Positions 1-63,651 of a stretch of 63,651 nucleotides of DNA are shown here, piece after piece. The position numbers and the translations under genes were made by a program. The notes under the pieces are model-generated. The model was not told the DNA's origin. It saw only the letters and a program-made list of their open reading frames with translations, and did no database searches. Origin of the DNA: Acidimicrobiales bacterium (GTDB lineage: Bacteria > Actinomycetota > Acidimicrobiia > Acidimicrobiales > VFJN01); the NCBI GenBank assembly GCA_030681555.1, contig JAUXRW010000038.1:1-63651 (forward strand), read 5' to 3'. How positions within the stretch are numbered: the first letter of the stretch is position 1; every line of letters starts with the position of its first letter.

Positions 1-70
1 CCAGCCATGCTCTTCGATCCACGCCCACTTCGCGAATCGAACCGCTCACCGCCGATTGCTCAGCAGTCTC

Positions 71-373
71 CTAGGCCTTCACGAGGCGCTCGATGGCCTT
101 CGTGGCCTCGGCGATCATCTTCTCGAGGTTGGCCTCGTCGCCGACTGCCACGGCGTTGCGCACGCAATGGCGGACGTGCTCGTCGAGGAGGTTCACGGCG
201 ACTGCTTGGAGGGCCTTGGTGGCGGCGCTCACCTGGGTGAGGACGTCGATGCAGTAGGTGTCCTCGTCGATCATCCGGGCGATGCCTCGCACCTGGCCCT
301 CGATGCGGCTGAGCCGCTTGGCGTAGTCCGCCTTGCCCTCGGTGTACCCGCGTTCGGTCGGGGTGTCGGTCAT
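71..373 (-). CDS. csoR: CsoR/RcnR-family copper-sensing repressor
   Basis: 100 aa; [12 protein letters not shown]...YCIDVLTQ...LLDEHVRHC (Cys/His/Cys copper ligands); ATGA-coupled to copA. Confidence 0.93.
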
Positions 374-2646
374 CGGGCGTGGAACCTCCGGAGGCGCAGG
401 CTGTTGGACACCACGAACACGCTAGAGAACGCCATCGCCGCGCCGGCAAGCATCGGGTTGAGCAGGCCGGCGGCGGCCAGTGGCAGAGCCCCGACGTTGT
501 AGGCGAACGCCCAGAAGAGGTTCCCCTTGATCGTCGCCAGGGTCCGACGCGACAGTCCGATGGCGTCGGCGGCCGCCCGAAGGTCGCCGCGAACCAGGGT
601 GATGTCGCTGGCCTCGATGGCCACATCGGTGCCCGTCCCCATGGCGAGGCCGAGGTCGGCCTGAGCGAGTGCGGCCGCATCGTTCACGCCGTCGCCGACC
701 ATGGCCACGACCTTGCCCTCCCCCTGCAGACGCCGGATCACGTCGACCTTGTCCTCCGGCATCACCTCGGCGATGACTTCGGCGATGCCCACCTGATCGG
801 CCACGGCTCGTGCCGCCCGCTCGTTGTCCCCGGTGAGCAGCACCGGGCGGAGACCGAGCTCTCGAAACTGCTGGATGGCCCCCGGGGACGTGTCCTTGAT
901 GGTGTCGGAGACCACCAGGACCCCCCGGGCGACCCCGTCCCACCCGACCAGCACGGGCGTGCGACCGGCGGCCTCCGCCTCTCGCTTGGCTGACTGCAGC
1001 TCGGCCGGGAGCACGAGGGACCAGTCGGCCAGGAACCGCTCCCGACCAGCGACCACAGCGTGACCGTCGACGACACCCTGGATGCCCAAACCCTGGGTGT
1101 TGGCGAACGACTCCACCGGGAGGAGCGACGCGCCCCGCTGGCGGGCTCCGGCGGCGATGGCCCGGGCGATGGGGTGCTCGCTCGCATCCTCGAGCGATCC
1201 GGCGAGGCGCAGGACCTCGTCTTCGTCGGTGCCTTCGGCGGGGACGACGGCGACGAGCTCCATGCGGCCGGTGGTGACCGTGCCGGTCTTGTCGAGGACG
1301 ATGGTGTCAACCTGCCTCGTGGACTCGAGCACCTCGGGGCCCTTGATGAGGATGCCGAGCTGAGCGCCTCGGCCGGTGCCGACCATCAGCGCGGTCGGCG
1401 TGGCCAGCCCGAGGGCGCAGGGGCAGGCGATGATCAGGACGGCGACGCCGGCGGTGAATGCGGCCGTGGCGCTGTCGGTGGCGGCGGCGGTGAGCCAGAA
1501 CCCGAGGGTCGCCACGGCGAGAGCGATGACGATGGGGACGAAGACGGCGGACACCCGATCGGCCAGCCGCTGCACGGGCGCCTTGCCCGTCTGCGCATCC
1601 TGCACCAGCCGGGCGATCTGGGCCAGAGCGGTGTCGGCGCCGACGCGGGTGGCTTCGACCACGAGCCGGCCGCCGGCGTTGACGGTGGCTCCAGTCACTG
1701 CATCACCCGGGCCGACCTCGACGGGGACGGGTTCGCCGGTGAGCAGCGAAGCATCGATGGCCGAGGTGCCCTCGACCACGGTGCCGTCGGTCGCCACCTT
1801 CTCGCCGGGCCGGACGATGAAGCGGTCGCCGACCGCCAGGTCGCCGATGGGGATGCGCACCTCGTCGCCGTTGCGGAGGACGGCGACGTCCTTGGCCCCG
1901 AGCTCGAGCAGGGCGCGGAGGGCCGCGCCGGAGCGCCGCTTCGCCCGCGCCTCGAAGTAGCGACCAGCGAGGATGAAGACGGTGACGCCGGCCGCGACCT
2001 CCAGGTACACCTGGGAGTCGCCAGCCCCTCGCTCGGCGGTCCAGGAGAACCCGTGGGTCATGCCGATCTCTCCGGCCGTGCCCCAGAACAGGGCGTAGAG
2101 GGACCACCCGAAGGCCGCCAGGACGCCCACCGAGATCAGGGTGTCCATGGTGGCGGTGGCGTGGCGGAGGTTGACCCAGGCGGCACGGTGGAACGGCCAG
2201 GCGCCCCACGTGACCACCGGTGCGGCCAACGTGAGGGACAGCCACTGCCAGGCGTCGAACTGCAACGCCGGCACCATGGCCAGCACGATCACGGGCACCG
2301 TGAGCGCCACGGAGGCCAGCAGGCGGATACGAAGCGGAGCTGTCTCGTCCGGCTCGGGCTCGCCGCCCTCGGTCGGTGATGCCGGGTCGGTCGCCGCCCC
2401 GATGGGCCGGGGCACACGGGCGGTGTAGCCCGCCGCCTCCACCTGGGCGATCAGGTCCTCCGAGCTGACGCCGTCGGGGACGGTGACCTTGGCCTGCTCG
2501 GTGGCGTAGTTGACGGTGGCGGTGACGCCGTCGACCTTGTTCAGCCGCTTCTCGATGCGGGCGGCGCAGGAGGCGCAGGTCATGCCACCGATGACGAGGT
2601 CGACGGTGGTCGTGCTGGGAGAGGTGTCGGTGCTCATGGCGCTCAT
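370..2646 (-). CDS. copA: Cu(I)-exporting P1B-1 ATPase
   Basis: N-terminal GMTCASC HMA domain, TGE, CPC, DKTGT, GDGVNDA, YN and MAFSS motifs. Confidence 0.95.
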
Positions 2647-3527
2647 CCCTCGTGGGCGCCGTGGGAGGCGCCGGGCTGCTCGTCGACCTCGAGGACGAAC
2701 CGGGCCGTGCGCACGACGCCGTCGACCTGGAAGTCGAAGAACAGTGCGTACGTCCCGATGGAGGGGACCTCGACGGCGAAGCGGACGGGGCCGCTGGGCT
2801 CGTCGTCGAGCGGGTGGACGTGGAGGTAGGCGAGGTCGCCGTCGCGCAGGGCGACGAGGTGTCCGGCCGCCGCCAGGTAGGGCTCCGTGACGACGACGTC
2901 GCCGTCTCGGTAGACCGTGACCGTCAGCTCGGTCCCGTCTTCACCGGTCTGGGGGTCGAGCCGCACCTCGAGCCCGTCCACATCATCGACGAACGAGGGC
3001 GCAAGGGGCGCTGAGCGCACTGCGGCACCGGGTGCCGTGAGGTCGATGCCGAGGGTGTACTGCTCGGCACCTGCGGGCTGGAAGTCGGCGAACGCCCGGT
3101 AGGGGCCGGGCGGGAGCTCGGGGAGGTCGACCGTCCAGCGCCCGTCGGCGTCGCGCGTGGGGTGGAGGTGGGCGTAGCCCTGCAGGTCTCGCGAGGCGAC
3201 GATGAGGTGCAGCTCGCGGTCGTGGAGCAGCTCGTAGTCCTGCACCGGCTCGCCGTCGGGCCCGATGATGGTGAAGGCGAAGGCCCCGGGGTCGGCGGTG
3301 CGGTCTTCCGGGGCGAAGGAGTAGCCGTCCTGGGAGACCAGGAGGCCGCCGGCCGGGAGCTCGGCGGTGGAGGTGGTGGGCATGGTGGGTTCCTCTTCGG
3401 TGTGGGTGTCGTGCGGCGCGTCGCCGCCGACGTCGATGGGCCCTGCCGCGGCGCCCACGACCGCCCCACCGCCGAGGACGGCGGCGAGGACGAGGCCGTA
3501 GGCGCCGAGCTTGGTGCCGGCGTTCAT
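2643..3527 (-). CDS. Secreted/membrane His-motif protein of actinobacterial cop operons (function unknown)
   Basis: True start MNAGTKLG at 3527 (ATGA overlap with copZ stop); signal-like N-terminus; repeated HLIV..AHLHP and HLVAL..LHVHP motifs. Confidence 0.8.
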
Positions 3528-3730
3528 CGGACGACCGTGTAGCCGGCCTCGTCGACGGCGGCCTCGACGGCGGCGTCGTCCACGGGCTGGTCGGACTCGA
3601 CGGTGACCTTGCCGGACTGGAGGTCGACGTCGACGGTGGTGACGCCGTCGAGCTTGCTGACCTCCTGGGTGACCGAAGCGACGCAGTGGCCGCAGGTCAT
3701 GCCCTCGACGGTGAAGGTGGTGGTGCTCAT
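3524..3730 (-). CDS. copZ: Copper chaperone, HMA domain
   Basis: 68 aa, GMTCGHC motif. Confidence 0.93.
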   Translation of the reverse strand: MSTTTFTVEGMTCGHCVASVTQEVSKLDGVTTVDVDLQSGKVTVESDQPVDDAAVEAAVDEAGYTVVR

Positions 3731-3750
3731 CGGGGGGTCCTTCCGTGGGG

Positions 3751-4281
3751 TCAGGCCGAGGCGGCCAGGTGGTCGGGTTCCAGGCCGGCGACCAGGTTGA
3801 AGGTGCCGGTGAGGACGTTGAGGGCCACGAGGCCGACGACGTCGAGGACGTCGCGGTCGCGGAAGCCGAGGTCGCGCAGCAGGCGGATGTCGTCGTCGCC
3901 GATGGACGACGGCTCCTGGTGGACCCGCGCGCCGAAGGCGACGATGGCGGCGACCCGTGGGTCGGCGGAGGTGCCGAGCTTGGCCCGCTCGATCTCCTGC
4001 TCGTCGACGCCCGCGGCACGAGCGCCGTTGGCGTGGGCCTCCAGGCAGAGGGCGCAGCCGAGGCGGGCCTGCACCGCGAGCGAGATCCGCTCCGCGATGC
4101 CCCGTTCGAGCCGCGACCGCTTCATGGCTCGGCTCAGGTCCAGGTAGCCGCCGAGCACGGAGGGGGACCCGGCCATGGTGCGGACCATCGCTCTGGCGGA
4201 CCCGTTCCTGGACACGATGTCGGCGAGCAGCTCGGCGGCCTTGCCGTCGGCGGAGTCTGGGGTGTGGGTCGGGAAGCGCAT
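3751..4281 (-). CDS. AhpD/carboxymuconolactone decarboxylase-family protein
   Basis: ERISLAV...CALCLEAH CxxC motif; AAGGAGAG RBS before ATG at 4281 (MRFPTH). Confidence 0.85.
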   Translation of the reverse strand: MRFPTHTPDSADGKAAELLADIVSRNGSARAMVRTMAGSPSVLGGYLDLSRAMKRSRLERGIAERISLAVQARLGCALCLEAHANGARAAGVDEQEIERAKLGTSADPRVAAIVAFGARVHQEPSSIGDDDIRLLRDLGFRDRDVLDVVGLVALNVLTGTFNLVAGLEPDHLAASA

Positions 4282-4320
4282 CAGGACTCTCCTTCGGTAC
4301 CCCGGCGGGGTACGGACGAC

Positions 4321-4339
4321 TATACCGGCGGGGGGTATA
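4321..4339. promoter_or_regulatory. CsoR-type operator
   Basis: TATACC-GGCGGGG-GGTATA inverted repeat with G tract, upstream of the ahpD-like-copZ-copA-csoR operon. Confidence 0.75.
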
Positions 4340-6465
4340 TCAGCCAACCTCGTCGGGCAGCTTCGGACGGAGGTCGAGGCGGCGCAGCAGTTGGGCGTTG
4401 GCGGCCACGACGATGGTCGAGACGCTCATGAGGACCGCGGCGACGGCGGGGGGCATCGACACGCCTGCCCACGCCAGCGCACCGGCGGCGAGGGGGATGG
4501 CGGCGACGTTGTAACCCGCCGCCCACCAGAGGTTCTGGAGGCTCTTGCGGTAGGCCGCCTGGGAGAGCCGGATGATGCCGGTGACTGCTCGGGGGTCGGA
4601 GCTGGCGAGGATCAACCCGGCCGACTCGATGGCGACGTCCGTTCCGGCCCCGATGGCGATGCCGACGTCGGCGCGGGCCAGGGCCGGGGCGTCGTTGACC
4701 CCGTCTCCGACCATCGCAACCTTGAGGCCCCGGGCTTGCAGCTCGGCGACCTTGGCGTCCTTGTCCTCCGGGAGCACCTCGGCGAAGACCTCGTCGACGC
4801 CGAGGTCCGAACCGACGGCCTCGGCGACCTGACGGGCATCGCCGGTGATCATCACGACCTTCCGGCCCATGGCCTGCAGCTCTCGAACGGCCGCTCGCGC
4901 CTCGGGCCGCACCTCGTCCTCGAGGGCGATGGCACCGACGATCGAGTCGCTGCGGACCAGGTAGAGCACCGCAGCGCCGCGTGCCTTCCAGCCGTCGGTG
5001 GTGGCGGCCAGTTCGTCCGGCTCAGCGAGCGTGCGCTCCCGCAGGAGCGCGGGCCCACCCATGGCGTAGCTCGTTCCGTCGATGGTGGCCTCGACGCCTC
5101 GGCCGGTGATCGACCGAAAGTCGGTGGCCTTCGCCAGGCTGCCCGGGCCGGTCGCCGCCGCGACGATCGCTCGTGCGAGCGGGTGCTCGCTGTCGGACTC
5201 CACGCCGCCGGCCAAGCGCAGGACCTCGTCCTCCTCGAGGCCCACCCCTGCGACGCCCACGACCGTGTGCTGGCCCTTGGTGAGGGTCCCGGTCTTGTCG
5301 AAGAGGAAGGCGTCGATCGTGCGGCTCTGCTCGAGGGCGAGCCGATCCTTGACGAGGATCCCGTTGCGGGCGGCCATCGCCGAGGACAGCGAGGTCGTCA
5401 ACGGGATGGCGAGGCCCAGGGCGTGGGGGCACGAGATCACCAGCACGGTGACGACCCGCACCACAGCGTCGTCGACGTCGCCGACGGCCAGCCACACCAC
5501 GGCCGTGACGGCGGCTGCGGCGGTGGCCACGTAGAAGAGCAGTGCGGAAGCCCGATCGGCGAGGACCTGGGCTCGGGACCGGGAGTCCTGCGCCTCGGCC
5601 ACCAGCCGCCCGATGCCGGCGAGGGCGGTGTCATCACCGATCGCGTCGATCGGATCCGGATGGCCGAGTCGGTGGAGACCGTCCCGGCGACGACCCGGTC
5701 GCCCGGATCCTTCGACACGGGCTTGGACTCGCCGGTGATCATCGACTCGTCCAGCTCAGCGGACCCCTCGACGATCTCACCGTCGGCCGGGACCCGTCCG
5801 CCCGAGCGCACGAGGACGACGTCACCTGCGGCGAGGTTGCCCAGGGCAACCACCTCGACCTGGCCATCGGCGCCAACGCGCTCCGCCTCGTCCGGGAGAA
5901 GGGCCGCCAGCGCAGCCAGGGCGTCCTGGGCCTGGCCGAGCGCCTTCATCTCCTGCCAGTGGCCGAGCAGCATGATGGTGACGAGAAGCGAGAGCTCCCA
6001 CCAGAAGTCGAGGTCGAACCAGTCGAGCGAGGTCGCCATCGACGCGCCGTAGGCCACCGTGATCGCCATCGCGATCAGCAGCATCATGCCCGGCTGCCGT
6101 TCCCGGACCTCCTGCCGCCCGCCTGCGAGGAACGGCCAGCCGGCCCAGAGGAAGATGAACGAGCCAAGGATCGGTCCGACGGACTCCATGCCGTAGAAGT
6201 CGAGCTCATAGGCGAACCAGTCCATGACCATGTGGCTGGTCGCCACGACGGGGACGGTCAGGACGAGCGTCCACCAGAACCGGCGTCGGAACATCTCGAC
6301 GTGGTGGCCGGCGTGCTTCCCGTGCCCGCCTCCGTGGTTGGCGTGACCACCATCGCCCTGGGCGGGGGCGTGGCCGGCATCCGCACCGTGGGTGCGTGTC
6401 CGGCTCTCCGGCAGGTGATCGGCATGGGCGCTGGCTTCGCGGCTGTCGAGCTCGAGGTGGTTCAT
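4340..6465 (-). pseudogene. copB: CopB-type (P1B-3) copper ATPase, frameshifted near 5651
   Basis: His-rich N-terminus, TGES, CPH, DKTGT, GDGVNDA, YN, MSVST; reading IRIR-(1 nt missing)-IDAIGDDTALAGI joins ORFs 5437-6525 and 4340-5602. Confidence 0.85.
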
Positions 6466-6493
6466 CGGATGCTCCCTTCGCATGCCGTTCAAG

Positions 6494-6533
6494 ATACCCC
6501 CCTGGGGTATACTTGTAAACCCCATAGGGGTAT
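6494..6533. promoter_or_regulatory. Two tandem CsoR-type operators
   Basis: ATACCCC-CCT-GGGGTAT (6494-6510) and AAACCCC-ATA-GGGGTAT (6517-6533) just upstream of copB. Confidence 0.85.
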
Positions 6534-6727
6534 GGGCTGAACGATCTCACGACGGCGCCTCCGCTGGGGCAGCGGGAACGAGCGAGCAGACCAGGGCCAG
6601 GTTGGTGGATCGCGTCCGACGGAGGGTGTCCAGCGCAGCGCTCGTTCGATCAGCAGCATGCCCCCTTCGACAGCGGCCGCTCACCGACCGCCTTTGTTGA
6701 TCCGAGGTTCGGCGGTGAGCGGACCGC

Positions 6728-7813
6728 TCACCCGCGCGCCTCCAGGGCAGCCGCGTACCGCTCCAGATCCGAGGGGGACACCGAGCTGGTCAGACGCACC
6801 CAGTGGTCGTCGTCGACGGCGATTCGGATTTCGCTGCCGGTCGTGCCCAGGTGGAGTGTTGCGTCGCCCAGGGTCGAGCCGACCTCAGAAGCTGCGTCAC
6901 GCTGGTCGATGCTCCCGGTGCCCGCCTCCACGGTGAGGAAGTCGCCGCCGCGCTCCATCACCCACGCGCTCGTCGACAGCGGCCCGAGCGCTCGGTCGAC
7001 CGATGCGGTCTGGAACCGGCCCGTGCGCCGGAAGCCACGGGGCAAGGGGGGTTCCGCGATGAAAGAGGAGATCCTCGTCACCGCCCTGACCATCGGGCCC
7101 TGGGCGAGCGATGCGTCCGTAGGCGCTGGGTCCCCCAGCTCGCCGAGCGCATCGAGCTCGGGCTTTTCGTCGACGGCGACGGCTGTGCGCACGAACACGA
7201 GCTCCCCATCGAGCTCCCACACCTCCCGTAGTACGAGTCCGGCCTCGTCGAGGCACAATGTGGCGCGGGAGTCGGCGGTGGGCGCAGCGAGGACGCGTGC
7301 ACCCGGCTCGTTCACTGCGAAGAGCCGACACGGTCGGCCGAGGACGCGCTCGTCCTCGCTGAGCGCGACCGCGCGGTCGAGCCGAACCGCGTCCTCCAGT
7401 ACCGCCGCAAGCGCTTGATCGCCGATGGCGACCGTCGGGACGCGACCCTGCACGGGAACCGACTGCCCGTTGGTGATGGACAGGATCAGCGATCCCAGGC
7501 TCTCGGTCCCGGAGGTCTCCGGGTCGTCGATGTCGACCTCGCGGGATCGCGACCCAAGCAGCCTCCCGTCGAAGGGGCGGCGGACGAGGCGTTCCTCGAA
7601 GGTCGTCGACGAAGGGTCCTGAAGCACCTCCACGCGGTAGAGGATCCGAAAGGCGGTGGGACCGGGACGACGACCGAGCTGGAGGCCGTCGGGTTCGGCG
7701 GTGCTCCATACCGCGAGGGCGAGCGTGAGCGCCAAGGCGATCGGCAAAGCAGATAGAAGCGGTCTGGTGCGTGCCGTGTGGATCGCCCAGCGGATCGGTC
7801 GGGGTGCCCCCAT
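6728..7813 (-). CDS. Uncharacterised membrane-anchored exported protein (possible LolA/RseB-like fold)
   Basis: 361 aa; N-terminal hydrophobic helix; beta-rich stretch RPCRLFAV...ATLCLDEAGLVLREVW; divergent from the P450. Confidence 0.65.
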   Translation of the reverse strand: MGAPRPIRWAIHTARTRPLLSALPIALALTLALAVWSTAEPDGLQLGRRPGPTAFRILYRVEVLQDPSSTTFEERLVRRPFDGRLLGSRSREVDIDDPETSGTESLGSLILSITNGQSVPVQGRVPTVAIGDQALAAVLEDAVRLDRAVALSEDERVLGRPCRLFAVNEPGARVLAAPTADSRATLCLDEAGLVLREVWELDGELVFVRTAVAVDEKPELDALGELGDPAPTDASLAQGPMVRAVTRISSFIAEPPLPRGFRRTGRFQTASVDRALGPLSTSAWVMERGGDFLTVEAGTGSIDQRDAASEVGSTLGDATLHLGTTGSEIRIAVDDDHWVRLTSSVSPSDLERYAAALEARG

Positions 7814-7834
7814 GGTGCTCCAAAAACTTTCTTA

Positions 7835-7863
7835 TTGATCAATCGGTAAACTAGTTCTACGCT
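7835..7863 (+). promoter_or_regulatory. Sigma-A-like promoter of the P450 operon with overlapping operator-like motifs
   Basis: TTGATC-17 nt-TACGCT within an AT-rich intergenic patch. Confidence 0.55.
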
Positions 7864-7920
7864 ACCTGGACACACACCAGCGGGCGCGCCGCGCCCCTGC
7901 GGAGCAGGGTGGAGCCCAGC

Positions 7921-9228
7921 ATGACCACGACCACCAACCCGGTCAGCGAGTTCTTCAACCAGGACGTCATCGAAGACCCGTACCCCACGTACGAAAAGCT
8001 TCGATCCCAGGGCCCGGTCGCGTATGTCGACAGCCTCGACGCCTACATGGTGACCGGCCACGCCGAATGCATGACGGCCATGCGGAACCACGACGTGTTC
8101 CGGCAGTGGGACGGCTCCGAGCTGAACGCCATCAACCCTGACGTCGCCGAGGAGCTGGCCGAGATGTTCGGCGTGGACGCCGAGACCGCGCAGAAGGGCG
8201 GGCTGCGGGGCATCGCCTCGACCTCTGGCTTTGGCCTCATGGTCGACACGCTCGTCACGGCCAACCCGCCCGAGCACACGCGCTACCGCCACGTGACGAA
8301 CCAGGCCTGGTCGGCCAAGCGCACGGCGGTGGACGCCGAGCCGCGCATCCGGGAGGTGACCAACTTCCTCGTCGACGACTTCGCCGGCTCCGGAAAGGTG
8401 GAGTTCATGTCGAGCTTCGCTGCGCCGATGCCGTCGCTCGTGATCTCGGAAATCCTCGGCCTGCCCAAGGAGGACTGGACGAAGTTCAAGGAATGGTCCG
8501 ATGTTGGTCTCACGTTGCTCGGCGGAAACCTCGAGCGGGACCAGGTCCGCGCCGCGGTGACGGCAATGATGAACCTCACTGCCTACCTGGGAGCGGCCAT
8601 CGAGACACGCCGCAGCGAGTCCACCGACGACGCGCTCTCGGCGCTCCTGCGGGCCAAGGACCGCGACGGCGTCGGCCTCGAGCAGCAGGAGCTCCTGAGC
8701 ATCGCGCTGCACCTACTCGGCGCCGGCCACGAGACCACGATCAACGCCATGGGCAACATGATGTGGCTCATCCTGCGCGACGCCGAGGTTCGCGACGCGA
8801 TCCTGGCCGACCGCTCCCTGATCCCCAACGCCGTCAACGAGTCGCTACGCCTCGAGGCGCCGGTGCAGTTCCTCTTCCGCCAGACGAGCGAGGCGAGCAC
8901 GCTCGGCGGAACCGAGGTGCCGGGCGATGCCAAGGTGTGCCTCATCTTCGCGGCGGCCAACCGGGATCCTGCCGTGTTCCCGGATCCGGACCGCTTCGAT
9001 CTGCACCGGGAGAACTCGCGGCACCACGTCTCGTTCGGCTTCGGCATCCACCGCTGCATCGGTGAGCCGCTGTCGATCAAGGAGTTGGAGCTGGCCGTCG
9101 ACACGCTGCTCACGCGCCTGCCCGATCTGCAATTGCACCCCGACCAGTCGTTCGACCACAACCCCCACCCCTTCCTGCGCCGCTTCAAGGAGCTTCAGCT
9201 CACCTACGGCTCGTCTGTCGCCAGCTGA
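7921..9228 (+). CDS. Cytochrome P450
   Basis: AGHETT I-helix, ESLR (ExxR), FGFGIHRCIG heme motif; alternative GTG start at 7909. Confidence 0.96.
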   Translation: MTTTTNPVSEFFNQDVIEDPYPTYEKLRSQGPVAYVDSLDAYMVTGHAECMTAMRNHDVFRQWDGSELNAINPDVAEELAEMFGVDAETAQKGGLRGIASTSGFGLMVDTLVTANPPEHTRYRHVTNQAWSAKRTAVDAEPRIREVTNFLVDDFAGSGKVEFMSSFAAPMPSLVISEILGLPKEDWTKFKEWSDVGLTLLGGNLERDQVRAAVTAMMNLTAYLGAAIETRRSESTDDALSALLRAKDRDGVGLEQQELLSIALHLLGAGHETTINAMGNMMWLILRDAEVRDAILADRSLIPNAVNESLRLEAPVQFLFRQTSEASTLGGTEVPGDAKVCLIFAAANRDPAVFPDPDRFDLHRENSRHHVSFGFGIHRCIGEPLSIKELELAVDTLLTRLPDLQLHPDQSFDHNPHPFLRRFKELQLTYGSSVAS

Positions 9229-9237
9229 ACCCACCCA

Positions 9238-9465
9238 ATGACGGCGCTGCGCATCGAGATCGATCACGGCCTATGCGGAGGAGCGTCGGAGTGCGTGCGG
9301 GCGCAGCCCGAGCTCTTCGAGCTGAACCAGGAGGGGCGGGCGTCGCTGCGCCGAGTGCCCGGCGACCACGAGCGGGACGCCTGCCTGGCCGCTGCGTGGG
9401 CCTGCCCGACGTCCGCCATCCGCGTGTTCGAAGGTGACGAGGAGCTGGATCCCTACCCAGGATGA
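9238..9465 (+). CDS. Ferredoxin ([3Fe-4S]/[4Fe-4S] type), likely P450 partner
   Basis: CGGASEC...ACP motif, 75 aa, directly after the P450. Confidence 0.88.
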   Translation: MTALRIEIDHGLCGGASECVRAQPELFELNQEGRASLRRVPGDHERDACLAAAWACPTSAIRVFEGDEELDPYPG

Positions 9466-9908
9466 AGACCATGCCCGACACACGATTCATCGACCCGTCC
9501 ATCGCCACCTGGCCGGGGGAAGCTGCCCGCCTGCTCGGAGGCCGCTGCGACGGTTGCGCCGTGGTGACCTTCCCGGCCCCGAAGGGCTGCCCGGCATGCG
9601 GCGGCGGCGACGTGTCGCAGGTGGAGCTCGATCCGGTGGGAACCGTCTGGACCTACACCGTGCAGGGCTTCCCCCCACCGGCGCCGCCCTACCTCGGACC
9701 GGCATCTCCGGATACCTTCCGGCCCTTCGCGGTCGCCTACGTGGATCTCGGCTCGGTGCTGGTGGAAGGGCCTGTGCTCGGAGATCCCTCATCCGTTCGC
9801 ATCGACGATCCGGTCCGGGTCGTGTTTCCCGTTCTCGGGCAGGACCAGGACGGCAACGATGTCGTGGCCTTCGCGTTCGAGCCCATCGAGGAGGGCAGCC
9901 ATGCCTGA
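9462..9908 (+). CDS. DUF35 Zn-ribbon/OB-fold protein
   Basis: RCDGC..CPAC Zn ribbon, GTVWTYTV, PFAVAYVDL; overlaps the thiolase gene. Confidence 0.9.
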   Translation: MKTMPDTRFIDPSIATWPGEAARLLGGRCDGCAVVTFPAPKGCPACGGGDVSQVELDPVGTVWTYTVQGFPPPAPPYLGPASPDTFRPFAVAYVDLGSVLVEGPVLGDPSSVRIDDPVRVVFPVLGQDQDGNDVVAFAFEPIEEGSHA

Positions 9909-11049
9909 GTCCGAGGTCGTCATCGTCGGGGTCGGCATCCACCCCTTCGGTCGCCACGAAGGCCTGTCGGGCCTCGAGCAGGGGGCCATCGCGGCCCAGG
10001 CGGCGCTCGCCGACGCCGGGTGTGCGTGGCCTGACATCGACGTCGCCTACGGAGGCAGCGTGGCATCTGGCGCTGCCGATTCGCTCGTCAGCATCCTCGG
10101 CCTGACCGGGGTGCCCTTCGTCAACGTCGCGAACGGGTGCGCGACCGGCGGCAGTTCCCTGATGGCGGCCTTCGACGCCCTTCGATCGCGCCAGTGCGAT
10201 CTCGGGCTCGTGGTCGGCTTCGACAAGCACCCCCGTGGCGCGTTCAATGCAGATCCGGCCCTGCTCGGCCTACCCGACTGGTACGCCGAGGCGGGGATGA
10301 TGCTCACCACCCAGTTCTTCGGTATGAAGTTGCGACGCTACATGCACGACTTCGGCATCACCGAGGACGCGCTGGCCCGTGTGGCGGCCAAGGCCTTCCG
10401 CAACGGGGAGCGCAACCCGAACGCCTGGCGTCGCAAGCCGATCACCGAGGAGGAGATTCGCAACTCCTTCGTCATCGCTGACCCCCTCACCCAGTACATG
10501 TTCTGCGCCCCCGCCGAGGGAGCGGTGGCGTTGGTCGTGGCCCGGGCCGAGTCAGCGCCGGCAGGGAGCCGACCGGTCACCCTCCGCTCCGCTGTGCTTG
10601 CGTCGCGCCGTCACGGGACCTTCGAGGTCTTCAGCCCCAGCCTGTCGAGCACCCGCGCGCCGAGCCCCTCGGTGTTCGCGGCGCAGGGGGCGCTCGAGAT
10701 GGCCGGGGTGTCGGTCTCCGAGATCGATGTGGCGCAGATCCAGGACACCGAGAGCGGAGCGGAGATCATGCACATGGCCGAGACGGGACTGTGCGCGGAC
10801 GGCGACCAGGAAGCGCTGATCATGAGCGGGGCCACCGAGGTCGATGGCAGCCTTCCCGTGAACACCGACGGCGGTTGCCTGGCCAACGGAGAGCCCATCG
10901 GCGCGTCGGGTTTGCGCCAGATCCACGAGAACGTGGTGCAGCTGCGCGGCGACGCAGGTGAGCGCCAGGTCCCTGGCGAGCCGCGGGTCGCGCTCTCGCA
11001 CGTCTACGGCGCTCCAGGGATCAGCGCCTGCACCGTCATCACTGCCTGA
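9901..11049 (+). CDS. SCP2-type thiolase-family protein
   Basis: IVGVGIHPFGR, NVANGCATG, QDTE, NTDGGCLANGEPIGASG. Confidence 0.9.
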   Translation: MPESEVVIVGVGIHPFGRHEGLSGLEQGAIAAQAALADAGCAWPDIDVAYGGSVASGAADSLVSILGLTGVPFVNVANGCATGGSSLMAAFDALRSRQCDLGLVVGFDKHPRGAFNADPALLGLPDWYAEAGMMLTTQFFGMKLRRYMHDFGITEDALARVAAKAFRNGERNPNAWRRKPITEEEIRNSFVIADPLTQYMFCAPAEGAVALVVARAESAPAGSRPVTLRSAVLASRRHGTFEVFSPSLSSTRAPSPSVFAAQGALEMAGVSVSEIDVAQIQDTESGAEIMHMAETGLCADGDQEALIMSGATEVDGSLPVNTDGGCLANGEPIGASGLRQIHENVVQLRGDAGERQVPGEPRVALSHVYGAPGISACTVITA

Positions 11050-11089
11050 TCGCACCTGCGGTCAGCGCCACGAGAGGGAAGGACATGCC

Positions 11090-11827
11090 ATGGAGTTGTC
11101 GGGGAAGGTGGCCGTGGACCCCGGGGCGGGGTCGGGCATCGGCCGGGCGTCGGCCTCGCTGCTGGCCAGCAAGGGCGTGAAGGTCGTGGTGGCGGACATC
11201 GACGAGGACGGGGGCCGCGAGACGGTCGCCACCATCGTGGGCCAAGGCGGGGACGCCCACTTCGTCTTCGTCGACGTGACCGACCCTGGCTCGGTCACAT
11301 CGCTCTACGCCGCGGCCGTCGAGCACTACGGTGGCCTCGACATCAGCCACAACAACGCCGGCATCGTGGCCGGCAACCCCCCCTGGCCGGAGACCCCCAT
11401 GGAGCGGCTCATGCAGCTCGCCATGGTGAACCTGGGCGGCGTCATGCCCTGCACCCGTGCGGCGGTGGACCACCTCCGCAACCGAGGTGGCGGAGCCATC
11501 GTCAACACTGCGTCCATCGCGGCCCAGTTCCCCATGGCCGACGACGCGGCCTACTCGGCCACCAAGGCTGGCGTGGCCATGTTCACGCAGGCGTGTGCCG
11601 CGCTGAAGGACCGCGACGGGATCCGGGTGAACGCGGTGCTCCCGGGTCTCGTCGACACGCCGATCATCAACAAGACTGGCGACGGCACCAAGCCGGCCGA
11701 CTGGCTGGTCGCTGCGCTGGAGGTGGTGCCCCCCCTCAAGCCCGAGGAGGTCGCCGAAGCGGTGCTCGAGCTCATCGTTGACGACAACGCCTACTCCCAG
11801 CTGAAGCCAGTGATGGCCGGGCTGTGA
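11090..11827 (+). CDS. Short-chain dehydrogenase/reductase
   Basis: GAGSGIG, NNAG, YSATK, NAVLPG. Confidence 0.9.
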   Translation: MELSGKVAVDPGAGSGIGRASASLLASKGVKVVVADIDEDGGRETVATIVGQGGDAHFVFVDVTDPGSVTSLYAAAVEHYGGLDISHNNAGIVAGNPPWPETPMERLMQLAMVNLGGVMPCTRAAVDHLRNRGGGAIVNTASIAAQFPMADDAAYSATKAGVAMFTQACAALKDRDGIRVNAVLPGLVDTPIINKTGDGTKPADWLVAALEVVPPLKPEEVAEAVLELIVDDNAYSQLKPVMAGL

Positions 11828-11860
11828 CCGACCACCTGATCACCGAAAGGACGCCCGCAC

Positions 11861-12847
11861 ATGGCTGACGACGCCACGCTCGACCCCGCGGTCCACCGCG
11901 GCCTCTACCGGACGATGAGCCTGATCAAGCAGTGCGACGACCGGTTCCGCACCATGCTCTCCAGCGGCCAGATCTTCATCGTGTACTACTCGCCTCGCGG
12001 CCAGGAGGCCATCTCGGCCGGTGTCGGAGCCCACCTCCGCCCGGACGACTCGGTGGTCACCACCTACCGCGGCCTGCACGACCACCTGGCCAAGGGCGTC
12101 GACCTGCGGGGGCTCTGGGCCGAGTTCCTCGGCAAGTCCACCGGTCTGTGCAAGGGCAAGGGCGGCCCCATGCACATCACCTCTCCCTCCGACGGGCTGA
12201 TGGTGACCACCGGGATCGTGGGCGCCGGCCTCCCCATCGCCAACGGTTTCGCCATGGCTGCCCAGCTCGACGGGTCGGACGCCGTCACGGTGGTGAACTT
12301 CGGCGACGGGGCGTCGAACATCGGCGCCTTCCATGAGGCGGTCAACCTGGCCGCGATCTGGAAGCTGCCGGTGGTGTTCGTCTGCCACAACAACCTCTAC
12401 GCGGAGCACACGGCCTTCGAGGCGGGCACCGCAGGCGGGTCGGTCGCCGGACGCGCCAGCGCCTACGGGATCGCCGGTCAGCGGGTGGACGGCAACGACC
12501 CTGTGGAGGTGTACCTGGCTGCTCAGGAGGCGGTCAGGCGCGCCCGTGCCGGCGAGGGGCCCACCATCGTCGAGTGCATGACCTACCGTTTCCACGGCCA
12601 CGTGGTCGGGGACGCGATGGAGTACCAGCCCCCGGACGAACGGGCCGCCGCCATGGCGGCTGACCCGGTCGATCGCTACCGAGCTCGGCTCGTCACCGAC
12701 GCGACCCTCACCGAGGCCGAGCTGGCCGACATCGACTCCACCATTGCGGCCGAGATCGACGACGCCGTGGAGTTCGCGCAGTCCAGCCCTGCCCCGGACC
12801 TGTCCGAGCTGTATACCGATGTCTACGCCGAGGGGGTCGCGCCGTGA
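11861..12847 (+). CDS. TPP-dependent dehydrogenase E1 alpha subunit (AcoA/PdhA-like)
   Basis: GQEA, GKGGPMH, GDGA...HNN TPP motif, TYRFHGH. Confidence 0.92.
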   Translation: MADDATLDPAVHRGLYRTMSLIKQCDDRFRTMLSSGQIFIVYYSPRGQEAISAGVGAHLRPDDSVVTTYRGLHDHLAKGVDLRGLWAEFLGKSTGLCKGKGGPMHITSPSDGLMVTTGIVGAGLPIANGFAMAAQLDGSDAVTVVNFGDGASNIGAFHEAVNLAAIWKLPVVFVCHNNLYAEHTAFEAGTAGGSVAGRASAYGIAGQRVDGNDPVEVYLAAQEAVRRARAGEGPTIVECMTYRFHGHVVGDAMEYQPPDERAAAMAADPVDRYRARLVTDATLTEAELADIDSTIAAEIDDAVEFAQSSPAPDLSELYTDVYAEGVAP

Positions 12848-13839
12848 CCGCCACGGAGACCACCCGAGTCATGATGGTGCGTGAGGCCATCAACGACGCG
12901 CTCGATCGAGCGCTCGCCTCCGACGACAAGGTGGTGCTGCTCGGGGAGGACATCGCAGACCCTGGTGGTGGGGTGTACGGCATCACCAAGGGCCTGTCCA
13001 CGAAGTACGGTCTCGACCGTGTGCGGCCCACGCCGATCTCGGAGCAGGCCATCGTGGGCGCGGCAATCGGCGCTGCCGTAGCCGGGTATCGGCCGGTGGC
13101 GGAGATCATGATCATGGACTTCTTCGGGGTCTGCCTCGATCAGGTGGCGAACCACGCCGCCAAGCTCCGATACATGTCCGGCGGCCAGACCACCGTCCCG
13201 CTCACCATCCGCTGCTCAGCCGGGGCTGCGATGTCCCTGGGCGCCCAGCACTCGCAGATGCTCGAGGCCTGGCTGGTCCACACTCCCGGCCTGAAGGTGT
13301 GCATCCCGAGCAACTCGGCTGACGCCAAGGGGATGCTCACCACCTGCATCTTCGACGACGATCCTTGCGTCTTCGTCGAGCAGGTCATGGGCTACTTCAA
13401 TGGCTCGGAGTGCCCCGAGGGGGAGCACCGAGTGCCGATCGGTGAGGCCGCCATCCGGCGTGAAGGCGACGCCATCACCCTCGTGAGCTACGGCCGCCAG
13501 ATGAACGACGTTCTGACGGCGGCCGATCAGCTCGCAGCTGACGGGATCGACGCGGAGGTCATCGACCTGCGCTGGCTGCAGCCGCTCGACACTGCGACGA
13601 TCCTGGCCTCTGTTCGTAAGACAGGTCGGCTGGCCATCCTGCACGAGGCCGTCAAGCGGGGAGGTGTCGGGGCGGAGATCGCAGCGGTCGTCGCAGAGGA
13701 GGCCTTCGACTCGCTCCGGGCACCCGTGGTGCGCATCGCCGGCAAGAACACCCCCGTCCCCTACGCACGGGAGCTCGAGGCGGCGTTCCTGCCCACGGTG
13801 GGCGATCTCGTGGCTGCAGCCAGGGCCCTGGTGAGCTGA
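12844..13839 (+). CDS. TPP-dependent dehydrogenase E1 beta subunit
   Basis: LGEDI, TPISEQAIVG, EIM..DF, QHSQ, EVIDLR. Confidence 0.93.
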   Translation: MTATETTRVMMVREAINDALDRALASDDKVVLLGEDIADPGGGVYGITKGLSTKYGLDRVRPTPISEQAIVGAAIGAAVAGYRPVAEIMIMDFFGVCLDQVANHAAKLRYMSGGQTTVPLTIRCSAGAAMSLGAQHSQMLEAWLVHTPGLKVCIPSNSADAKGMLTTCIFDDDPCVFVEQVMGYFNGSECPEGEHRVPIGEAAIRREGDAITLVSYGRQMNDVLTAADQLAADGIDAEVIDLRWLQPLDTATILASVRKTGRLAILHEAVKRGGVGAEIAAVVAEEAFDSLRAPVVRIAGKNTPVPYARELEAAFLPTVGDLVAAARALVS

Positions 13840-13841
13840 GG

Positions 13842-14072
13842 GTGAAGATCAACGTGCCCCGCCTGGGGTTCTCGATGACCGAAGGCACCCTCGTCGAGTG
13901 GGTGGTCCCCGACGGCGGGCAAGCCGTCGCTGGGGAGGTGTTGTACATCCTCGAGTCCGAGAAGGTCGAGAACGAGGTCGCGGCGCCCCTCACGGGCACG
14001 CTGCGCCACATCGCGGCGCCTGGCGACACGCTCGACGTCGGCGCGCCACTGGGCGAGATCGAGCCGGCCTGA
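13842..14072 (+). CDS. Stand-alone lipoyl-carrier domain
   Basis: 76 aa; PRLGFSMTEG...LESEKVENEV with the lipoyl Lys; stop codon directly after the domain. Confidence 0.88.
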   Translation: MKINVPRLGFSMTEGTLVEWVVPDGGQAVAGEVLYILESEKVENEVAAPLTGTLRHIAAPGDTLDVGAPLGEIEPA

Positions 14073-14150
14073 CGGTCCGGAGCGCGCGACGCAGTCTCCG
14101 CTCCCCCCGGAGAGCCAGATGGGTGGCGAGCCCGACGGGCCGCCACCCAT

Positions 14151-15011
14151 CTACGCGTCGGGACCCTCCGTGGGCGGACGCTGCCTGCGCTGCCGGACCA
14201 GACCAGAGGGATCGATCGGCAGATCGAAGCGCTCGCGGTTGTGGGAGTGGGCAAGGGAGTGCAGCCCGAACGCGCCCCGCATCGCGGTCCAGAAGCCCTG
14301 CGCCTCGAGGGCCTGGTTCACCGACTCCTTGGCCAGCTTGAGCGCAAACGAGGGCTTGGTCGCGATGCGCTCGGCCAGCACCAGGGCCTCGGTGTCCAGA
14401 TCGTCCCGGGACGGGACGACCCGGTTGACCATGCCGAGCTGCTGCGCCTCGGCGGCCGTGATCGCGTCGCCGGTGAAGAGGAGCTCCTTCGCCTTGCGAG
14501 CACCGAGCTCCCACGGGTGGGCGAAGTACTCGACTCCGTTGACGCCGAGGGCGACGGTGATATCGCTGAAGGTGGCTTCGGCGCTGGCGATGACCAGGTC
14601 GCAGACCCAGATCAACATCAGTGCGCCGGCGATGGAACGGCCGTGCACGGCGGCGATCGTGGGTTTCGGCAGGTTGCGCCAGCGCCAACACATGTTGAGA
14701 TAGACCTCCTCCTCCCAGGCCATGAATCCCTCCGCTCCTGGCCGGTCGAACGATGCCGACGTGCCCACGACGGCGTGGGTCTCGCCCATGGTTTGATCGG
14801 CGAGATCATGCCCGGAGCAGAAGTCGGGCCCGCGCCCGGCGAGGATGACGACCTTCACGGCGTCGTCCTGGGCCGCTCGGTCGAAGGCGGTGTTGAGCTC
14901 GTAGGTCATGCGCCGGCTCTGCGCGTTCCTGCGCTCCGGACGGTCGAGCACGATGCGTGCCACCCCCGGCGCGGGCTCTTCGTAGGCGATGGTTGTGAAC
15001 GTGGTGGACAC
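14151..15011 (-). CDS. Enoyl-CoA hydratase/isomerase (EchA13-like)
   Basis: LDRPERRNAQ, FCSGHDL, PKPTIAAVHG, AGALML..VCDL. Confidence 0.92.
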   Translation of the reverse strand: MSTTFTTIAYEEPAPGVARIVLDRPERRNAQSRRMTYELNTAFDRAAQDDAVKVVILAGRGPDFCSGHDLADQTMGETHAVVGTSASFDRPGAEGFMAWEEEVYLNMCWRWRNLPKPTIAAVHGRSIAGALMLIWVCDLVIASAEATFSDITVALGVNGVEYFAHPWELGARKAKELLFTGDAITAAEAQQLGMVNRVVPSRDDLDTEALVLAERIATKPSFALKLAKESVNQALEAQGFWTAMRGAFGLHSLAHSHNRERFDLPIDPSGLVRQRRQRPPTEGPDA

Positions 15012-15036
15012 GGGTCCTCATCGGGGTGGGAGGCGG

Positions 15037-15066
15037 TTGGACAGTTTCTAACTGATTGACTAGAAT
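15037..15066 (+). promoter_or_regulatory. Putative promoter with operator-like motif in the spacer
   Basis: TTGGAC-18 nt-TAGAAT; spacer contains ACTGATTGAC. Confidence 0.5.
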
Positions 15067-15135
15067 GTCACTTCGCTACGGTGCGCGGACCACAACTTCG
15101 GTGGTCTGCCACGAGACCTTACGACGGGGGCAAGG

Positions 15136-16359
15136 ATGCAGATCGAGGTGTTCCGGGAGGAGGCCGTCCGGTGGCTGAAGACCACCGCGGTACCGCGCGC
15201 CGACATCGCGGGGGACGCTCCGCTCGTGTGGGGGGCCGGCAGCGATTCGGTCGCCGTGTTCGAGAACACCACCGAGGAGGAGGAGCGACTCCAGGCCGAG
15301 CGGATCTCCGACTGGCAGAGCACCAAGTTCGACGCCGGGTACGGCGCCATCGCCTGGCCCACCGAACTCGGCGGCCGAGGGCTGACCCCCGCCCACGAGG
15401 CCGCCTTCCGGGCGGAGGAGGCGAAGTTCGAGACTCCGGGCTTCAACGAGCTGTTCGGCGTGACGATCGGCCTCGTGGCTCCCACCATCGGCATCTTCGG
15501 CACTCCGGAGCAGCAGCAGCGGTTCATCCCGTCGCTCCTGCGCACCGACCTCCTCGCCTGCCAGCTCTTCAGCGAGCCCGGTGCGGGCAGCGACCTGGCG
15601 TCGTTGTCGTGCCGGGCCGAGCGTGACGGCGACGGGTGGCGCATCACCGGGCAGAAGGTATGGACCTCCGGAGCCAGGGTGGCCCACTACGGCGAGGCCA
15701 TCTGTCGCACCGACCCCAGTGCCCCCAAGCACCATGGCATGACCGCCTTCCTCGTGCCCCTCGACGCGCCTGGCGTCGAGGTGCGGCCCATCCGCCAGAT
15801 GACCGGTGGGTCCACCTTCAACGAGGTGTTCCTCGAGGACGTGCTCGTGCCCGACGACCTCCGACTGGGAGCCCCCGGCGACGGGTGGAAGGTCGCGCTC
15901 ACCACGTTGGGCTTCGAGCGAGGGCTCTCCAGCGCGGGTGGTGGCGGGCTCGGCGGGTCCTTCCGACGGCTCCACGCCCTCTCCCGGCAGCTCGACCGCA
16001 CCACCGAGCCCGTGACCCGCCAGCAGCTGGCGAAGCTCTACATCGGCGAGCGGCTCCTCTCGATGCTCGGCCAGCGGGCCCGTGCCGCCATGGAGGCGGG
16101 AGGGCCACCGGGGCCGGAGGGCTCGGTGGGCAAGCTGCTCTGGACGCAGAACATGAGCCGCACGAGCGACCTGGCCTCTACCCTCCTCGGCCCCCGCCTC
16201 GGGGCGGACACCGGCGAGTGGGGCACCTTCGCCTGGGCGGAGCACCTGCTGGGTGCCCCCGGGTACCGGATCGCCGGCGGGAGTGACGAGATCCAGCGCA
16301 ACATCATCGGCGAGCGGGTTCTCGGCCTGCCCCGGGAGCCGAGGCCCGCCGCTCCATGA
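15136..16359 (+). CDS. Acyl-CoA dehydrogenase (FadE-type)
   Basis: CQLFSEPGAGSDLA, GQKVWTS, FNEVF, GGSDEIQRNIIGERVLGLPREP. Confidence 0.94.
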   Translation: MQIEVFREEAVRWLKTTAVPRADIAGDAPLVWGAGSDSVAVFENTTEEEERLQAERISDWQSTKFDAGYGAIAWPTELGGRGLTPAHEAAFRAEEAKFETPGFNELFGVTIGLVAPTIGIFGTPEQQQRFIPSLLRTDLLACQLFSEPGAGSDLASLSCRAERDGDGWRITGQKVWTSGARVAHYGEAICRTDPSAPKHHGMTAFLVPLDAPGVEVRPIRQMTGGSTFNEVFLEDVLVPDDLRLGAPGDGWKVALTTLGFERGLSSAGGGGLGGSFRRLHALSRQLDRTTEPVTRQQLAKLYIGERLLSMLGQRARAAMEAGGPPGPEGSVGKLLWTQNMSRTSDLASTLLGPRLGADTGEWGTFAWAEHLLGAPGYRIAGGSDEIQRNIIGERVLGLPREPRPAAP

Positions 16360-16378
16360 CCGTCACCCGGAGGTTTCC

Positions 16379-17917
16379 ATGTCGATCGTGACCCGCCGAG
16401 GTCGAGCCGACGACGAGCGCGCCGTCGCACTGGCCGACGCCACGCAGGAGCTCACCTGGGACGCCCTCGACCAGGTCCTCAACCGCATCGGCAACGCCCT
16501 GCTGACGGAGCTGAGCCCAGGCGCTGATCGCGTGGCCATCTTCGCGGAGAACGCCCTCGAGACGGTGGCCGCCCACCTCGGTGCCATCGGCGTAGGCGTG
16601 TCGTCCGTCCCCGTCAGCTTCCACCTCACCGAGGACGAGCTGGCCTACATCCTCAAGGACTCCGGGAGCCGGCTGCTGCTGGTCGGCCCCGAGACGGCGC
16701 CCCGCGGCGTGGCCGCAGCGCAGCAGGCTGGTATCACCGTCGTGGGCTGGCGGTGTGAGGGCCAGCCGGGGGTCGAGGACTGGGACGCGTGGCTCGCTCG
16801 CGCCGACGCCTCCGAGCCACCCACGGACGTGCCGCCGCGGCCCTTCCTCCACTACACCTCGGGCACCACGGGTTTGCCGAAGGGCACCGACACACCTCCG
16901 GCGATGTTCGCGGGGGGCGAGACGTTGGAGGAGCACTTCGACAACGTCGCGGCTACGAACCTCTTCACAGGCACCAACCTGATCGTCAGCCCCGTCTACC
17001 ACACGGGCCCCCTCTCCACGCTGCGAGCGCTCGCTGCCGGCACGCGACTGGTGGTGCTGGGCCGGTTCGACCCCGAGGGCGTCCTGCGGGCGATCGATCG
17101 CTACAAGGTGACCTCGACGGTGATGGTGCCCACCCACTTCGCCCGGCTCCTGAGCCTGCCCGAGGACGTGCGGAAGCGTTACGACCTCTCCAGCCTGGCC
17201 GTAGTGGCGCACACGGGGGCCTCGTGCCCCGTAGAGGTCAAGCGCCGGATGATCGACTGGTTCGGGCCCGTGTTGATCGAGGCCTATGGCGCCACCGAGT
17301 CAGGCACGACCAACATGATCACCTCTCCCGAGTGGCTCGAGCACCCGGGGTCGGTCGGTCGCACGCTCCCGCCCTTCGAGGTGGTGGTGGTGAGCGAGGA
17401 GGGGGAGGAGCTCCCGACCGGCGAGGTCGGGGTCCTCTACTTCCGCGACACGACCGGACGGGGCATCCGCTACCACAACGACCCGGAGAAGACGGCCAAG
17501 GCCCACCGCCGACCGGGCGAGTTCACCCTGGGCGACGTGGGCTACGTGGACCCCGACGGCTACGTGTACATCACCGACCGCACGTCCGACATGGTCATCT
17601 CGGGAGGGGTCAACATCTACCCGGCCGAGGCGGAGGCGGTGTTACTCGAGCATCCGGCCGTGGACGACGTGGCCTGCATCGGCGTACCCCACATCGAGAT
17701 GGGCGAGCAGCTGCAGGCCCTCGTCGTGCTGCGGGCCGGCGAGCCGGCCCCCACCGAAGCCGAGCTCATCGACTTCGCCCGAGGTCGGATCGCCCACTAC
17801 AAGTGCCCCCGCTCCGTCGACTTCGTCGAGGACCTGGGCCGCAACGCCATGGGCAAGCTGAACAAGCGCGCCCTGCGCGCCCCCTACTGGCCCAGCGACC
17901 GGACGATCGGCGGCTGA
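16379..17917 (+). CDS. Acyl-CoA synthetase (AMP-binding)
   Basis: YTSGTTGLPKG, YGATE, GDVGYVD, SGGVNIYP, GKL. Confidence 0.94.
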   Translation: MSIVTRRGRADDERAVALADATQELTWDALDQVLNRIGNALLTELSPGADRVAIFAENALETVAAHLGAIGVGVSSVPVSFHLTEDELAYILKDSGSRLLLVGPETAPRGVAAAQQAGITVVGWRCEGQPGVEDWDAWLARADASEPPTDVPPRPFLHYTSGTTGLPKGTDTPPAMFAGGETLEEHFDNVAATNLFTGTNLIVSPVYHTGPLSTLRALAAGTRLVVLGRFDPEGVLRAIDRYKVTSTVMVPTHFARLLSLPEDVRKRYDLSSLAVVAHTGASCPVEVKRRMIDWFGPVLIEAYGATESGTTNMITSPEWLEHPGSVGRTLPPFEVVVVSEEGEELPTGEVGVLYFRDTTGRGIRYHNDPEKTAKAHRRPGEFTLGDVGYVDPDGYVYITDRTSDMVISGGVNIYPAEAEAVLLEHPAVDDVACIGVPHIEMGEQLQALVVLRAGEPAPTEAELIDFARGRIAHYKCPRSVDFVEDLGRNAMGKLNKRALRAPYWPSDRTIGG

Positions 17918-17922
17918 CCAGG

Positions 17923-19233
17923 ATGGATCGATGGCGTGGCGCGCTCTCGAGGTTCCGCGTGTCCGCGCGGACCCTCCTGCTCGCGGCCACGACGGCCTTC
18001 GGCGTGGCCGCTGCGGTCGCGATCCTGCGCGTGACCGAGGTGTCCGAACCCCGGCTCACCCTGCCCGTGGAGCGGCCCGCTCGAACCCGGCCAACGGCGA
18101 TGCGGCAGACCACGGTCACCACCGGGCAGGGCGCCCCCACCACCCAGCTCTCCGACACCACTGCGTCGTCGCCGCCGGGTGGTGGAACGACCATCTCGGC
18201 CGGCCTCGCCTACCGCTGGTCACCGATCGCAGGGGTGGACGAATTCAGCGCGCCAGACGCGGGAGGCGGGCTGACCGCAGTCGCCGCCGTCGAGGGCGAG
18301 GGTCTGATCGCGGTAGGCGGCTCGCGCGACGCCCCGCTGGTCCTCGTGTCACCCGACGGGCTCGGTTGGTCCCGGGTCGATGCCGCGGAGGAGGATCTCC
18401 AGGGTGCCGCCCTGCGGGACGTCGCCGTGGTCGACGGTCGCCTCGTGGCCGTCGGATCACTGCGGGGCGCCCCCGCCGCCTGGACGTCGCTCGACGCCGT
18501 GCAGTGGAGCCGGGTGCCCGTGACCGACCCGGCCAACGAGCTGGGCGTCGGCCTGCTCGAGGCCCTGGCCCAGTCGCCTGACGGGTCGGTGTTCGCCGTG
18601 GGGTTCAGTCCCGGCAGCGCCGGCATCTGGGCCCTTCACGACGGTCGATTCGAGCCAGAGTCGTCCGCGAGGACACCGAGCGTCGGCCAGGTGCTCTCCG
18701 ATGTCGTCTCCACCTCGAAGGGTGTCGTCGCGGCCGGGAACGATGCTGAAGGCCAGCCCATCGCCCTCCGGTCGACGGGTGAGGGCACCTGGTCCACTGC
18801 GGTGCTCCCCGCCGAAGGTGGCCGTGCCTCGGTCGCCGCGCTGGGAGAGATCGGCGACGTCGTGGTCGCCGTGGGCTACGGCGTCCCGGGCCCGCTGGTT
18901 TGGTCGTCGGCAGACGCGCAGAGCTGGTCGGCCGTGACCGCCCCGACGACGTCCCCCGGCCGCCCCGCCGGGCTCTACGCGGTGGCACCGGGACCGGGTG
19001 GCGCGCTGGCCGGCGGTCAACGTCCCGGGGGACCGCTGTGCTCGTCCTCGACCGATGGAACGTCATGGTCCGAATGCGACGGCGAGGACGGGCTGCGGAC
19101 GGCGGCCGTGAGAGATCTTCTCGCCGTAGGCGCGGGTTTCGTCGCCGTCGGTACCTCGACGCCAGAGGACGGCCAGGCAGGTCCGGCCATATGGCACGTC
19201 GAACGTGAACCACGAGCAGCGCAGGCGCGCTGA
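17923..19233 (+). CDS. Exported beta-propeller-like protein with Asp-box-like repeats
   Basis: N-terminal hydrophobic helix, Thr/Pro linker, about 7 repeats of the form VAVG...WxSxDGxxW. Confidence 0.7.
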   Translation: MDRWRGALSRFRVSARTLLLAATTAFGVAAAVAILRVTEVSEPRLTLPVERPARTRPTAMRQTTVTTGQGAPTTQLSDTTASSPPGGGTTISAGLAYRWSPIAGVDEFSAPDAGGGLTAVAAVEGEGLIAVGGSRDAPLVLVSPDGLGWSRVDAAEEDLQGAALRDVAVVDGRLVAVGSLRGAPAAWTSLDAVQWSRVPVTDPANELGVGLLEALAQSPDGSVFAVGFSPGSAGIWALHDGRFEPESSARTPSVGQVLSDVVSTSKGVVAAGNDAEGQPIALRSTGEGTWSTAVLPAEGGRASVAALGEIGDVVVAVGYGVPGPLVWSSADAQSWSAVTAPTTSPGRPAGLYAVAPGPGGALAGGQRPGGPLCSSSTDGTSWSECDGEDGLRTAAVRDLLAVGAGFVAVGTSTPEDGQAGPAIWHVEREPRAAQAR

Positions 19234-19248
19234 AGGGGGAAGCAGAGA

Positions 19249-21057
19249 ATGGTCAACCCGGTCCTACGTCGATACACGCCGGTCATCATCTTCTTGGTGG
19301 CGCAGCTCCTCATCGTCGCGATGGTGCCTGTCGACGACGACGAGCTGTCCGCCAGCTCCAGCGTTACTTCCGGCTCGGGGCTCGTAGCTCAGCCCGGCGA
19401 CTCGGTCGTCGGTTCGGACGGCCAGCCGCTGTCGAGCGACGACGCGAGCCTCGTCGCCGGTACGAACGGCGAGGCTGCGCCCAGCGGCTCCGGCGGTGCG
19501 CAGGCGCTGCCCAGCGGGGCAGGGATCAAGCCGGCGCCTGGCGTCCAGGGCCTGGTGTCGGGTCTGAACGCTGCTGAAGAGGGCGTGTGGCCCTGGACGA
19601 ACCCTTGGCTCCTCGAGGGCGACCGGAGCAAGTGCGGCCCCGGCGGGCAGCTCCAGGACGAGGTGCTGGTGTTCTCGATCCCCTGCGTGCCTGCCTACAC
19701 GGGCGACAACGGCGGTGCGACCTACTCCGGCGTCACGGAGGACGAGATCCGGCTCGTGATGATCGTCCCCAAGGCCAACCCCGCCATCGTCGCCGCGCTG
19801 TCAGGCGTCGGCCTGTGGGCCACCCCTGAGCAGTGGGACGCCGGGGGCAAGGCCTTCGCCAAGTTCTTCAACGAGCACTACAACTTCTACGGCCGCCGCA
19901 TCAAGGCCTACACCCACCTGGCCGAGTGCGAGGGCGGCCCCTTCGGCGGCGGCGGCGGCTCCACCGACCTGGCCTGCTGGCGAGAGCAGGCCAGGATCAT
20001 CCAGGCCAAGTACAAGCCCTTCGTGACCTTCTTCACCTCCCCCCATCCTGCCGAGGTGTTCGACGAGCTGAGCCGGCTCAAGATCCTGAACGTGGGCGGC
20101 TGGCTGTACGACGCCGGCTTCAGCAAGGACCGGGCGCCCTACCACTGGGACCTGTTCACCGACGGCTCCCGCACGGCGGCCAACGTTGCCAACTACTGGT
20201 GCAACCGCATGGTCGGGCAGAAGGCGTCCCGAGCCGGCGACCCGGGCCTTAAGGACAAGGTCCGCAAGCTCGCCATCGTCACCCCGGAGTACCCCTTCTA
20301 CGTGTCGGCGGCGAAGTTCCTGGCCGAGCAGGTCTCGGGCGGCCAGTGCGGCGCCGGGGGCGACGTGCCGAAGGTCTACCAGTACTCCCAGTCGGACCTG
20401 GCCAAGGCGCAGGAGCAGATGACGCTCATCGCCACGCAGATCAAACAGGACCAGGCCACCACCGTCACCTGCCTCTGCGACCTTCTCGCTCCGGTGTACC
20501 TAACCAGCGAGCTCGACAACCAGCAGTGGTTCCCCGAGCACCTCCTGGCCCTGCAGGAGGGTGCCGACCACGACTACCCGGCCCGGCTCTACAGCCCCCG
20601 CCAGTGGGACAACGCCTTCGGACCCAGCCCCCGGCCGATGGAGATCCCCAAAGAGCAGCAGGACGACTACGTGATGTGGAAGATGGCCGGCAACACGTCC
20701 GAGCCTCCCTACGTGCTCACGGTCGTACAGATGTACTACCACCTCATCGCAGCGATGCTGCAGTGGGCCGGCCCCAACCTCACGCCCGAAACCGTGCAGC
20801 GGGGCGCCTTCAGCCTCTCCCAGCTCGGCGGGTTCGGGGGCGAGGCGCCCTGGCCCGGCTGGCAGGGCAACGATCCCCGGGTGCAGCTGTGGACCTTCGG
20901 CCCTGACGACTACACGGCCAACGACGACACCAAGGAGGTGTACTTCTCGTCCTCGGCGCGATCCCGCATCGACGACCAGCCCGGGACCTACATCTGCGCC
21001 AGGGACTGCGCTCGCACGCCCATTGCGGGCTGGTCGAAGGGCGCGCCGCTCCAGTGA
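19249..21057 (+). CDS. LIV/HAAT-type ABC substrate-binding protein (atypical, membrane-anchored)
   Basis: 602 aa; N-terminal TM without lipobox; GDNGGATYSGVTEDEIR, YGRRI; precedes the fused transporter. Confidence 0.8.
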   Translation: MVNPVLRRYTPVIIFLVAQLLIVAMVPVDDDELSASSSVTSGSGLVAQPGDSVVGSDGQPLSSDDASLVAGTNGEAAPSGSGGAQALPSGAGIKPAPGVQGLVSGLNAAEEGVWPWTNPWLLEGDRSKCGPGGQLQDEVLVFSIPCVPAYTGDNGGATYSGVTEDEIRLVMIVPKANPAIVAALSGVGLWATPEQWDAGGKAFAKFFNEHYNFYGRRIKAYTHLAECEGGPFGGGGGSTDLACWREQARIIQAKYKPFVTFFTSPHPAEVFDELSRLKILNVGGWLYDAGFSKDRAPYHWDLFTDGSRTAANVANYWCNRMVGQKASRAGDPGLKDKVRKLAIVTPEYPFYVSAAKFLAEQVSGGQCGAGGDVPKVYQYSQSDLAKAQEQMTLIATQIKQDQATTVTCLCDLLAPVYLTSELDNQQWFPEHLLALQEGADHDYPARLYSPRQWDNAFGPSPRPMEIPKEQQDDYVMWKMAGNTSEPPYVLTVVQMYYHLIAAMLQWAGPNLTPETVQRGAFSLSQLGGFGGEAPWPGWQGNDPRVQLWTFGPDDYTANDDTKEVYFSSSARSRIDDQPGTYICARDCARTPIAGWSKGAPLQ

Positions 21058-24000
21058 CCTCGCCCTCAGGCGCGTGGGTGGCTCGGCTGCGCACGGATCC
21101 CCGGCTCGGTCCCGTCCGGATGGCGGGCGCCACCCTCGCAGTGATCTTGGCGCTCCGGCTCGCCTTCCGACCCGGGGCCCCCCCGGGCGTGTTCCTCAAC
21201 GGCGCCATCGTCGGCGGCCTGTACGGGCTGATCGCGATGGGGCTCATCCTGATCTACAAGTCCGACCGCATCATCAGCTTCGCCCAGGCAGGTCTCGGCG
21301 CCTTCCCAGCGGTCCTGGCGCTGAACCTGTACATCCAGCGCGACTGGCCCTTTGCCCTGTGCCTGGTACTGGCTCTGGCCGGGTCCTTCGCCATCGGCGC
21401 CCTCGCCCAGCGCCTCATCATCCGCCGCTTCGCCTCCTCCCCACGCCTGATCCTCACCGTGGCCACGATCGGGCTGGCCCAGCTCCTGGCCTTCGCGGAG
21501 TTCATGAGCCCCACCTGGATCGGCGGTGAGGTGACCCCCACCGGGGCCGTGCGCACGCCGGTGAGCGGGATCACTGCGGACATCGGGGGCATCGTGTTCC
21601 GTGGCGACCACCTTGCTGCGGTCGTCGTCGTGGTCCTTGCCGCCCTCGGCCTGGGATGGTTCCTGAACGGGACCCGGGTGGGTGTGGCGGTCCGTGCGGT
21701 GGCCGAGAACCGTGACCGGGCCCAGCTCGCCGGCGTGCCCGTGGCCCGCCTCGGCACCATCGTATGGGGGGTGGCTGGGTTGCTCTCGGGCATCGGCGTG
21801 TTCTTCCGGGCGCCGATCACAGGGCTGCCACTCGGAAGCCTCATCGGGCCACAGGTGCTCCTGTTCGCCCTCGCAGCCGCGGTCATTGCTCGCATGGAAC
21901 GACTGGGCGTAGCCCTGCTGGCCGGCGCACTCCTGGGCATGTTCGACCAGGCGGCGTTCTACTCGACGCGCACGGCGAGCATCTCCACCGCTCTGCTCCT
22001 GCCCATCGTGCTCGCTGCCCTTTTGGTGCAGCGCCGTCACCTGTCCCGGGCGGCGGACTCCGGTAGCGCCACCTGGCAGGCGGTGCGACCCCTGCGCACG
22101 CTGCCTCCACTGGTCCGCCGCCTGCCCGAGGTGCGGGTGGCCCGCGGTCTCGGCGCGGGGCTCTTCGCCGCCCTCCTCCTGGGTGCGCCCTTCCTCGTCG
22201 ACGAGCTCCGCCGCAACGACCTCTCCCAGGTGCTCCTCTTCGGAGTCATCGCCGTCTCACTCGTGGTCCTCACGGGCTGGACCGGCCAGATCAGCCTCGG
22301 CCAGTTCGCCTTCACCGGCGTCGGCTCAGCGGTGGCCGGCGGCCTGGCGGGCAAGGCCGGCGCGGACTTCTTCGTCGCCCTCCTCCTCGGCGGCCTGGCC
22401 GGGGCGGCGCTGTCCATGGTCGTAGGCATCCCCGCGCTACGCGTCAAGGGCTTCTTCTTAGCCCTGACCACGTTGGCCTTTGCCGCCTCGACGCAGGCCT
22501 ACGTGCTCAACCGGGAGCACTTCTCATGGCTGCTCCCCGAGATCGGCGACGCCATCGATCGCCCCAAGCTGTGGGGCGTGCTCGACCTGCGATCCGATTC
22601 CTCCTACTACTTCACCTGCCTCGCCCTGCTGCTGCTCGCGGTCGCCGGCGCCCGCAACCTCCGTCGGTCGCGCGCCGGTCGGGCCCTGGTGGCCACCCGT
22701 GACAACGAGCGAGCAGCGCAGAGCTACGGCATCAACCTCGCACGCGCCCGCCTCGGCGCCTTCGCCATCGCCGGATTCCTGGCCGGGAGCGCGGGCGCTC
22801 TCTACGTGTACCTCTACGAGGCAGTCGACCCGGAGAGCTTCGGCTCGAGCCGGAGCATCGACGTGTTCGCCATGGCGGTGATCGGAGGGCTCGGCTCGAT
22901 CGGAGGCGGCTTGGCGGGGGCCGTCTACGTCGTCGGCATCAAGGAGTTCCTCCCGCGCTACGAGCTGTTGGCTTCGGGCGGCGGGCTCCTCCTGCTGCTC
23001 ATGTTCCTCCCCGGCGGGCTGGCCGAGGTGGGCGTGCGCCTGCGCGACGCCTTCGTGAAGCTCGTCGCCCGCCGCCACGGGCTCGACGAACGAGCGTTGA
23101 AGTGGGGGGTGGAGGACGAGGGCGCAGTCACCGTGCTCGATTCGCACGCCTCCACCGACCCGGCCCCTGTCGTGGTAGGAGCTTCCTCCGCCGACGACGC
23201 CACCCTTCTGTGCCGCGGCGTCGATGCCGGCTATGACCGGGTGCAGGTGCTCTACGGGATCGACCTCGAGGTGCACCGCGGGGAGATCGTGGCGCTACTG
23301 GGCACGAACGGCGCCGGGAAGAGCACGCTCCTGCGCACCATCTGCGGTCTCCAGCCGGCCACCGCCGGGTCGGTGCGGTTCCGGGGCGAGGAGATCGTCG
23401 GCACCTCGGCGAGCGACATCGCCCGCCAGGGCCTCGTCTACATGCCCGGAGGTCGCGGTGTGTTCCCCACGCTCAGCGTGGAGGAGAACCTGCAGGTAGC
23501 CACCTGGCTCCTCTCGCCCGAGGAGGCCGAGGGTGCGGTGGAACGGGCTCTGGAGCAGTTTCCCCGCCTGCAGGAACGGATCGGCCAGATGGCCGGCAAC
23601 CTCTCCGGCGGTGAGCAGCAGATGCTCTCGCTGGCGATGGCGTTCGTCATGGTCCCCGATCTGCTCGTGATCGACGAGCTGTCGCTGGGGCTGGCGCCCG
23701 TCGTGGTGGGCCAGCTGGTGGAGTTCGTCAAAGCGATGAACCGCGCCGGGACGACGGTGCTCATCGTCGAGCAGTCCGTCAACCTGGCCCTCACCCTGGC
23801 TGATCGGGCCTACTTCATGGAGAAGGGCCAGGTGCGGTTCACGGGACCGACAGCTGAGCTCCTCGAGCGCGGCGACCTCCTGCGGGCCGTGATGCTACGG
23901 GGGGGACCCGACACGCCCGAGCCCTCACCCGAGCCGGTGCCCGAAGCCATCCCGGCCGCATCTCGCCGGCCGATCGTGGCGACACCGGCCTCTCCGGCGG

Positions 24001-25121
24001 CTCCTGACGTCTCGCCCGAGGGGGCGGGCGGCAGCGAGCCTGCCCACACCGGTCCGCTCCTCTCCCTCACCGACGTGCGGAAGCGCTTCGGGGGGGTCAC
24101 CGCTGTCGCCGGTGCCACCTTCGAGGTCCACCCCGGCGAGGTCCTCGGCATCATCGGTCCGAACGGCGCCGGCAAGACCACGACGTTCGACCTCATCTCG
24201 GGCTTCCTCCAGCCCGACGCCGGACAGATCCAGTTCCTCGGGGAGGACATCACGGGCCGCGCCCCCGACGTGCGAGCCCGCGCTGGGCTGGGCCGACTGT
24301 TCCAGGACTCGCTCCTGTTCCCGTCGATGACCGTCACCGAGAACCTGGCGGTGGCGTTCGAGCGCCACATCCCCATCCACGACGACCTGGCCGCCCTGCT
24401 CGGCCTGCCGGAGGTCCGCCGGGCCGAGGGCGACATTGCCTGGTCGGTCCACGACCTCCTGGAGCTCTTCGACCTGGGTCTCGTGCGCGACCTGTTGGCA
24501 GGAGAGCTCTCCACCGGCACGCGGCGCGTCGTCGACCTCGCCATGGCCGTGGCCCACGCCCCCGCAGTCCTTCTGCTTGACGAGCCGTCCTCGGGGCTGG
24601 CCCAGCGCGAGACGGAGGCCTTGACCCCCATGCTGCGCCGCATCCAACGCGAGACAGGTGCGGCGATGGTGATCATCGAGCACGACATGAGCCTCATCAC
24701 CGAGGTGTCCGATCGGATGCTGGCCCTCGAGGTCGGCGTGGTAATCGCGCAGGGTTCGCCGTCTGAGGTCGTGTCCCATCCGCGGGTGGTGTCGTCCTAT
24801 CTGGGTGGCGACGACGCCGCCATCGGCCGCTCCGGCCCGCCACGGCGATCCACCGCACGTCGGGCGCCGGAGCCAGGCAACGGCACGGCGCCGGGAGGAC
24901 GGTCGGGGAAGGCCCCGGCCGAGCCGGGGCCCCAGCGGGCTGCGACGGCGAAGGCGTCGGCAACCGCCGCGAAGGCGAAGCCCAAGGCGGCTGCGACGCC
25001 CAACGGGTCGGGCGCCGATAACGCCAAGGCGAGCGGGGCCGGCATCCCCCGACGCGCGGCCCGATCACGTGACGAGACGCTCACCGCTGCGGGTTCGCGG
25101 CGGACGACGACGAAAGGATGA
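21054..25121 (+). CDS. Single-chain LIV-type ABC transporter (LivH-LivM-LivF-LivG fusion)
   Basis: 1355 aa; NFAQ-type LivH and GQISLGQ LivM TMDs; NBD1 GTNGAGKS/LSGGEQQM/DELSLGLAP; NBD2 GPNGAGKT/LSTG/DEPSSGL/EHDM. Confidence 0.92.
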   Translation: MTSPSGAWVARLRTDPRLGPVRMAGATLAVILALRLAFRPGAPPGVFLNGAIVGGLYGLIAMGLILIYKSDRIISFAQAGLGAFPAVLALNLYIQRDWPFALCLVLALAGSFAIGALAQRLIIRRFASSPRLILTVATIGLAQLLAFAEFMSPTWIGGEVTPTGAVRTPVSGITADIGGIVFRGDHLAAVVVVVLAALGLGWFLNGTRVGVAVRAVAENRDRAQLAGVPVARLGTIVWGVAGLLSGIGVFFRAPITGLPLGSLIGPQVLLFALAAAVIARMERLGVALLAGALLGMFDQAAFYSTRTASISTALLLPIVLAALLVQRRHLSRAADSGSATWQAVRPLRTLPPLVRRLPEVRVARGLGAGLFAALLLGAPFLVDELRRNDLSQVLLFGVIAVSLVVLTGWTGQISLGQFAFTGVGSAVAGGLAGKAGADFFVALLLGGLAGAALSMVVGIPALRVKGFFLALTTLAFAASTQAYVLNREHFSWLLPEIGDAIDRPKLWGVLDLRSDSSYYFTCLALLLLAVAGARNLRRSRAGRALVATRDNERAAQSYGINLARARLGAFAIAGFLAGSAGALYVYLYEAVDPESFGSSRSIDVFAMAVIGGLGSIGGGLAGAVYVVGIKEFLPRYELLASGGGLLLLLMFLPGGLAEVGVRLRDAFVKLVARRHGLDERALKWGVEDEGAVTVLDSHASTDPAPVVVGASSADDATLLCRGVDAGYDRVQVLYGIDLEVHRGEIVALLGTNGAGKSTLLRTICGLQPATAGSVRFRGEEIVGTSASDIARQGLVYMPGGRGVFPTLSVEENLQVATWLLSPEEAEGAVERALEQFPRLQERIGQMAGNLSGGEQQMLSLAMAFVMVPDLLVIDELSLGLAPVVVGQLVEFVKAMNRAGTTVLIVEQSVNLALTLADRAYFMEKGQVRFTGPTAELLERGDLLRAVMLRGGPDTPEPSPEPVPEAIPAASRRPIVATPASPAAPDVSPEGAGGSEPAHTGPLLSLTDVRKRFGGVTAVAGATFEVHPGEVLGIIGPNGAGKTTTFDLISGFLQPDAGQIQFLGEDITGRAPDVRARAGLGRLFQDSLLFPSMTVTENLAVAFERHIPIHDDLAALLGLPEVRRAEGDIAWSVHDLLELFDLGLVRDLLAGELSTGTRRVVDLAMAVAHAPAVLLLDEPSSGLAQRETEALTPMLRRIQRETGAAMVIIEHDMSLITEVSDRMLALEVGVVIAQGSPSEVVSHPRVVSSYLGGDDAAIGRSGPPRRSTARRAPEPGNGTAPGGRSGKAPAEPGPQRAATAKASATAAKAKPKAAATPNGSGADNAKASGAGIPRRAARSRDETLTAAGSRRTTTKG

Positions 25122-26206
25122 GCATGATGGGCAAGTTCGGACGAGGTCCCGGTCGGCTCGGCGCGGGGCTGGCGGCGGCGGCCTTCGCCGTGCTTGTCGT
25201 CACCCCCACGGCGGCGGCGGCTCCACGACAGGAAGATCCACCGGTGACGCTGCCTCCGCCGCCCGTCACGGTGCAGCAGGTGATCAACGAGCTGCTCCCG
25301 CTGATCCGCCAGCTCGATCCGCTGACCCAGCAGGTAGGGCCGGTGCTCGCCCAGCTCGACGGGCTCTTCGTCGCCGGAGGTGAGTTCGCGACCCAGTTCG
25401 CCGCCCTCGGTCAGCAGCTCGATCCGATCCTGTCCACCGCAGGGACCCCGATCGGCTCGCTGGGCGCGGCCCTGGAACCGCTGTTCGTCACCATCGACGA
25501 GCAGGTGTCCCCTCAATTGCAGGACCTGCTCGCGCTCCTCGGGCCCTACGTCAACCAGGTCGATCTCGCCACGGCGTTCCAGCTCATCGGGCCGCTCGCG
25601 CCGAGCGCCCTCAAGGTCATCCCCACGCTGAACAAGTTCTATGACGGCGTGGATGCGATCACGGGCCCGGTCACCTACCCGATCACCTGCCCGCTGGCCC
25701 GCGCCGTTCCCCAGCAGAAGCTGCTCGATATCGTCGTTCCCTTCCTGTGCTACGACACGCTGGCGGCGGTCGGCCAGATCTCCGATGGCGCGCCCGCCGA
25801 CCCGCTCCCACCCGCCGACATGCCCCCCAGCGATTCGGTGGAGGTGCCGGGAAACGATCCCGTCGCCGATCCCGTCGATCCCCTCACTGACCCCGTCGTT
25901 GATCCATCGGCGCTGACCTCGGGAGGGTCCTCGCTGGATGCCTTGCCCCCCCTGGCCTCGACGCCCACGGCATCGAGCAACAGCGTGCCAAGAGCGTCGG
26001 GTACGGCGGCCGAACCCCTCGCGACGCTCAACGCGAGCGACGCGCAGGTGGAAGCGCTCGAGGACCGCATGCGGCTCATGGCCATCCTCGCCGTCGCCAT
26101 CGGCGCTCTCCTGTGGAGCGCGTTCCGCGCCCCCGCGGATGACGGGAGGGGTGGGCTCGGGGCGTTCCGCAAGTCCCGTGCTGAGCCACCGCCAACGCTG
26201 AGCTGA
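25118..26206 (+). CDS. Secreted, C-terminally anchored helical protein (unknown)
   Basis: Signal peptide AAAAP, amphipathic helical repeats, Pro/Asp linker, TM LMAILAVAIGALLW, short tail. Confidence 0.75.
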   Translation: MSMMGKFGRGPGRLGAGLAAAAFAVLVVTPTAAAAPRQEDPPVTLPPPPVTVQQVINELLPLIRQLDPLTQQVGPVLAQLDGLFVAGGEFATQFAALGQQLDPILSTAGTPIGSLGAALEPLFVTIDEQVSPQLQDLLALLGPYVNQVDLATAFQLIGPLAPSALKVIPTLNKFYDGVDAITGPVTYPITCPLARAVPQQKLLDIVVPFLCYDTLAAVGQISDGAPADPLPPADMPPSDSVEVPGNDPVADPVDPLTDPVVDPSALTSGGSSLDALPPLASTPTASSNSVPRASGTAAEPLATLNASDAQVEALEDRMRLMAILAVAIGALLWSAFRAPADDGRGGLGAFRKSRAEPPPTLS

Positions 26207-26245
26207 CCGTCCGTCCCGCCATCCCACGTCCCATCGGAGATCCCT

Positions 26246-27622
26246 TTGAGCACTCCCGCCCGTTCGCTTGGCCCTGCCCCCGCGAGCCTGCTCCTGCCCA
26301 AGTCCCGGCTGCGCAAGCGCCGAGCGGCGCGGATCGTGTGGACCGGTGTCCGCCACTCGGCGGTGTTCGGCGGACGCGTGATCCGGCGCCCCCGTAACGG
26401 TGTGGCCGCTCCCGGGGCATCGGAGATGCGGCGCGCCTTCGAGAACCTCGGCCCGACCTTCGTGAAGTTCGGTCAGGTCATCGCCTCGTCGCCGGCGTTC
26501 CCGGTGTCCCTGGTCCAGGAGTTCGAGCGGTGCCTCGACCAGGTACGCCCTGAGCCGATCGAGGCCGTGCGCCGGACGATCGAGGAGTCGATCGGTGATG
26601 TCGAGGAGCACTACGCCCGCGTCGACTGGACCCCGGTGGCCGCGGGTTCGATCGCACAGGTCTTCCGGGCCTGGGGCCACGACGGTGAGGCTCTCGTCAT
26701 CAAGGTGCAGAGACGCAACCTGCAGGAGGTGCTGCGCAACGACGTGCGGATGCTGCACCTCGGCGCACGCGCGATCTCCCGTGTCGTCCCATCGCTCCGG
26801 TCGATCAACCCTGTCGGCGTCGTCGAGGACTTCGCCGCCACGCTGGCCCAGGAGCTGAGCTTCGTCGAGGAGGCCAGGCAGATGGAGGTCCTGGCCGCCT
26901 CCCTGGAGGGCTGGCCGGTGCGTGTCCCCGAGGTCCGCTGGGACCGTACGACGGAGAAGGTCCTCACCATGACTCACCTCGAGGGCGTCAAGATCTCCGA
27001 CCTCGACGGCCTCGACCGCTACGGCGTCGACCGATCCAAGCTCGTCGACGTGGTTTTCGGCCTGCTGCTCTACACGGCGTGCCGCCACGGGATGTTCCAC
27101 GGTGACATGCACGCGGGGAACATCATCGTGCAGCCCGACGGGAAGGTCGCACTCATCGACTTCGGCATCGTGGGTCGGCTTCCGGGCCAGCTCCGCCTGC
27201 AGGTCTCCGAACTGCTCCAGTGCCTGTTCGAGGAGCGCTGGGATCGGCTGGCGCCCCTCTGCTTCGAGATGGCCGACATGGACGACGTGGACCTGGAGGG
27301 AGCGATCGGCGACCTCACCCAGGTGGCGGAGAAGTACCTGGCAATGCCCCTCCACGAGATGCCCCTCGCCGAGATGGTCGGCGACATCCTTCAGCGCTGC
27401 AACAAGTACGGGTTCGTGATGCCCTCAGACGTGATCTTGTTCTTCAAGAGCCTCATGTACCTCGATGGGCTGGGAATCCGGATCCACCCGGGCTATGAGG
27501 TGCTCAACCCCGAGCACGGCCTCGCGTTGCGGCCCTTCCTTGCGCCGGAGACCGGCGGGAGCCCCCAGGGCGTGGAGCCCACCTATGGCTACGAGAGCGT
27601 TCTGCAACTTGTCGATAACTGA
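26246..27622 (+). CDS. ABC1/UbiB/AarF-family atypical kinase/ATPase
   Basis: LGPTFVKFGQ, AGSIAQV, VIKVQR, FHGDMHAGN, DFG. Confidence 0.92.
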   Translation: MSTPARSLGPAPASLLLPKSRLRKRRAARIVWTGVRHSAVFGGRVIRRPRNGVAAPGASEMRRAFENLGPTFVKFGQVIASSPAFPVSLVQEFERCLDQVRPEPIEAVRRTIEESIGDVEEHYARVDWTPVAAGSIAQVFRAWGHDGEALVIKVQRRNLQEVLRNDVRMLHLGARAISRVVPSLRSINPVGVVEDFAATLAQELSFVEEARQMEVLAASLEGWPVRVPEVRWDRTTEKVLTMTHLEGVKISDLDGLDRYGVDRSKLVDVVFGLLLYTACRHGMFHGDMHAGNIIVQPDGKVALIDFGIVGRLPGQLRLQVSELLQCLFEERWDRLAPLCFEMADMDDVDLEGAIGDLTQVAEKYLAMPLHEMPLAEMVGDILQRCNKYGFVMPSDVILFFKSLMYLDGLGIRIHPGYEVLNPEHGLALRPFLAPETGGSPQGVEPTYGYESVLQLVDN

Positions 27623-27637
27623 TTGATCGATTAGTAT
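27609..27637 (+). promoter_or_regulatory. Putative promoter with a palindromic operator in the spacer
   Basis: TTGTCG-17 nt-TAGTAT; near-palindrome ACTGATTGATCGATTAGT. Confidence 0.55.
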
Positions 27638-27687
27638 GTGCCGTCTTCTGGTGACGCCGGTCACATCTAGGGAGAGAGGGAGGGAGC

Positions 27688-27993
27688 GTGCCCACCGTTC
27701 GGGTCGAACCCGCCGGACTGGAGTTCGAGGTGGGGGCCGCGGAGACCATGATGGAGGCGGCACTGCGCCACGGCTATCGATGGCCCACGATCTGCGGGGG
27801 CCGGGGGCAATGCCGTGCATGTTTCGTCGAGGTGCTCGACGGGGGTGACCAGTTCGGCCCGATCGGGAGATGCGAGGCTGAGGGGATCCAGATCCTTGCC
27901 GAGAGCGGTGAGGATCCGGCAGCTGTGCGGCTGGCCTGTCAGGCCAGCGTCCGCGGTTCGGTGACGGTGCGCAAGCGAGGTGTTCGTAGGTGA
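27688..27993 (+). CDS. [2Fe-2S] ferredoxin
   Basis: CGGRGQCRAC...RLACQ. Confidence 0.9.
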   Translation: MPTVRVEPAGLEFEVGAAETMMEAALRHGYRWPTICGGRGQCRACFVEVLDGGDQFGPIGRCEAEGIQILAESGEDPAAVRLACQASVRGSVTVRKRGVRR

Positions 27994-28060
27994 CACGACG
28001 CCGCAGGCGGCGTGGTGGATGGACGTGGATCCAGCTGAATGGGAGAGGGAGAGCAACCTG

Positions 28061-29482
28061 ATGGACTTCGACGTGGTGGTGGTGGGCAGTGGAGCTGCCG
28101 GACTCAGTGCGGCTCTGGAGGCGAGCGCGGCGGGCTCGTCGGTGCTCCTCGTAGACGGGCAGGGGTGCACCGGAGGCTCCTCGGCGCTGTCGGGCGGCAT
28201 CGTGATGGCGGCCGGCACCTCTGTCCAGCGCAAGGCGGGGATCGAGGACAGCGCCGAGCAGCTCTTCCGTGACTACCTGCTGTTCAACCAGTACAAGGTC
28301 GAGCCGGCGCTGGCTCGCCGCCTGGCCTATGGCGGAGGTCCGGCCATCGAGTGGCTGATCGATCTGGGGGTCGAGTTCCACGACCAGCTGATGTTCGCCG
28401 CTGAGGAACGAGCCCCGCGCTCTCATGTCCCCAAGATGATGGGCTTCGGGGTGATCGACGTCCTGCAGAGCCGGGTGCGGGAGAAGCCCTCCGTCGAGGT
28501 CGCGCTCGGGCAGCGCGTCAACCGGCTGCTCGTGAAGGAGGGCCGGGTGGTCGGGGTCGCCGTGGACGACGATGAGCTCACGGCCGGCGCGGTGGTGATC
28601 GCCACCGGCGGCTTCGGCGCGAACCGGGCGCTGTGGCCCGAGCACCTGCCCTCGATCGCCGCCTCGGGCTCGGCTGCCTGGTACATCGGCACCGATGGCG
28701 CCCAGGGCGACGCATTCGCCCTCGGCGCACAGGTCGGCGCCGCCGTGGTCGGTCACGATCGCTCCCTGATCCTGCCCACACCGGACTTCTTCTCGAACCT
28801 CGAGGTGTACTTCCCCGGGTGGCTGGTCATGGTGAATCGCGCCGGCCGGCGGTGCGTCGACGAGTCGACCTCCTATGCCGTGATGCAGCTGGCCAACCAG
28901 CAGCACGGGCCGCTGTTCGCCGTGCTCGACGACGCCGCCAAGCGGGCGGCTCAACCCGACGCGCCCCCGCAGTACAAGCAGTCGATCCCGGGGACCGAGG
29001 GCATGACCCTGCCGTCCAACTGGACCGAGCCCAACATCGATGACGCGGTGGCCAAGGGCAAGATGAGGCAGGCGGGTTCGCTCACCGAGCTCGGTCGCCT
29101 GCTCGGCGTCGATCCGGCCGGGTTCGCGGCGTCGGTGGAGCGCTACAACACCAATTGCGCTGACGGGGCCGATCCCGAGTACTTCAAGGACCCAAAGTTC
29201 CTGCGGCCCATCTCCACCCCGCCCTTCTACGGAGCGGAGCTCCGCATGGGCATCCTCTGCCTCACGTCCAAGGGACTGCGGATCGACGAGCACGCACGTG
29301 TGCTCGATCGCAGCGGCGGCCCGATCCGCGGCCTCTACGCGGCGGGAGAGTGCACCGGTGGGGTGCTGGGCGACGTGTACATGGGCAGCGGGAACTCCTA
29401 CGCCAACTGTGTCGTGTTCGGTCGCACCGCGGGCCAGTCGGCTGCCGCCTTGGCCTCCGAGCTGGCCGAGGCCGCGGTGTGA
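28061..29482 (+). CDS. FAD-dependent oxidoreductase (flavocytochrome c / 3-ketosteroid dehydrogenase-like)
   Basis: VVVGSGAAG, GGSSALSGG, ATGGFG, TSKGLRID, GLYAAGE, GNS; start MDFDVV at 28061. Confidence 0.88.
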   Translation: MDFDVVVVGSGAAGLSAALEASAAGSSVLLVDGQGCTGGSSALSGGIVMAAGTSVQRKAGIEDSAEQLFRDYLLFNQYKVEPALARRLAYGGGPAIEWLIDLGVEFHDQLMFAAEERAPRSHVPKMMGFGVIDVLQSRVREKPSVEVALGQRVNRLLVKEGRVVGVAVDDDELTAGAVVIATGGFGANRALWPEHLPSIAASGSAAWYIGTDGAQGDAFALGAQVGAAVVGHDRSLILPTPDFFSNLEVYFPGWLVMVNRAGRRCVDESTSYAVMQLANQQHGPLFAVLDDAAKRAAQPDAPPQYKQSIPGTEGMTLPSNWTEPNIDDAVAKGKMRQAGSLTELGRLLGVDPAGFAASVERYNTNCADGADPEYFKDPKFLRPISTPPFYGAELRMGILCLTSKGLRIDEHARVLDRSGGPIRGLYAAGECTGGVLGDVYMGSGNSYANCVVFGRTAGQSAAALASELAEAAV

Positions 29483-30201
29483 CCGGACCGCTGCTCTCCG
29501 TGCGTGACCTCGAGGTCAGCTACGGCACCATCCCCGCGGTGCGGGGTGTCTCGCTCGACGTGGGAGCAGCCGATCGGGTAGCCATCGTGGGGCGCAACGG
29601 GGCGGGCAAGACGTCCACCCTGCGGGCCATCGCCGGGATCACGCCGGCCAAGGGCGGTCGCATCGAGTACGACGGGGTCGACATCACCCGGCAGGCCCCC
29701 GGCAAGCGGTTGGCTCGTGGCTTGGCCCTGGTGCCGGAAGGTCGGGGCCTGTTCGGGCAGCTGACCGTAGAGGAGAACCTCGTCATGGGCGCCTACCACC
29801 GCGACCTGCGCGGCCCCGCCCTCGCCGAGGAGATGGAGCGCGTCACCGAGCGCTTCCCACGCGTGCGCGAGCGCATGAGCCAGCTTGCCAACAGCATGTC
29901 CGGGGGGGAGCAGCAGATGCTGGCCATCGCTCGAGGCCTGATGACCGCGCCGTCGGTGCTGGTCGTGGACGAGCCTTCGCTGGGTCTGTCCCCCGTGCTC
30001 GTCGACGAGATCTACGAGTTGTTCGCTGCGCTCAGCGCCGAGGGCACTGCCGTCGTCGTCGTCGAGCAGTACGTAGCGCTGGCGCTGCGTTTCGCGCGCC
30101 ACGCGTACGTTCTCGACAAGGGTGCCGTGGCGCTGGCCGGCGACGCCTCGGAGCTCTCGGCCAACCCCGATCTCGTCGACGTCTACATGGCGGCGGTCTG
30201 A
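29479..30201 (+). CDS. LivF-like ABC ATPase
   Basis: GRNGAGKT, MSGGEQQM, DEPSLGLSP, VEQ. Confidence 0.93.
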   Translation: MTGPLLSVRDLEVSYGTIPAVRGVSLDVGAADRVAIVGRNGAGKTSTLRAIAGITPAKGGRIEYDGVDITRQAPGKRLARGLALVPEGRGLFGQLTVEENLVMGAYHRDLRGPALAEEMERVTERFPRVRERMSQLANSMSGGEQQMLAIARGLMTAPSVLVVDEPSLGLSPVLVDEIYELFAALSAEGTAVVVVEQYVALALRFARHAYVLDKGAVALAGDASELSANPDLVDVYMAAV

Positions 30202-30202
30202 G

Positions 30203-31108
30203 GTGGGGTCGCATCGCGGACCGGCCGAGCTCACGGTGCACGGCGTCACGGTGCGGTTCCGGGGCCTGGTGGCCAACTCCGAGGTCGACCTCGAGGTGCC
30301 GGCGGGTTCGATCTCGGCCTTGATCGGGCCCAACGGTGCCGGCAAGACGACACTGTTCAACGTCATCAGTGGCCTGGTGGCACCATCGACGGGCCGCCTT
30401 GCGCTCGACGATACGGATATCACGTCGCTCTCCACGGTCCGGAGGGCCGAACTCGGAGTTGCTCGAACCTTTCAGAGCTTGCAGCTCGCGCCGACCCTCA
30501 CTGCCCTCGACAATGTGCTCGTCGGAGTGGCTCGGCTGGGCCGATTCGGTCGGCTCGTGAACCTGGGCCGACGCGATGCGCTGAGCTCGGCCGGGCTGCG
30601 ACGGATCTCCGCCCGCGCGCTCGAGTTCGTAGGCCTCGGCCACCGGGCCGACGACCGGGTGGAGCAGCTTCCCTTCGGCGACCGTCGTCGCGTAGAGCTC
30701 GCTCGCGCCCTGGCCGGAGCGCCCAGGTTGCTTCTGCTCGACGAGCCGGCATCGGGCTTGCCTCAGGAGGAGACGGTCGAGCTGATCGACATCCTGCGCC
30801 GTGCACGTGACGAGCTGGACCTCACCCTGCTCGTGGTCGAGCACGACATGTCGTTTGTGCGGGCACTGGCGGAGCGGGCGGTGGTGCTGGACTTCGGTTC
30901 GGTGCTGGCCTCGGGCATGACCGAGGAAGTTCTCGCCGACGAGCAGGTTGTGACCGCCTTCCTCGGAACCGGGGCCGCAGGCCAGGCCGGCGCTGCGAAC
31001 GGGGCTGTTCCGCACCTCGACGACACGGTCGAGCTACGGCCAGGTCGTCGGAAGCCCCTCGTGGCGGCGGCACCCGGTCCCGAGACCAACAGTAAGGCAG
31101 CGCGATGA
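30203..31108 (+). CDS. LivG-like ABC ATPase
   Basis: GPNGAGKT, LPFGDRR, DEPASG, EHDM. Confidence 0.93.
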   Translation: MGSHRGPAELTVHGVTVRFRGLVANSEVDLEVPAGSISALIGPNGAGKTTLFNVISGLVAPSTGRLALDDTDITSLSTVRRAELGVARTFQSLQLAPTLTALDNVLVGVARLGRFGRLVNLGRRDALSSAGLRRISARALEFVGLGHRADDRVEQLPFGDRRRVELARALAGAPRLLLLDEPASGLPQEETVELIDILRRARDELDLTLLVVEHDMSFVRALAERAVVLDFGSVLASGMTEEVLADEQVVTAFLGTGAAGQAGAANGAVPHLDDTVELRPGRRKPLVAAAPGPETNSKAAR

Positions 31109-32637
31109 CGGGAACCGGTGGCACCGGACCGCGCCGGCAGATCCGCCGACTCCTCGGCGCCCTCGCGGCGGGCCTGCTTCTCTTGGCCGTCCTGCCACCA
31201 GCGCGGGCGCAAACAGCGCCGGCCGGAGCTCGCGGGCCGGACGACTGGGACGTGTCGATCAACTCGCTGCCGGTTGCTTTCCAGACCAGCGTGCCCCCCG
31301 TTCTCCCCATCGACGTTGGCGCCGGGGTCGGCTTCGCGGGGATCGCTGGTTCCAGCCTTCCGCTCATCCTCGCAACGGTCGGGCCGGTCTACGCGCCTGT
31401 GCTCGACGCGCTCGGCCTCCTCGGCGGCACCGGCGCTCTCGCCCCGATCGCGCTGAAGCTGATTCCCAGCCTCCTCCTCGGGGGCAGCACCGTCTTCGGC
31501 CTGCCGCCGCTCCCCATCGACCCGGCGCTCCTGCCTCAGCCGCCTGCCCTCCCCCTTCCGTCTCCTGAGCTGCCGGTCGTGCAGTGCACGGCCGAGTTCC
31601 CGGGCGACCCCAGGCAGGTGACCTGCGGTGGTCCCCAACAGATCTTCCTGGGCTCACAGGTTGGAGCGTTCAGCGGTACCGCCCAGGTCGACGGTGACCC
31701 CACCGACACCGACACCATCGATGCCCGCTCGTCGGTCCGCGCGTCAGGCCTGGAACCCGATGCGGGGTCCACGCTGGCACCGGTGTCGGCCAACGTGCTG
31801 AACGCGACCTCGACCTTGAAGACGACCGGGGGCTCGATCCAAGGGGCCACATCGGTCGAGGTGGGTGGCATCGACCTTCTCGACGGCCTCGTCCATGTTG
31901 AGTCGGTACGGACGAGCATCGCTGCGTCGCTCACCGGCCGCCCGGGCGAAGCGGCGGTGAACGTGCAGCCTTGCGAGATCGCCGGTGTGAAGATTGCGGG
32001 GGTGCCGGTGACGATGAGTGCCGAGGGCCTCACCGTGGACAGGAGTACCACGCCCATTCCGATCGGGGGGTTGCTCGGTGGGGTGGCCGATCTCGTCCGT
32101 GAGCTGACCCAGCAGGGCGGCCAGTCCTTGCGTCAGCTCTCGTTCCCCGCCGACTTTGGCGTGGTCAGCATCAAGGCGCTCCCGCCGGTGGTGCCCGCCG
32201 TGGCCGAGGACGGTACGCGCATCGAGGCTCGCGCCAGCTGCCTCGAGGTGTCCTACACGATCGCCGCCAGCGCTTCGTCCATCCGAACCACGGTCGGCCA
32301 GTCGGCCCTCAGCATGTCCGCGTTCCGCGGTGACTCCGGGGGCGGACCGCCCAGCGATGGTGACGGCGGATCGGGAGGGCTCACCCTCGACGCCGCGGGC
32401 GGGATCCCGTCGCCGGAGCTCGGCAGCGCCCCCGCTCTGGTGCCGGATCTGGCTGACCTTCCCGAGGCGCCCCCGGCGGGGAGCGGGGCTCCGCCGCCCA
32501 GCGACGTGCCGGTGTTCCGGACGGTGGTCGCTCGAGCCCCCGACTGGCTCCCGGTGCTGCTGGCGGCGTTGGGTGCCGGGGTGATGAGCCTGGGCCTCGT
32601 CCGAGGTCGTCGCGCCACCTGGCGGGGAGCGGTCTGA
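31105..32637 (+). CDS. Secreted beta-rich protein with C-terminal membrane anchor (transporter accessory candidate)
   Basis: Signal PPARA-Q, beta-strand pattern, Pro/Gly linker, TM WLPVLLAALGAGVMSLGLV, basic tail. Confidence 0.78.
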   Translation: MTGTGGTGPRRQIRRLLGALAAGLLLLAVLPPARAQTAPAGARGPDDWDVSINSLPVAFQTSVPPVLPIDVGAGVGFAGIAGSSLPLILATVGPVYAPVLDALGLLGGTGALAPIALKLIPSLLLGGSTVFGLPPLPIDPALLPQPPALPLPSPELPVVQCTAEFPGDPRQVTCGGPQQIFLGSQVGAFSGTAQVDGDPTDTDTIDARSSVRASGLEPDAGSTLAPVSANVLNATSTLKTTGGSIQGATSVEVGGIDLLDGLVHVESVRTSIAASLTGRPGEAAVNVQPCEIAGVKIAGVPVTMSAEGLTVDRSTTPIPIGGLLGGVADLVRELTQQGGQSLRQLSFPADFGVVSIKALPPVVPAVAEDGTRIEARASCLEVSYTIAASASSIRTTVGQSALSMSAFRGDSGGGPPSDGDGGSGGLTLDAAGGIPSPELGSAPALVPDLADLPEAPPAGSGAPPPSDVPVFRTVVARAPDWLPVLLAALGAGVMSLGLVRGRRATWRGAV

Positions 32638-34622
32638 TGGGTAAGTACCTGGACGCTGCGGTCGTCGGCATCGCGGTGGGTGGCCCCTACTCGCTGATGG
32701 GCATCTCACTGACCCTCATGTTCCGCACAACGGGCGTGCTCTCGTTCGCGCACGCGGGGTTCGCCATGATCGCCGGGTTCACCTACGGAGAGCTGGCTGG
32801 AGCGCGCGCCTGGCCCGCTCTGGTGGCGGGCCTGGTGGCCGTGCTGCTGTCGGTGGGGGCCGCGCTGCTCACCGAGCGTCTTGCCATGCGCCCCATCGCC
32901 CGCACGGGCCCGGCCGTCAAGCTCATCGCCACCCTGGGAGTCCTGTCGGTGATCACCGGTCTGATCACCCAATTCTTCGGGGGACAACCCGACGAGACTC
33001 CGCTCGTCTTCCCGTCCGGCGTGATGCGCATCGGCGGCGCCGCCATCACCTACCAACAGCTGGGAATTCTGGCCATCACGATCGCCACTGCTCTCGGTCT
33101 CCGGGCCTTCCTGCAACGCTCGAGGTTCGGCATCGCCATCCGAGCCGTCCAGGTCAACGCCGAAGCCGCCGAGCTCCTCGGGGTGCCGATCACCAGGGTC
33201 GACCAGTTCAACTGGGCGCTGGCCGGCCTGCTCTCCGGAGTCGTCGGCGTGCTCCTCACGCCACTGATCGCAGCCACCGTCGCCACCTACCCCTTGGTGC
33301 TGGTGAAGGCCCTTGCCGGCACGCTCTTCGGCGGCCTGCTGTCGCTGCCGCTCACATTCGCGGGCGGTGTGGCGGTGGGCGTGATCGAGAGCGCGGCGAG
33401 GGTGGGTTTCTCAGTACGGGGTGCTCCCGAGGTGGCCGTGATGTTCACGGTGGCCATCCTGCTCCTGGTCCGCCGCTCGTGGGGCGACGACGACAACGCC
33501 ACGGCCGTGGCCAGCAGCGGGTCCACCGTCGGCCCGGTCCGCTTCCGGATCAACCAACAGCTCGATCGGGTGCCGTGGGTCGGGGGATCGACGAGGTCGA
33601 TCCTGCTCGTGGGCATGGCCCTCCTGATCGTCGCCGGTTCGTTCGTGGCCGCCGGGGACGAGTACTGGGGTTCGGTGGGCGCGGTGTCGCTCTTCTACGC
33701 CATCGAGGTCATCTCGATGGTCGTCCTCACGGGGTGGGGCGGGCAGGTCAGTCTCATGCACGGCGCGTACGTGGGCATCGGCACGTTCGTCACCGGCTGG
33801 CTGGTCGGGGTCCAGGACGTCCCCCTCGAGTTGGCCATCCCGATGGCAGGGCTCGTCGGCGTCGCCCTCGGGGCGATCCTCGGCCTCCCGGCGCTGCGGC
33901 TCAACGGCGTGCAGTTCGCCATCGCGTCGACGGTGTTCGCGGCGGCGGCGACGGCCTGGCTCTTCGAGCTGCCCGACCTGCCGCGCAACATGAACCGAGG
34001 AACGCTGTTCGGCATCGACCTGTTCGAGTCGAGCAACGTCTACCTGATCATGCTCGTGGTGACGGCCCTGATGCTGGCGGTGGCGGCAGCCCTCCGCCGC
34101 TCTACGTGGTGGCGCCTGCTCATCGCCGCCCGGGACGTGCCCGACGCGGTACGGCACGCCGGCCTCCGGCCGGGCCCGATCCGGATCGTGGCCTTCTCGG
34201 TGGCGAGCTTCATGGCCACCGTCGGCGGTTGCTTCTACGGCATCATCGCCACGAGCTACAGCCCATTCAACTTCTCGCTGCTCCTGTCCTTCTCGCTGCT
34301 CCTGTACGCCGTCGTGGGCGGGCTCGAGTCGTTGCTCGGCCCAGTCGTGGCGGCCATGGCCTTCGGACTGCTCCCCCAGGTGCTCCAGCAGGAGGCCGGG
34401 GCGAGCAGTAGTGCCTGGCCGATCGTCGTGTCCGGTGTCGCCGTCATCGCCCTGCTGGTCCTTCGGCCCTCTGGGGTGGCGTCGATGCTGCGGCCTCGCG
34501 GTCTGTCCGAGGGCCACCTCGACTTCGGTCGCTTCGATGCCGTCGTCAGCACCGGGTGGCAACACGAGGACGACACCTCCCCGGCAAGTAATCCGTCGCC
34601 GACCCTGGCGCCGAAGTCCTAA
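32637..34622 (+). CDS. Fused LivH-LivM ABC permease
   Basis: 661 aa; LSFAHAG and GQVSLMH permease motifs in tandem. Confidence 0.92.
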   Translation: MGKYLDAAVVGIAVGGPYSLMGISLTLMFRTTGVLSFAHAGFAMIAGFTYGELAGARAWPALVAGLVAVLLSVGAALLTERLAMRPIARTGPAVKLIATLGVLSVITGLITQFFGGQPDETPLVFPSGVMRIGGAAITYQQLGILAITIATALGLRAFLQRSRFGIAIRAVQVNAEAAELLGVPITRVDQFNWALAGLLSGVVGVLLTPLIAATVATYPLVLVKALAGTLFGGLLSLPLTFAGGVAVGVIESAARVGFSVRGAPEVAVMFTVAILLLVRRSWGDDDNATAVASSGSTVGPVRFRINQQLDRVPWVGGSTRSILLVGMALLIVAGSFVAAGDEYWGSVGAVSLFYAIEVISMVVLTGWGGQVSLMHGAYVGIGTFVTGWLVGVQDVPLELAIPMAGLVGVALGAILGLPALRLNGVQFAIASTVFAAAATAWLFELPDLPRNMNRGTLFGIDLFESSNVYLIMLVVTALMLAVAAALRRSTWWRLLIAARDVPDAVRHAGLRPGPIRIVAFSVASFMATVGGCFYGIIATSYSPFNFSLLLSFSLLLYAVVGGLESLLGPVVAAMAFGLLPQVLQQEAGASSSAWPIVVSGVAVIALLVLRPSGVASMLRPRGLSEGHLDFGRFDAVVSTGWQHEDDTSPASNPSPTLAPKS

Positions 34623-34631
34623 GGAGACACC

Positions 34632-34988
34632 ATGGCCACCACGCACCCGCTCATGGCGGAAGAGCACGAGGACGAGGTCCTCGATCGCGAGCCGGCACCG
34701 CGGCGCCGGGAGGTCGACTGGCGACAGCCGATGGCCTACGTGGCCATGGGTTTCTCCCTCCTCTCCTTCCTCGTCGGCTGGTTCCAGATCGCCAACACCG
34801 AGCAGGAGTGGGAGCAGCTCCCCTATCTCGCCTCGGCCGGTGGCGTCGGCGTCGTCGCCCTCGGGGTTGCAGTGGCGCTGCTCGTGTCGATCGAGCACAC
34901 CCGCGATCGTGAGGCGGTTGGCGAGCTGCTGAAGGAGATCCGCTCGCTGAAGCGGCGGATCGAGGCCATGGACAGCAGCACCGGGTGA
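34632..34988 (+). CDS. Small 2-TM membrane protein with QxPYLxS motif
   Basis: 118 aa; TM-EWEQLPYLASA-TM then coiled-coil; AAGGAG RBS. Confidence 0.78.
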   Translation: MATTHPLMAEEHEDEVLDREPAPRRREVDWRQPMAYVAMGFSLLSFLVGWFQIANTEQEWEQLPYLASAGGVGVVALGVAVALLVSIEHTRDREAVGELLKEIRSLKRRIEAMDSSTG

Positions 34989-35040
34989 TGACGACAGCGG
35001 CTCCGACCCCGGAGCCCCGGACGCGCAGGGAGACATCGCA

Positions 35041-36585
35041 GTGAACGGTCACCACCGCACAAGGCAGGTCGAGCGAGGCAAAGGGCTGCGGGGATGGGTG
35101 CTGGCGTTGACGATGGCGCTGCTCGCCTCCGCCTGCGGGTCGATGGTCGACAGTGCGTCCGTCCGTGCCAACGGCCCTGGTGCGGAGGGCGTGGCGTCGG
35201 ATGCCGACGGCAGCACCGACGCCGGGCTGTCGACCAACGTCGGTGATGGTGGCTCGACGCCCGGTGGCACCGCGGGAGGCAGCGCGGGCGCCGGCGGAGG
35301 CGCCGGCGGAGGCGCCGGGACAGGCACCGCGGCCGGCGGAGGCACCGGTGGGGCGGGACCCTCGGGCGCATCCGCCGGGGGTACGCCGCTCCAAGGCTTC
35401 ACCGACGACGAGATCCGCATCGGGCTGACCGCGCCCATCTCGGGCCTCTTCGGCGAGGTCATCGGCGAGGAGATCTCGGGCACGCTCGACTCCTACTTCA
35501 AGGATCTCAACGCCCGGGGTGGCATCGGTGGGCGCAAGCTGCGGCTGATCGCCTACGACGACGCCTTGGACCTCACCCAGACGCTCATCAACGTCCGGCG
35601 CCTGTGGGAGCAGGACAAGGTGGCCATGGTGCTCACCACGTTCCCGGACGGCGTGGCCGACTACGTCACCCGCAACAAGATCCCGACCTTCGTGCTGGGC
35701 TTCAGCGCCTCGGCGTTCAGCTCCGCCTACCCCACAATCTTTCCGATCCTGCAGAGCGGGGCCAGCGCCACCTACTCCTTCACCTACGGGTTGAAGGAGG
35801 CCGGCGTCCCCACCGAGGGCATGCGGGTGGGGATGCTCTACGACACGCAGATCATCGACACCCGGCCCTACCTCGACTCCGCCAAGGACGCCTGGAGCAT
35901 CGTGGGCTCCGAGGTGGTGGCCGCCGAGCCGTTCAACTTTGCCGACGGCGACTGCACGGCGCTCGTGGTGAAGATGCGCGACCTGAACATCGACTGGTGG
36001 GACTTCGAGGGGCTGGGCTGGTCGTTGTGCGTGTCGGCGGCGCAGCGCCAGAACTACGAGCCCAAGGTGGGCTGGGGCAACTGGCCGACCAACATCGGCT
36101 ATCTGGCCAAGTACGCCGGCCCCCACGTTGACGGCGTGTGGTTCATGGCTCCGGCCGACGAGAACTCGGGGTACCCCCGCCAGCGCACGCCGGAGCACCA
36201 GCGCTACCTCGAGGTGCTCAAGCGCTACCACCCTCGCCTCACCGACCCGGTGCACCTCGACTCCGTGGTCACGCAGACCTACTGGATCGTCGGCCGGGTG
36301 ATCGAGGCGGCGTCGAACGCGATCAAGGACAACCCGACGCAGGAGGGCATCATCGGCTACCTGCAGGGCATCAAGAACTTCGACACGGGGATCGCGCCTC
36401 CCATCGAGAGCTGGGCGCCGGACTGCAAGGTGGGCGTCAACACCATCTGGATCGGTGTGTGGCGGTGGAAGGACGGAGGGCCCGCCCGAGAGCCCCGTTC
36501 CGGCTACCTGTCCAACCCGTTCGCCAGGGAGCGCTACGGCCAGTGCTTCGTGACCGAGCTGGCCGACGCAGTGGTCAAGAAGTAG
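35041..36585 (+). CDS. LIV/HAAT-type ABC substrate-binding lipoprotein
   Basis: Lipobox LLASAC, Gly/Ala linker, GFTDDEIRIG, GGIGGRKLRLIAYDD. Confidence 0.9.
   Translation: MNGHHRTRQVERGKGLRGWVLALTMALLASACGSMVDSASVRANGPGAEGVASDADGSTDAGLSTNVGDGGSTPGGTAGGSAGAGGGAGGGAGTGTAAGGGTGGAGPSGASAGGTPLQGFTDDEIRIGLTAPISGLFGEVIGEEISGTLDSYFKDLNARGGIGGRKLRLIAYDDALDLTQTLINVRRLWEQDKVAMVLTTFPDGVADYVTRNKIPTFVLGFSASAFSSAYPTIFPILQSGASATYSFTYGLKEAGVPTEGMRVGMLYDTQIIDTRPYLDSAKDAWSIVGSEVVAAEPFNFADGDCTALVVKMRDLNIDWWDFEGLGWSLCVSAAQRQNYEPKVGWGNWPTNIGYLAKYAGPHVDGVWFMAPADENSGYPRQRTPEHQRYLEVLKRYHPRLTDPVHLDSVVTQTYWIVGRVIEAASNAIKDNPTQEGIIGYLQGIKNFDTGIAPPIESWAPDCKVGVNTIWIGVWRWKDGGPAREPRSGYLSNPFARERYGQCFVTELADAVVKK
35287..35320 (+). 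repeat. In-frame 12-bp tandem repeat in the SBP linker
   Basis: GGCGCCGGCGGA twice plus a partial copy, encoding GAGG repeats. Confidence 0.7.
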
Positions 36586-36646
36586 CGGCAGCCGCCGCCC
36601 GCCGAGCCAACGGGGCCCGGCGATCTGAACCAGGAGGTGTCTTTCC

Positions 36647-38614
36647 ATGGCCGAGCGCTACAGCCTGCTCCGAGCGCCGATCACGATCGGCGACTGCACG
36701 ATCCCCAATCGCATCGTCCGCACCGCCCACGCCACCGGCTTCGCCTTCGGCCTGGTCAGCGACCGCCTGATCGCCTATCACGAGGCTCGTGCCCGAGGCG
36801 GGGTGGGGCTCAACTTCCTGGAGATCGCCTCCGTGCACCAGACCTCGCCCGGGTCACTGATGGCCTGGGACGACATGGTGATCGAGGGTCTCACGACGAT
36901 CACCGACCGGATCCATGCCCACGGCTCCAAGGTGTTCCAGCAGCTGTGGCACGGCGGGGCCAACGCCAAGCCCTTCGACGGCACGCCCAGCTGGGCGCCC
37001 TCGGAGGTGCCCGAACCCACGTACAACACGATGCCCCAGGCGATGACCAAGGCGATGATCGACGAGGTGGTCGACGGGTTCGGGTCGGCCGCCAAGCGAT
37101 GCCAGACGGCGGGCATGGATGGGGTGGAGATCCACGGTGCCCACGGCTACCTGGTGGGCCAGTTCCTCAGCCCCAAGACGAACCTGCGGACCGACGACTA
37201 CGGCGGATCCCTCGACAACCGGGTGCGCTTCGCGGCCGAGGCGCTCGCGTCCATACGAGCCGCGGTAGGCCCTGGCTTCCCGGTCGGGATCCGCCTCTCG
37301 GGCACGGAGGGGATCCCCGACGGCATCCAGCCCCATGAGGCAGCAGCCACCGCCGCGATGCTCGAGGCCCAGGGCCTCGTCGACTTCGTCAACGTCTCGA
37401 TGGGCAGCTACTACGCGTTCTCGAAGTTCATCGGGGCGATGCACGAGCCGCTCGGCTACGAGCTGCCGACCAGTCGGGTCGTAACAGCCGCCGTCCGGGT
37501 TCCGCGGATCGTCACGGGGCGGATCATGGATCTCCACGACGCCGAACGGGTGATCGCGGACGGGATCGCTGATCTGGTGTCGATGGTGCGCGCCACCATC
37601 GCCGACCCCGAGATCGTGGCCAAGAGCTTCGCCGGCGAGGCCGACCGCGTCCGCCCCTGCCTCAGCTGCAACCAGGGGTGCGTCGGCGGCATCTTCGGGC
37701 CCGCCGCTTCCCTCGGTTGCGTGGTGAACCCGGACGCGGGGCACGAGCACCTCGGCATCGACCCCTACCCGGCGGCGCCGAAGACACGCAACGTGGTCGT
37801 GGTGGGCGGGGGACCAGCCGGCCTGGAAGCGGCCAGCACCGCAGCTCGCCGAGGTCACTCCGTGGTGCTGTGCGATGCGGCCGACGAGCTCGGGGGCCAG
37901 CTCCGCTGGGCCCGACGGGCGCCTCATCGCCAGGACATTGCCGCTTCCACGGACTGGCTCGTGGAGGAGTGCCGGCGACTCGGCGTCACGCTGCACACCG
38001 GGACGCTGGTAGACCTCGCGTACCTCGAGGGTCTCGAAGTCGATGCCGTGATCCTGGCCACCGGCGCCGAGCTCCGTCGCGACGGGGTCCAGGCGCAGCG
38101 CCCTGACGCCGAGGTGCCTGGCGTCAGCCTCCCCCACGTGGCCACCACCATCGACGTCCTCGGTGGGTGGACCAAGCCGGCCGAGCGGGCCGTCGTCTTC
38201 GATGATCGTGGGGACATCGGGGCGGTGTCGGTCACTGAGCACCTCCTGGCACAGGGGATGGAGGTGGTCCTGGTGACGAGCCGTGCGGAGATCGCGGCGG
38301 AGCTGGGCCCGTCACTGCAACGCGAGCCCGCCCAGCAGCGGCTCCGGTCGCACCCGCGGTTCCAGGAGCGGGTCGCGCAGGCGCTCGTGTCGGTGAGCGA
38401 CTCGAGCGTGACCATCGAGGGCCTCGACGACGCCAGGTCGGAGATACTTCCCGCAGACCTCGTGGTGCTCGACACGGGCGCTGAGCCGCGCCGCGACCTC
38501 CTCGCCGAGCTCGAGGCGGCTGGCTACGAGGTGCATCTCGCCGGCGACGCGCTGGCGGCCGAGGATCTGCAGCACGCGATGGCCAGCGCTCGGGAGGTGG
38601 CGAGGTCGGTTTGA
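36647..38614 (+). CDS. Old-yellow-enzyme Fe-S flavoprotein (2,4-dienoyl-CoA reductase / BaiCD-like family)
   Basis: GVEIHGAHGYL, NLRTDDYGGSL.NR, CLSCNQGC, VVGGGPAGLEAA. Confidence 0.92.
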   Translation: MAERYSLLRAPITIGDCTIPNRIVRTAHATGFAFGLVSDRLIAYHEARARGGVGLNFLEIASVHQTSPGSLMAWDDMVIEGLTTITDRIHAHGSKVFQQLWHGGANAKPFDGTPSWAPSEVPEPTYNTMPQAMTKAMIDEVVDGFGSAAKRCQTAGMDGVEIHGAHGYLVGQFLSPKTNLRTDDYGGSLDNRVRFAAEALASIRAAVGPGFPVGIRLSGTEGIPDGIQPHEAAATAAMLEAQGLVDFVNVSMGSYYAFSKFIGAMHEPLGYELPTSRVVTAAVRVPRIVTGRIMDLHDAERVIADGIADLVSMVRATIADPEIVAKSFAGEADRVRPCLSCNQGCVGGIFGPAASLGCVVNPDAGHEHLGIDPYPAAPKTRNVVVVGGGPAGLEAASTAARRGHSVVLCDAADELGGQLRWARRAPHRQDIAASTDWLVEECRRLGVTLHTGTLVDLAYLEGLEVDAVILATGAELRRDGVQAQRPDAEVPGVSLPHVATTIDVLGGWTKPAERAVVFDDRGDIGAVSVTEHLLAQGMEVVLVTSRAEIAAELGPSLQREPAQQRLRSHPRFQERVAQALVSVSDSSVTIEGLDDARSEILPADLVVLDTGAEPRRDLLAELEAAGYEVHLAGDALAAEDLQHAMASAREVARSV

Positions 38615-38651
38615 CTCGCCTCGACAGCGGCGCCCTCGGCCCGTTCTCAGG

Positions 38652-39332
38652 TCACGGTGCCGACGCCGCAGCGGCACGCTGGTCGACCAGCGTGCCGGCG
38701 AAGAGGCGTTCGACCACGAGCACCGCAGCAGTGTGCTCCTCAAGGCCCTCATCGAGGGTGGCGAAGTGGGCCAGCCCCGTCGTGATGGACAGGAGCATGT
38801 TGGCGACGGCCCCTGGCGACACGTCCGGCTGCAGCTCGCCGGCGTCGGCGGCGTCCTGGGCCAGCTGGTGGAAGAAGCCAAGACCGCGGCCCCACAGCTC
38901 GGCAGGGACCCGATCGGCGAGGTCCTTGTGCCTGAGCAGCTCGACCGGGTACACCGTGCTGAACCGAGCCAGGGAGGCGTCTTCTCGATGCAGCTCGATC
39001 GCGATGTCGAGCAGCCCGCGAACCCGGTCGACGAAGCTCGACGATTCCTCGAGCACACGGTCGAACTCGCTGAAGATCCGGGTCACCACCTGCTCGGTGA
39101 CCGCCCCGAACAGCTCGTCCTTGGAGTCGAAGTAGTGGTAGATCGCGCCGGCCGTCAACCCGGCCCGCTCGCCGATGTCGCGGTTGGTGGTGCTGGCGTA
39201 TCCGAGCTCGGCGAAGCAGCTGCGGGCGGCTCCGAGGATGCGCTCCCGGGTCTCGGCGCTCTCGGCGGCGGGCGGCCTCCCGAGAGGTCGGGCGGTCTTC
39301 CGTCGGCTTGGTCGGCTGCTCGTTGGGCCCAT
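38652..39332 (-). CDS. TetR/AcrR-family regulator
   Basis: TRERILGAARSCFAELGY...GLTAGAIYHYFDSK; likely start MGPTSS at 39332. Confidence 0.92.
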   Translation of the reverse strand: MGPTSSRPSRRKTARPLGRPPAAESAETRERILGAARSCFAELGYASTTNRDIGERAGLTAGAIYHYFDSKDELFGAVTEQVVTRIFSEFDRVLEESSSFVDRVRGLLDIAIELHREDASLARFSTVYPVELLRHKDLADRVPAELWGRGLGFFHQLAQDAADAGELQPDVSPGAVANMLLSITTGLAHFATLDEGLEEHTAAVLVVERLFAGTLVDQRAAAASAP

Positions 39333-39361
39333 GGAGACGGCTCCTGTACGTGAATCGCGGG

Positions 39362-39408
39362 TTGACCGGGCGCTCGCTGCAATCCTATGATATCTAATCA
39401 ACAGATTA
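39362..39408 (+). promoter_or_regulatory. Promoter and palindromic operator in the tetR/Rieske divergent region
   Basis: TTGACC-18 nt-TATGAT followed by the perfect palindrome TAATC-AACA-GATTA (39395-39408). Confidence 0.65.
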
Positions 39409-39470
39409 AATAGCCCATTGCCGGGCGCCAGAAACAATAGGCGTGAGCGAAGGTCCCAGGAGGAACGGTA

Positions 39471-40871
39471 GTGGACATGAATTCAGCTGGGCCTGCTGGT
39501 GCGGTGCGATCCCCGGGGGCGACGGTGCAGCAACTCCTCGACCGGGACAGCCATGAGGTCCCGGTGACACTCCGCGTCCACGCAGCAGCGGATCTCGGCG
39601 ATGCCGACCTGTCCGTGGACCGGTATTTGTCCCGGGAGTTCCACGACCTCGAGGTCGAGCGGCTGTGGGGCCGGGCTTGGCAGCTCGCTTGCCGCGAGGA
39701 GGACATCCCGGAGGTCGGCGACACGACGATCTACGACATCGCCGACCGGTCGCTTCTCATCGTGCGAGAGGCCCCGGAGCGCATCCGGGCGTACCACAAC
39801 GCGTGCCTCCACCGTGGCCGCCAACTGCGGTCCGAGCCCGGGTGGAACGCCGAGCTCCGGTGTCCCTTCCACGGTTTCACGTGGCGCCTCGATGGGAGCC
39901 TCAAGGAGATCCCGTGCGACTGGGACTTCCCCCACGTCGACCCGGCAGCGTTCGCGCTCCCGGAGGCGCTGGTGGCGACCTGGGGCGGCTGGGTGTTCAT
40001 CAACATGGACCCCGCCGCCGCCCCGTTCGAGGACTTCATGGGAACCTTCGCCGAGCACTTCCCGTGGCGCCAGGAGGACCTCACCAAGGGGGTTCACGTG
40101 GCCAAGGTGCTCCGCGCCAATTGGAAGGTTGCGCTCGAGGCCTTCATCGAGTCGTACCACGTGATCGCCACGCACCCCCAGCTCCTGGTGAGCCTCGGCG
40201 ACGCCAACACCCAGTACGACGTCTTCGACGAGCAGCCGCGGTGGAACCGGATGATCACCGCGATGGGCACACCGTCGCCTCACCTGCCCTACGAGGTTTC
40301 CGAGCAGGACATCATGGACGACCTCATGGAGCAGTTCATGGGGCCCGGCGTCACGTTTCCACTAGCTGAAGGCAAGACAGCGCGCGAGATGATGGGCGAC
40401 CTGATCCGGGGGCAGGTCGGTGGCGTGACCGGTGAGCCCTGTGAGGTCTCCGACTCGGAGGCCTTCGACGCCATCGAGTACTACCTGTTCCCGAACTTCG
40501 TCCCATGGGGGGGCTACTCGCGGATCAACTACCGGTTCCGGCCCTATGGCAACGATCCCGACATGTGCATCATGGACGTGATGCTGCTCGCCCCCTTCAA
40601 CAAGGCGGAAGGCCGGCCACCGGCGCCGCCCGTGCACTGGCTCGGACCCGACGACGAGTGGACCGACGCGCCGGAGCTGGGCCTCCTGGCCAAAGTGTTC
40701 GTGCAGGACACCTTCAACATCCCTCGCGTCCAGCGGGGCCTGAAGGCGACCGTGAAGCCCGGTGTCACGCTGGCGCACTACCAGGAGAGCCGGATCCGCC
40801 ACTATCACCAGGAGCTGGATCGCTGGCTCCAGGTGGAACTCGCCCCGAGCACGAACGGCCACTCAGGGTGA
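39471..40871 (+). CDS. Rieske non-heme iron oxygenase alpha subunit
   Basis: CLHRG...CPFHG Rieske cluster, NWK..EAFIESYH...H, distal Asp in VQD. Confidence 0.94.
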   Translation: MDMNSAGPAGAVRSPGATVQQLLDRDSHEVPVTLRVHAAADLGDADLSVDRYLSREFHDLEVERLWGRAWQLACREEDIPEVGDTTIYDIADRSLLIVREAPERIRAYHNACLHRGRQLRSEPGWNAELRCPFHGFTWRLDGSLKEIPCDWDFPHVDPAAFALPEALVATWGGWVFINMDPAAAPFEDFMGTFAEHFPWRQEDLTKGVHVAKVLRANWKVALEAFIESYHVIATHPQLLVSLGDANTQYDVFDEQPRWNRMITAMGTPSPHLPYEVSEQDIMDDLMEQFMGPGVTFPLAEGKTAREMMGDLIRGQVGGVTGEPCEVSDSEAFDAIEYYLFPNFVPWGGYSRINYRFRPYGNDPDMCIMDVMLLAPFNKAEGRPPAPPVHWLGPDDEWTDAPELGLLAKVFVQDTFNIPRVQRGLKATVKPGVTLAHYQESRIRHYHQELDRWLQVELAPSTNGHSG

Positions 40872-40879
40872 AGCACGCC

Positions 40880-41053
40880 ATGAGCGGGGCGGAGTACGAT
40901 TTCGACCCGGAACAGGGATTGGTTCGCGTGGTCGACCGTGATGGTCGGGAAGGCTTCTTTCATCCCGACGGTCGGTGGCACTCGGGCGAGCTGCGCTTCG
41001 CCGATCCGCAAGCGTGCTCGTGGGTCGCCGGCCCCGCCCTGCCGGCCTTTTGA
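40880..41053 (+). CDS. Small hypothetical protein coupled to the Rieske gene (57 aa)
   Basis: MSGAEYDFDPEQGLVRV...GRWHSGELRFADPQACSWVAGP; upstream in-frame GTG overlaps the Rieske stop. Confidence 0.65.
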   Translation: MSGAEYDFDPEQGLVRVVDRDGREGFFHPDGRWHSGELRFADPQACSWVAGPALPAF

Positions 41054-41116
41054 TTACGGTCCGGACATCGCCCAAACTGTCATATCGCTAGGCCACCCAA
41101 GGAGGACATCGTTCCA

Positions 41117-41503
41117 ATGAGTCACGAGTTCATGTCAGACGACTGGTTCAACGCCGTCGAGGCGCTCGCCGCAGAGGCACCCGAACCGCCCGCCGCCCTC
41201 AAGGACCTCACCGTCAACGTCGTCGTCAGCGGGGGGCCCGAGGGGGAGAAGGAGGCGCATCTGGCTGCAGGCCTCTTCAACCGTGGGCTCTCCGATGCCG
41301 CGTCCACGAAGCTGACAGTTCCCTTCGACACCGCGAAGGCCATGTTGATCGAGGGCAACCCCCAGGCCGCCATGCAGGCGTTCATGTCCGGACAGATCAA
41401 GGTGGAGGGAGACATGACCAAGCTCATGGCCATGCAGACCGCCGGTGCGCCGACGCCGGAGCAGGCCGCCTTCCAGGAAAAGCTCAAGGCGCTCACGGCG
41501 TAA
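41117..41503 (+). CDS. SCP2 sterol/lipid-binding domain protein
   Basis: 128 aa; FMSDDW start and AFMSGQIKVEGDM C-terminal SCP2 motif; AAGGAGG RBS. Confidence 0.85.
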   Translation: MSHEFMSDDWFNAVEALAAEAPEPPAALKDLTVNVVVSGGPEGEKEAHLAAGLFNRGLSDAASTKLTVPFDTAKAMLIEGNPQAAMQAFMSGQIKVEGDMTKLMAMQTAGAPTPEQAAFQEKLKALTA

Positions 41504-41560
41504 GAAGCGCGGAGGCTTCGCCGGAAGGTGCCGGTGTGGTTCCCGTAAACGGCATCTGAC

Positions 41561-41596
41561 GCCCCGGTCGGGCCGAGTTTAGGGCCCGACCGGGGC
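41561..41596 (+). terminator. GC-rich hairpin, probable terminator
   Basis: 14-bp perfect stem GCCCCGGTCGGGCC / GGCCCGACCGGGGC with an 8-nt loop after the SCP2 gene. Confidence 0.7.
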
Positions 41597-41627
41597 GGCA
41601 GTCACTGCGCCCCCAAGCAGGCAGGAG

Positions 41628-42407
41628 TTGGCAACGTTGACCCGTGTGAGCGAACCCGCCTCAAGCGAGGGCCCGCCGGCGGCATCAGGATCCTCCCGCA
41701 CCAGGGCGATCCGTCATAGCCTCATTCGGCGCCGAACGGCCGAGCACTTGCGGCGTTCGGTCGACACGTCCGCACACGTCTACTCGTCGATCGAGGTCGA
41801 CTTCGAGGCGGTCGACGCGGTGCGTCGGGTGCGGGCAGCGGACTGGAAGCAGCGGGAGGGCTTCGGGCTGTCGTACCTTCCCTTCACCGCGCGGGCGGCC
41901 GCACAAGCTATCGCGACCTTTCCGGAGGTGAACGGTACGTTCACCGCCGATGCCTTGCTGGTTCACGCCGACGTGCACCTGGGCATTGCGGTCGACCTCG
42001 ACTTCAAGGGCCTCATGGTCCCAGTGGTGCGGGATGTCACGTCCAAGAAGGTGCCCGCGATCGCACGCGAGGTGCACGAGCTCGCGAGGCGTGCTCGAGC
42101 CAAGGAGCTGGCGCGCGAGGACGTCGTCGATGGCACGTTCACCATCACGAACCCGGGGCCCTACGGCACTCTGCTCACGATGCCGATCATCAACCAGCCA
42201 CAGGTGGCCATCCTCGCCACCGACGGGGTGCGACGCCGACCCGTCGCCGTGACGGGCGCCGACGGGTCCGAGGACATCGTCGTACACCCCGTGGGAAACA
42301 TCGTGCTCACCTGGGACCATCGCGCCTTCGACGGGGCCTACGCGGCCGCGTTCCTCAACGAGATCAAAGAACGCCTCGAGACCTCTGACTGGGACTCGGA
42401 GTTCTGA
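41628..42407 (+). CDS. Stand-alone 2-oxoacid dehydrogenase E2 acyltransferase catalytic domain
   Basis: 259 aa; IRRRTAEHL, GTFTITNPG, MPIINQPQ, DHRAFDG; no lipoyl or E3-binding domain. Confidence 0.9.
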   Translation: MATLTRVSEPASSEGPPAASGSSRTRAIRHSLIRRRTAEHLRRSVDTSAHVYSSIEVDFEAVDAVRRVRAADWKQREGFGLSYLPFTARAAAQAIATFPEVNGTFTADALLVHADVHLGIAVDLDFKGLMVPVVRDVTSKKVPAIAREVHELARRARAKELAREDVVDGTFTITNPGPYGTLLTMPIINQPQVAILATDGVRRRPVAVTGADGSEDIVVHPVGNIVLTWDHRAFDGAYAAAFLNEIKERLETSDWDSEF

Positions 42408-42510
42408 GCGCCCTCAGCGAGCGCAAAGTCGCTCTGCGCGATGGACCGTGGTGAGGGCCTCGCTGGGTAACTGTGAGGGGCCACCGTTGAGGCCAACCGT
42501 GGCCTCATAA

Positions 42511-43484
42511 GAGGCCGCGCGGATAGGCGCTGAGGAAGACCATCCACCGGTCGTGGTGATGGCCCGGTTTTGATGCCGGGCGCATCCCAAGACCACGACC
42601 AGGTGGAGGTCCCCCTCATCATGCGCGCGTTCGACCCCGAAGTGGGAGATGCCGTCTGGCACGCCCTTGAGCCGCTGGTGCCTGTGCCTGTCGATGATCA
42701 TCCGTTGGGCTGCCATCGGCCCCGTATCCCTGACCGGGTCTGCTTCCAAGGGATCCTCATCCGCCTCGTCACCGGCTGCGCCTGGGTCGACGTCGAGACG
42801 CTCCTTGGCGGGCAGGTCTCCGACACCACCCTTCGGGCCCGGCGCGACGGGTGGATCGCCGCCGGGGTGTTCGACGCGCTCATCGCAGAGGCCCTGGCTG
42901 CCTATGACCGCATCATCGAGCTCGACCTCACCGAGGTGAGCCTGGACGGCTCTCAACACACGGCACCCTGCGGGGGCGAAGGGACCGGCCCGAACCCCAC
43001 CGATCGGGGCCGTTCGGGCTGGAAGTGGTCGATCGTCGCCGGCGCCGATGGGATCCCGTTCGGGTGGGCGCTCGACGGCGCCAACCGCCACGACATGCGA
43101 CTGCTCGAACCCACCCTGGCAGCGGCCGCCCAGCGCGGGCTGCTCACGGACATCGAAACCCTGCATCTCGATCGGGGCTACGACAACGGCGTCACCCGGA
43201 CGCTGTGCGACAGGCTCGGCCTCGACGACTTGGTCTGTGCTCGCAAACGGTCCCGCGGCGTCACGAAGCTCAAGAAGAAGCTCGTGCCGCTCGGGATGCG
43301 CTGGCCCATCGAACGCACCAACTCCTGGCTGTCGAACTTCGGGCAGCTCCGCCGCAACACCGACCGCCGAACCCAGCACCGCCACGCCCAACTCTCCCTC
43401 GCCGTAACCCTGCTCATCACCGCCAAACTCATCGACTGGCGCGACCGCTGGAGCCCGGAGTGAAGCACCTATCCGCGCACGCTC
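42511..43484 (+). mobile_element. IS5-family insertion sequence (974 bp)
   Basis: Terminal IRs GAGgccGCGCGGATAGGcGCT and (rc) GAGcgtGCGCGGATAGGtGCT enclose a transposase; flanks are TAA and TGA. Confidence 0.88.
42570..43463 (+). CDS. IS5-family transposase
   Basis: RPRIPDRVCF..ILIRLVTGC.W, SLDGS, LDRGYD, RWPIERTNSWL. Confidence 0.92.
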   Translation: MMPGASQDHDQVEVPLIMRAFDPEVGDAVWHALEPLVPVPVDDHPLGCHRPRIPDRVCFQGILIRLVTGCAWVDVETLLGGQVSDTTLRARRDGWIAAGVFDALIAEALAAYDRIIELDLTEVSLDGSQHTAPCGGEGTGPNPTDRGRSGWKWSIVAGADGIPFGWALDGANRHDMRLLEPTLAAAAQRGLLTDIETLHLDRGYDNGVTRTLCDRLGLDDLVCARKRSRGVTKLKKKLVPLGMRWPIERTNSWLSNFGQLRRNTDRRTQHRHAQLSLAVTLLITAKLIDWRDRWSPE

Positions 43485-44071
43485 TGAGTCGGCCCGCAGC
43501 TCCCGGCCGTCGTCGAGCTCGACGCGGTCGGGTCCCACAGCGACGGCCCCGGCCGGGAACTCCTCGACGCCGAGCTTCTCGCCAGCGAGGGCCAGGGCGG
43601 CGAGCGCCTTGCGCGGGTTGACCTGGTGATCGCCGGGGACCCACAGGCCCCCTCGTGTGCCGGGCCCCAGGGCCGGTTCATGCCGGCGGACCGCCCGGCC
43701 CGACAGTCGCTCGACGTGAAGTCCGAGTTCGTCGAGGTAGCCGGCGAGGTAGTGGAGTGGAGCTCGGTCATGTCGTCGCCGTCGCGGGCGACTGCGAGGG
43801 TGCCGCACTCGACGAACCCGGGATCCGCCCCGACCTCCCGCCCCAGCTCGGCGGCGAAGCTCGGCCACCGTCGGGCCGATGCGAGGTTCAGGCCGAGCAG
43901 GGCCTCCTCCCCGTAGTGGATCTCGGTAACCGGCGCCAGCATCCCCGCGGCCACCTGCGCCGCCGCCCGCGACGGGTCGGGATCGACGAGGACGACCCGC
44001 ACTCGACGCTGTGCGAGCCGCCACGCCACGGCCCGCCCGATGATCCCGGCGCCGACGACGACGGCCCTCAC
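43485..44071 (-). pseudogene. thiO: Glycine oxidase, 5' part; frameshift near 43760 and truncated by IS5
   Basis: VVVGAGIIG, AAGMLAP; second frame LERLSGRAVRRHEPAL..GGLWVPGDHQVNPR; ends at RELRADS/IS. Confidence 0.85.
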
Positions 44072-44680
44072 GACAGCAGATCCAGGAGCTCGGCCACCGC
44101 GCCGACAGGATCGGGGGCCCCGTAGACCCCCCCCACCACCGCCACGCCCCAGGCGCCGGCGTCGAGCAGCTCAGGCACATGCTTGGCGGTCACACCGGCG
44201 ATGGCGATGACCGGCACCCCGACCGCCCGGGCGATCGTCTCCACGCCGGCCGGTCCGATCGCATCGGGAAGCCCTGTCTTGGTCGAGGTCACATACGTGG
44301 GACCCACACCCTGACGCCGGCGGCGACGGCCCGGCGGGCCGCCTGTGGGTTCCGGCAGGTGGCGCCGACTACGGCGTGGTCGCCGAGCAGGCGCCGCACC
44401 ACCGCGACCGGGAGGTCGTCGTCTCCGACGTGCACCCCGTCGGCGCCGAGGGCGAGGGCCACATCGGCACGGTCGTTGACCAGGCATGTAGCCCGGGCAT
44501 CCCGCGCTGCAGCGAGGATCTCAGCGGTGTGGGCGAGGCGGACCCGGTCGATCACGTCCTTGGTCCGGACCTGCACCAGCGGCGCACCCGCTGCGAGTAC
44601 GGCCCGGGTGGTGTCGACGACGCTCGACTCCGCCACCGGTGGGGTGACCACGTGCAATCGGGGGATGTCGGGTATCTCGG
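44068..44680 (-). pseudogene. thiE: Thiamine-phosphate synthase, frameshifted near 44315
   Basis: VQVRTK, LVNDRADVAL..GADGVHVG; other frame GVGPTYVTSTK, PVIAIAGV; no clear start codon. Confidence 0.85.
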
Positions 44681-44772
44681 GCTCCCTGCGTCGGCATGAT
44701 CCGCATCAGGTTCATACGGTCGAGGGCGGTGTCAGCCCTCCTCTCAGCCCGCTGCCGCGGACTCCCGTGTCG
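44681..44772 (-). ncRNA. TPP riboswitch (THI element)
   Basis: Minus strand GGGAG...CTGAGA...GACCGTATGAACCTGATGCGGATCATGCCGACGCAGGGAG directly upstream of thiE. Confidence 0.93.
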
Positions 44773-44974
44773 GCGCCCACCATAGCGGCACACCGCTGCC
44801 GCCGTGCCCGAAGTCCCCCACACAATCTTCGCCGTACGCGGAGGACCTCGGTGTCGTTCCAGAGGTCGTGCTCAATCCGCGCGCGAGACCCCAGACGGGC
44901 CCCCGGATCGGATGACACACCTTGATCCCAGAGGCGGACGTCCCCTTCCCGTGAACCGGAGTGAATGCCGGCGG

Positions 44975-45018
44975 TTGACACCCTATCGATGATAGGTGAT
45001 ACTCCGATCACCGATAGG
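44975..45018 (+). promoter_or_regulatory. Promoter with two tetO-like operators
   Basis: TTGACA-CCCTATCGATGATAGGT-GATACT, then CCGATC-ACC-GATAGG. Confidence 0.75.
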
Positions 45019-45034
45019 AGAAACGGAGCGACTG

Positions 45035-45517
45035 ATGGCCTTCCTGCAACAGACCCTCGACCACGACGAAGTGAGCCTGGTGATGGCGAGCACACCAGAG
45101 GTGCTCTACGACCTTCTCTCGGACGTCACCCGCATGCGCGAGTTCAGCCCCGAGGTCGTCGAGAGCCGGTGGATCGACGGGGCGACGGGCCCGGCCGTCG
45201 GCGCCCGGTTTGCGAACAAGAGCAGGTTCAGCCGGGGCCCGGCGATCGGCAACAAGGCGACGATGACCGTCCTTGAGCCCGGCAAGAAGGTGGCGTGGAG
45301 CCGGACCGAGCCGTTCGGCGGCACGGTCGAATGGGCCTACGAGCTCCTTCCGCACGCGGAGGGCGTCGAGGTCGTCGAGTCGTACTCCTTCAGCCGGCCG
45401 GTCAGCCGGATCGGCTGGCTGATCATCACCCCGTTCACCAGCCGCGACCGAGGGGCGCAGATGCACGCCGGCATGGAAGAGACCCTGCAACGGCTCCGTA
45501 GGTACGTCGAGTCCTAG
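45035..45517 (+). CDS. SRPBCC/START-like (polyketide cyclase) ligand-binding protein
   Basis: LYDLLSDVTRMREFSPE...GPAVGARF...W.Y..; 160 aa. Confidence 0.88.
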   Translation: MAFLQQTLDHDEVSLVMASTPEVLYDLLSDVTRMREFSPEVVESRWIDGATGPAVGARFANKSRFSRGPAIGNKATMTVLEPGKKVAWSRTEPFGGTVEWAYELLPHAEGVEVVESYSFSRPVSRIGWLIITPFTSRDRGAQMHAGMEETLQRLRRYVES

Positions 45518-45521
45518 TCAG

Positions 45522-46106
45522 GTGAGCACCAGCAAGGTCACGGTCCGACGAGAGGCAAAGATCGCCTCGATCGTCGCAACGGCGTGGGAGCTCGCGGAGG
45601 CGGACGGTGTCGCGGGCCTCTCCCTGCACGCGCTGGCGCGGGCGGTGGGACTGCGCCAGCCGTCTCTCTATGAGTACTTCGACTCGAAGCATGCGCTGTA
45701 CGACGAGATGTTCGCCGATGGCAACCGCCAGCTCCAGGCCCACCTTGCCGCGTTGACGTTGCCGCGGGAACCGCGGCGTGCGCTGAAGAGGTATCTGGGC
45801 GCGCTCGCTTCGTTCGCACTCGAGCGCCCGGCTCGCTACGAGCTCATGTTCCTGCGTCACCTGCCGAACTTCACGCCGTCGGACGCGTCCTACGCGATCG
45901 CTGGCGAGGTGCTCGGCACCTTCGTGGAGCGGATGACGGCCGCTGGAGTGACGAAGCCCGACGATGTCGACTGCCTGGTGGCGATGACCGCCGGGCTCAT
46001 CGATGCGCAGCTGGCAAACGAACCGAACACGGACCGGTGGATCCGCCACCTCGATCGTCTCATCGACCTCCTGGTCGACGACGCGATCCGGAGGAGTGCC
46101 CAGTGA
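45522..46106 (+). CDS. TetR/AcrR-family regulator
   Basis: LSLHALARAVGLRQPSLYEYFDSK HTH; ARYELMF. Confidence 0.92.
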   Translation: MSTSKVTVRREAKIASIVATAWELAEADGVAGLSLHALARAVGLRQPSLYEYFDSKHALYDEMFADGNRQLQAHLAALTLPREPRRALKRYLGALASFALERPARYELMFLRHLPNFTPSDASYAIAGEVLGTFVERMTAAGVTKPDDVDCLVAMTAGLIDAQLANEPNTDRWIRHLDRLIDLLVDDAIRRSAQ

Positions 46107-46249
46107 TCAACGAACCAGCGAACCCGGCGACATCCAGCGCACCGTGGCTCCTCATCGCCGGGCGGGGAGCGTCGACCATCGGTGACGGCTGTTACGCGGT
46201 GGCCTTGCCCTTGTTCGTCCTCGGTGATCACGGCAGTGCTGCGACGCTC
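46103..46249 (+). pseudogene. 5' fragment of an MFS transporter, truncated by IS debris
   Basis: GTG overlaps the tetR stop; WLLIAGRGASTIGDGCYAVALPLFVL resembles MFS TM1. Confidence 0.6.
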
Positions 46250-46254
46250 AAAAA

Positions 46255-46368
46255 AGCGCGACGATCGAGATGGTCACCGAGTTCCGCAACCGACCCCTCG
46301 ATCAAGGCCCCTACACGTATGTGTGGATAGACGCGCTCACGCAGAAGGTCCGCAAGGGCGGGAGGTAT
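46255..46368 (+). mobile_element. IS256-family transposase internal fragment
   Basis: EMVTEFRNRPLDQGPYTYVWIDALTQKVRKGGR. Confidence 0.82.
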
Positions 46369-47012
46369 GGCGGGTTCAGGCGGTGGCCGCAACGACCTGC
46401 GCGTAAGCCTCTGATGGTGTCATGTACCGAGGGTCTTGCGGGGACGGCCGTTGAGGCCGCGCTGGATGCGCTTCAGATCGGCAGCCGTCTGCTTGGAAAG
46501 GTCGGTGCCCTTGGGCAGGTATTGGCGCAGGAGCCCGTTGGTGTTCTCGTTCGAGCCGCGCTGCCAAGGCGAGTGCGGGTCGCAGAAGTAGACCGGGATC
46601 CCCGTCGCTGTCGTGAAGGTCGCGTGGGTCGACATCTCCGCTCCTTGGTCCCACGTGATCGACCGTCGCAGCTCGCCAGGCAGCGTGGCGACGGCCCGAC
46701 GCATCGCGGCCTCGACGCTCACCGCGGAGCGGCCGTCGGGGAGGTGCAGGAGCAGCACGAGCCGAGTGGTCCGCTCGACCAGGGTGCCCACAGCGCTGCG
46801 GCCACCCTCGCCCAAGATGAGGTCGCCTTCCCAGTGGCCAGGCACAGCGCGATCGGCGACCTCGGCGGGCCGTTCGGAGATGTTGACCATGTTCGGGATC
46901 CGGCCCCGGCGTTCGACGATGCCCTCCGATCCGAGTATCCGGCCCCGTCACCAGCAGCGGGTGGACCCTCCCGACTCCACGCGGAAACGACCCGTCTCCA
47001 GGAGGCGGGGTA
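46369..47012 (-). mobile_element. IS30-family remnant (3' half and right end)
   Basis: [52 protein letters not shown]; end GTTGCGGCCACCGCCTGAACCCGCC. Confidence 0.9.
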
Positions 47013-47536
47013 ACGGAGAACGTCCTCGCCCGCGTCCCAAAGGCCTCCACCGAGATGGTCGCCGCCGCGATCCGCACGATCTTCGCTCAACCCGGAGCAC
47101 GTCCGCTCCCAACTGACCGAAGTCACCACCATGCTGCAGAGCCAGTTCCCCGACGTCGCCGACATGCTCACCGACGCCGCCGACGACCTCCTCGCGTTCA
47201 CCGGCTTCCCCCAAGCCCACTGGCGCAAGATCTGGTCAACGAACCCCCTCGAACGGCTCAACGGCGAGATCAAGCGCGCACCAACGTCGTCGGCGTGTTC
47301 CCCAACGACGCCTCCGTCGCCCGGCTCGTCACCGCCGTCGTCGTCGAGACCCACGACGAATGGGCCGTCGCCGAACGCCGCTACCTCTCCGAAGAATCCA
47401 TGGCCAAGCTCTACGCGAAGCCCGAACCCGACACCATCGTCGAGGAGCCGCCCCTCGTCATCACCGCCTGAGCCACACTGTCAACGACATCGAGCTCACG
47501 CCGACGTCGAACTACACCACTCCGCGGGGCGTCATC
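47013..47536 (+). mobile_element. IS256-family remnant (3' part, two frameshifts, right end)
   Basis: NVLARVPK..MVAAAIRTIFAQP, IWSTNPLERLNGEIKR, VGVFPN, HDEW..RRYLSE; end CTACACCACTCCGCGGGGCGTCATC. Confidence 0.88.
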
Positions 47537-47688
47537 CGACTCGAAGCGCTACCGTCTTGCGCGACAGTAAGGACAAATGATAGAAATTTTTTCTCTGGAC
47601 GTCTTAAAGAAGAAGGTCGCAGACTCCCGGTCGGCGAACCCTGGGGAGAGTCGTCGACCGTGGGTCGAAACAGGAGGGGGGGGTCTCG

Positions 47689-49068
47689 ATGCGACGAACG
47701 ATGAAGGTGTTGGCCATGTTGAGCACGCTCGGTCTACTGGCCGCGTGTGCTTCCACCGTCCCGGGCGGCGCAGGTCAGAACGCGGCGCTCGCCACCCGAA
47801 ACCAAGCCACCGGCGGTCTTGGCCCGACGGCGGCAACCGGGCCCGGACAGACCTCCGGGCCCGGACAGACCTCAACCCAAGCTAGCGGCAACGACCAGAC
47901 TGCCGCAGTCGGTGACGGATCGCAGGCCGACGCGGCCGGACCTGCCCAGGCAGCCAGCGGGGACCCGATCAAGATCGGCGCGATCTTTCCAGTGGGCTCG
48001 GGTTTCGGACAGGTGCTCGACGCGAACGGGCTGATCGGCATCTCGGAGAAGTACATCGCCAAGATCAACGCGGAGGGCGGCATCAATGGCCGGCCGGTGC
48101 AACTCGTTTGGTACGACGACGGCTTCGACCCGACCAAGGGCGTCGAGCTCGTCCGCAAGCTCGTCGAACAGGACCAGGTGCTCGCGCTCGTGAACCCCAT
48201 CACGACCTTCACGATCGAAAACGCAGCGCAATATCTGGCCGACAACGGTGTGACCACGATCGCGCCTGACGGGTACCAGGCGATCTCGTACCAATCGCCG
48301 TGGATCTACCCGGTCACCAACTTCTTTGACCGGCAGGGCTACCGCATCGGCAAATACCTGAGTTGCGATCTCGGCATCAAGCGCGTCGGCGTCTGGAGCA
48401 TCGGTACCTATGACGGGTCCCGTCGCGGCGGCGATGCGATCGTGAAGGGAGTCCAGGAGTGTGGCGGCACCGTGACCGACCGCGAGGATGTGTCGATGTG
48501 GGAGGCGAATTTCACGCCGTTCATCCTGCGCATGCGCGGCTCCAACCCGGACGTCATTGCCTCATCGATGCACCCCCTCGGCGACGCCCTCATGGTCACG
48601 ACTGCCCAGGCGCAGAACTACAAGCCGCCGAAGGGGATGATGTTCCTCTCCGCCACGGCAGGTTTCAGCGCGATCGCCGAGGGCTTTGGCGACTACGGCA
48701 ACGGTTTCTACGCAGTCTCGGAGTTCGACGGCGCCTCGGTGAGCGCCGACAACCAGAAGTTCCAGGAGTTCGCTTCTTGGGCGCGCGACAACGGGTTCAA
48801 TCCGCTCGATCGGTTCCCACAACAGATGTGGGCCGGGTTGGAGATCTTCCGCACGGCCGCGACGAGCGCAGGGGCCAACCTCGACCGGGCGAGCTTCAAA
48901 GCAGCGCTCGACGCGCTGCCGGCATTCGATTTCGGCTTCGCTTGCCAACCGATCCAGTTCGGCGCAGGGCCCCACGACCCGAACCCTTGCCTGCGGGTGG
49001 TCCAGTGGGACGCGAGCGACAAGGTTTGGAACACGGTCGTCCCATTCGCTCCAGCACCGAAGCCCTGA
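47689..49068 (+). CDS. LIV/HAAT-type ABC substrate-binding lipoprotein
   Basis: Lipobox LLAAC, Thr/Gly/Gln linker, DPIKIG, GGINGRPVQLVWYDDG. Confidence 0.92.
   Translation: MRRTMKVLAMLSTLGLLAACASTVPGGAGQNAALATRNQATGGLGPTAATGPGQTSGPGQTSTQASGNDQTAAVGDGSQADAAGPAQAASGDPIKIGAIFPVGSGFGQVLDANGLIGISEKYIAKINAEGGINGRPVQLVWYDDGFDPTKGVELVRKLVEQDQVLALVNPITTFTIENAAQYLADNGVTTIAPDGYQAISYQSPWIYPVTNFFDRQGYRIGKYLSCDLGIKRVGVWSIGTYDGSRRGGDAIVKGVQECGGTVTDREDVSMWEANFTPFILRMRGSNPDVIASSMHPLGDALMVTTAQAQNYKPPKGMMFLSATAGFSAIAEGFGDYGNGFYAVSEFDGASVSADNQKFQEFASWARDNGFNPLDRFPQQMWAGLEIFRTAATSAGANLDRASFKAALDALPAFDFGFACQPIQFGAGPHDPNPCLRVVQWDASDKVWNTVVPFAPAPKP
47837..47872 (+). repeat. Exact 18-bp tandem duplication in the SBP linker
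   Basis: CCGGGCCCGGACAGACCT twice (GPGQTS repeat). Confidence 0.8.
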
Positions 49069-49071
49069 TCG

Positions 49072-50712
49072 ATGGCCGACCGCAGGCGGTACCCGGGACA
49101 CCGACGTACGCGATGGCTGCGGCAGGCGTACATCAGCGCGATTGCGTTAACCGTGCTTACAGTCGCTCTTGTGCCCTCGGTCGCGACCACGCAACGGGCC
49201 CACGCCGACGAGCCCACCGGGCAGCCGACGCCGCCCGACGCTGCATCGCTCGGCCCGACCGTCGGCGATGCTGCGGCCGTACGCGCTCGCTGGCGCCAGC
49301 TGAGCGCATCGGCCGATGCCTACGGCGTCCGAGCCGGCCAGCAGTCGGGCGTCATCAAGGTGAACCTCGCCCGCGCGTTCACTGAGGCGACCGACAGCCC
49401 GCTCAGCCACGCATTGGCATCCCCGGTCGATGTCGGCGCCGTCCAGGTGCTGCTCGGGCTCGCGCTCAACCTGCCGTTCCCGGTGTCGTCGGAGACCCTC
49501 TACCCAGCGGGTGCGACAGACCAAAGCTTCGATGACACGTCGCCCGGCGCAGCCCTCAACCCCTTGGTGCCGGTAGCGGCACGCTCGCTGTACTCGGAGG
49601 CCCACAGTCGGCCAGCGCCCTCCGCGACGGCCTACACCAGCTACGCAGGCGCCAACACCAAGGACACGAGCGACCTGCTGAAGCTCGCCTCGAACGCGGT
49701 GGTGTTGGCGAAAGGCACCGCCGAGGTCGCGCTCGGCCCGGTGGTGGGCGACGCCGCCCAAGACATCAGCTCGTTGATCGATCAGCTCTCAGTTGCGGCC
49801 GCACTGCTCGAGTCGGTGGGCGACATCGTGCAGGTCGAGAACGTCGCCTCTCGTTCTGACACCGTTGACACCGAGGACGGCAAGGTGCGCGCTGAGGCAG
49901 TCACTGAGCTGTCGGGTGTCACGATCGCCGGGGTCCTCAAGATCGACGCGATCCTCTCCCGTACCGTTGTCACGTTCGATCCGGCCCGGGGCGCCGACCC
50001 CTATGACCCTCAGCAGAGCACCTTCATCGGTGGGGCATCGGTGCTGGGCATACCAGTCAACATCGACCAAAATGGCATCAACGTCGCCGGTGCCGGCCTA
50101 GGTGTTACCCCCGTCGTCACGTCGGCGCTGTCCAGCGCGCTCTCGCAATCCGGCGTCCTCGATGTGCGCATCACCGCACCGTTGATCGTACGGGACGAAA
50201 CCACGGGCGCAGTGGACGCGACCACTGGGGCTCTTCGCATCAACTTCAACCCGCCGAAGGCGCTCAGCGATCTCGTCAACGTCCTTACCCCACTCGAGGT
50301 GGCTCTCGGCGAGACGCACGTCAAGCTCAAAGCAGTACCAGCTCCCGTAGCGCCCTCGACGCCCAGTGCAGAGGCGCCGAGCGGCGGCGGACAAGGCTCC
50401 GGGACCCGTCAACCGGTCGACTCGTCAGTGACCGCACGCCTCCCGACGACCAAGCCGGCGACCAGCATCGAAGTGACCCCGACGCGCCCATCGGCATCCA
50501 CATCGAACACAGACGCCACGTTACCGATTGGGTTCAGCGAAGTCGATGAGATCCTCCTATGGCTGCTCGTCATTTCCGGCGTCAGCTTGCTGATCTCGAT
50601 CGCTCAGCTGTGGCGATGGACGACCGAAGGCGAGACCGGCGCGACGCTCTACAGCCGTGCTGGCGCAGTTCTCGGGGAGCGCCTGGTCGCTGGCCGAACG
50701 ACACTCCAATGA
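49072..50712 (+). CDS. Secreted beta-rich protein with C-terminal membrane anchor (transporter accessory candidate)
   Basis: Signal QRAHA-D; GVTIAGVLKIDAI and IGGASVLGIPVNIDQNGINV; Pro/Ser/Thr linker; TM ILLWLLVISGVSLLISIAQLW. Confidence 0.78.
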   Translation: MADRRRYPGHRRTRWLRQAYISAIALTVLTVALVPSVATTQRAHADEPTGQPTPPDAASLGPTVGDAAAVRARWRQLSASADAYGVRAGQQSGVIKVNLARAFTEATDSPLSHALASPVDVGAVQVLLGLALNLPFPVSSETLYPAGATDQSFDDTSPGAALNPLVPVAARSLYSEAHSRPAPSATAYTSYAGANTKDTSDLLKLASNAVVLAKGTAEVALGPVVGDAAQDISSLIDQLSVAAALLESVGDIVQVENVASRSDTVDTEDGKVRAEAVTELSGVTIAGVLKIDAILSRTVVTFDPARGADPYDPQQSTFIGGASVLGIPVNIDQNGINVAGAGLGVTPVVTSALSSALSQSGVLDVRITAPLIVRDETTGAVDATTGALRINFNPPKALSDLVNVLTPLEVALGETHVKLKAVPAPVAPSTPSAEAPSGGGQGSGTRQPVDSSVTARLPTTKPATSIEVTPTRPSASTSNTDATLPIGFSEVDEILLWLLVISGVSLLISIAQLWRWTTEGETGATLYSRAGAVLGERLVAGRTTLQ

Positions 50713-50752
50713 TCGACGAATCCAGCGTTTGCGCTCGAGAGGGGATTGCTCA

Positions 50753-51199
50753 ATGACCGCCTCCCATTCGACCCCGGACCCGACCGACGGGGTCACGGAG
50801 GGCCAAACGACGAACCGCCGGCACCCCGGCATACCTCTGGATCGCAGCCTCACGATGCTCGTGCTTGGCATGGTGTCGGGAGCAGGGGGCCTTGTCGGCA
50901 TGTTCGTCTCGCTCAGCCGAGTCCGGCCCGAACCCGAGGTGTTCCGTCAATTCCCCTACCTCATCAGCGCGATCATCGCGACGGGCTTCTTCGTCGTCGG
51001 CGCCATCCTGGTGCTCGGCCACTTCGTCTGGCGTTCGTACCAGGAGACGCGGACCCTGACGCGCGAGTTGGAGGAAGCGGCGGCCGCCCTCATGTGGGAA
51101 CAGCTCGGGCTGCCAGCGGCGAACGGCTCACCGCCCGCGTCGGAGCCCGATCGAGGGGCGCGGCCGCTCACCTCAGCGCGGCGCAACACGGGTAGATGA
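50753..51199 (+). CDS. Small 2-TM membrane protein with QxPYLxS motif
   Basis: 148 aa; TM-EVFRQFPYLISA-TM then coiled-coil. Confidence 0.78.
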   Translation: MTASHSTPDPTDGVTEGQTTNRRHPGIPLDRSLTMLVLGMVSGAGGLVGMFVSLSRVRPEPEVFRQFPYLISAIIATGFFVVGAILVLGHFVWRSYQETRTLTRELEEAAAALMWEQLGLPAANGSPPASEPDRGARPLTSARRNTGR

Positions 51200-52059
51200 G
51201 CGAGTTCACCCAGTTCCTGATCATTGGCCTCGTGACAGGGGTCCTCTACGCGCTTATCGCTCTGGGCATCATCTTCATCTATCGAGGCTCGAACATCGTC
51301 AACTTCGGCCACGGCGGCTTCGCTGCCCTCGGCGCCTTTGCCTTCGTGTCGGTGTATGACAAGGGCAGCCGGCCCTACGCCCTCGCTCTGCTGGCCGCGT
51401 GTGTTCTGACCGCGGCCATCGCGGGGGTCGCACAACAGATCGCCATCCGTCAGGTCGTCGATCGTGATCCCATCGATGGAGCAGTGATCACCCTTGGCTT
51501 GTTGACCATCCTGACGTTCAGCATCGGGATCGTGTGGGGCGCCACCCCCCGCCAGATGCCGCAAGCCTTTGGCAGCGAAGGTATGACGATCGGCGACCTG
51601 GTGGTGAGCTACCACCAGGTCATGGCGGTCGTCATCGGCGTTGCCCTCTTCACCGCGGTAGGCTTCTTCCTGCAGGCCACCCGCATGGGCCGCGCCTTCC
51701 GGGCGATCTCCGAGAAGCGCCAGGTCGCACAGCTGATGGGCATACCCACCCCCGCGTACGACCTCGGAGTGTGGATGCTCGGAGGAGCGATCGCGGCACT
51801 TGCCGGCATCTTGGTGGCGCCCACGACCGGCCTCACCACGACGGCACTCACGTTCATCATGGTCAAGGCCTTGGCCGCCGCCATGATCGGCCAGCTGGTC
51901 AGCATCCCGCGCACGATCGTCGGCGCCCTGGCCATCGGAGTGGCGGAGAGCATGGCGATCTGGAAACTGCCAGATGTCACCGGCATCCGGGAGATCCTTG
52001 CCTTCGCAGTCATCACCGGAGCCCTGCTTCTCGCCCCGCGTGAGCGAGTGCTCGCATGA
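51196..52059 (+). CDS. LivH-like ABC permease
   Basis: YALIALG, VNFGHG, TRMGRAFRA, ALAAAMIG. Confidence 0.93.
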   Translation: MSEFTQFLIIGLVTGVLYALIALGIIFIYRGSNIVNFGHGGFAALGAFAFVSVYDKGSRPYALALLAACVLTAAIAGVAQQIAIRQVVDRDPIDGAVITLGLLTILTFSIGIVWGATPRQMPQAFGSEGMTIGDLVVSYHQVMAVVIGVALFTAVGFFLQATRMGRAFRAISEKRQVAQLMGIPTPAYDLGVWMLGGAIAALAGILVAPTTGLTTTALTFIMVKALAAAMIGQLVSIPRTIVGALAIGVAESMAIWKLPDVTGIREILAFAVITGALLLAPRERVLA

Positions 52060-54050
52060 ACCGAACTGACGAGGCCGAGTCGTCGGAGCGCACCTCGGTG
52101 GGCGAAGCACACCGGGCCCCGACGCAGGTCAACCCGCTATGGCGTCTCTTCGTTGCTCGCCAGGCGATGCGCGGAGGCGTTCTCGCAAGCCGGGGTCAGG
52201 CGATGCTCGCCACCGAACGGCGCCGACGCCAGGGCCTGCAGCGGCGCTGGGAAGGTGCCACACCAACGCAACGTCGAGTCTTGACCGCGGTCGCCGTCGT
52301 GGCCGCCAGCGTGTATCCGTTCATCGTTGACTCGGTCTGGACCTACGTTGCGCTGCTGGCCATCGTCGGCTCAGTGATCGGGCTCAGCTTCATCGTGCTC
52401 ATCGGCTGGTCGGGCCTCGTCTCGTTCGCGCAGGCAACGCTCATGGGCATCGGGGCCTACACCGCATTCCACTTCGATCGGGCTGGCTGGCCATTCCCGA
52501 TCGCAATCCTCGGGAGTGGTCTGGTCGTGGCCGCGGCAGCCGCGATAATGGGGATCCCTGGGCTCCGGTTACGAGGCCTCAGCCTCGGGATCCTCACGCT
52601 CGCGTTCGCGGGGGTCGGCGATGGGGCAGTCTTCGCGAACCGCTGGTTCACCGGCGGCGTCCAAGCGGGCGCAGTCCTGAAGCCGGCTTCGCTCTTTGGC
52701 ATCGACCTCGTGACGAATCGGTCGTTCTACTACGCGAGCTGGGCCGTGCTGCTGCTGCTGCTCATCGCGCTGCGCAACATCCAGCGGCGCAGCAGCGGAC
52801 GAACCTTTCTCGCCGTCAAGAGCTCCGAGGCGGGCGCGATCGCCACCGGCTTGAACCCATCGGGCGTGAAGATCGAAGCGTTCGTGCTGAGCGGTTTCCT
52901 GGCCGGGGTCGCCGGTGCGCTCTTCGCTTACTCGCTGCGCTCCCTTGCCGCCTACTCCTTCGCGGTCCCGGTGTCGCTGAACCTGGCAGTGGTCTCGGTC
53001 GTCGGCGGAGTGAACAACCTCATCGGGGCGCTCCTTGCTGGCTTCGTGTACGCGTTCGCTCCCGCGCTCGTCACCGACTGGGGCATCTCGGGCGACTGGG
53101 TGTGGATCGGGACTGGTGCGTCGCTGATCCTCCTGGTGATCGTGAACCCGACTGGGCTCGGCGGGTTGGCCGCGCGCTGGCTCAACCTGCCCGACCGGCC
53201 CGAGCCGATCGGACCTGTCCGCTCGGCCAGGTCCGCGCCGCCACGCGCCCGGCTGCTTGAGCACACCCGAAGCGACCTCTCCGGACGCGGGCTGCTGCTG
53301 TCGGTCGACGCACTCAGCCAATCGTTCGGCGGCGTCTCCGCCCTGCGAGACGTGTCGCTCGAGGTGCAGCGAGGCTCCATCACTACGCTCATCGGTCCGA
53401 ACGGCGCTGGCAAGTCGACGCTGTTCCGGGTCGTCACCGGCCAGATCAAGCCCGACCATGGCCGGGTGGCCTTCGCTGGGAACGACATCACCACCGTTGC
53501 GTCCCACAAGCGGGCGCAACGAGCGTTGAGCTGGACGTACCAGAGCAATCAGCTCTTCGGGGAGCTCACCGTTGCCGAGAATCTCATGGTTGCTCTGCAT
53601 CGGCATCGTCCGTGGGACATCCTGACCGATGCGGTGGGACTTCCGGCCAGCACCAGGCGGGAGCGTTCGCTCCGGCAGGAGGCCGACGAGCTGCTCGAGC
53701 TCAGCCAGCTCGGTGCCTTCCGAGACCGCCGTGTTTCCGATCTCCCCTTCGGGGCTCAGCGGCGTGTTGATGTGACCCGAGCGGTCGCGCTTCGGCCGTC
53801 GCTGCTCCTCCTCGACGAGCCGGCGACCGGCATGAACCCCGAGGAGACAGCGGACTTCGGCGAGTACCTGCGGCGGCTGCACGACGATCGGGACGTCACG
53901 CTGTTGTTCATCGAACACGACATGGAGCTGGTGATGTCGCTGTCGGACTATGTGTATGTGCTCGACTTCGGACAGCTCATCGCAGAGGGAACTGCCGCGC
54001 AGGTTCGGGCGAACCCGCGGGTCATCGATGTCTACCTTGGCAAAGGCTGA
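52056..54050 (+). CDS. Fused LivM permease-LivG ATPase
   Basis: GLVSFAQ TMD followed by GPNGAGKS, LPFG, DEPATG, EHDM. Confidence 0.93.
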   Translation: MNRTDEAESSERTSVGEAHRAPTQVNPLWRLFVARQAMRGGVLASRGQAMLATERRRRQGLQRRWEGATPTQRRVLTAVAVVAASVYPFIVDSVWTYVALLAIVGSVIGLSFIVLIGWSGLVSFAQATLMGIGAYTAFHFDRAGWPFPIAILGSGLVVAAAAAIMGIPGLRLRGLSLGILTLAFAGVGDGAVFANRWFTGGVQAGAVLKPASLFGIDLVTNRSFYYASWAVLLLLLIALRNIQRRSSGRTFLAVKSSEAGAIATGLNPSGVKIEAFVLSGFLAGVAGALFAYSLRSLAAYSFAVPVSLNLAVVSVVGGVNNLIGALLAGFVYAFAPALVTDWGISGDWVWIGTGASLILLVIVNPTGLGGLAARWLNLPDRPEPIGPVRSARSAPPRARLLEHTRSDLSGRGLLLSVDALSQSFGGVSALRDVSLEVQRGSITTLIGPNGAGKSTLFRVVTGQIKPDHGRVAFAGNDITTVASHKRAQRALSWTYQSNQLFGELTVAENLMVALHRHRPWDILTDAVGLPASTRRERSLRQEADELLELSQLGAFRDRRVSDLPFGAQRRVDVTRAVALRPSLLLLDEPATGMNPEETADFGEYLRRLHDDRDVTLLFIEHDMELVMSLSDYVYVLDFGQLIAEGTAAQVRANPRVIDVYLGKG

Positions 54051-54770
54051 ATGATGCTGCAAGCGACAGGTGTGTCCGCAGGCTACGGCGACCTCGAGGT
54101 GTTGCGTTCCATCAACATCCGTGTCGCTCCTCGGCAGATCAATGCCCTCTTCGGCGCCAACGGCGCCGGGAAGACGACGACATTGAGCGTCCTGACCGGC
54201 TTGATCTCGCCATGGTCTGGCACCGTCGAACTCGATGGCGCGAGCATGCGCGGGCGTAGGGCCGACCAAGTTGCCCGCGCCGGAGTCGCGATGGTGCCAG
54301 AGGGTCGCGGGATCTTCGCTCGCCTCACGGTCGAGGAGAACCTCCAAATCGGCGCGTACCACATGCCGCCCGGCGTCCGATACAGCGAGGAGCTCGACCG
54401 GGTGGTGCTGTTGTTCCCCCGGCTCGCGGAGCGTCGCAAGCAGATGGCGGGCACGCTCTCGGGCGGCGAGCAACAGATGCTCGCGATCGGTCGCGCGCTC
54501 ATCCGCCAGCCCCGCTTCCTCCTCGTCGATGAGCTCTCGCTCGGTCTGGCGCCGGTGGTCGTGGACGAGCTGTTCGCGGTGCTTCCCCGTATCGCGGCTG
54601 ACGGTGTTGGGGTCCTGCTTGTCGAGCAGTTCGTCGAGCGTGCGTTGCGAGTCGCGACCGATTGCTTCGTCATGGAGAAGGGGGCGATCGTGATCGACGC
54701 GCCGGCCGCGACGTTGCGTGACAACCCGGAGATGCTGCGCGCCGCGTACCTCGGCGCGGCGATGACCTGA
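54051..54770 (+). CDS. LivF-like ABC ATPase
   Basis: GANGAGKT, LSGGEQQM, DELSLGLAP, VEQ. Confidence 0.93.
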   Translation: MMLQATGVSAGYGDLEVLRSINIRVAPRQINALFGANGAGKTTTLSVLTGLISPWSGTVELDGASMRGRRADQVARAGVAMVPEGRGIFARLTVEENLQIGAYHMPPGVRYSEELDRVVLLFPRLAERRKQMAGTLSGGEQQMLAIGRALIRQPRFLLVDELSLGLAPVVVDELFAVLPRIAADGVGVLLVEQFVERALRVATDCFVMEKGAIVIDAPAATLRDNPEMLRAAYLGAAMT

Positions 54771-54880
54771 CGGCGGACCAGCGCCCTGTCTCGGTCGACT
54801 TCTCGGTTGGCGCCGGTCCGAGGCGCGGCTAGTCTACTGGCGCGACGGTAGAAGCAGAGGAGGGTAGGGTGGGACGAGCG

Positions 54881-55276
54881 GTGAACCCGGCGACGCTCAT
54901 GCGATCGCCTGGCTACTCGCAGGGCTATCTCGTCGGGGGCACGACGCTCTACGTCAGCGGGCAGCTCGGGACCGACGAGCACGGTCAGTATCCGGGCGGT
55001 GACGACGTGGCCGCGCAGTTCGATCAGGCGCTCAGCAACCTGGTAGCGGTGGTGCGCGAGGCTGGCGGCGTCCCTGACGACGTCGTGAAGATGACGTTTT
55101 TCGTCACCGATCTCGACGAGTGGTACGGCGCGATGGATCGGTTGGGGCCGATCTACCGCACGCATTTCGGGAAGCACTTCCCGGCGATCACCCTGCTCCA
55201 GCAAGCCCGGATGACCATCCCCGGGGGCAAGGTCGAGGTCGAAGGCATCGCCGTGTTCGGCTCGGCCCGAGACTGA
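54881..55276 (+). CDS. RidA/YjgF/UK114-family protein
   Basis: GYSQG, LYVSGQ, VVKMTFF, FPAITL, VEVEGIA. Confidence 0.9.
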   Translation: MNPATLMRSPGYSQGYLVGGTTLYVSGQLGTDEHGQYPGGDDVAAQFDQALSNLVAVVREAGGVPDDVVKMTFFVTDLDEWYGAMDRLGPIYRTHFGKHFPAITLLQQARMTIPGGKVEVEGIAVFGSARD

Positions 55277-55300
55277 CCGCAACGACGGAGAGGAACCACC

Positions 55301-55477
55301 ATGGACCGCCAACAGGAGATCGAGCTTCTGCACCGCTTGCTCGATGACGCGAAGCAGCTCGCTCGCTCGAGTGATCCAGTCCTCACGCTGGCGATGCCGA
55401 GGATCTCGGCCATCGCGCATGACGCCTTGCGGTTGGTCGACTTGGACTATGTCGACAACCTCGTCGCCGCTGAGTGA
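55301..55477 (+). CDS. Small hypothetical protein (58 aa, not in the supplied track)
   Basis: GGAGAGG RBS; MDRQQEIELLHRLLDDAKQL...; fills the gap between rid and the convergent E1 gene. Confidence 0.5.
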   Translation: MDRQQEIELLHRLLDDAKQLARSSDPVLTLAMPRISAIAHDALRLVDLDYVDNLVAAE

Positions 55478-55495
55478 GCCGCGCCGCCGACTGAG

Positions 55496-57457
55496 CTAGA
55501 CCCGGGCGGTCGCGACGATTGCCTGCCGGATGCGAGCGACGTCTGGCAGCCACGCCTGCTCGAGCGACGGCGCGTAGGGCGGCGGGCTCGCGGCTGCGCC
55601 GATGCGTCGAATGGGCGCGTCGAGATGCCAGAACGCCTCGTCGGCGACGAAGGCGGCGATCTCGCCACCGATCCCGAACTCCAGGACCGCCTCGTGGGCG
55701 ATCACGAGGCGTCCGGTCTTGCGCACCGACGTCAAGATCGTGGCCCGATCGAGCGGGGTCACGGTCCGCAAGTCGATGACCTCCGCATCGATGCCGTCAG
55801 TGGCGGCCTCGGCGGCGGCAGCCACACAATCGTGCACCATCCGTGAGACCGACACCACGGTCACGTCGGTTCCCGGTCGTCGCACCACGGCAGAGCCGAG
55901 CGGAACGAGGTGATCTGGCGGCGGCTTCGGTCCCTTCATCCCGTAGATCTGGCGATTCTCGATGAAGATCACGGGGTTGGGGTCCTGGATCGCGGCCCGG
56001 AGCATTCCGTAGGTGTCCGCTGGCGTCGACGGCATCGCGACGGTCAGCCCCGGGATGTGGGCCAGCAGCGCTTCCAAGCTCTGGCTGTGTTGGCTCCCGG
56101 CGGACCGCCCCGCACCGAACTGGGTGCGTACAACGAGTGGCAGCGTGGTCCGCCCTCCGGTCATGAACCGCAGCTTGGCCGCTTGGTTCATCAGTTGGTC
56201 GAGGCAGACGCCGATGAAGTCGAGGTACATGAGCTCGACAACCGGGCGGGTGCCCGCCATCGCACCTCCGACGGCGATTCCCATGATCGCCATCTCCGAG
56301 ATCGGGGTGTCGCGGACCCGGTCCGGCCAGCGGTCATGGAGGTGACGGGTGACGGCGAACACGCCGCCGCCGGCGCCGATGTCGATGCCAGCGAGAAAGA
56401 CGCTCGGATCATGTTCGAGCTCGTGCGCAAGGGCGGACTGGACGGCGTCCATCACGCGAAAGGTGGTTCCGTCGTCCACGCATGCTGGTTGCGGCCCGAT
56501 CTTGGGTCGTGGCGCGGTCACGAAGTCCAGCAGGGTGGCGGGATCGGGCTCGGCGCCCTCGGCGGCGGCAAGCGCGGCGGCATCGATCTCGACGGCGAGC
56601 TCGACGTCGAGCGCGTCGAGCTCGGGTGCCGCGCAACCCATCGCAGTGAGCTGCTCGCGCGCGATCAGGAGTGGATCGCGCTGCTTCCAGTCGTCGAGCT
56701 CGGTGGCCGTCCTGTATCGCTGCGGATCGCCTTCGTAGTGACCGTGCCATCGGTAGGTGTCCGCCTCAACGATCACCGGCCCGCGCCCAGTGCGCACGTC
56801 GCTGATCAAGTCGGTCATGACTGCCGCGACCGCCGAGACGTCGTTGCCGGCCACCGCGATGTGGTCGACGCCGTACCCGCTGGCGCGGTCCTTGAGGCTG
56901 GCGCCGTGCTGGGCCGCTTCGGCAGAGAACTCGGCGTAGTGGTTGTTCTCGCAGAAGAAGATCACCGGCAAGCTCCAGACGCGGGCGAGGTTCACCGACT
57001 CGTGGAACATGCCCTGCGCGACAGCGCCGTCGCCGTGGAAGGCGACGACCACCCGTCCGTCGCCGCGCACGACTGCGGCGGTGGCAGCCCCGACCGCGAT
57101 CGGAAGCCCGGCGGCGACGATGCCGTTAGCGCCGAAGATGCCAAGACCGGGGTCGGCGATGTGCATCGAGCCGCCCCGTCCGTGGCAGGTCCCCGTCTCT
57201 CGCCCCAGTAGTTCGGCGAACATGGACTCCGGATCGAGGCCCTTTGCCAGGCAGTGGCCGTGTCCTCGATGGGTCGAGGTGATGATGTCGTCGCGTCCGA
57301 GAGGCCAACAAGCCCCGACCGCGGTCGCCTCCTGGCCGATGGACAGATGGACAAACCCGGGTATGGCGCCGTCTCGGTATAGTTGAGCGGCTCGCTCTTC
57401 GAAACGGCGGACGAGCACCATCCGCCGAAAGAGCTCTGTCAGGGTGTCTCTGTCCAT
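55496..57457 (-). CDS. Fused E1 alpha-beta TPP-dependent dehydrogenase (AcoAB-like)
   Basis: Start MDRDTL at 57457; HLSIGQEA, STHRGHGH, GDGA..ENN, TYRWHGH, then DTPISE, QHSQ, EVIDLR. Confidence 0.92.
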   Translation of the reverse strand: MDRDTLTELFRRMVLVRRFEERAAQLYRDGAIPGFVHLSIGQEATAVGACWPLGRDDIITSTHRGHGHCLAKGLDPESMFAELLGRETGTCHGRGGSMHIADPGLGIFGANGIVAAGLPIAVGAATAAVVRGDGRVVVAFHGDGAVAQGMFHESVNLARVWSLPVIFFCENNHYAEFSAEAAQHGASLKDRASGYGVDHIAVAGNDVSAVAAVMTDLISDVRTGRGPVIVEADTYRWHGHYEGDPQRYRTATELDDWKQRDPLLIAREQLTAMGCAAPELDALDVELAVEIDAAALAAAEGAEPDPATLLDFVTAPRPKIGPQPACVDDGTTFRVMDAVQSALAHELEHDPSVFLAGIDIGAGGGVFAVTRHLHDRWPDRVRDTPISEMAIMGIAVGGAMAGTRPVVELMYLDFIGVCLDQLMNQAAKLRFMTGGRTTLPLVVRTQFGAGRSAGSQHSQSLEALLAHIPGLTVAMPSTPADTYGMLRAAIQDPNPVIFIENRQIYGMKGPKPPPDHLVPLGSAVVRRPGTDVTVVSVSRMVHDCVAAAAEAATDGIDAEVIDLRTVTPLDRATILTSVRKTGRLVIAHEAVLEFGIGGEIAAFVADEAFWHLDAPIRRIGAAASPPPYAPSLEQAWLPDVARIRQAIVATARV

Positions 57458-57509
57458 GAGCGAGGTCCTCTCGTTGCGGGTGCCGGGATCATCGCTTACT
57501 GTCGGGGCA

Positions 57510-57527
57510 GTCAAACGATAGTTTGTC
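57510..57527. promoter_or_regulatory. Palindromic operator candidate in a divergent intergenic region
   Basis: GTCAAAC-GATA-GTTTGTC. Confidence 0.5.
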
Positions 57528-58338
57528 AGCCATGGTTCATGACCAGATCGCAGGAGAGGCCCCGCGACCGATCGTGGTACCCCGCGTCTTGCCGCTTCCC
57601 GGTGCGGTCGCCGGGAAGCGGGTGGTCGTGACCGGTGCCAGTCGGGGCCTGGGAGTGGTGATCTCGACCGCGTTCGCTCGGGCTGGCGCCCGAGTCGCGC
57701 TCGCGGCACGCAACGGGGCCGCGCTCGAACTGTTGGCGGCGGAGCTCGGTTCTGAGACGTTGGTCGTCCCAACCGATTGCAGCCTGCCCGAGGACAACGA
57801 ACGCCTCGCCCAAACGGTGATCGCCGAGTGGGGTGGCCTCGACGTGTGGATCTCGAATGCGGGCATCAGCCCGGTCCTCGGCGGGCCGGCGCGCACGACC
57901 CCGGATCTCTGGCGTCAGGTTATCGATGTGAACCTGAGCGGCGCGTACTACGGCGCCCGAGCCGCGGCGGCCGTGATGACCGATGGGGGTCGCATCATGG
58001 TGACCGCCTCGGTCCTGGCGGATCGGCCCCGGAAGGGGCTCGTCGCCTACTCGGCGTCGAAGGCAGGGATCGTGGCCATGGTCAAGGCCTTGGCGCTCGA
58101 TCTCGCCGATGACGGGATCTTGGTGAACGCAGTGGCGCCGGGGTGGTTCGACTCGCCCCTCACCGAGGCCTGGCAGGCGAACGAGAGGCTTGGCGAATCG
58201 ATCCTTGGTCACACGGCGCTGCACCGTTGGGGAAGCGTCGATGAGCTCGTTGGCGCGTACCTGTTCCTCGCGTCCTCGGCCGCTTCGTTCATCACCGGAA
58301 CGGTGATCACCGTCGACGGAGGATACGCGATCTCGTGA
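57523..58338 (+). CDS. Short-chain dehydrogenase/reductase
   Basis: VVTGASRGLG, NAG, YSASK, NAVAPG; start could be 57532. Confidence 0.92.
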   Translation: MSAMVHDQIAGEAPRPIVVPRVLPLPGAVAGKRVVVTGASRGLGVVISTAFARAGARVALAARNGAALELLAAELGSETLVVPTDCSLPEDNERLAQTVIAEWGGLDVWISNAGISPVLGGPARTTPDLWRQVIDVNLSGAYYGARAAAAVMTDGGRIMVTASVLADRPRKGLVAYSASKAGIVAMVKALALDLADDGILVNAVAPGWFDSPLTEAWQANERLGESILGHTALHRWGSVDELVGAYLFLASSAASFITGTVITVDGGYAIS

Positions 58339-59393
58339 GGTCACTCGTGTGGCACGGCGCGCGCGATCTGCGCCTCGAGGAGGTGCCAGAGCCCGACCGG
58401 GTCGGCCTGGGTGAGGCGATCGTGCAGGTGAGGTTCTGCGGGATCTGCGGCACTGATCTGCACGAGTACGCCGAGGGCCCCGTCATGATCCGGCCCGGCC
58501 GCCATCCGCTCACTGGTGAGGCGCCGCCGTTCGCGCTCGGTCATGAGTTCACGGGGCGCGTCGTTGCGGTGGGCGTCGACGTCGAGGTTCCGGTCGGCGC
58601 GCGGGTCGCAGTCGACCCTTGCTGGAGGTGCGGCACGTGCTACTGGTGCCGCCGTGGGGAGTACCACATCTGTCGCACTGGCGGTTCCGTTGGCCTCGCC
58701 TCCCCCGGCGCCCTCGCGCCGTTGGTGCGCGTCCCGGCCGCTGGGCTCGTGGTGGTTCCCGATGCCGTCGACGATCGCTCGGCGGCCCTTGCCGAACCTC
58801 TGTCGGTCGGGTTGCACGCGGTGTCGCGAGGTGATGTGCGGGTGGGCGACACCGTGTTGGTCCACGGCTTCGGTCCGGTCGGTGCCGCAGTCCTGCTCGC
58901 CGCCCAGCTGGCCGGCGCGGCCGCCACCTTTGTCAGTGAGCCGAGTGCGGAGCGCCGGCAGTGGGCCGCGCGACTCGGCGCAACCGCGGTGTTCGATCCG
59001 CTCGTGGATGATGTCCGTGCGGAAACGTACCAAGCGACCGGTCGAGTCGGGGCTGACGTCGTCTTCGAATGCACGGGGGTGCCCGCACTGCTCGACGGCG
59101 TGGTCGACACCGCCCGCCGCGGTGGTCGGATCGTGCTGGTGGGCGTGGGACACGGCCACGGCGAACTGAGGACGAACCGCGTCGTTCTGTTCGAGCGGCA
59201 GCTCATCGGCAGCTTGGGGTACAACCACGACCTGCCCCGGGTGATCGAGCTCATCGCCGCCGGTCGCCTGGACCCAACGCCTCTCATCACGGGGGTTGTG
59301 CCTCTCGATCGCGCAGTTGAAGACGCGTTCGAGGTGTTGCTCGCTGACCGCGGCAGCCACATGAAGGTGCTCATCGACGTGGGGGAGGTGTGA
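58335..59393 (+). CDS. Zn-dependent alcohol dehydrogenase (2,3-butanediol dehydrogenase-like MDR)
   Basis: CGICGTDLHEY, GHE, CWRCGTCYWC..C structural Zn site, GFGPVG. Confidence 0.92.
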   Translation: MRSLVWHGARDLRLEEVPEPDRVGLGEAIVQVRFCGICGTDLHEYAEGPVMIRPGRHPLTGEAPPFALGHEFTGRVVAVGVDVEVPVGARVAVDPCWRCGTCYWCRRGEYHICRTGGSVGLASPGALAPLVRVPAAGLVVVPDAVDDRSAALAEPLSVGLHAVSRGDVRVGDTVLVHGFGPVGAAVLLAAQLAGAAATFVSEPSAERRQWAARLGATAVFDPLVDDVRAETYQATGRVGADVVFECTGVPALLDGVVDTARRGGRIVLVGVGHGHGELRTNRVVLFERQLIGSLGYNHDLPRVIELIAAGRLDPTPLITGVVPLDRAVEDAFEVLLADRGSHMKVLIDVGEV

Positions 59394-60542
59394 ATGGATT
59401 TCGAGCTATCAGCTGATCAGGAAGCTCTGCAGGGGCTGGCGCGTCGATTCGCGCGCGAGGTGATCGCCCCGCAGGCCGCTGACTGGTGGGAGAAGGAGTA
59501 CTTCCCTGTCGATGTGATGCGCCAGCTCGGCCAGCTCGGGCTGATGGGCCTCCTGGTGCCCGAGCGTTACGGCGGGACCGATGCCGGGATGGTGGGCTAC
59601 GTCGCGGCAATGGAGGAGATCGGCGTCGCGGATCAATCGTTCGCAGCGGCGTGGAACGCGCACACCACGATCGGCTCGCTGCCCTTGCTCGCCTTTGGCA
59701 CTGAGGAGCAACGGGAACGTTGGCTTCGACCCTTGGCCGAAGGCACCAAGCTAGGCGCCTTCGGATTGACCGAGGCCGAGGCCGGCTCGGACGCCGCCGG
59801 CATCCGCACCCGAGCGGTCCGCGACGGCGACGAATGGGTCATCAACGGGACGAAGATGTTCATCTCCAATGCCGGTACGGAGATGTCCCTCGGTGTGACG
59901 TTGCTAGCGTTGACCGGCCGCGAGGAGGACGGGCGCAAGCGGTACGGCTCGTTCGTCGTGCCGGCGGGTACACCGGGGTTCAAGCTGGGAGAGCGGCTCA
60001 AGAAGCTCGGATGGCATGGGTTGGACACGCGGGAGCTCGTCTTCGATGATTGCCGGGTACCCGCTGATCACCTCGTCGGGGCCGAGGGGGCCGGACTCCG
60101 GCAGTTCCTTGAGATCCTCGGAGCCGGACGGATCTCGATCGCCGCGCTGTCGGTGTCGTTGGCACGTGCGTCGCTCGAGCTCGCACTTGCACATGCCAAG
60201 GATCGCCGCCAGTTCGGACGCTCGATCTCAGAGTTCCAGGCGATCCAGCACAAGCTGGCGGACATCGCTACGGAGCTGCAAGCGGCCCGGTGGCTCACCT
60301 ATCGGGCTGCCTCGCTGTACGATGCGGGCCGGCCGTACGCGACCGAGGCGGCGATGGCCAAGCTCTTCGCCTCGGAGGTGGCGAACCGCTCAGCGTCGGA
60401 GGCGTTGCAGATCCACGGCGGGTATGGCTACATGCGCGAGAGCGCCATTTCACGGTTCTATGCCGACGCGAAGATCCTCGAGATCGGCGAAGGCACCAAT
60501 GAGATCCAACGGACCGTCATCGCTCGGGCGCTCGGGTGCTGA
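59394..60542 (+). CDS. Acyl-CoA dehydrogenase
   Basis: FGLTEAEAGSDA, NGTKMFISN, FQAIQHKLA, IHGGYGY, EIGEGTNEIQR. Confidence 0.95.
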   Translation: MDFELSADQEALQGLARRFAREVIAPQAADWWEKEYFPVDVMRQLGQLGLMGLLVPERYGGTDAGMVGYVAAMEEIGVADQSFAAAWNAHTTIGSLPLLAFGTEEQRERWLRPLAEGTKLGAFGLTEAEAGSDAAGIRTRAVRDGDEWVINGTKMFISNAGTEMSLGVTLLALTGREEDGRKRYGSFVVPAGTPGFKLGERLKKLGWHGLDTRELVFDDCRVPADHLVGAEGAGLRQFLEILGAGRISIAALSVSLARASLELALAHAKDRRQFGRSISEFQAIQHKLADIATELQAARWLTYRAASLYDAGRPYATEAAMAKLFASEVANRSASEALQIHGGYGYMRESAISRFYADAKILEIGEGTNEIQRTVIARALGC

Positions 60543-60563
60543 TCAACGTCGCTCGTACCTGCT

Positions 60564-61205
60564 ATGCAGTGGCCAGTGAAGAGAGGTCTGGAGGGAGTCC
60601 GGCGAGTGCCGACCGATCGGCTGGATAACACGCGGCGCGAGGAGATCCTCGATGTGGCCGCGGAGATCTTCGGGAAGAAGGGGTACCGGGCGGCCACCCT
60701 GAACGACGTCGCGAAGGCGATGGGGTTCACTCGTGCCGCGCTCTACTACTACTTCGAGAACAAGCAGGAGATGCTGGCGGCCCTATCAGATATGGCCGGT
60801 TTGCACCTCATGACGCAGCTTGACAAGCGCTTGGCCGAGGACGGAACGACCTTGGACAAGGTGCGCGGGATCCTGCTGGATCACGCGAGCGCGTTCATCC
60901 GTCAGCCTCGGCTCTTCTCTGTCTTCCAGGCGGAGGTCTCGGAGCTTCCGACTGCAGCCCGTCAGCGGCTTGAGTCGGGTGAGCGGGCCTACATCGGTGC
61001 CATCGCCAGCCTGCTGGAGGTCGGCATGGACGAGGGTACGTTCGCGCGGCGGCCGGCGAAGCCGTCGGCGCTGGCGATGGTGGGCATGGCGAACTCGGTT
61101 GCACGCTGGTATCGACCGCAAGCGGGTTTGTCGGCAAAGGAGGTGGGTGAGCTCATCGTCGACCTCTGCGTGGGAGGGCTGACCACGCCGTCTGCGTTGT
61201 CATGA
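60564..61205 (+). CDS. TetR/AcrR-family regulator
   Basis: RREEILDVAAEIF..KGY...GFTRAALYYYFENK; start may be GTG 60606. Confidence 0.92.
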   Translation: MQWPVKRGLEGVRRVPTDRLDNTRREEILDVAAEIFGKKGYRAATLNDVAKAMGFTRAALYYYFENKQEMLAALSDMAGLHLMTQLDKRLAEDGTTLDKVRGILLDHASAFIRQPRLFSVFQAEVSELPTAARQRLESGERAYIGAIASLLEVGMDEGTFARRPAKPSALAMVGMANSVARWYRPQAGLSAKEVGELIVDLCVGGLTTPSALS

Positions 61206-63503
61206 CGCCGTCGCATCGGGTCGGTGCGCGGCGCGCCAGACCTTCTCTGGCGTCAGGGGCGGATCGATGTGGCGAACACCGAGGTGGCTCAGCGCATCAC
61301 AGACGGCGCTCACGACGGCGGGGGTCGAGCCGATCGAGCCGGACTCCCCGACGCCTTTGACGCCGAGCGGGTTCAACGGGCTGGGGGTGACCACTTCGTG
61401 GGTCTCGAACCGGGGGAGCTCTGACGCTGCCGGGGTGAGGTAGTCGGTCAGGGTCGTGGCCTGTGGTTGACCTTCTGCGGTGAACGAGATCTCCTCGAAC
61501 AGCGCCTGCGCCACGCCTTGGGCGAGGCCGCCGTGGATCTGGCCCTCCACGATTAGCGGGTTGAGGATGTTGCCGCAGTCGTCGACCGCGACCAGCCTGA
61601 GGAGATCGACCTTGCCGGTGTCGGGGTCGACGTCGACGACTGCGCCGTGCGCGCCAGAGGGGAACGTGACGCCCGCCTGGGTGAAGGTGGTTTCGACGCG
61701 GAGCCCTTCTTCGAAGTCGGCGGGACGGCGGGTCGGGTCGGCCGCGGCGACCGCAAGCTCTTGCAACGTGACTGCTTTGGCCGGTGTGCCCCGCACCGCC
61801 GCAGCGCCAGCTATGAGCTCGATATCCTCAGGCGCGGCTTCGAACAGGTGAGCGGCGAGGTCGCGCAGGCGGTCCGCGAGCTGTGCTGACGCCTTCTGCA
61901 CCGCGGAGCCGCCGAACTGGGCAGAGCGGCTTCCGACGGTGCCGCCTCCTGTGGGCACGAGCGCCGTGTCTCCGTGGATCACCTTGATGTGGTCCATCGG
62001 CACGCCGAGCTCGTCCGCGACGATCTGCGACCACGTCGTGGCGTGACCCTGACCGTGTGGCGACGTGCCGGTCAGGACCTGTACGCGGCCGTTGTCGAGA
62101 ACCTCGACGGTGGCGTCCTCGCTGAGGCCGATGCCACCAGTGATCTCCACGTAGCAGGCGATTCCGATGCCGAGCAGTGGGCTGGCACCCGAGCTTCGTC
62201 GCCGGTGCTGCTCGGCCCGCAGTTCCTCATAGCCCATCGCTGCGAGGAGCGTCTCGAGCAGGGCAGGGTAGTTCCCGCTGTCGTAGGTCACTCCCGTGAC
62301 GGTCGCGTAGGGGAACGCGTCGGCCGGGATCAGGTTGCGTCGACGCAGCTCGGCGGGGTCCATGTCGAGCTCGAGGGCGAGGTGATCGAGCGCTCGTTCG
62401 ATCAGGTACGTGGCCTCCGGGCGGCCAGCGCCGCGGTAGGCCGACGTCGGGGTCGTGTTGGTCATCGCCCCGCGCGAGCTGACGTGCACACGTGGAAACC
62501 GATAGGTGCCTTGCGCCATCATGCCAGTGGCCATCAAGAGCATCGGTGTCATGCTCGGATACGCGCCGACATCACCGACGAGCTCTGCGCTGAGCGCCAC
62601 CACGGTCCCGTCCTGTTTCGCGCCGATCGTGAAGTGCTGGTGCTGCGCCCGTCCATGGGTGGTCGCGATCATGTTCTCACTCCGTGTCTCGGTGTAGCGC
62701 ACGGGGCGCCCGAGCCGGCGAGCGAGCAGGGGGAGGAGGAGCTCCTCGGGGTATGCGTTCGCCTTGGCGCCAAAGCCGCCGCCAACGTCCGGCGCGATGA
62801 CCCGCACCTCGCTCGCTTCGACGTGCAGGGCCGCGGCGATGTCATCGCGCAACTTGTGGGGCTGCTGGGTGGAGGACCACACCGTGAACTCGCCTGATTC
62901 CGGGTGCCAGCCCGCGAGGACGGAACGCGGCTCGAGCGAGACCGACGCAACCCGCTGGTTCAGGATCGCGCCGTCGACGACCACGTCAGCGTCCTTCAGC
63001 AGATCGTCGGGCCTCGGCATTGCCAGACCGCCGATCTGGTTCGTGCCCCACGTTTCCCAGATCACCGGCGACCCAGGATCGAGGGCGGCGATGGGGTCAA
63101 CGACGGCAGCCAGCTGCTCGTAGTCGATCTCGATCGCGCTCGCTCCGTCGACCGCGGCGTAGCGGCTCTCTGCCAAGACGACGGCGATCGGCTCGCCTAC
63201 GTAGCGGACTCGCCCGCGGGCGAGGCTTGGCTGCTCCAGACCGGGAAGGGGGACGAAGCCGCCGCCAGTCGGCACCAGTGGGAGGTCATCGCCCAGGTCA
63301 TCGGCGGTGAACACAGCGACGACCCCGGGACTCGCCGTCGCCCGCGAGGTGTCAATGCCGCGCAGCTCGGCATGTGCTTCGTAGCTTCGGACGAACGCAG
63401 CGTGCAGCATGTCGGGCAGCGCGATGTCCTCCGTGTAGCAGTGCTGTCCGACGAGGAGGCGTGCGTCTTCGACCCGCTCGACCCGGTTTCCGAGAATGCT
63501 CAT
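61200..63503 (-). CDS. Xanthine dehydrogenase-family molybdopterin subunit (CoxL form II / CutA-like)
   Basis: GNRVERVED, GGGFGAK, AYRGAGRPEA, GQGHATT, KGVGESG. Confidence 0.92.
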   Translation of the reverse strand: MSILGNRVERVEDARLLVGQHCYTEDIALPDMLHAAFVRSYEAHAELRGIDTSRATASPGVVAVFTADDLGDDLPLVPTGGGFVPLPGLEQPSLARGRVRYVGEPIAVVLAESRYAAVDGASAIEIDYEQLAAVVDPIAALDPGSPVIWETWGTNQIGGLAMPRPDDLLKDADVVVDGAILNQRVASVSLEPRSVLAGWHPESGEFTVWSSTQQPHKLRDDIAAALHVEASEVRVIAPDVGGGFGAKANAYPEELLLPLLARRLGRPVRYTETRSENMIATTHGRAQHQHFTIGAKQDGTVVALSAELVGDVGAYPSMTPMLLMATGMMAQGTYRFPRVHVSSRGAMTNTTPTSAYRGAGRPEATYLIERALDHLALELDMDPAELRRRNLIPADAFPYATVTGVTYDSGNYPALLETLLAAMGYEELRAEQHRRRSSGASPLLGIGIACYVEITGGIGLSEDATVEVLDNGRVQVLTGTSPHGQGHATTWSQIVADELGVPMDHIKVIHGDTALVPTGGGTVGSRSAQFGGSAVQKASAQLADRLRDLAAHLFEAAPEDIELIAGAAAVRGTPAKAVTLQELAVAAADPTRRPADFEEGLRVETTFTQAGVTFPSGAHGAVVDVDPDTGKVDLLRLVAVDDCGNILNPLIVEGQIHGGLAQGVAQALFEEISFTAEGQPQATTLTDYLTPAASELPRFETHEVVTPSPLNPLGVKGVGESGSIGSTPAVVSAVCDALSHLGVRHIDPPLTPEKVWRAAHRPDATAS

Positions 63504-63651
63504 GTGCGGTCGCTCCTAGTTCGTTCCACTTGCGCGCACGTTAGCGAGGTTGGCGGTCGGTGCGTCGCCCCAGAGGTTGTCCCGGGTCTTGTTGAAGTGA
63601 GGTGGCGGTCCCCCGCCTGAGACCTGCCGGCTGGTAGGTGTCGGGTTCGAC

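What the first reader, a model, noticed from the sequence alone, without database searches (positions are those of the whole stretch)
7921..14072. P450-ferredoxin-DUF35-noncanonical thiolase-SDR-E1 operon suggests an unusual C-C cleavage route
The thiolase keeps the N-terminal Cys (NGCATG) but has QDTE where SCP2 thiolases have HDCF, and GEP where thiolases have GHP. Both catalytic His positions are therefore replaced. Established: DUF35 plus thiolase-like pairs (Ltp2/ChsH2) act as retro-aldolases. Inference: hydroxylation, then oxidation, then aldol or TPP-dependent cleavage of a branched or cyclic hydrophobic substrate.
Basis: partly seen in the sequence, partly recalled or inferred. Interest (0 to 1): 0.58.

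Follow-up and report, generated by a model that had tools for sequence, protein, structure and literature searches.

The report
Reworked thiolase with orphan E1-lipoyl operon
The operon is real, and its "thiolase" belongs to a large, cross-phylum, apparently unstudied branch of DUF35-partnered thiolase-fold enzymes that keeps the reactive cysteine but has invariant replacements for the other catalytic residues, often next to a thiamine-dependent E1 pair, a lipoyl carrier and an oxygenase.

Summary
It is an eight-gene, tightly packed plus-strand operon: P450, ferredoxin, DUF35, thiolase-like, SDR, E1alpha, E1beta, and a free-standing 76-aa lipoyl domain (13842-14072) that the title omitted.

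The thiolase-like protein keeps the nucleophile loop (NGCATG). It has QDTE where SCP2 thiolases have HDCF, and GEP where they have GHP.

These replacements are invariant in about 120 homologues (64-98% identical) and in 160 fetched loci from Actinomycetota, Gamma- and Alphaproteobacteria. The clade is separate from canonical thiolases and from the Tyr-type aldolases (Ltp2, Sal, IpfD). It fails the aldolase signature: no Tyr, cysteine retained.

DUF35 is its only near-universal neighbour. Recurrent partners are E1alpha/beta with E2 or a free lipoyl domain, an alpha-only Rieske oxygenase (once fused to the acyl-CoA synthetase), SDR, ACS, ACAD and ECH. In this window the Rieske, its TetR and a lipoyl-less E2 core lie 25-28 kb downstream.

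Best reading (about 0.4): an oxygenase-primed, CoA-dependent catabolic module for hindered carboxylic acids. The pair cleaves C-C bonds through a Cys-acyl intermediate, and E1/lipoyl performs an oxidative TPP cleavage. Retro-aldol chemistry is a close rival.

No paper on this clade was found. Earlier first-reader notes flagged the same motifs in other genomes.

The parts
7828..7839 (+). AT-rich 12-mer TTTCTTATTGAT in the promoter region upstream of the P450. A near-identical copy lies at 15045-15056. Candidate shared promoter or operator element.
   Evidence: only these two matches in the window, against 0.04 expected. The pattern was derived from these same two sites, so the statistic is post hoc.
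7921..9228 (+). Cytochrome P450, CYP107-like. The ORF is open from GTG 7909; the likely start is ATG 7921.
   Evidence: Pfam p450 103 bits. Best solved relatives are PikC and EryF. Haem loop FGFGIHRCIG.
9238..9465 (+). Small single-cluster ferredoxin, the presumed redox partner of the P450.
   Evidence: Fer4_15 and Fer4_13. It starts 9 nt after the P450 stop.
9462..9908 (+). DUF35 protein (Zn ribbon plus OB fold), partner subunit of the thiolase-like enzyme.
   Evidence: OB_ChsH2_C and zf-ChsH2. Weak BbsA match. Four Cys at residues 29, 32, 43 and 46. A DUF35 gene lies directly upstream of the thiolase homologue in 71 of 80 genome loci.
9901..11049 (+). Thiolase-fold protein of the QDTE/GEP clade. 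Cys80 codon at 10138-10140, QDTE at 10741-10752, GEP at 10888-10896, invariant HVYG at residues 367-370.
11090..11827 (+). Short-chain dehydrogenase/reductase.
   Evidence: adh_short 161 bits. Start ATG 11090 lies behind GGAAGGA. An SDR at 33% identity or more is found in 23 of 46 long genome loci.
11861..12847 (+). TPP-dependent E1 alpha subunit, of the PDH/acetoin-dehydrogenase type.
   Evidence: E1_dh 263 bits. TIGR03182 scores 311 bits, below its cut-off. Nearest solved structure is human PDH E1alpha.
12844..13839 (+). E1 beta subunit.
   Evidence: Transket_pyr plus Transketolase_C. NF006667 scores 351 bits, above its cut-off.
13842..14072 (+). Free-standing 76-aa lipoyl domain (lipoyl carrier) with ESEKVE around the presumed lipoyl-lysine.
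   Evidence: Biotin_lipoyl 55.8 bits over positions 2-73 of 73. Sequence read. Free lipoyl-domain homologues (44-54% identical) are found in actinobacterial loci L014, L016, L037, L038 and L047.
14151..15011 (-). Enoyl-CoA hydratase (PRK08290 type), convergent with the operon.
   Evidence: ECH_1. NF006140 scores 381 bits, above its cut-off. Orthologues at 51-63% identity lie beside DUF35-thiolase in other loci.
15136..16359 (+). Acyl-CoA dehydrogenase.
   Evidence: Three ACAD domains. Orthologues at 50-62% identity occur in related loci.
16379..17917 (+). Acyl-CoA synthetase (AMP-binding).
   Evidence: Start ATG 16379 lies behind GGAGG. Orthologues at 48-60% identity occur in related loci.
38652..39437 (-). 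TetR regulator, homologous to the TetR that sits directly upstream of DUF35 in other actinobacterial loci.
   Evidence: 35-44% identical to the TetR in L013-L016, L019, L021, L047 and L066. Pfam TetR_N on the family representative.
39471..40871 (+). Alpha-only Rieske oxygenase. It is the only copy of this type found in this genome and the commonest oxygenase partner of the QDTE thiolase elsewhere.
   Evidence: Rieske plus Ring_hydroxyl_A. 41-52% identical to the Rieske gene beside the thiolase in 22 of 80 genome loci.
41117..41503 (+). Small SCP2-domain protein.
   Evidence: Weak SCP2 match, 23.6 bits.
41628..42407 (+). E2 acyltransferase catalytic domain with no lipoyl or subunit-binding domain. 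An IS transposase follows at 42570-43463.
   Evidence: 2-oxoacid_dh 214 bits, the only domain found.

Best explanation
The window carries one version of a widespread, uncharacterised catabolic module for carboxylic acids that ordinary beta-oxidation cannot handle. Candidate substrates are methyl-branched, isoprenoid-derived or alicyclic acids; none can be named from these data.

Shown:
- Eight co-oriented, overlapping genes: P450, Fdx, DUF35, thiolase-like, SDR, E1alpha, E1beta, free lipoyl domain.
- ECH, ACAD and ACS lie next door.
- A TetR / Rieske / SCP2 / lipoyl-less E2-core block lies 25-28 kb downstream. Homologues of the Rieske, TetR and E2 genes sit inside the same operon in other bacteria.

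Inferred mechanism:
1. The acid is activated by the ACS.
2. An oxygenase (the P450 here, the Rieske elsewhere) installs a hydroxyl group, and the SDR oxidises a hydroxyl to a ketone.
3. The DUF35-thiolase pair cuts a C-C bond next to the CoA thioester. It uses the retained Cys80 as acyl acceptor (a retro-Claisen, thiolase-like step) but with a new acid/base set. Gln281 takes the Asn/His oxyanion-hole position. Glu331 replaces the Cys-activating His. Thr283 and Glu284 replace the SCP2 acid/base Cys and Phe. Invariant Tyr369 lies at or next to the classical acid/base Cys position.
4. E1alpha/beta cleaves a 2-oxo acid or alpha-hydroxyketone intermediate oxidatively onto the lipoyl carrier. An E2 core then passes the acyl group to CoA.

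ACAD and ECH complete a beta-oxidation-type cycle in the actinobacterial versions.
For: - The fold and nearest relatives are true thiolases. BbsB scores 148 bits and SCP2-thiolase 136 bits, against 91 for the aldolase Ltp2. An AlphaFold model (pTM 0.86) matches SCP2-thiolase and BbsB at TM 0.80-0.83.
- The nucleophile loop N-G-C-A-T-G-G-S is invariant, as are Q281, D282, T283, E284 and E331. The site is under selection, not decayed.
- The window holds a full beta-oxidation enzyme set around the pair: ACS, ACAD, ECH and an SDR directly after the thiolase.
- Tyr-type aldolase plus DUF35 pairs co-occur with the QDTE pair in one operon, which implies a different job.
- The linkage to E1alpha/beta plus lipoyl/E2 appears in four different gene orders across three lineages. 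Halieaceae: E1a-E1b-E2-DUF35-Thl-Rieske-SDR-ACS. N. aromaticivorans pNL2: DUF35-Thl-ACAD-E1a-E1b-E2-VOC. An Actinomycetota MAG (L037): E1a-E1b-DUF35-Thl-Lip-ACS~Rieske. The fourth is this window.
- Tallies in long loci: DUF35 64/67, Rieske 21/67, E1 (alpha or beta) about 18/67.
- An ACS-Rieske fusion ORF of 981 aa in L037 ties the oxygenase to the CoA-activated substrate.
Against: - No member of the clade has been assayed.
- Both His residues and the acid/base Cys used for Claisen chemistry are gone. A carboxylate at the His348 position should disfavour a thioester enolate unless it is protonated.
- The characterised DUF35 partners noted here with replaced catalytic residues (Ltp2, Sal) are retro-aldolases, and IpfD carries the same sequence signature. 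They changed exactly the two positions changed here: Tyr294 and Tyr344 of Ltp2 correspond to Q281 and E331.
- The compact L037 operon has no SDR, ACAD or ECH to make a 3-oxoacyl-CoA.
- E1 or Rieske genes are found within 10 kb in only about a quarter to a third of loci. They are frequent partners, not obligatory ones.
- The operon has no E2 catalytic core or E3, and the substrate is unknown.
Confidence: 0.4

Rival explanations
1. The DUF35-thiolase pair is a retro-aldolase of a third catalytic type. It would cleave a beta-hydroxyacyl-CoA, for instance one made by the Rieske or P450 oxygenase or by the ECH, into acetyl- or propionyl-CoA plus a ketone or alpha-hydroxyketone. The Cys80/Glu331 pair and Tyr369/Glu284 would act as base and acid rather than as nucleophile. 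The E1/lipoyl system would then cleave the ketone product in an acetoin-type reaction.
For: - Ltp2 and Sal are characterised aldolases; IpfD (genetically required for ibuprofen side-chain removal) carries the same sequence signature. They diverged at the same two positions (PMC12329534).
- Both Claisen His residues are lost.
- The L037 operon has ACS~Rieske, DUF35, thiolase, E1 and Lip but no dehydrogenase. This fits oxygenase, then aldol cleavage, then acyloin cleavage.
- The gene content parallels IpfABDEF: ACS, Rieske, thiolase-fold protein, DUF35.
Against: - There is no Tyr at the aldolase base position.
- The nucleophile Cys and its whole loop are invariant here, whereas every known aldolase has lost them.
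- The clade is separate from the Tyr-type aldolases and co-occurs with them in one operon.
- An SDR follows the thiolase in many loci, including this window.
Confidence: 0.3
2. The thiolase-like enzyme is mainly an acyl-transfer station for the E1/lipoyl system. Cys80 would take the acyl group from the S-acyl-dihydrolipoyl carrier and either pass it to CoA or use it in a condensation. In the actinobacterial operons, which lack an E2 core, it would stand in for that core.
For: - Actinobacterial versions (this window, L014, L016, L037, L047) have E1alpha/beta (or its visible end) plus a free lipoyl domain, with no E2 catalytic domain within 10 kb.
- In L037 the DUF35-thiolase pair lies between E1beta and the lipoyl gene.
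- The Cys is retained while the enolate-handling residues are lost.
Against: - Proteobacterial versions have a complete E2 and still keep the pair.
- About two thirds of loci have no E1 within 10 kb.
- This genome has an E2 core beside the Rieske gene and at least one full-length E2 elsewhere.
- No thiolase-fold enzyme is known to use a lipoyl arm.
Confidence: 0.1
3. The protein is a catalytically dead thiolase relic that serves only as a scaffold or binding subunit.
For: Three of the four canonical catalytic residues are replaced.
Against: - The replacement residues are themselves invariant across phyla, at 58-98% overall identity.
- The clade has a long, well-supported stem and short internal branches.
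- Dead sites normally drift.
Confidence: 0.05

Closest known systems
SCP2-type thiolases (zebrafish SCP2-thiolase type-1, PDB 6HSJ/6HSP; Leishmania and Trypanosoma SCP2 thiolases, 3ZBG/4BI9)
   Same: Same fold and length. The model matches at TM 0.81-0.83, 27-28% identity, 136 bits. The nucleophile loop with its Cys is conserved.
   Different: HDCF becomes QDTE and GHP becomes GEP. Three of the four catalytic residues are replaced, and invariably so. A DUF35 partner gene is always present. No NCBIfam thiolase or lipid-transfer model reaches its cut-off: the best is 215 bits against a cut-off of 436.
BbsAB benzoylsuccinyl-CoA thiolase (PDB 7PXP): thiolase BbsB with Zn-finger/OB subunit BbsA
   Same: Best sequence match among solved structures (E = 2e-42). 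A two-gene DUF35 plus thiolase arrangement. Catabolic and CoA-dependent. The nucleophile Cys is kept. BbsB also lacks the Cys of HDCF (it has HDAF).
   Different: BbsB keeps both His residues (HDAF, GHP). Identity is only about 29%. The context differs: anaerobic toluene beta-oxidation against an oxygenase plus E1/lipoyl module.
Ltp2-ChsH2(DUF35) (PDB 6OK1) and Sal-Shy(DUF35) (PDB 9MYR) steroid side-chain retro-aldolases
   Same: Thiolase fold with a DUF35 partner. Both have altered exactly the two His positions that are altered here: Tyr294 and Tyr344 of Ltp2 correspond to Q281 and E331.
   Different: The aldolases have a catalytic Tyr (YDHF or YDCY) and have lost the nucleophile Cys. This clade has Gln and Glu and keeps the Cys. 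The clades are separate. Scores are lower (91 bits to 6OK1).
IpfABDEF ibuprofen/arylacetate side-chain removal (pIBU218, NZ_CP059320; PMC9195938)
   Same: Same logic in gene content: acyl-CoA synthetase, Rieske oxygenase acting after CoA activation, thiolase-fold enzyme, DUF35 protein. The ACS~Rieske fusion in L037 supports the same order of steps.
   Different: IpfD is 28% identical, has YDAF and no nucleophile Cys (aldolase type), and its gene precedes the DUF35 gene. The Ipf Rieske has a beta subunit. Ipf has no E1/lipoyl component.
Acetoin and pyruvate dehydrogenase complexes (AcoABCL; PDH E1alpha/beta-E2-E3)
   Same: Heterotetramer-type E1alpha/beta with TPP domains. Nearest to mitochondrial-type PDH E1. 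A lipoyl acceptor is encoded directly after E1beta. The proteobacterial versions have a normal lipoyl-PSBD-core E2.
   Different: Here E2 is split into a free lipoyl domain and a distant core without a lipoyl domain. No E3 gene is nearby. The complex is embedded in an oxygenase and acyl-CoA catabolic operon. E1alpha scores below the PDH equivalog cut-off. Lipoyl-less E2 cores are known to me from corynebacterial OdhA; this is from memory and was not checked here.

Membership tests
Thiolase superfamily, SCP2/DUF35-associated branch | Thiolase fold (Thiolase_N plus Thiolase_C_1 domains) | tested here: met
   Pfam hits. AlphaFold model with pTM 0.86 matches 6HSP and 7PXP at TM 0.80-0.83.
Thiolase superfamily, SCP2/DUF35-associated branch | Nucleophilic Cys in the N-x-x-C-[AS]-[ST]-G loop | tested here: met
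   NGCATG, with Cys80 aligned to the nucleophile of BbsB, SCP2-thiolase and a classical thiolase. Invariant in alignment A1.
Canonical (SCP2-type) thiolase | His and acid/base Cys of the HDCF loop | tested here: not met
   QDTE: His to Gln, Cys to Thr, Phe to Glu.
Canonical (SCP2-type) thiolase | Cys-activating / oxyanion-hole His of G-H-P | tested here: not met
   GEP in all 121 proteins checked.
Canonical (SCP2-type) thiolase | Score above the curated cut-off of a named thiolase or lipid-transfer NCBIfam model | tested here: not met
   Best is NF006102 at 215 bits against a cut-off of 436. None of the 19 hits passes.
DUF35-partnered thiolase-fold complexes (BbsAB, Ltp2-ChsH2, Sal-Shy, PhlABC, archaeal thiolase/HMGS) | Adjacent, translationally coupled DUF35 (Zn ribbon plus OB) gene | tested here: met
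   8-nt overlap in the window. DUF35 lies directly upstream in 71 of 80 genome loci, and in 64 of 67 long loci. Physical complex formation was not tested.
Ltp2/Sal/IpfD-type retro-aldolases | Catalytic Tyr at the first position of the x-D-x-F loop | tested here: not met
   Gln281 aligns with Tyr294 of TcLtp2 and with the Tyr of IpfD and the Ltp-like proteins.
Ltp2/Sal/IpfD-type retro-aldolases | Loss of the thiolase nucleophile Cys | tested here: not met
   The Cys is retained and invariant here, and absent in IpfD and the Ltp-like sequences. Sal has Gly at this position (PMC12329534).
Ltp2/Sal/IpfD-type retro-aldolases | Membership of the aldolase clade in a tree | tested here: not met
   The QDTE clade (support 100/99) is separate from the Y-D-x-F clade (100/99). 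The branching order among the three clades is unresolved (25 sequences only).
Ipf-like side-chain removal module | ACS plus Rieske oxygenase plus thiolase-fold protein plus DUF35 in one unit | tested here: inconclusive
   All four are in one operon in many related loci. In this window the Rieske lies 28 kb from the pair and a P450 heads the operon.
2-oxoacid / acetoin dehydrogenase complex | E1alpha and E1beta with TPP and transketolase-like domains | tested here: met
2-oxoacid / acetoin dehydrogenase complex | E2 with lipoyl domain, subunit-binding domain and catalytic core on one chain | tested here: not met
   Free lipoyl domain at 13842-14072 and core-only protein at 41628-42407. No E3_binding domain was found in either.
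2-oxoacid / acetoin dehydrogenase complex | Dedicated E3 (dihydrolipoamide dehydrogenase) gene | not tested
   None was seen among the window genes scanned. The rest of the genome was not searched for E3.
2-oxoacid / acetoin dehydrogenase complex | Substrate class (2-oxo acid versus acyloin) | not testable with these tools
   No specific model or residue signature was available.

The most novel reading that the evidence does not exclude
The QDTE/GEP proteins are a third, undescribed catalytic class of DUF35-dependent thiolase-fold enzymes, alongside His/His/Cys thiolases and Tyr-type aldolases. Together with an orphan E1alpha/beta-lipoyl system and a Rieske or P450 oxygenase, they form a widespread, unrecognised pathway. 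This pathway would combine oxygenase priming, Cys-dependent C-C cleavage and TPP/lipoyl-dependent oxidative cleavage to degrade hindered natural acids, such as isoprenoid-, apocarotenoid- or alicyclic-type acids, in marine, freshwater and soil bacteria. The thiolase might possibly take acyl groups directly from the lipoyl arm.
Probability: 0.3. Interest if true: 0.8.

Novelty: new variant of a known kind. Interest (0 to 1): 0.6.

Why it matters
Thiolase-fold enzymes with DUF35 partners have already yielded thiolases, aldolases and Friedel-Crafts acyltransferases.

This clade is large. It has a fixed, different set of active-site residues, so it probably catalyses a C-C bond reaction by a mechanism not yet described.

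Its repeated coupling to an orphan E1/lipoyl system and to oxygenases points to an uncharted route for mineralising recalcitrant carboxylic acids, which matters for carbon turnover and bioremediation. Cultivable, genetically tractable hosts carry the module, including Novosphingobium aromaticivorans DSM 12444 (plasmid pNL2) and Rhodococcus opacus, so the question can be tested directly.

Tried and rejected
- **Tool closure.** I could not inspect the contexts of the closest homologues (80-98% identical, P0002-P0005). The metagenome scan returned only relatives at 58-68% identity.
- **Literature.** Seven completed searches (DUF35/thiolase/aldolase; DUF35/Rieske/thiolase; ipfD/ipfE; BbsA; pNL2; ditF/ditO; carotenoid cleavage plus thiolase plus Rieske) found no paper on this clade or module. 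Two further searches failed on term syntax, so phytol-derived isoprenoid ketone catabolism was not searched.
- **Oestrogen aed cluster.** Considered and rejected. AedK is Ltp2-like and there is no E1.
- **Abietane dit cluster.** No usable evidence was found.
- **ESM Atlas.** It gave only "thiolase family" labels.
- **Substrate hints.** NCBIfam hits for ACS, ACAD, SDR and Rieske (cyclohexanecarboxylate- or pimeloyl-type, GbcA-like) all fall far below their cut-offs. I did not use them to name a substrate.
- **The P450.** CYP107-like and generic, and not conserved with the pair: present in 9 of 67 long loci at about 30-35% identity. It is probably a lineage-specific addition.
- **Full E2 in the operon.** Looked for and not found; only a lipoyl domain is present.
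- **Tyr369.** Whether it sits exactly at the classical acid/base Cys position is ambiguous by one residue between two alignments.
- **Tree.** It has 25 rows and lacks BbsB, PhlC and Sal sequences, which I could not fetch as sequences. The branching order of the three clades is unresolved.

Full report
**Anatomy**

The window has about 70% G+C. Third-position G+C picks out the real frames. From 7921 to 14072 there are eight plus-strand genes:

| Gene | Coordinates | Evidence |
|---|---|---|
| P450 | 7921-9228 | Pfam p450; haem loop FGFGIHRCIG |
| Ferredoxin | 9238-9465 | 4Fe-4S single-cluster type |
| DUF35 | 9462-9908 | Zn ribbon with four Cys plus OB fold |
| Thiolase-fold protein | 9901-11049 | Thiolase_N, Thiolase_C_1 |
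| SDR | 11090-11827 | adh_short |
| E1alpha | 11861-12847 | E1_dh |
| E1beta | 12844-13839 | Transket_pyr, Transketolase_C |
| Free lipoyl domain (76 aa) | 13842-14072 | Biotin_lipoyl 55.8 bits, full length |

These assignments rest.

The gene junctions are 9, -4, -8, 40, 33, -4 and 2 nt. No terminator-like hairpin lies on the plus strand inside the block. Co-transcription is therefore likely, but it has not been shown.

Downstream lie a convergent enoyl-CoA hydratase (14151-15011), an acyl-CoA dehydrogenase (15136-16359) and an acyl-CoA synthetase (16379-17917).

**The motif claim**

The translation reads NVANGCATGG, QIQDTESG and ANGEPIGASG. HMMER alignments to solved structures place these on NVQSACSAG / HDAF / GHP of benzoylsuccinyl-CoA thiolase BbsB, and on NVNNNCSTG / HDCF / GHP of zebrafish SCP2-thiolase.

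A profile-profile alignment against a classical thiolase of the same genome gives these equivalences:
- Cys80 = Cys89.
- Gln281 = Asn316 (NEAF).
- Glu331 = His348.
- Invariant Tyr369 lies at or one residue from the classical acid/base Cys. The two alignments differ by one position.

The nucleophile is kept. The HDCF His and Cys and the GHP His are all replaced.

**A conserved clade, not a decayed gene**

A search of 5.8 billion proteins hit the 8000-candidate ceiling. The top 120 hits are all 64-98% identical. Among 121 sequences, QDTE occurs 120 times and QDTD once, and GEP occurs 121 times. In a 20-sequence alignment spanning Actinomycetota and Proteobacteria, N78-G-C-A-T-G-G-S85, Q279, Q281-D-T-E284, E288, H291, N329-G-E-P332, H367 and Y369 are invariant.

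The carriers include Acidimicrobiia, Rhodococcus, Prauserella, Saccharopolyspora, Halieaceae, Microbulbifer, Rhodobiaceae and Sphingomonadales.

On plasmids there is a clean gap in identity. Nineteen records fall at 52-66% identity, including N. aromaticivorans pNL2, Rhodococcus opacus megaplasmids and several Novosphingobium. Nothing else exceeds 36%.

No NCBIfam thiolase or lipid-transfer model reaches its cut-off; the best is 215 bits against 436.

Other thiolase-fold paralogues found in this genome have different signatures: canonical (NACATG/HDCF/GHP), Ser-type (NASATG/HDAF/GHP) or aldolase-type (YDSF, YDCF).

A maximum-likelihood tree of 25 sequences resolves three well-supported groups inside the SCP2-like branch: H-D-x-F proteins, Y-D-x-F proteins including IpfD, and the QDTE clade (100/99, long stem). 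Their branching order is unresolved.

An AlphaFold model (pLDDT 78, pTM 0.86) matches SCP2-thiolase and BbsB at TM 0.80-0.83.

Within the window's own genus the gene is patchy: 5 of 24 sampled relatives carry it. One of those, G004, is an unpublished genome, so this count rests partly on it.

**Comparison with the known aldolases**

- From the literature: TcLtp2 uses Tyr294 (YDHF) and Tyr344. CtSal uses Tyr302 and Cys304 (YDCY) and has Gly at the thiolase nucleophile position (PMC12329534).
- I fetched IpfD from pIBU218 (accession taken from PMC9195938) and Ltp-like genes from Rhodococcus and metagenome loci. All have Y-D-x-F and no nucleophile Cys, and they carry a Tyr where this protein has Glu331.
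- An alignment of the Rhodococcus Ltp-like protein to 6OK1 confirms that Tyr294 and Tyr344 fall on the columns of Gln281 and Glu331.

The QDTE clade has therefore altered the same two positions as the aldolases, but to Gln and Glu, and it has kept the Cys. It fails the aldolase signature.

In several actinobacterial loci, and on the R. opacus plasmid, a Tyr-type aldolase with its own DUF35 gene lies immediately upstream of the DUF35-QDTE pair. This argues that the two types do different jobs.

**Genomic context**

I called and clustered the genes of 80 genome loci and scanned representatives of each cluster. DUF35 lies directly upstream in 71 of 80 loci. Several recurrent arrangements appear:

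| Lineage | Arrangement |
|---|---|
| Halieaceae / Microbulbifer | Mo-oxidoreductase, ABM, enone reductase, SnoaL, RPE65-type cleavage oxygenase, E1alpha, E1beta, full E2, DUF35, thiolase, alpha-only Rieske, SDR, ACS, SDRs |
| N. aromaticivorans pNL2 | DUF35, thiolase, ACAD, E1alpha, E1beta, E2, VOC, with a Rieske gene 9 kb upstream |
| Actinomycetota, type B | (E1beta, lipoyl domain, SDR,) ACAD, ACS, ECH, P450, ECH, TetR, DUF35, thiolase, EamA |
| Actinomycetota MAG L037 | E1alpha, E1beta, DUF35, thiolase, lipoyl domain, then one 981-aa ORF fusing ACS to the Rieske oxygenase |

The type-B ACAD, ACS and ECH are 50-63% identical to those in the window, so they are likely orthologues.

Tallies in loci with long flanks:

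| Partner | Genome loci, at least 19 kb | Metagenome loci, at least 15 kb |
|---|---|---|
| DUF35 | 43/46 | 21/21 |
| Rieske | 16/46 | 5/21 |
| E1 | 10/46 (E1beta) | 8/21 (E1alpha) |
| SDR | 23/46 | 7/21 |
| ACS | 12/46 | 8/21 |
| P450 | 3/46 | 6/21 |

**The rest of the module in this window**

The only Rieske gene of this type found in this genome lies at 39471-40871. It is 41-52% identical to the Rieske genes that flank the thiolase elsewhere.

Its divergent TetR (38652-39437) is 35-44% identical to the TetR that precedes DUF35 in type-B loci.

Downstream of the Rieske gene are a small SCP2 protein and, at 41628-42407, an E2 acyltransferase core with no lipoyl or subunit-binding domain. An IS transposase follows.

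Here, then, E2 is split into a free lipoyl carrier inside the operon and a bare core about 27.5 kb away. In the actinobacterial relatives I found the free lipoyl domain but no core within 10 kb. The proteobacterial versions have an ordinary E2.

The promoter regions of the P450 operon and of the ACAD/ACS unit share the 12-mer TTTCTWAYTGAT, which occurs nowhere else in the window. The pattern was defined post hoc.

**How it most likely works**

Shown: the gene set, its conservation, the motif pattern, the fold and the clade structure. Everything below is inference.

The most economical reading of the window is that each enzyme does its usual class of reaction:
- ACS activates the acid.
- ACAD, ECH and SDR build a 3-oxoacyl-CoA.
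- The DUF35-thiolase pair cleaves it through an acyl-Cys80 intermediate.
- The P450/ferredoxin (or the Rieske oxygenase), an SDR and E1alpha/beta-lipoyl(-E2) remove or open a part of the molecule that blocks beta-oxidation. This would go through a 2-oxo acid (alpha-oxidation logic) or an alpha-hydroxyketone (acetoin-type cleavage).

Arguments for covalent catalysis:
- The nucleophile loop is retained intact.
- Sequence similarity to true thiolases is higher than to aldolases.
- An SDR frequently lies next to the thiolase gene.
- The clade coexists with Tyr-type aldolases in one operon.

Arguments against:
- Both His residues are lost.
- The L037 operon has no dehydrogenase.

That last point fits a different sequence of steps: the Rieske oxygenase hydroxylates the acyl-CoA, a retro-aldol cleavage releases an alpha-hydroxyketone, and E1 cleaves that ketone. 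I put thiolytic cleavage at about 0.4, retro-aldol at about 0.3, a lipoyl-to-Cys acyl relay at about 0.1 and a dead scaffold at about 0.05. The remainder is something not considered here.

The substrate cannot be named. Hints pointing to isoprenoid, apocarotenoid or alicyclic acids are weak. They are the RPE65 neighbour, the enone reductase, epimerase-like VOC genes, and sub-threshold cyclohexanecarboxylate- or pimeloyl-type hits.

**Novelty and prior notes**

Seven completed literature searches found nothing on this clade or module.

The scan's own index shows that first readers flagged the same QDTE/GEP motifs and the same Rieske/E1/thiolase-DUF35 contexts in other genomes. One follow-up described a gene set built from a Rieske gene and an orphan E1 pair. 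None of these notes resolved the function.

I rate this a new variant of a known kind: a third active-site solution in the DUF35-partnered thiolase fold, embedded in an undescribed oxygenase / TPP-lipoyl / CoA module.

**Limits**

- My gene calls in the fetched loci are heuristic.
- Related loci are not phylogenetically independent, so the tallies describe the sample and are not tests.
- No multimer model or docking could be run.

Noticed in passing
window 13842-14072 and 41628-42407: E2 is split. A free-standing 76-aa lipoyl domain follows E1beta. A 259-aa E2 catalytic core with no lipoyl or subunit-binding domain lies about 27.5 kb away, beside the Rieske and SCP2 genes and next to an IS element. 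Free lipoyl domains recur in actinobacterial relatives.
   Followed up: partly
L037:11754-14699 (Actinomycetota MAG, CAVSRT010000006.1): A single 981-aa ORF fuses an acyl-CoA synthetase (AMP-binding plus AMP-binding_C) to an alpha-only Rieske oxygenase. This is either a Rosetta-stone link between the two steps or an assembly or frameshift artefact.
   Followed up: partly
window 55496-57772 (-): A 758-aa ORF fuses E1alpha and E1beta domains on one chain. It is divergent from an SDR, a Zn-ADH, an ACAD and a TetR (57523-61205), which may form a second, paralogous TPP module.
   Followed up: no
window 7828-7839 and 15045-15056: A shared 12-mer, TTTCTWAYTGAT, sits in the two AT-rich promoter regions (upstream of the P450 and of the ACAD). 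It is a candidate operator for one of the TetR regulators. The pattern was defined post hoc.
   Followed up: partly
window 4340-6525 (-): Two overlapping ORFs (5437-6525 and 4340-5602) carry the N-terminal and C-terminal halves of a P-type ATPase. This looks like a frameshifted copy next to the intact heavy-metal ATPase at 370-2646.
   Followed up: no
window 17931-19233: About 1.3 kb between the ACS and the next called gene has long ORFs in several frames. None has a Pfam hit or a clear third-position G+C coding signal.
   Followed up: partly
own genome C1:20509-21645 and C45:25801-26973: Two thiolase-fold paralogues have Ser at the nucleophile position (NASATG) but keep HDAF and GHP. This is another non-canonical variant.
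   Followed up: no
L006-L039 and other gammaproteobacterial loci (e.g. L023:6936-8360): An RPE65/carotenoid-cleavage-type oxygenase, a SnoaL protein, an ABM monooxygenase, an enone reductase and a formate-dehydrogenase-like Mo enzyme are conserved just upstream of the E1-E2-DUF35-thiolase-Rieske block in Halieaceae and Microbulbifer.
   Followed up: partly
window 6728-7813 (-): A 361-aa protein, divergent from the P450, has no Pfam or NCBIfam hit and no homologue in any of the 80 related genome loci.
   Followed up: partly

Follow-up and report, generated by a model that had tools for sequence, protein, structure and literature searches.

A putative untethered 2-oxoacid or acyloin dehydrogenase with a separate lipoyl carrier and E2 core in an Acidimicrobiales catabolic gene cluster

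In a groundwater actinobacterium, the swinging-arm lipoyl domain (LD) and the acyl-transferring core of an E2-type enzyme are encoded as two separate small proteins. Comparative sequence analysis indicates that this split is real and conserved, and it suggests a mechanism. We consider it reasonably probable that the genes specify a naturally untethered, or split, 2-oxoacid or acyloin dehydrogenase within a lipid or terpenoid-type catabolic regulon.

Gene content of the window

The window is the whole 63,651-nucleotide stretch of Acidimicrobiales DNA that was analysed (JAUXRW010000038.1:1-63651). Its relevant features, as assigned with Pfam, are given below; the first five lie upstream of the E1 genes in the same operon.

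7909-9228, plus strand: P450
9238-9465, plus strand: 4Fe-4S ferredoxin
9462-9908, plus strand: ChsH2/DUF35-type OB protein
9859-11049, plus strand: Ltp-type thiolase
10958-11827, plus strand: SDR
11861-12847, plus strand: E1alpha, TPP-binding subunit (PF00676, E 2e-78)
12844-13839, plus strand: E1beta (Transket_pyr and Transketolase_C)
13842-14072, plus strand: free-standing LD, 76 aa (PF00364, model positions 2-73 of 73, E 4e-15)
14151-15011, minus strand: enoyl-CoA hydratase, beta-oxidation-type
15136-16359, plus strand: acyl-CoA dehydrogenase, beta-oxidation-type
16253-17917, plus strand: acyl-CoA ligase, beta-oxidation-type
27980-29482, plus strand: KstD-like FAD dehydrogenase of a recurring gene set (FAD_binding_2)
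36647-38614, plus strand: OYE/FadH-type Fe-S flavoenzyme (Oxidored_FMN and Pyr_redox_2)
38652-39437, minus strand: TetR regulator
39471-40871, plus strand: Rieske oxygenase alpha subunit
41117-41503, plus strand: SCP2-like lipid-binding protein, directly 5' of the core (PF02036)
41628-42407, plus strand: E2 catalytic core without LD or PSBD (PF00198 only, E 2e-63)
42570-43463, plus strand: IS4/IS5-family transposase, 160 nt 3' of the core (DUF4096 and DDE_Tnp_1)
43469-44071, minus strand: truncated DAO-type oxidoreductase (N-terminal fragment), abutted by the IS
55496-57772, minus strand: fused E1alpha-beta, 758 aa (E1_dh, Transket_pyr and Transketolase_C), start likely near 57457

Coding GC3 across the window ORFs is 0.80-0.91, which, together with homologues conserved at the same length, argues that the LD and core ORFs are not chance open frames. 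The E1alpha translation contains the GDG...NN motif (GDGASNIGAFHEAVNLAAIWKLPVVFVCHNN), which is associated with TPP, and YRFHGH, the E1alpha histidine motif associated with reductive acylation. Its nearest NCBIfam model is the 'y'-type PDH E1alpha, which it matches below the equivalog cut-off, and its scores for TIGR03182 and TIGR03181 likewise do not reach the model cut-offs; E1beta reaches 350.9 bits against NF006667 (cut-off 321). A second, fused E1 had been placed at 55496-57457 in an earlier note on this DNA. The gene is present, with 57457 as a plausible internal start of a minus-strand ORF that runs on to 57772. Neither an LD nor an E2 accompanies it, and SDR, Zn-ADH, ACAD and TetR genes run divergently from it.

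In line with the same note, the window is devoid of an E3: a search with TIGR01350 returned only a 35-residue FAD-motif match (37790-37897) inside the OYE/FadH-type reductase. This flavoenzyme was rejected as an E3 candidate on the basis of that short match and its Oxidored_FMN and Pyr_redox_2 architecture. Elsewhere in the genome, contig C115 encodes Lpd (E3; 16798-18204; 488 bits, cut-off 409), LipB-LipA and a full housekeeping E2 whose single chain includes LD, PSBD and catalytic core, and a KGD-type fusion is found on contig C7. The lack of a clustered E3 extends to other genomes, with no E3 beside the LD at any of 80 LD loci. Together with the Lpd gene on C115, this suggests that E3 is shared rather than dedicated.

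The lipoyl carrier and the orphan core

The short LD reported 3' of E1alpha-E1beta begins with a GTG 2 nt past the E1beta TGA stop, in a different frame, and closes with a clean TGA after 76 aa. The predicted lipoyl-lysine of the translated ORF, K41 in ESEKVEN, sits at the tip of a DK-type turn. An alignment of 28 homologues shows no variation at K41, and the motif E[ST][DE]KVEN is likewise invariant across LD homologues. Almost all of 61 homologues are ~76 aa long (identity 50-91%), and dN/dS is 0.17 relative to metagenome contig L012. Across GTDB species genomes, 159 loci were confirmed; some of the carriers are cultured members of Saccharopolyspora, Streptomyces and Sphingobium. The earlier note had named recent breakage of a contiguous E2 as one finding that would speak against its reading, and the conservation of the family at ~76 aa contradicts such an event for the LD. 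As judged from sequence conservation, the LD is a selected stand-alone carrier and no broken E2. It shares 42% identity with the LD of its own genome's housekeeping E2, and its best NCBIfam match is the AcoC lipoyl domain (NF011457, E 1.5e-15), at 57 bits against a model cut-off of 307. It also matches positions 4-68 of the 464-residue E1beta model NF008854. Membership of the GcvH family was not found: Pfam gave PF00364 only, and NCBIfam gave E2/AcoC-type LDs or biotinyl domains.

The lipoyl-less E2 is likewise as described, matching PF00198 alone, with intact FTITNPG and WDHRAFDG motifs, the latter aligning with DHRLIDG of a solved E2p; a Pfam search of the ORF gave no match to Biotin_lipoyl (PF00364) or E3_binding (PF02817). 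Translation likely starts at TTG 41637 or GTG 41646, behind an AGGAG at 41623-41627, and the database gene call (P0212) is 253 aa. The gap of 124 nt to the SCP2 gene contains a hairpin, and tblastn detected no LD or PSBD remnant in it. An orthologue on contig L005 (P0213) is also 253 aa long and 78% identical (dN 0.14, dS 1.12, omega 0.12). L005 retains the SCP2-core adjacency (SCP2 95% identical over 40 residues) and has a P450 gene downstream of the core in place of the window's IS element.

These data bear on a reading in which IS-mediated rearrangement left the orphan core behind as a decaying piece of a duplicated housekeeping E2, the split being accidental or produced by assembly or gene calling. 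The nearby transposase and a linker-like Ala/Pro/Ser remnant at the core N-terminus would fit such decay, and many apparent lipoyl-less E2 matches in databases are indeed frameshift artefacts of long-read assemblies. However, the low omega was obtained against a same-length orthologue that has the SCP2 neighbour but lacks the IS, the motifs and ribosome-binding site are intact at a GC3 of 0.84, the IS abuts a different gene (the DAO-type oxidoreductase), and the LD stop codon is kept in more than 60 homologues. We regard decay or artefact as very improbable and already largely refuted.

Descent also separates the two proteins. The core is 66% identical to its own genome's housekeeping SucB/DlaT-type E2, and in the tree a long stem (0.48-0.55) leads to it from within the clade of the housekeeping E2s, whereas the best family match of the LD is AcoC-type. 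The earlier proposal that LD and core are halves of one disassembled E2 therefore did not survive, and we rejected the core as the LD's lost other half. Instead, it arose from the housekeeping E2 by duplication and truncation, evolved fast and then came under purifying selection. Among solved structures, it best matches trimeric E2p cores of actinobacteria (6zzi, 9y6t), and across the C-terminal region where these have a three-residue insertion it aligns gap-free to 9y7v_D, a 553-residue actinobacterial E2p that we take to be M. tuberculosis DlaT, with W-D-S opposite F-E-A. In actinobacterial E2p, that aromatic insertion, which precedes the C-terminal 3-10 helix, blocks higher-order assembly (10.1101/2020.07.24.212647). 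The core there is described as a trimer, not a 24- or 60-mer (10.1101/2020.07.24.212647; PMC10415282, PMC7568260).

Recurrence of core-only E2 genes and candidate partners

Lipoyl-less cores occur as separate genes near the LD in several lineages. Within ~5 kb of an LD gene, core-only E2s were found in three lineages other than that of the window, in two of them also beside E1: in a compact LD-E1beta-Rieske-core-E1alpha operon of cultured Saccharopolyspora and Streptomyces (L050, L052, L075), at Ilumatobacteraceae loci (L055, L072, L081) and at one locus of genome G046 (L017). Their open frames of 246-298 aa (G046: 315, with an ORF of ~256 aa) are too short to include an LD. The tree demands at least four independent origins, a single origin being recovered in 0/200 bootstrap trees. 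In it, the window core groups within the housekeeping E2s of its own family, and so do the Ilumatobacteraceae cores within those of theirs. A layout reached independently at least four times looks like a working design rather than a broken gene.

Co-occurrence of the E1ab-LD operon and core-only E2 across genomes had been suggested as a check in the earlier note. Stand-alone cores are present in 6/42 LD-bearing genomes and in 0/42 LD-lacking Acidimicrobiales genomes (Fisher p = 0.026), counts that are not phylogenetically independent, as the six genomes represent two origins. Conversely, ~36 of the 42 LD-bearing genomes have no dedicated core, and none was found in G028 and G056, the closest genome-level LD relatives (LDs 67% and 55% identical). 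Thus, the module can do without the orphan core, and the LD probably had the housekeeping E2 as its ancestral partner; that E2 is also a serious alternative partner here.

It is accordingly conceivable, though we think unlikely, that E1alpha-beta and the LD form a real system whose acyltransferase and E3 are the housekeeping enzymes (the E2 on C115), while the orphan core is an unrelated, neofunctionalised CAT-fold acyltransferase of a Rieske/SCP2 sub-cluster. Such a core might use a CoA thioester or a hydroxyl acceptor without ever encountering the LD. Consistent with this, most LD-bearing genomes have only the housekeeping E2 and the KGD-type core, the window core, with SCP2 and Rieske genes as neighbours, is 27.5 kb away from the LD, and its long stem branch would reflect a changed function. 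Yet all four independent recruitments of LD-less cores took place in LD-bearing genomes and none of the LD-lacking genomes has one, three recruitments lie close to the LD, including a single operon with LD and E1, and the core keeps the catalytic His/Asp/Thr motifs of lipoyl-dependent transfer.

Catabolic clusters of lipid or terpenoid type are the usual setting of the LD, with E1 and a Rieske oxygenase as neighbours; of 47 long loci, 41 have a Rieske gene no more than 10 kb away, and 13 have no E1 in that range. The position of the LD varies, being 3' of E1beta, 5' of E1beta or parted from it by an opposite-strand DUF305 gene. At five other loci (L042, L053, L054, L090, L111) the LD adjoins a fused E1, which is compatible with the idea that a single carrier serves more than one E1. 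L012 shares the gene order upstream in the window operon at 87-98% identity, a KstD-like gene (70-75% identity) adjoins the E1ab-LD module in G028 (L018) and at L014, and the enoyl-CoA hydratase, acyl-CoA dehydrogenase and acyl-CoA ligase genes are syntenic with LD loci in other genomes. Canonical E1beta-AcoX-like-full-E2 clusters occur within the same taxonomic order, in G011 and G054, and their LDs are 45-48% identical.

The frequent Rieske gene raises the question of whether the LD is mainly a redox carrier, reduced by E1 and handing its electrons not to E3 but to the Rieske oxygenase or a different acceptor, with the acyl group leaving by another route. E3 is found at no locus, the window ferredoxin has no detected homologue in Saccharopolyspora-type loci, and their compact operon, which includes one unassigned 136-aa ORF, has little room for a reductase. 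Free lipoate-binding proteins with non-classical redox roles in sulfur oxidation are reported (PMC6067878). Against this stand the E2 core in the same minimal operon, which implies acyl transfer, the ferredoxin adjoining P450 in the window, and the housekeeping E3 available in the genome. We also know of no earlier case in which a dithiol carrier reduces a Rieske centre and judge this role quite improbable. Highly doubtful, too, is a soluble hub in which the carrier feeds LD-less trimeric cores from several orphan E1s and additionally delivers dihydrolipoyl electrons to the Rieske oxygenase in place of E3. If true, it would couple oxidative decarboxylation or acyloin cleavage directly to hydroxylation in one pathway and would explain the absence of E3, the near-constant Rieske gene and the lack of a ferredoxin homologue in the Saccharopolyspora-type operon.

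Proposed reaction cycle and comparison with known systems

For the favoured split dehydrogenase, we propose that decarboxylation or cleavage of the substrate takes place on the TPP of the heterotetramer-type E1alpha-beta, which then reductively acylates K41 of the soluble carrier; the carrier would be lipoylated by housekeeping LipB-LipA. The acyl-dihydrolipoyl carrier would then diffuse to an E2 core without lipoyl domain or E1/E3-docking PSBD, which would pass the acyl group to CoA, and housekeeping Lpd from the other contig would re-oxidise the reduced carrier. The dedicated core in this genome would be the orphan gene; in most relatives the housekeeping E2 core probably performs acyl transfer, with dedicated core-only copies recruited repeatedly. 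As a guess, the substrate is a 2-oxo or acyloin intermediate arising from hydroxylation and subsequent SDR oxidation, since the operon order P450-Fdx...SDR-E1ab-LD fits. The absence of PSBD from both LD and core argues against a stable E1/E3 assembly on an E2 scaffold. A reservation is that, given the distance between LD and core and the flanking IS element, their present linkage could be incidental; the LD-less core could also exchange acyl groups with a partner that is no lipoyl carrier.

Taken at the level of sequence, a split E2 with free LD and free core would be a variant of a known 2-oxoacid-dehydrogenase-type enzyme. As in the canonical E1-E2-E3 complex, E1 has TPP and histidine motifs, the LD its lysine and the E2 its catalytic residues, but LD, PSBD and core are not on one polypeptide in the window. 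The glycine cleavage H protein is a small, free lipoylated carrier that visits separate catalytic proteins and is re-oxidised by a shared housekeeping dihydrolipoamide dehydrogenase. By analogy, the LD may work like H protein though it falls outside the GcvH family; the partners differ, being P and T proteins there and, presumably, E1 and a CAT-fold E2 core here. The LbpA lipoate-binding proteins are GcvH-like and, unlike the window LD, go together with Hdr-like genes and have no known E1 or E2 partners. In NF008854-type E1beta (alpha-proteobacterial PDH), the LD forms part of the E1beta chain, and the system also has a normal E2 with an LD. The window LD is likewise genetically tied to E1beta rather than E2, but it is a separate protein whose position relative to E1 varies between genomes. 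LbpA of sHdr sulfur oxidation is reported among free-standing lipoate-binding proteins that act outside a classical complex (PMC6067878).

Acetoin dehydrogenase (AcoA/AcoB/AcoC/AcoL) resembles the window system in its split alpha/beta E1, of the PDH-'y'/Aco-like branch, and in the AcoC lipoyl domain as best match of the LD. It differs in that neither LD nor E1alpha reaches an equivalog cut-off, no AcoC-type E2, AcoX or AcoL was found in the window cluster, and the context is lipid or terpenoid-type catabolism (P450/Rieske/ACAD/ECH/CoA ligase). The hybrid PDH/ODH of Corynebacterium and Mycobacterium (OdhA/Kgd with AceF/DlaT) differs in three respects: its LD is still fused to PSBD and E2 core in AceF, its LD-less core is fused to E1o whereas the window core is free and without PSBD, and it belongs to central metabolism rather than a peripheral catabolic cluster. 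Its trimeric cores are, however, the best PDB matches of the orphan core, and the LD-less core in OdhA is served by LDs on another polypeptide. As a precedent in Actinobacteria for LDs working in trans, OdhA/Kgd relies on the lipoyl domains of E2p (10.1101/2020.07.24.212647; PMC10415282).

Gene content of the cluster

Genes in the window were mapped with GC3 guidance, complemented by Pfam and NCBIfam scans. The resulting map bears out the earlier note's reading of an E1alpha-E1beta pair followed by a free 76-aa lipoyl domain protein (LD), a separate E2 catalytic domain without a lipoyl domain (core), and no E3 in the window. The fused second E1 also exists as claimed, but it is encoded on the minus strand by an ORF spanning 55496-57772.

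Features of the window
7909-9228, plus strand: P450, first gene of the plus-strand operon
9238-9465, plus strand: ferredoxin, same operon as E1alpha, E1beta and LD
9462-9908, plus strand: ChsH2/DUF35-type protein, same operon
ending at 11049, plus strand: Ltp-type thiolase, same operon
ending at 11827, plus strand: SDR, same operon, gene before E1alpha
11861-12847, plus strand: E1alpha, TPP and His motifs intact
12844-13839, plus strand: E1beta, operon gene before LD
13842-14072, plus strand: LD, 76 aa, last gene of the operon
39471-40871: Rieske oxygenase, after TetR
41117-41503: SCP2-like protein, between the Rieske oxygenase and the core
41628-42407: E2 catalytic domain alone (core), after the SCP2-like gene
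55496-57772, minus strand: fused E1, E1alpha-beta in one ORF

Downstream of LD follow genes for an enoyl-CoA hydratase, an acyl-CoA dehydrogenase, an acyl-CoA ligase and large ABC transporter genes, and beyond these an ABC1 kinase, a KstD-like flavoenzyme, an OYE/FadH-type reductase and a minus-strand TetR. The fused E1 has divergently transcribed SDR, Zn-ADH, ACAD and TetR genes as neighbors and adjoins neither an LD nor an E2. The E1, Rieske, KstD-like and thiolase proteins of the cluster all score below NCBIfam equivalog cut-offs. The window is one contig (C3) of a high-GC metagenome-assembled genome (MAG) of 3.28 Mb and 98% completeness (G000). All sequencing runs containing the locus are of DNA, from groundwater or soil metagenomes, and a single one, a groundwater metagenome, holds the whole locus.

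Several other features of the window were recorded. A P-type ATPase seems to be split into two overlapping minus-strand ORFs (5437-6525 and 4340-5602, within 4340-6525), which is a frameshift or a pseudogene, adjoining an intact HMA-type P-type ATPase at 370-2646. At 21054-25121, a single 1355-aa ORF combines two branched-chain-type permease and two ABC ATPase domains, an architecture that also occurs on contig L013. Large conserved ORFs of 436, 602, 362 and 510 aa without Pfam match lie at 17923-21057, 25118-26206 and 31105-32637; on contig L012, the 602-aa ORF recurs at 82-90% identity, as does part of the 436-aa ORF. An IS4/IS5-family transposase (DUF4096 and DDE_Tnp_1; 42570-44071 with its neighbor) directly adjoins a DAO/ThiO-like oxidoreductase gene (43469-44071, minus strand), of which the N-terminal part alone is left (~200 aa) and which the element appears to have interrupted.

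The lipoyl domain as an independent gene

LD starts with GTG 2 nt past the E1beta stop, in a different frame, and ends cleanly at TGA. A word-indexed search returned 61 homologues, nearly all of 76-78 aa and 50-91% identity, and the lipoyl-lysine K41 with its flanking E[ST][DE]KVEN is invariant among the aligned sequences. When GTDB species were scanned, each represented by one genome, 159 LD loci were confirmed; most are from Acidimicrobiia, and some come from cultured Saccharopolyspora, Streptomyces and Sphingobium. LD has a dN/dS of 0.17 relative to an orthologue of 92% identity. Its identity to the LD of the housekeeping E2 is 42%, and AcoC-type LDs are its best family match. Biotin carriers are known for the motif EAMKM; a role of LD as biotin carrier was rejected, since its motif is E-S-E-K-V-E-N and the best family matches disagree as well.

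The surroundings of 80 of the 159 loci were surveyed by tblastn with the window's proteins, counting within the fetched flank, and the 47 loci with a length of 15 kb or more formed a subset. An E1, split or fused, was found at 56/80 loci (34/47 long loci), a Rieske oxygenase at 49/80 (41/47) and an E2 core at 6/80 (5/47). No E3 was detected by tblastn in the flank of any of the 80 loci, long or short (0/80; 0/47). One reading of this pattern, that the reduced LD carrier feeds the near-always co-located Rieske oxygenase instead of E3, strikes us as very improbable.

LD lies directly 3' of E1beta in the window and in L012, L014 and G028, follows E1beta with an opposite-strand DUF305 gene in between in L001, L002 and many other loci, precedes E1beta in L052, adjoins a fused E1 in L042, L053, L054, L090 and L111, and has no E1 nearby in 13 of the 47 long loci. 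With a position that varies in this way, LD behaves as an independent gene, not as a fragment. It is a conserved free-standing protein. The arrangement with a DUF305 gene wedged between E1beta and LD (L001:9280-10002, L002:9302-9961) is the commonest cluster type.

The core, its origin and its counterparts

The core contains PF00198 only, with DHRAFDG and FTITN intact, and retains a short Ala/Pro/Ser linker remnant at its N-terminus; AGGAG precedes an in-frame TTG by 9 nt. In the 124-nt gap to the SCP2 gene, no remnant of an LD or of the E3-binding domain of E2 (PSBD) is detectable. For the fold, sequence matches to solved cores are decisive, the best solved-structure relatives being actinobacterial E2p cores. 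Its closest relatives are full-length Acidimicrobiales housekeeping E2 proteins (68-71% identity) with the sole exception of P0213, a 253-aa protein 77-82% identical to the core. P0213 is encoded on a 3.6-kb contig with the SCP2 gene again 5' (95% identity), a P450 3' and no IS element. Selection maintains the core gene, as omega between the two orthologues is 0.12 (dN 0.14, dS 1.12). Trees place the pair within the clade of housekeeping E2 proteins from the family to which the window belongs. Its stem is long, at 0.48-0.55 substitutions per site, versus ~0.1 for housekeeping branches. Given this position and 66% identity to the genome's own E2, the core is a truncated duplicate of the housekeeping E2 that has lost LD and PSBD, changed rapidly and then stabilized. 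The earlier note's picture of LD and core as parts of one disassembled E2 therefore falls, since LD best matches AcoC-type LDs. The alternative that a contiguous E2 broke apart recently is likewise rejected: the position of LD varies, LD and core differ in ancestry, and the surroundings of the core hold no remnant of an LD or PSBD.

PF00198 is encoded three times in the genome: in a 461-aa canonical E2 (contig C115), in a KGD/OdhA-type fusion (C7) and in the orphan core. Biotin/lipoyl domains also number three, one being a biotin carrier, one the free LD and one the only LD of the housekeeping E2. Four sites encode alpha/beta-type E1: C3 has a split and a fused version, C147 a fused one, and C44 begins with a fragment. 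KGD comes on top of these, so that E1 genes outnumber both E2 genes and LDs. C115 carries the E3 gene lpd, the E2 gene and a single 577-aa ORF with both LipB and LipA. E3 and lipoylation machinery are thus present, but as housekeeping genes. The LipB (octanoyltransferase) and LipA (lipoyl synthase) ORF (C115:13671-15404, minus strand) is directly downstream of the housekeeping E2; like a 434-aa gene call with LplA-B_cat, LIAS_N and Radical_SAM domains on another Acidimicrobiia contig (L004:11349-12653), it looks like a LipB-LipA fusion. A second Lpd-like gene (C123:44278-45636) scores 368 bits, below the TIGR01350 cut-off, contains an in-frame TAG and adjoins biotin carboxylase and BirA-like genes.

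Genuine core-only genes in other genomes have open frames of 246-298 aa, or of 315 aa in G046 with an ORF of ~256 aa. Housekeeping E2 genes split by frameshifts and frames cut by contig ends were left out of the counts, as were ambiguous short PF00198 frames at contig starts (G008, G016, G019), at a contig end (G170:C179) or in likely frameshifted housekeeping genes (G133, G152). Many database entries for lipoyl-less E2 come from long-read assemblies in which frameshifts have split a housekeeping gene. The idea that lipoyl-less E2 is common in Acidimicrobiales was rejected: many hits of 241-332 aa resembled stand-alone cores, but the two checked (P0220, P0321) are artefacts from housekeeping Lpd-E2-LipB loci, where E2 is broken up into an LD piece and a core piece and the assemblies are rich in fragmented gene calls.

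Other genomes lend support to a partnership of LD and core. In three other lineages a core-only gene lies a few kb from LD, in two of them also beside E1. Actinophytocola, Saccharopolyspora and Streptomyces (L050, L052, L075) share a compact operon, LD-E1beta-Rieske-core-E1alpha (in L052, LD 9989-10219 and core 13111-13884); three Ilumatobacteraceae MAGs (L055, L072, L081) have a core-only gene near LD; and in G046, whose cluster otherwise mirrors the window's gene set, core and E1ab-LD are 5 kb apart. No fewer than four independent origins of these cores are needed to explain the tree, with a single origin in 0/200 bootstrap trees; the Ilumatobacteraceae cores, as the window's core does, nest in their own family's housekeeping E2 clade. 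The cores of L050, L052 and L075 group with Acidimicrobiia E2 and not with their own genomes' E2 paralogues, which suggests horizontal transfer of this operon between classes.

Stand-alone cores occur in 6/42 LD-bearing genomes versus 0/42 LD-lacking Acidimicrobiales (Fisher p = 0.026); as these six genomes represent two origins only, the four origins, all in LD-bearing genomes, weigh more. Most LD-bearing genomes, however, have no dedicated core and encode only a housekeeping E2 and a KGD-type core, including G028 and G056 (98-99% complete), which hold the closest genome-level LD orthologues. This is evidence against an obligate LD-core partnership. The main rival explanation, which we regard as unlikely yet serious, makes the housekeeping E2 the only partner of LD and assigns the orphan core another function.

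Proposed mechanism and comparison with known systems

We favor a scheme in which E1alpha-beta would act on the product of upstream steps, a 2-oxo acid or an acyloin; the order P450-ferredoxin...SDR-E1 fits a putative hydroxylation followed by oxidation. E1 would load the acyl group onto the lipoyl-K41 that the soluble LD carries; transfer to CoA would fall to the orphan or the housekeeping core, and re-oxidation of the carrier to Lpd. The most economical reading of its evolution begins with reliance on housekeeping proteins: free LD and E1 would ancestrally have been served in trans by the core of the housekeeping E2 and by the housekeeping E3, and truncated E2 copies would later have been recruited repeatedly as dedicated transferases, shedding LD and PSBD because LD was already supplied separately.

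Textbook accounts define 2-oxoacid dehydrogenases by their lipoyl arms, which are tethered to an E2 scaffold, and tethering is held to explain their size and substrate channelling. If the arm is a diffusible 76-aa protein, if the core lacks both arm and docking domain, and if this layout was rebuilt at least four times, tethering would be dispensable in nature, and truncation of housekeeping E2 copies would be the route of rebuilding. The five-gene operon in cultured Saccharopolyspora and Streptomyces would then offer a tractable case to show what tethering buys. The locus also marks a catabolic pathway that is uncharacterized and widespread among Acidimicrobiia of freshwater, soil and groundwater.

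Judged from its genes, the system would work like a 2-oxoacid or acetoin dehydrogenase, but the defining feature of these enzymes, LD, PSBD and core on one chain, is absent, and no subunit reaches an NCBIfam equivalog cut-off. A full-text literature search found no description of a free-standing LD with an LD-less E2, an absence that is no proof of novelty. As neither LD nor core carries a PSBD, neither would dock E1 or E3 canonically, and the expected behavior resembles that of the glycine cleavage system, LD taking the part of H protein. Actinobacterial E2p cores are trimers that already serve the LD-less OdhA in trans (10.1101/2020.07.24.212647; PMC10415282). This PDH/ODH hybrid is the closest precedent; unlike in the hybrid, arm and core are both free in the window's system, which, if the scheme is correct, would be the logical end point of a pattern seen in Actinobacteria, that of lipoyl domains acting in trans.

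Follow-up and report, generated by a model that had tools for sequence, protein, structure and literature searches.

The 63,651-nt stretch of DNA analyzed here (the window) encodes Liv-type ABC transporters together with extra membrane proteins in the same operons, which raises the question of whether these proteins are parts of the transporters and what such systems would import. The host genome is that of a groundwater member of the Microthrixaceae. The original prediction placed three Liv/HAAT systems in the window, in different fusion states, each with a large secreted protein carrying a C-terminal transmembrane (TM) anchor. Pfam, tblastn, and phmmer searches located the systems as predicted, at 19249–26206 (Sys1), 29479–36585 (Sys2), and 47689–54770 (Sys3), in three fusion states (an H-M-F-G chain, an HM fusion, and an MG fusion, respectively), and an anchored protein was present in each (acc1, acc2, and acc3). 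Within the systems, genes overlap by 4 nt or are separated by gaps of 0 to 52 nt. The systems are divergent members of a large actinobacterial Liv/HAAT branch whose operons also encode additional membrane proteins, and the window holds a real variant of a known transporter family, apparently one not previously described.

Organization of the three systems

Sys1 and its flanks comprise the following genes:
17923–19233, + strand: W-S-repeat protein (436 aa), extracytoplasmic with an N-terminal anchor (from translation)
19249–21057, + strand: SBP1 (602 aa), membrane-tethered and very divergent, periplasmic-binding-protein fold by hhalign
21054–25121, + strand: Sys1 transporter LivH-LivM-LivF-LivG, one 1355-aa chain (Pfam)
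25118–26206, + strand: acc1 (362 aa), secreted, C-terminally anchored accessory of Sys1, with a family of its own
26246–27622, + strand: ABC1/UbiB-family atypical kinase (Pfam ABC1, E = 1.4e-57)

The gene order of Sys1 is SBP1, fused transporter, acc1, and the transporter gene overlaps each of its neighbors by 4 nt. Pfam detected two BPD_transp_2 and two ABC_tran stretches in the fused chain; since BCA_ABC_TP_C (residues 1230 to 1255) is carried by the second ABC_tran domain, the domain order is H-M-F-G. SBP1 contains a TM-like segment (residues 5 to 23) and a 73-residue linker (29 to 101). Despite the lack of any match in Pfam or the PDB, profile-profile comparison of SBP1 with an alignment of SBP2/3-type proteins (hhalign probability of 97.8%, E = 7e-13, 341 columns) identifies it as a divergent periplasmic-binding-protein fold. 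Its paralogs are found on contigs C86 and C135 of the same genome. The protein encoded 15 nt upstream of the SBP1 gene has recurring W-S motifs and a beta-propeller–like look, matched no Pfam family, and is not similar to the ACC family described below; its membership in Sys1 is uncertain. The ABC1/UbiB gene starts 39 nt past acc1, and its product scored 307 bits with the NCBIfam UbiB model, under the 487-bit cutoff.

The Sys2 operon comprises the following genes:
27980–29482, + strand: FAD_binding_2 flavoprotein, first gene of the operon (Pfam)
29479–30201, + strand: LivF-type ATPase (phmmer F, E = 2.4e-55)
30203–31108, + strand: LivG-type ATPase (phmmer G, E = 2.8e-53); GTG at 30203 is the most likely start
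31105–32637, + strand: acc2 (510 aa), ACC-family accessory (homologs and NCBIfam choice_anch_P)
32637–34622, + strand: LivH-LivM fused permease (661 aa; Pfam BPD_transp_2, two stretches)
34632–34988, + strand: small2 (118 aa), two-TM hairpin protein (family HMM, E = 1e-14)
35041–36585, + strand: SBP2, lipoprotein-type Peripla_BP_6 (Pfam, E = 3.7e-33)

The system is thus ordered F, G, acc2, HM fusion, small2, SBP2, and the stop of the FAD_binding_2 gene overlaps the start of F by 4 nt. The flavoprotein matched the NCBIfam models for flavocytochrome c, KstD, and TcuA, all far under the cutoffs (188 bits for KstD, against a cutoff of 789). An OYE/FadH-type reductase gene is located downstream of Sys2. 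In SBP2, a lipobox-like signal is followed by a 91-residue Gly-rich linker; among solved structures, it comes closest to 4n03 and 3ip5 (E = 1e-7 to 1e-6).

Sys3 and its flank comprise the following genes:
47689–49068, + strand: SBP3, lipoprotein-type Peripla_BP_6 (Pfam, E = 1.9e-53)
49072–50712, + strand: acc3 (546 aa), ACC-family accessory (hhalign and hmmsearch with a domain profile)
about 50753–51199, + strand: small3 (~148 aa), two-TM hairpin protein (family HMM, E = 1.9e-8)
51196–52059, + strand: LivH permease (phmmer/tblastn, translation)
52056–54050, + strand: LivM-LivG fusion (664 aa; Pfam BPD_transp_2, ABC_tran, and BCA_ABC_TP_C)
54051–54770, + strand: LivF ATPase (translation, phmmer)
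54869–55276, + strand: RidA (Ribonuc_L-PSP), directly 3′ of Sys3 (Pfam, E = 8.7e-22)

Here the order is SBP3, acc3, small3, H, MG fusion, F, with small3 overlapping H by 4 nt. SBP3 has a lipobox-like signal and then a linker of ~75 residues; of the solved structures, 4zpj and LivJ are closest to it (E = 3e-12 to 6e-11). RidA adjoins the Sys3-type locus in the related contig L035 as well.

The long N-terminal tethers attributed to the binding proteins were found in all three (73, 91, and ~75 residues in SBP1, SBP2, and SBP3), those of SBP2 and SBP3 (75 to 91 residues) being rich in Gly/Ala/Ser/Thr. The low-complexity stalks of acc1, acc2, and acc3 are 75 to 100 residues long, so that tether lengths match (73 to 100 residues) on accessories and binding proteins. 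As in Escherichia coli LivJ/K-LivHMGF of the HAAT family (TC 3.A.1.4), there are two BPD_transp_2 permease domains, LivG-type (BCA_ABC_TP_C) and LivF-type ATPases, and Peripla_BP_6-type binding proteins. In contrast to LivJ/K-LivHMGF, the window systems add operon-encoded membrane proteins (ACC and hairpin, or acc1), contain permease/ATPase fusions, and have binding proteins tethered to the membrane by 73- to 91-residue linkers and with no more than remote similarity to LivJ/K (E = 1e-7 to 1e-12).

Accessory protein families

The large accessory had been predicted to be the same in all three copies; instead, two unrelated families are present. acc2 and acc3 have a homologous beta domain of ~190 residues that falls in NCBIfam "choice-of-anchor P": an ACC-domain profile built without the acc3 family matched acc3 with an hhalign probability of 95.9% (E = 6e-9) and an hmmsearch E value of 5.8e-13. 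acc1 is unrelated to them, the hhalign probability of a match to the ACC family being 6%. The NCBIfam model (NF040603) is matched by 48 of 73 ACC proteins (best E = 2.3e-13), with the window's own proteins under the cutoff (acc2, E = 1e-4 and 22.3 bits against 27). Its name denotes variable anchoring only, no function, and covers neither the Liv link nor the hairpin partner; we found no paper using the term.

A Pro/Ser/Thr stalk of 75 residues separates the beta-rich ACC ectodomain from the C-terminal TM helix. In acc2, the signal peptide precedes a beta-rich ectodomain containing four invariant Cys, and a linker (398 to 473) leads to the TM segment (481 to 499); in acc3, the signal peptide is followed by a beta meander and a helical hairpin, and then by the ACC beta domain (250 to 420), a linker (419 to 493), and the TM segment (493 to 511). 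The AF2 model of acc2 is beta-rich (pLDDT of 58.7), and that of acc3, built with 73 sequences, has a pLDDT of 69.4 overall and 85 to 97 in the ACC domain. Foldseek with the acc3 model returned no PDB match, and neither model resembles any solved structure, so that nothing about ligand binding can be read from the fold.

acc1 has an N-terminal hydrophobic signal segment, its stalk, and a single C-terminal TM-like segment. Pfam domains were found in none of its 17 homologs; these vary in the linker but are invariant in the ectodomain, two Cys, TM flank, and cytoplasmic tail. Similarly, the residues of the TM anchor and cytoplasmic tail are invariant among the 13 acc2 homologs and the stalk is variable. 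This pattern of sequence conservation suggests that both families have a specific partner at the membrane.

The small two-TM protein with a QxPYLxS motif that was expected in Sys2 and Sys3 is present in both (QLPYLAS and QFPYLIS). An HMM of this hairpin family from which the window's sequences were left out matched exactly four of the genome's 28,588 open reading frames, including small2 and small3. Hairpin proteins, for which no Pfam or NCBIfam family was matched, share an invariant outward loop, E/Q-x-P-Y-L-x-S-G-G (EQLPYLASAGG in small2, RQFPYLISA in small3), and a helical tail on the cytoplasmic side, which is charged in small2. In many relatives, they end in a conserved HRxxC...CxxC motif. 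At 50% identity, the accessory family comprises ~3,100 representatives; searches returned neither a Pfam model nor a structural match nor a published description of it.

It is possible, if unlikely, that ACC and the hairpin stay outside the transport path and instead serve the assembly, stability, or regulation of the transporter. As regulators, they might, for example, act as gates or sensors of transport, with the helical tail of the hairpin (and the C-terminal Cys/His motif that it has in many relatives) relaying a signal into the cytoplasm. The conservation of this motif and of the ACC and acc1 cytoplasmic tails is in line with such a role. The closest Sys3 paralog, on contig C50 of the same genome, lacks both the ACC and hairpin genes, as expected of nonessential modulators; the core transporter is therefore able to exist without them. 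However, the Cys/His motif is missing in small2 and small3, neither a DNA-binding nor a kinase domain was found in ACC and hairpin proteins, and a big conserved ectodomain on a long stalk fits a purely cytoplasmic regulator poorly.

Co-occurrence of accessories with Liv operons

The accessory families were tested for co-occurrence with Liv genes, as the original prediction had proposed. Among relatives, Liv permease genes adjoin the accessory pair in 20 of 20 loci. In a phylum-wide survey, the ACC domain was detected in 48 of 401 genomes; the best 26 loci are all ordered (SBP)-H-M-G-F-ACC-small, and about a quarter of the matches, all weak, have no detectable adjoining Liv genes. A search seeded with the hairpin only yielded 80 loci from named genomes, of which 76 have ACC immediately upstream and 4 are truncated by the contig start. 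Seventy of these 76 pairs lie inside Liv operons; the remaining 6 are cut by the contig end. Every assessable accessory-pair locus in other genomes thus falls within a Liv operon, which, with ~11 Liv systems making up ~4% of the host genome, is more than chance would give. Homologs of acc1 are encoded directly 3′ of the C terminus of a system-1–type fused transporter (64 to 78% identity) in six of six contigs, and UbiB follows acc1 in three of four related contigs with a visible downstream gene (L036, L038, and L039). The accessories are, as anticipated, extras beyond the canonical livKHMGF set.

The LivH tree contains a clade with 99/96 support in which 71 of 72 rows are ACC-linked. The position of the accessories within the operon varies by lineage, with the linkage to Liv kept; synteny is conserved for acc2 in GCA_037024455.1 and for acc3 in related DNA. 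In Acidimicrobiia and other Actinomycetota alike, Liv operons and the ACC-hairpin pair are passed on together.

Could the accessories be surface or envelope proteins of unrelated function that are simply carried along in Liv operons? Choice-of-anchor P proteins do occur in many contexts, and the weaker ACC-domain matches are not Liv-linked. Yet co-location in every assessable locus, distant lineages included, translational coupling of the accessory genes, Liv linkage despite differing operon positions, and co-inheritance with one LivH clade make this extremely unlikely. Since the pair always accompanies Liv operons in uncultured Actinomycetota, the accessories are probably components, so far undescribed, of a textbook transporter.

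Neighboring genes and substrate class

To estimate the substrate class, we compared the neighbors of 41 accessorized loci to random windows of the host genome, a rough control since it comes from one genome. Acyl-CoA dehydrogenase genes were found near 61% of the loci (14% of random windows), CoA ligase genes near 39% (12%), and enoyl-CoA hydratase genes near 34% (7%); thiolase genes were likewise enriched. This three- to fivefold enrichment of acyl-CoA metabolism points to organic acids. Some Liv-type binding proteins are known to take fatty, dicarboxylic, or aromatic acids, and they do so with no accessory (PMC3223731). The COG0683 systems of Rhodopseudomonas palustris for hydrophobic organic acids, such as RPA3723-3725 beside pimFABCDE, also place a Liv-family transporter next to CoA ligase and beta-oxidation genes; they are described as binding protein, permeases, and ATPases only, with no counterpart of ACC, hairpin, or acc1 reported (PMC3223731). 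PimC-like and PimA-like proteins, under NCBIfam cutoffs, are encoded in the window.

Hydrophobic or organic-acid substrates are partly supported, by the acyl-CoA gene enrichment and the Liv precedent. The conserved neighbors of Sys3 (RidA, IclR, a PaaA/PaaC-like protein, and an indolepyruvate-oxidoreductase–like enzyme) point to amino acid–derived or aromatic 2-oxoacids rather than lipids, and 2-oxoacid dehydrogenase E1/E2 genes are also nearby in the window. These genes favor ordinary amino acid or 2-oxoacid importers, in which the extras would adapt binding protein–dependent import to the actinobacterial envelope whatever the substrate polarity, for example, by keeping the tethered binding protein close to the permease. 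Amino acids are the best-known Liv family substrates, and lipoprotein binding proteins of monoderm bacteria are commonly on long tethers. Nevertheless, we consider this alternative quite unlikely given the acyl-CoA metabolism among neighbors, the distance of the binding proteins from LivJ/K, and the absence of accessories from other Liv systems of the same genome.

The original prediction went further and proposed a multisubunit lipid/steroid/terpenoid importer as a possible functional analogue of Mce. The window does encode P450, an SCP-x–type thiolase, a Rieske oxygenase, FadD/FadE/Ech-type enzymes, and UbiB, the last of these conserved next to acc1, and members of the Microthrixaceae are known lipid specialists (PMC8267870). 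Like actinobacterial Mce transporters, the systems supplement an ABC importer with several additional extracytoplasmic proteins that are anchored in the membrane, in a context of hydrophobic-substrate catabolism. However, they lack the MCE (MlaD) domain, also absent from the accessories, and the YrbE/MlaE permease, and have a soluble-type binding protein. No lipid-binding fold was detectable in the accessories, and no neighboring enzyme reached a steroid-specific NCBIfam cutoff, KstD included. As predicted, there are no mce genes in the window, but the argument drawn from their absence fails at the genome level: 18 MCE-domain genes in at least three operons are found on other contigs. A lipid, steroid, or terpenoid importer that functionally stands in for Mce is therefore very unlikely, and a specific lipid or steroid role for Sys1 to Sys3 is not indicated.

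Proposed role of the accessories

The reading that we favor, to which we give an even chance, is that the accessories are auxiliary Liv subunits that help collect poorly soluble organic acids, the products then being degraded via CoA esters. ACC and the hairpin would sit in the membrane beside the LivHM permease. Judging by the 73- to 100-residue tethers, the accessory ectodomains would be held about as high above the membrane as the binding protein, where they would help gather fatty, alicyclic, or aromatic acids or, alternatively, hand them over to the binding protein. Neighboring enzymes would activate the imported acids to CoA esters and degrade them. The translational coupling of the FAD_binding_2 gene to Sys2, the OYE/FadH-type reductase gene downstream, the matching tethers, and the fusion of the ACC domain to a polytopic membrane region of ~450 residues in four same-genus genomes are in line with this role.

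The three Liv/HAAT importers

The original prediction had placed three Liv/HAAT ABC importer operons (systems 1 to 3) in the window, and Pfam agrees on their presence and positions. The genome itself is 3.28 Mb long, in 162 contigs, with ~69% G+C. By the textbook, an ABC importer that depends on a binding protein has five parts, and substrates of the HAAT family (TC 3.A.1.4) are branched-chain or other amino acids, urea, or amides. The genes of the three systems are listed below (H, M, G, and F, LivH, LivM, LivG, and LivF; SBP, binding protein; acc, large secreted C-anchored accessory; small, two-TM hairpin protein).

Genes of the three importer operons in the window
System 1
19249-21057, SBP1
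21054-25121, 1355-aa single chain with two BPD_transp_2 and two ABC_tran stretches (Pfam)
25118-26206, acc1
System 2
29479-30201, ATPase F (F2; phmmer)
30203-31108 (most likely), ATPase G (G2; phmmer)
31105-32637, acc2
32637-34622, HM fusion (HM2) with two BPD_transp_2 stretches
34632-34988, small2
35041-36585, SBP2, Peripla_BP_6 (Pfam, E 3.7e-33)
System 3
47689-49068, SBP3, Peripla_BP_6 (Pfam, E 1.9e-53)
49072-50712, acc3
about 50753-51199, small3
51196-52059, separate LivH permease (H3)
52056-54050, MG fusion (MG3) with one BPD_transp_2 stretch and BCA_ABC_TP_C
54051-54770, ATPase F (F3; phmmer)

Genes at the junctions overlap by 4 nt or are separated by gaps of 0 to 52 nt, and the first 4 nt of F2 are shared with a FAD_binding_2 gene. 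Two LivH/LivM-type permease domains (BPD_transp_2) are present in each system, and both LivG-type ATPases, recognized by the BCA_ABC_TP_C end, and LivF-type ATPases are found in the window. In the single chain of system 1, the LivG-type BCA_ABC_TP_C end (residues 1230 to 1255, Pfam) sits on the last ABC_tran stretch, and the order of this chain is therefore H-M-F-G.

Cluster-B binding proteins (Peripla_BP_6/COG0683) were recognized directly in SBP2 and SBP3 and by profile-profile comparison only in SBP1. Searches of Pfam, NCBIfam, and PDB sequences with SBP1 returned nothing; comparison of its three-paralogue alignment with an alignment of the SBP2/3 type gave an hhalign probability of 97.8% (E 7e-13, 341 columns). 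Judged by this profile match, SBP1 belongs to the binding proteins but has diverged very far. The long tethers predicted for the binding proteins were found on all three: SBP2 and SBP3 carry a lipobox-like signal followed by a low-complexity linker of 75 to 91 residues, and SBP1 has a TM-like segment at its N terminus and a 73-residue linker. A gene 15 nt upstream of SBP1 (17923-19233) encodes a 436-aa protein that is anchored at its N terminus, has a beta-propeller-like look due to repeated W-S motifs, and matches no Pfam family.

Two unrelated families of large accessories

The proteins acc1, acc2, and acc3 are alike in having a signal-like N terminus, a low-complexity stalk of 75 to 100 residues, and a single C-terminal TM-like segment; the beta domain described below, combined with a signal peptide and a C-terminal TM anchor, is found in acc2 and acc3 and not in acc1. 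Pairwise BLASTP among the three revealed no significant similarity, and profiles were required. To profile the central beta domain, we combined acc2 homologues with relatives retrieved from a search of genomes and excluded the acc3 family. Since this acc3-free profile matches residues 250 to 397 of acc3 (hhalign probability 95.9%, E 6e-9; hmmsearch E 5.8e-13), acc2 and acc3 share a homologous domain of ~190 residues, termed ACC. Profile comparisons ruled out homology between acc1 and ACC. Thus, of the one large accessory in three copies originally proposed, the kinship of acc2 and acc3 stands, but acc1 is unrelated to them.

NCBIfam model NF040603, “choice-of-anchor P,” matches 48 of 73 full-length ACC proteins at E <= 0.01 (best E 2.3e-13), and none of the 73 matches any Pfam family. 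With this model, acc2 scores 22.3 bits against a curated cut-off of 27; acc3 is unmatched and is tied to matching homologues by profile. A hydrophobic C-terminal segment is present in 69 of 70 ACC homologues. The full-length acc2 subfamily is rare (13 homologues), and a genome scan with the acc2-only alignment found no relatives. In four same-genus genomes (G010, G021, G009, and G013; loci L011, L013, L018, and L021), the ACC domain lies in an ORF of 900 to 930 aa in which a polytopic hydrophobic N-terminal region of ~450 residues continues, with no stop, into a signal-like segment, the ACC domain, and a C-terminal anchor. Such ORFs suggest that ACC has been fused to a membrane domain with multiple TM segments, and the gene order at these loci is SBP, big ACC, HM, G, F.

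The acc1 family comprises 17 homologues and has no counterpart in Pfam, NCBIfam, or PDB sequence searches. Its ectodomain, two Cys residues, TM flank, and cytoplasmic tail are invariant, and its stalk is variable. In all six readable contigs, the acc1 homologue lies directly 3′ of a fused transporter of the system-1 type (64 to 78% identity), and in three of the four contigs with a visible downstream gene it is followed by an ABC1/UbiB kinase, as in the window. At the level of gene order and profiles, these data show acc1 to be a second, unrelated putative accessory of the same topology, tied to the fused system-1 type. No quinone-biosynthesis context surrounds the ABC1/UbiB-type kinase gene of the window (26246-27622).

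AlphaFold2 models of acc2 (13 sequences; pLDDT 58.7) and acc3 (73 sequences; pLDDT 69.4 overall and 85 to 97 over the ACC domain) consist of long antiparallel strands, with an N-terminal three-strand meander plus central sheets. Foldseek found no match for either model in the PDB (best E 4.5e-3 and 9e-3, TM-scores of 0.1 to 0.2), and the fold is therefore uninformative on function at present. Outer-membrane barrels were discarded as a likeness because they matched only via long beta strands.

The hairpin protein

The hydrophobic segments of small2 and small3 enclose the motifs EQLPYLASAGG and RQFPYLISA, respectively, and the family alignment from other genomes has the conserved core LGWYGA..T....EQ(I/V)PYLISGGLLGL. 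Both proteins have the two TM segments, the loop (E/Q)xPY(L/M)xS(G/A), and the position beside ACC in a Liv operon that characterize the family. Neither has a Pfam, NCBIfam, or PDB sequence match, and BLASTP between the two is not significant. An HMM built without the window’s sequences matched exactly 4 of the 28,588 six-frame ORFs of the genome: small2 (E 1e-14), small3 (E 1.9e-8), an ORF in a system 2 paralogue on contig C133, and an ORF that follows a Liv operon of contig C80. Since charged residues flank the hairpin on both sides, the positive-inside rule places the conserved loop on the outer face.

Among the hairpins of relatives (L012, L015, L016, L017, L022, L023, L025, L026, and L029), many end in a conserved Cys/His motif, HRxxC ... 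CxxC, with a zinc-ribbon look, which small2 and small3 lack; a weak match to Pfam DUF6233 (E 0.0024) was also seen. Apparent hairpin-ACC fusions at L016, L019, and L029 were rejected as over-extended stop-to-stop frames in high-GC DNA; the real starts precede the hairpin.

Linkage of ACC and hairpin genes to Liv operons

The association of accessories with Liv genes was upheld by three independent routes. The ACC domain was detected in 17 of 41 relatives, with Liv permease genes adjacent in all 20 fetched loci. It also occurs in 48 of 401 genomes evenly drawn from the phylum (~12%), where the copy number per genome goes up to at least 8 (scored hits in this sample). When one locus per genome was inspected for 40 of these, the best 26 by E-value all had the order (SBP)-H-M-G-F-ACC-small. 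Liv genes were visible at 28 of the 40 loci and at none of 11 others, all weak domain matches that may, judged by their scores, be other choice-of-anchor-P proteins.

A scan of species-representative genomes was seeded with a narrower hairpin set, the all-hairpin alignment being too diverse, and 80 loci from 112 relatives were kept. ACC lies directly upstream of the hairpin gene in 76 of them, and the contigs of the remaining 4 begin <800 nt before it; Liv genes are visible at 70 loci, and at 6 the contig start truncates the operon region. The canonical order H-M-G-F-ACC-small was found at 60+ loci. Since the ~11 Liv systems of the window’s own genome cover only roughly 4% of its length, the association is far beyond chance. 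Mere hitch-hiking of the accessories in Liv operons appears highly improbable.

In a LivH tree, 71 of the 72 rows of one clade (99/96 support) are ACC-linked permeases. The window systems lie outside this clade on separate long branches: system 2 with C133 and L084, system 3 with a paralogue on C50 without accessories, and system 1 with C86 and C135. None of the three has the canonical gene order, and the synteny of each is retained in close relatives. As far as gene order and the tree can tell, ACC and hairpin genes are shown to be strictly co-located and co-inherited with one branch of Liv transporters.

An exhaustive profile search returned 3,114 representatives (50% identity) at E <= 1e-3 and 823 at E <= 1e-30, mostly of 410 to 550 residues and aligned over their full length. 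Most hosts belong to uncultured Acidimicrobiia or other Actinomycetota from soil, groundwater, and activated sludge; records name Acidimicrobiia MAGs (Microthrixaceae, Acidimicrobiaceae), MAGs labeled “Frankiales” and “Mycobacteriales,” and the isolate Actinospongicola halichondriae Hal317.

Several loci depart from this pattern. The closest system 3 paralogue (C50:1307-5558) has the order SBP-H-MG with no ACC or hairpin gene in between; judged by gene content, the core either manages without accessories there or is served by them in trans. Differing secreted C-anchored proteins of 486 to 601 aa precede Liv operons at C86:8325-9788, C135:12546-14006, and C80:4889-6694, with a hairpin gene after LivF on C80. 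Homology of these proteins to ACC was not shown (hhalign probability at most 35%); to judge from these loci, a Liv operon with an anchored ectoprotein is a recurring theme with non-homologous proteins. In an Acidimicrobiia subclade that includes A. halichondriae, SBP-H-M-ACC-small operons have no ABC ATPase gene in the fetched flanks of up to 9 kb per side (L132, L133, L136, L140, L145, L147, L152, L153, L156, L163, L167, L184, and L188); presumably they share ATPases whose genes lie elsewhere. A complete H-M-G-F-ACC-small locus (L126, CAZTOV010000055.1) comes from a MAG labeled “uncultured Burkholderiales” and nests among Actinomycetota in the LivH tree, probably through a binning error rather than gene transfer.

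Substrate context and comparison with Mce

The window encodes a P450, an SCP-x-type thiolase, short-chain dehydrogenases, an enoyl-CoA hydratase, two acyl-CoA dehydrogenases, a FadD-type ligase, an OYE/FadH-type reductase, a Rieske oxygenase, TetR regulators, and UbiB. As a rough control for the neighbors of 41 accessorized loci (each 15 kb or longer, all taken from other genomes), we used 18.3-kb stretches drawn at random from the genome that contains the window.

Occurrence of acyl-CoA genes (accessorized loci versus random windows)
acyl-CoA dehydrogenase, 61% versus 14%
CoA ligase, 39% versus 12%
enoyl-CoA hydratase, 34% versus 7%
thiolase, 20% versus 6%

This enrichment supports the reading, suggested by gene content, that the substrates are organic acids activated to CoA esters. 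None of the neighboring enzymes reaches a steroid- or bile-acid-specific NCBIfam cut-off: equivalog scores are all far below (KstD model, 188 bits versus 789; BaiCD, 405 versus 825), and a steroid-pathway identity of the neighbors was rejected. Genes for 2-oxoacid dehydrogenase E1 and E2 are also present; the E2 gene (41628-42407) encodes the catalytic domain only. RidA lies 3′ of system 3 in the window and in one related contig; in relatives, system 3 comes after genes for IclR, a PaaA/PaaC-like protein, and an enzyme resembling indolepyruvate oxidoreductase. These neighbors would fit aromatic or amino-acid-derived acids. The lipid-catabolism context of the original prediction thus holds as to acyl-CoA genes, which are present and enriched, but the steroid scores, the 2-oxoacid genes, and the mce operons described below count against a specific lipid or steroid role.

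Insertion-sequence genes (42570-43463 and 46420-46890; DUF4096 and DDE_Tnp_1 on the + strand, an rve integrase core on the − strand) separate system 2 from system 3, and the threefold clustering is therefore partly incidental.

The window is indeed free of mce genes, the MCE/MlaD domain (PF02470) being absent from it. However, the genome has 18 PF02470 genes in at least three six-gene mce operons (contigs C1, C16, C138, and C84), and the Liv systems therefore do not replace a missing Mce. Mce importers have the MCE/MlaD domain, whereas acc1, acc2, acc3, small2, and small3 have no Pfam match; Mce uses a YrbE/MlaE-type permease with no soluble-type binding protein, whereas the window systems have BPD_transp_2 permeases and binding proteins. 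An Mce-like importer of lipids or steroids, in keeping with the acyl-CoA genes but not with the steroid scores, is quite improbable.

Proposed role of the accessories

We consider it very probable that ACC, the hairpin, and acc1 are dedicated transporter accessories. In the accessory families, anchor and tail residues are invariant and the neighboring stalks variable. In a composite explanation to which we give about even chances, the accessories would be embedded in the membrane as auxiliary subunits adjoining LivHM, and their ectodomain would collect poorly soluble acids in the wall zone or hand them over. The stalks (75 to 100 residues) match the SBP tethers (73 to 91), which would hold ectodomain and binding protein at equal height in this zone. 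A regulatory or assembly role is unlikely, and an adaptation to the envelope, whatever the polarity of the substrate, slightly more so. A bolder version of the auxiliary-subunit explanation, which we regard as unlikely, makes ACC and the hairpin structural subunits that turn a classical importer into an envelope-spanning uptake machine: insoluble hydrophobic acids would be drawn out of the cell-wall zone by the stalked beta-sheet ectodomain and passed to the tethered SBP, and the hairpin would couple this step to the permease. If true, monoderms would have in such a machine their own equivalent of FadL- or Mce-type capture, and the label “branched-chain amino acid transporter” would be wrong for a whole branch of hydrophobic-substrate uptake systems in uncultured Actinomycetota, among them the lipid-specialist Microthrixaceae.

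To our knowledge, conserved extra membrane subunits are rare in binding-protein-dependent ABC importers, and in this case an add-on of two proteins is the hallmark of an entire Liv-family branch. Full-text literature searches turned up no account of the accessories; “choice-of-anchor P” is the sole catalogue entry for the ACC domain, and neither the hairpin nor acc1 is in a family. Microthrix genome papers annotate such operons as livGFHMK, branched-chain amino acid transport (PMC8267870). In Rhodopseudomonas palustris, Liv-type proteins without accessories bind fatty, dicarboxylic, and aromatic acids (PMC3223731). Re-use of Liv for hydrophobic acids is thus already known, and the novelty is the accessories. 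If the add-on aids uptake of poorly soluble organic acids, carbon uptake in abundant lineages would be read differently, and a new accessory principle for ABC importers would emerge.

Among public sequencing runs, the window sequence was found only in groundwater DNA runs, and RNA evidence was not found. A P-type ATPase is present in the window as two overlapping ORFs (4340-6525; E1-E2_ATPase N-part, 5437-6525; C-part plus hydrolase, 4340-5602) beside an intact heavy-metal P-type ATPase (370-2646) and may be a frameshifted copy.
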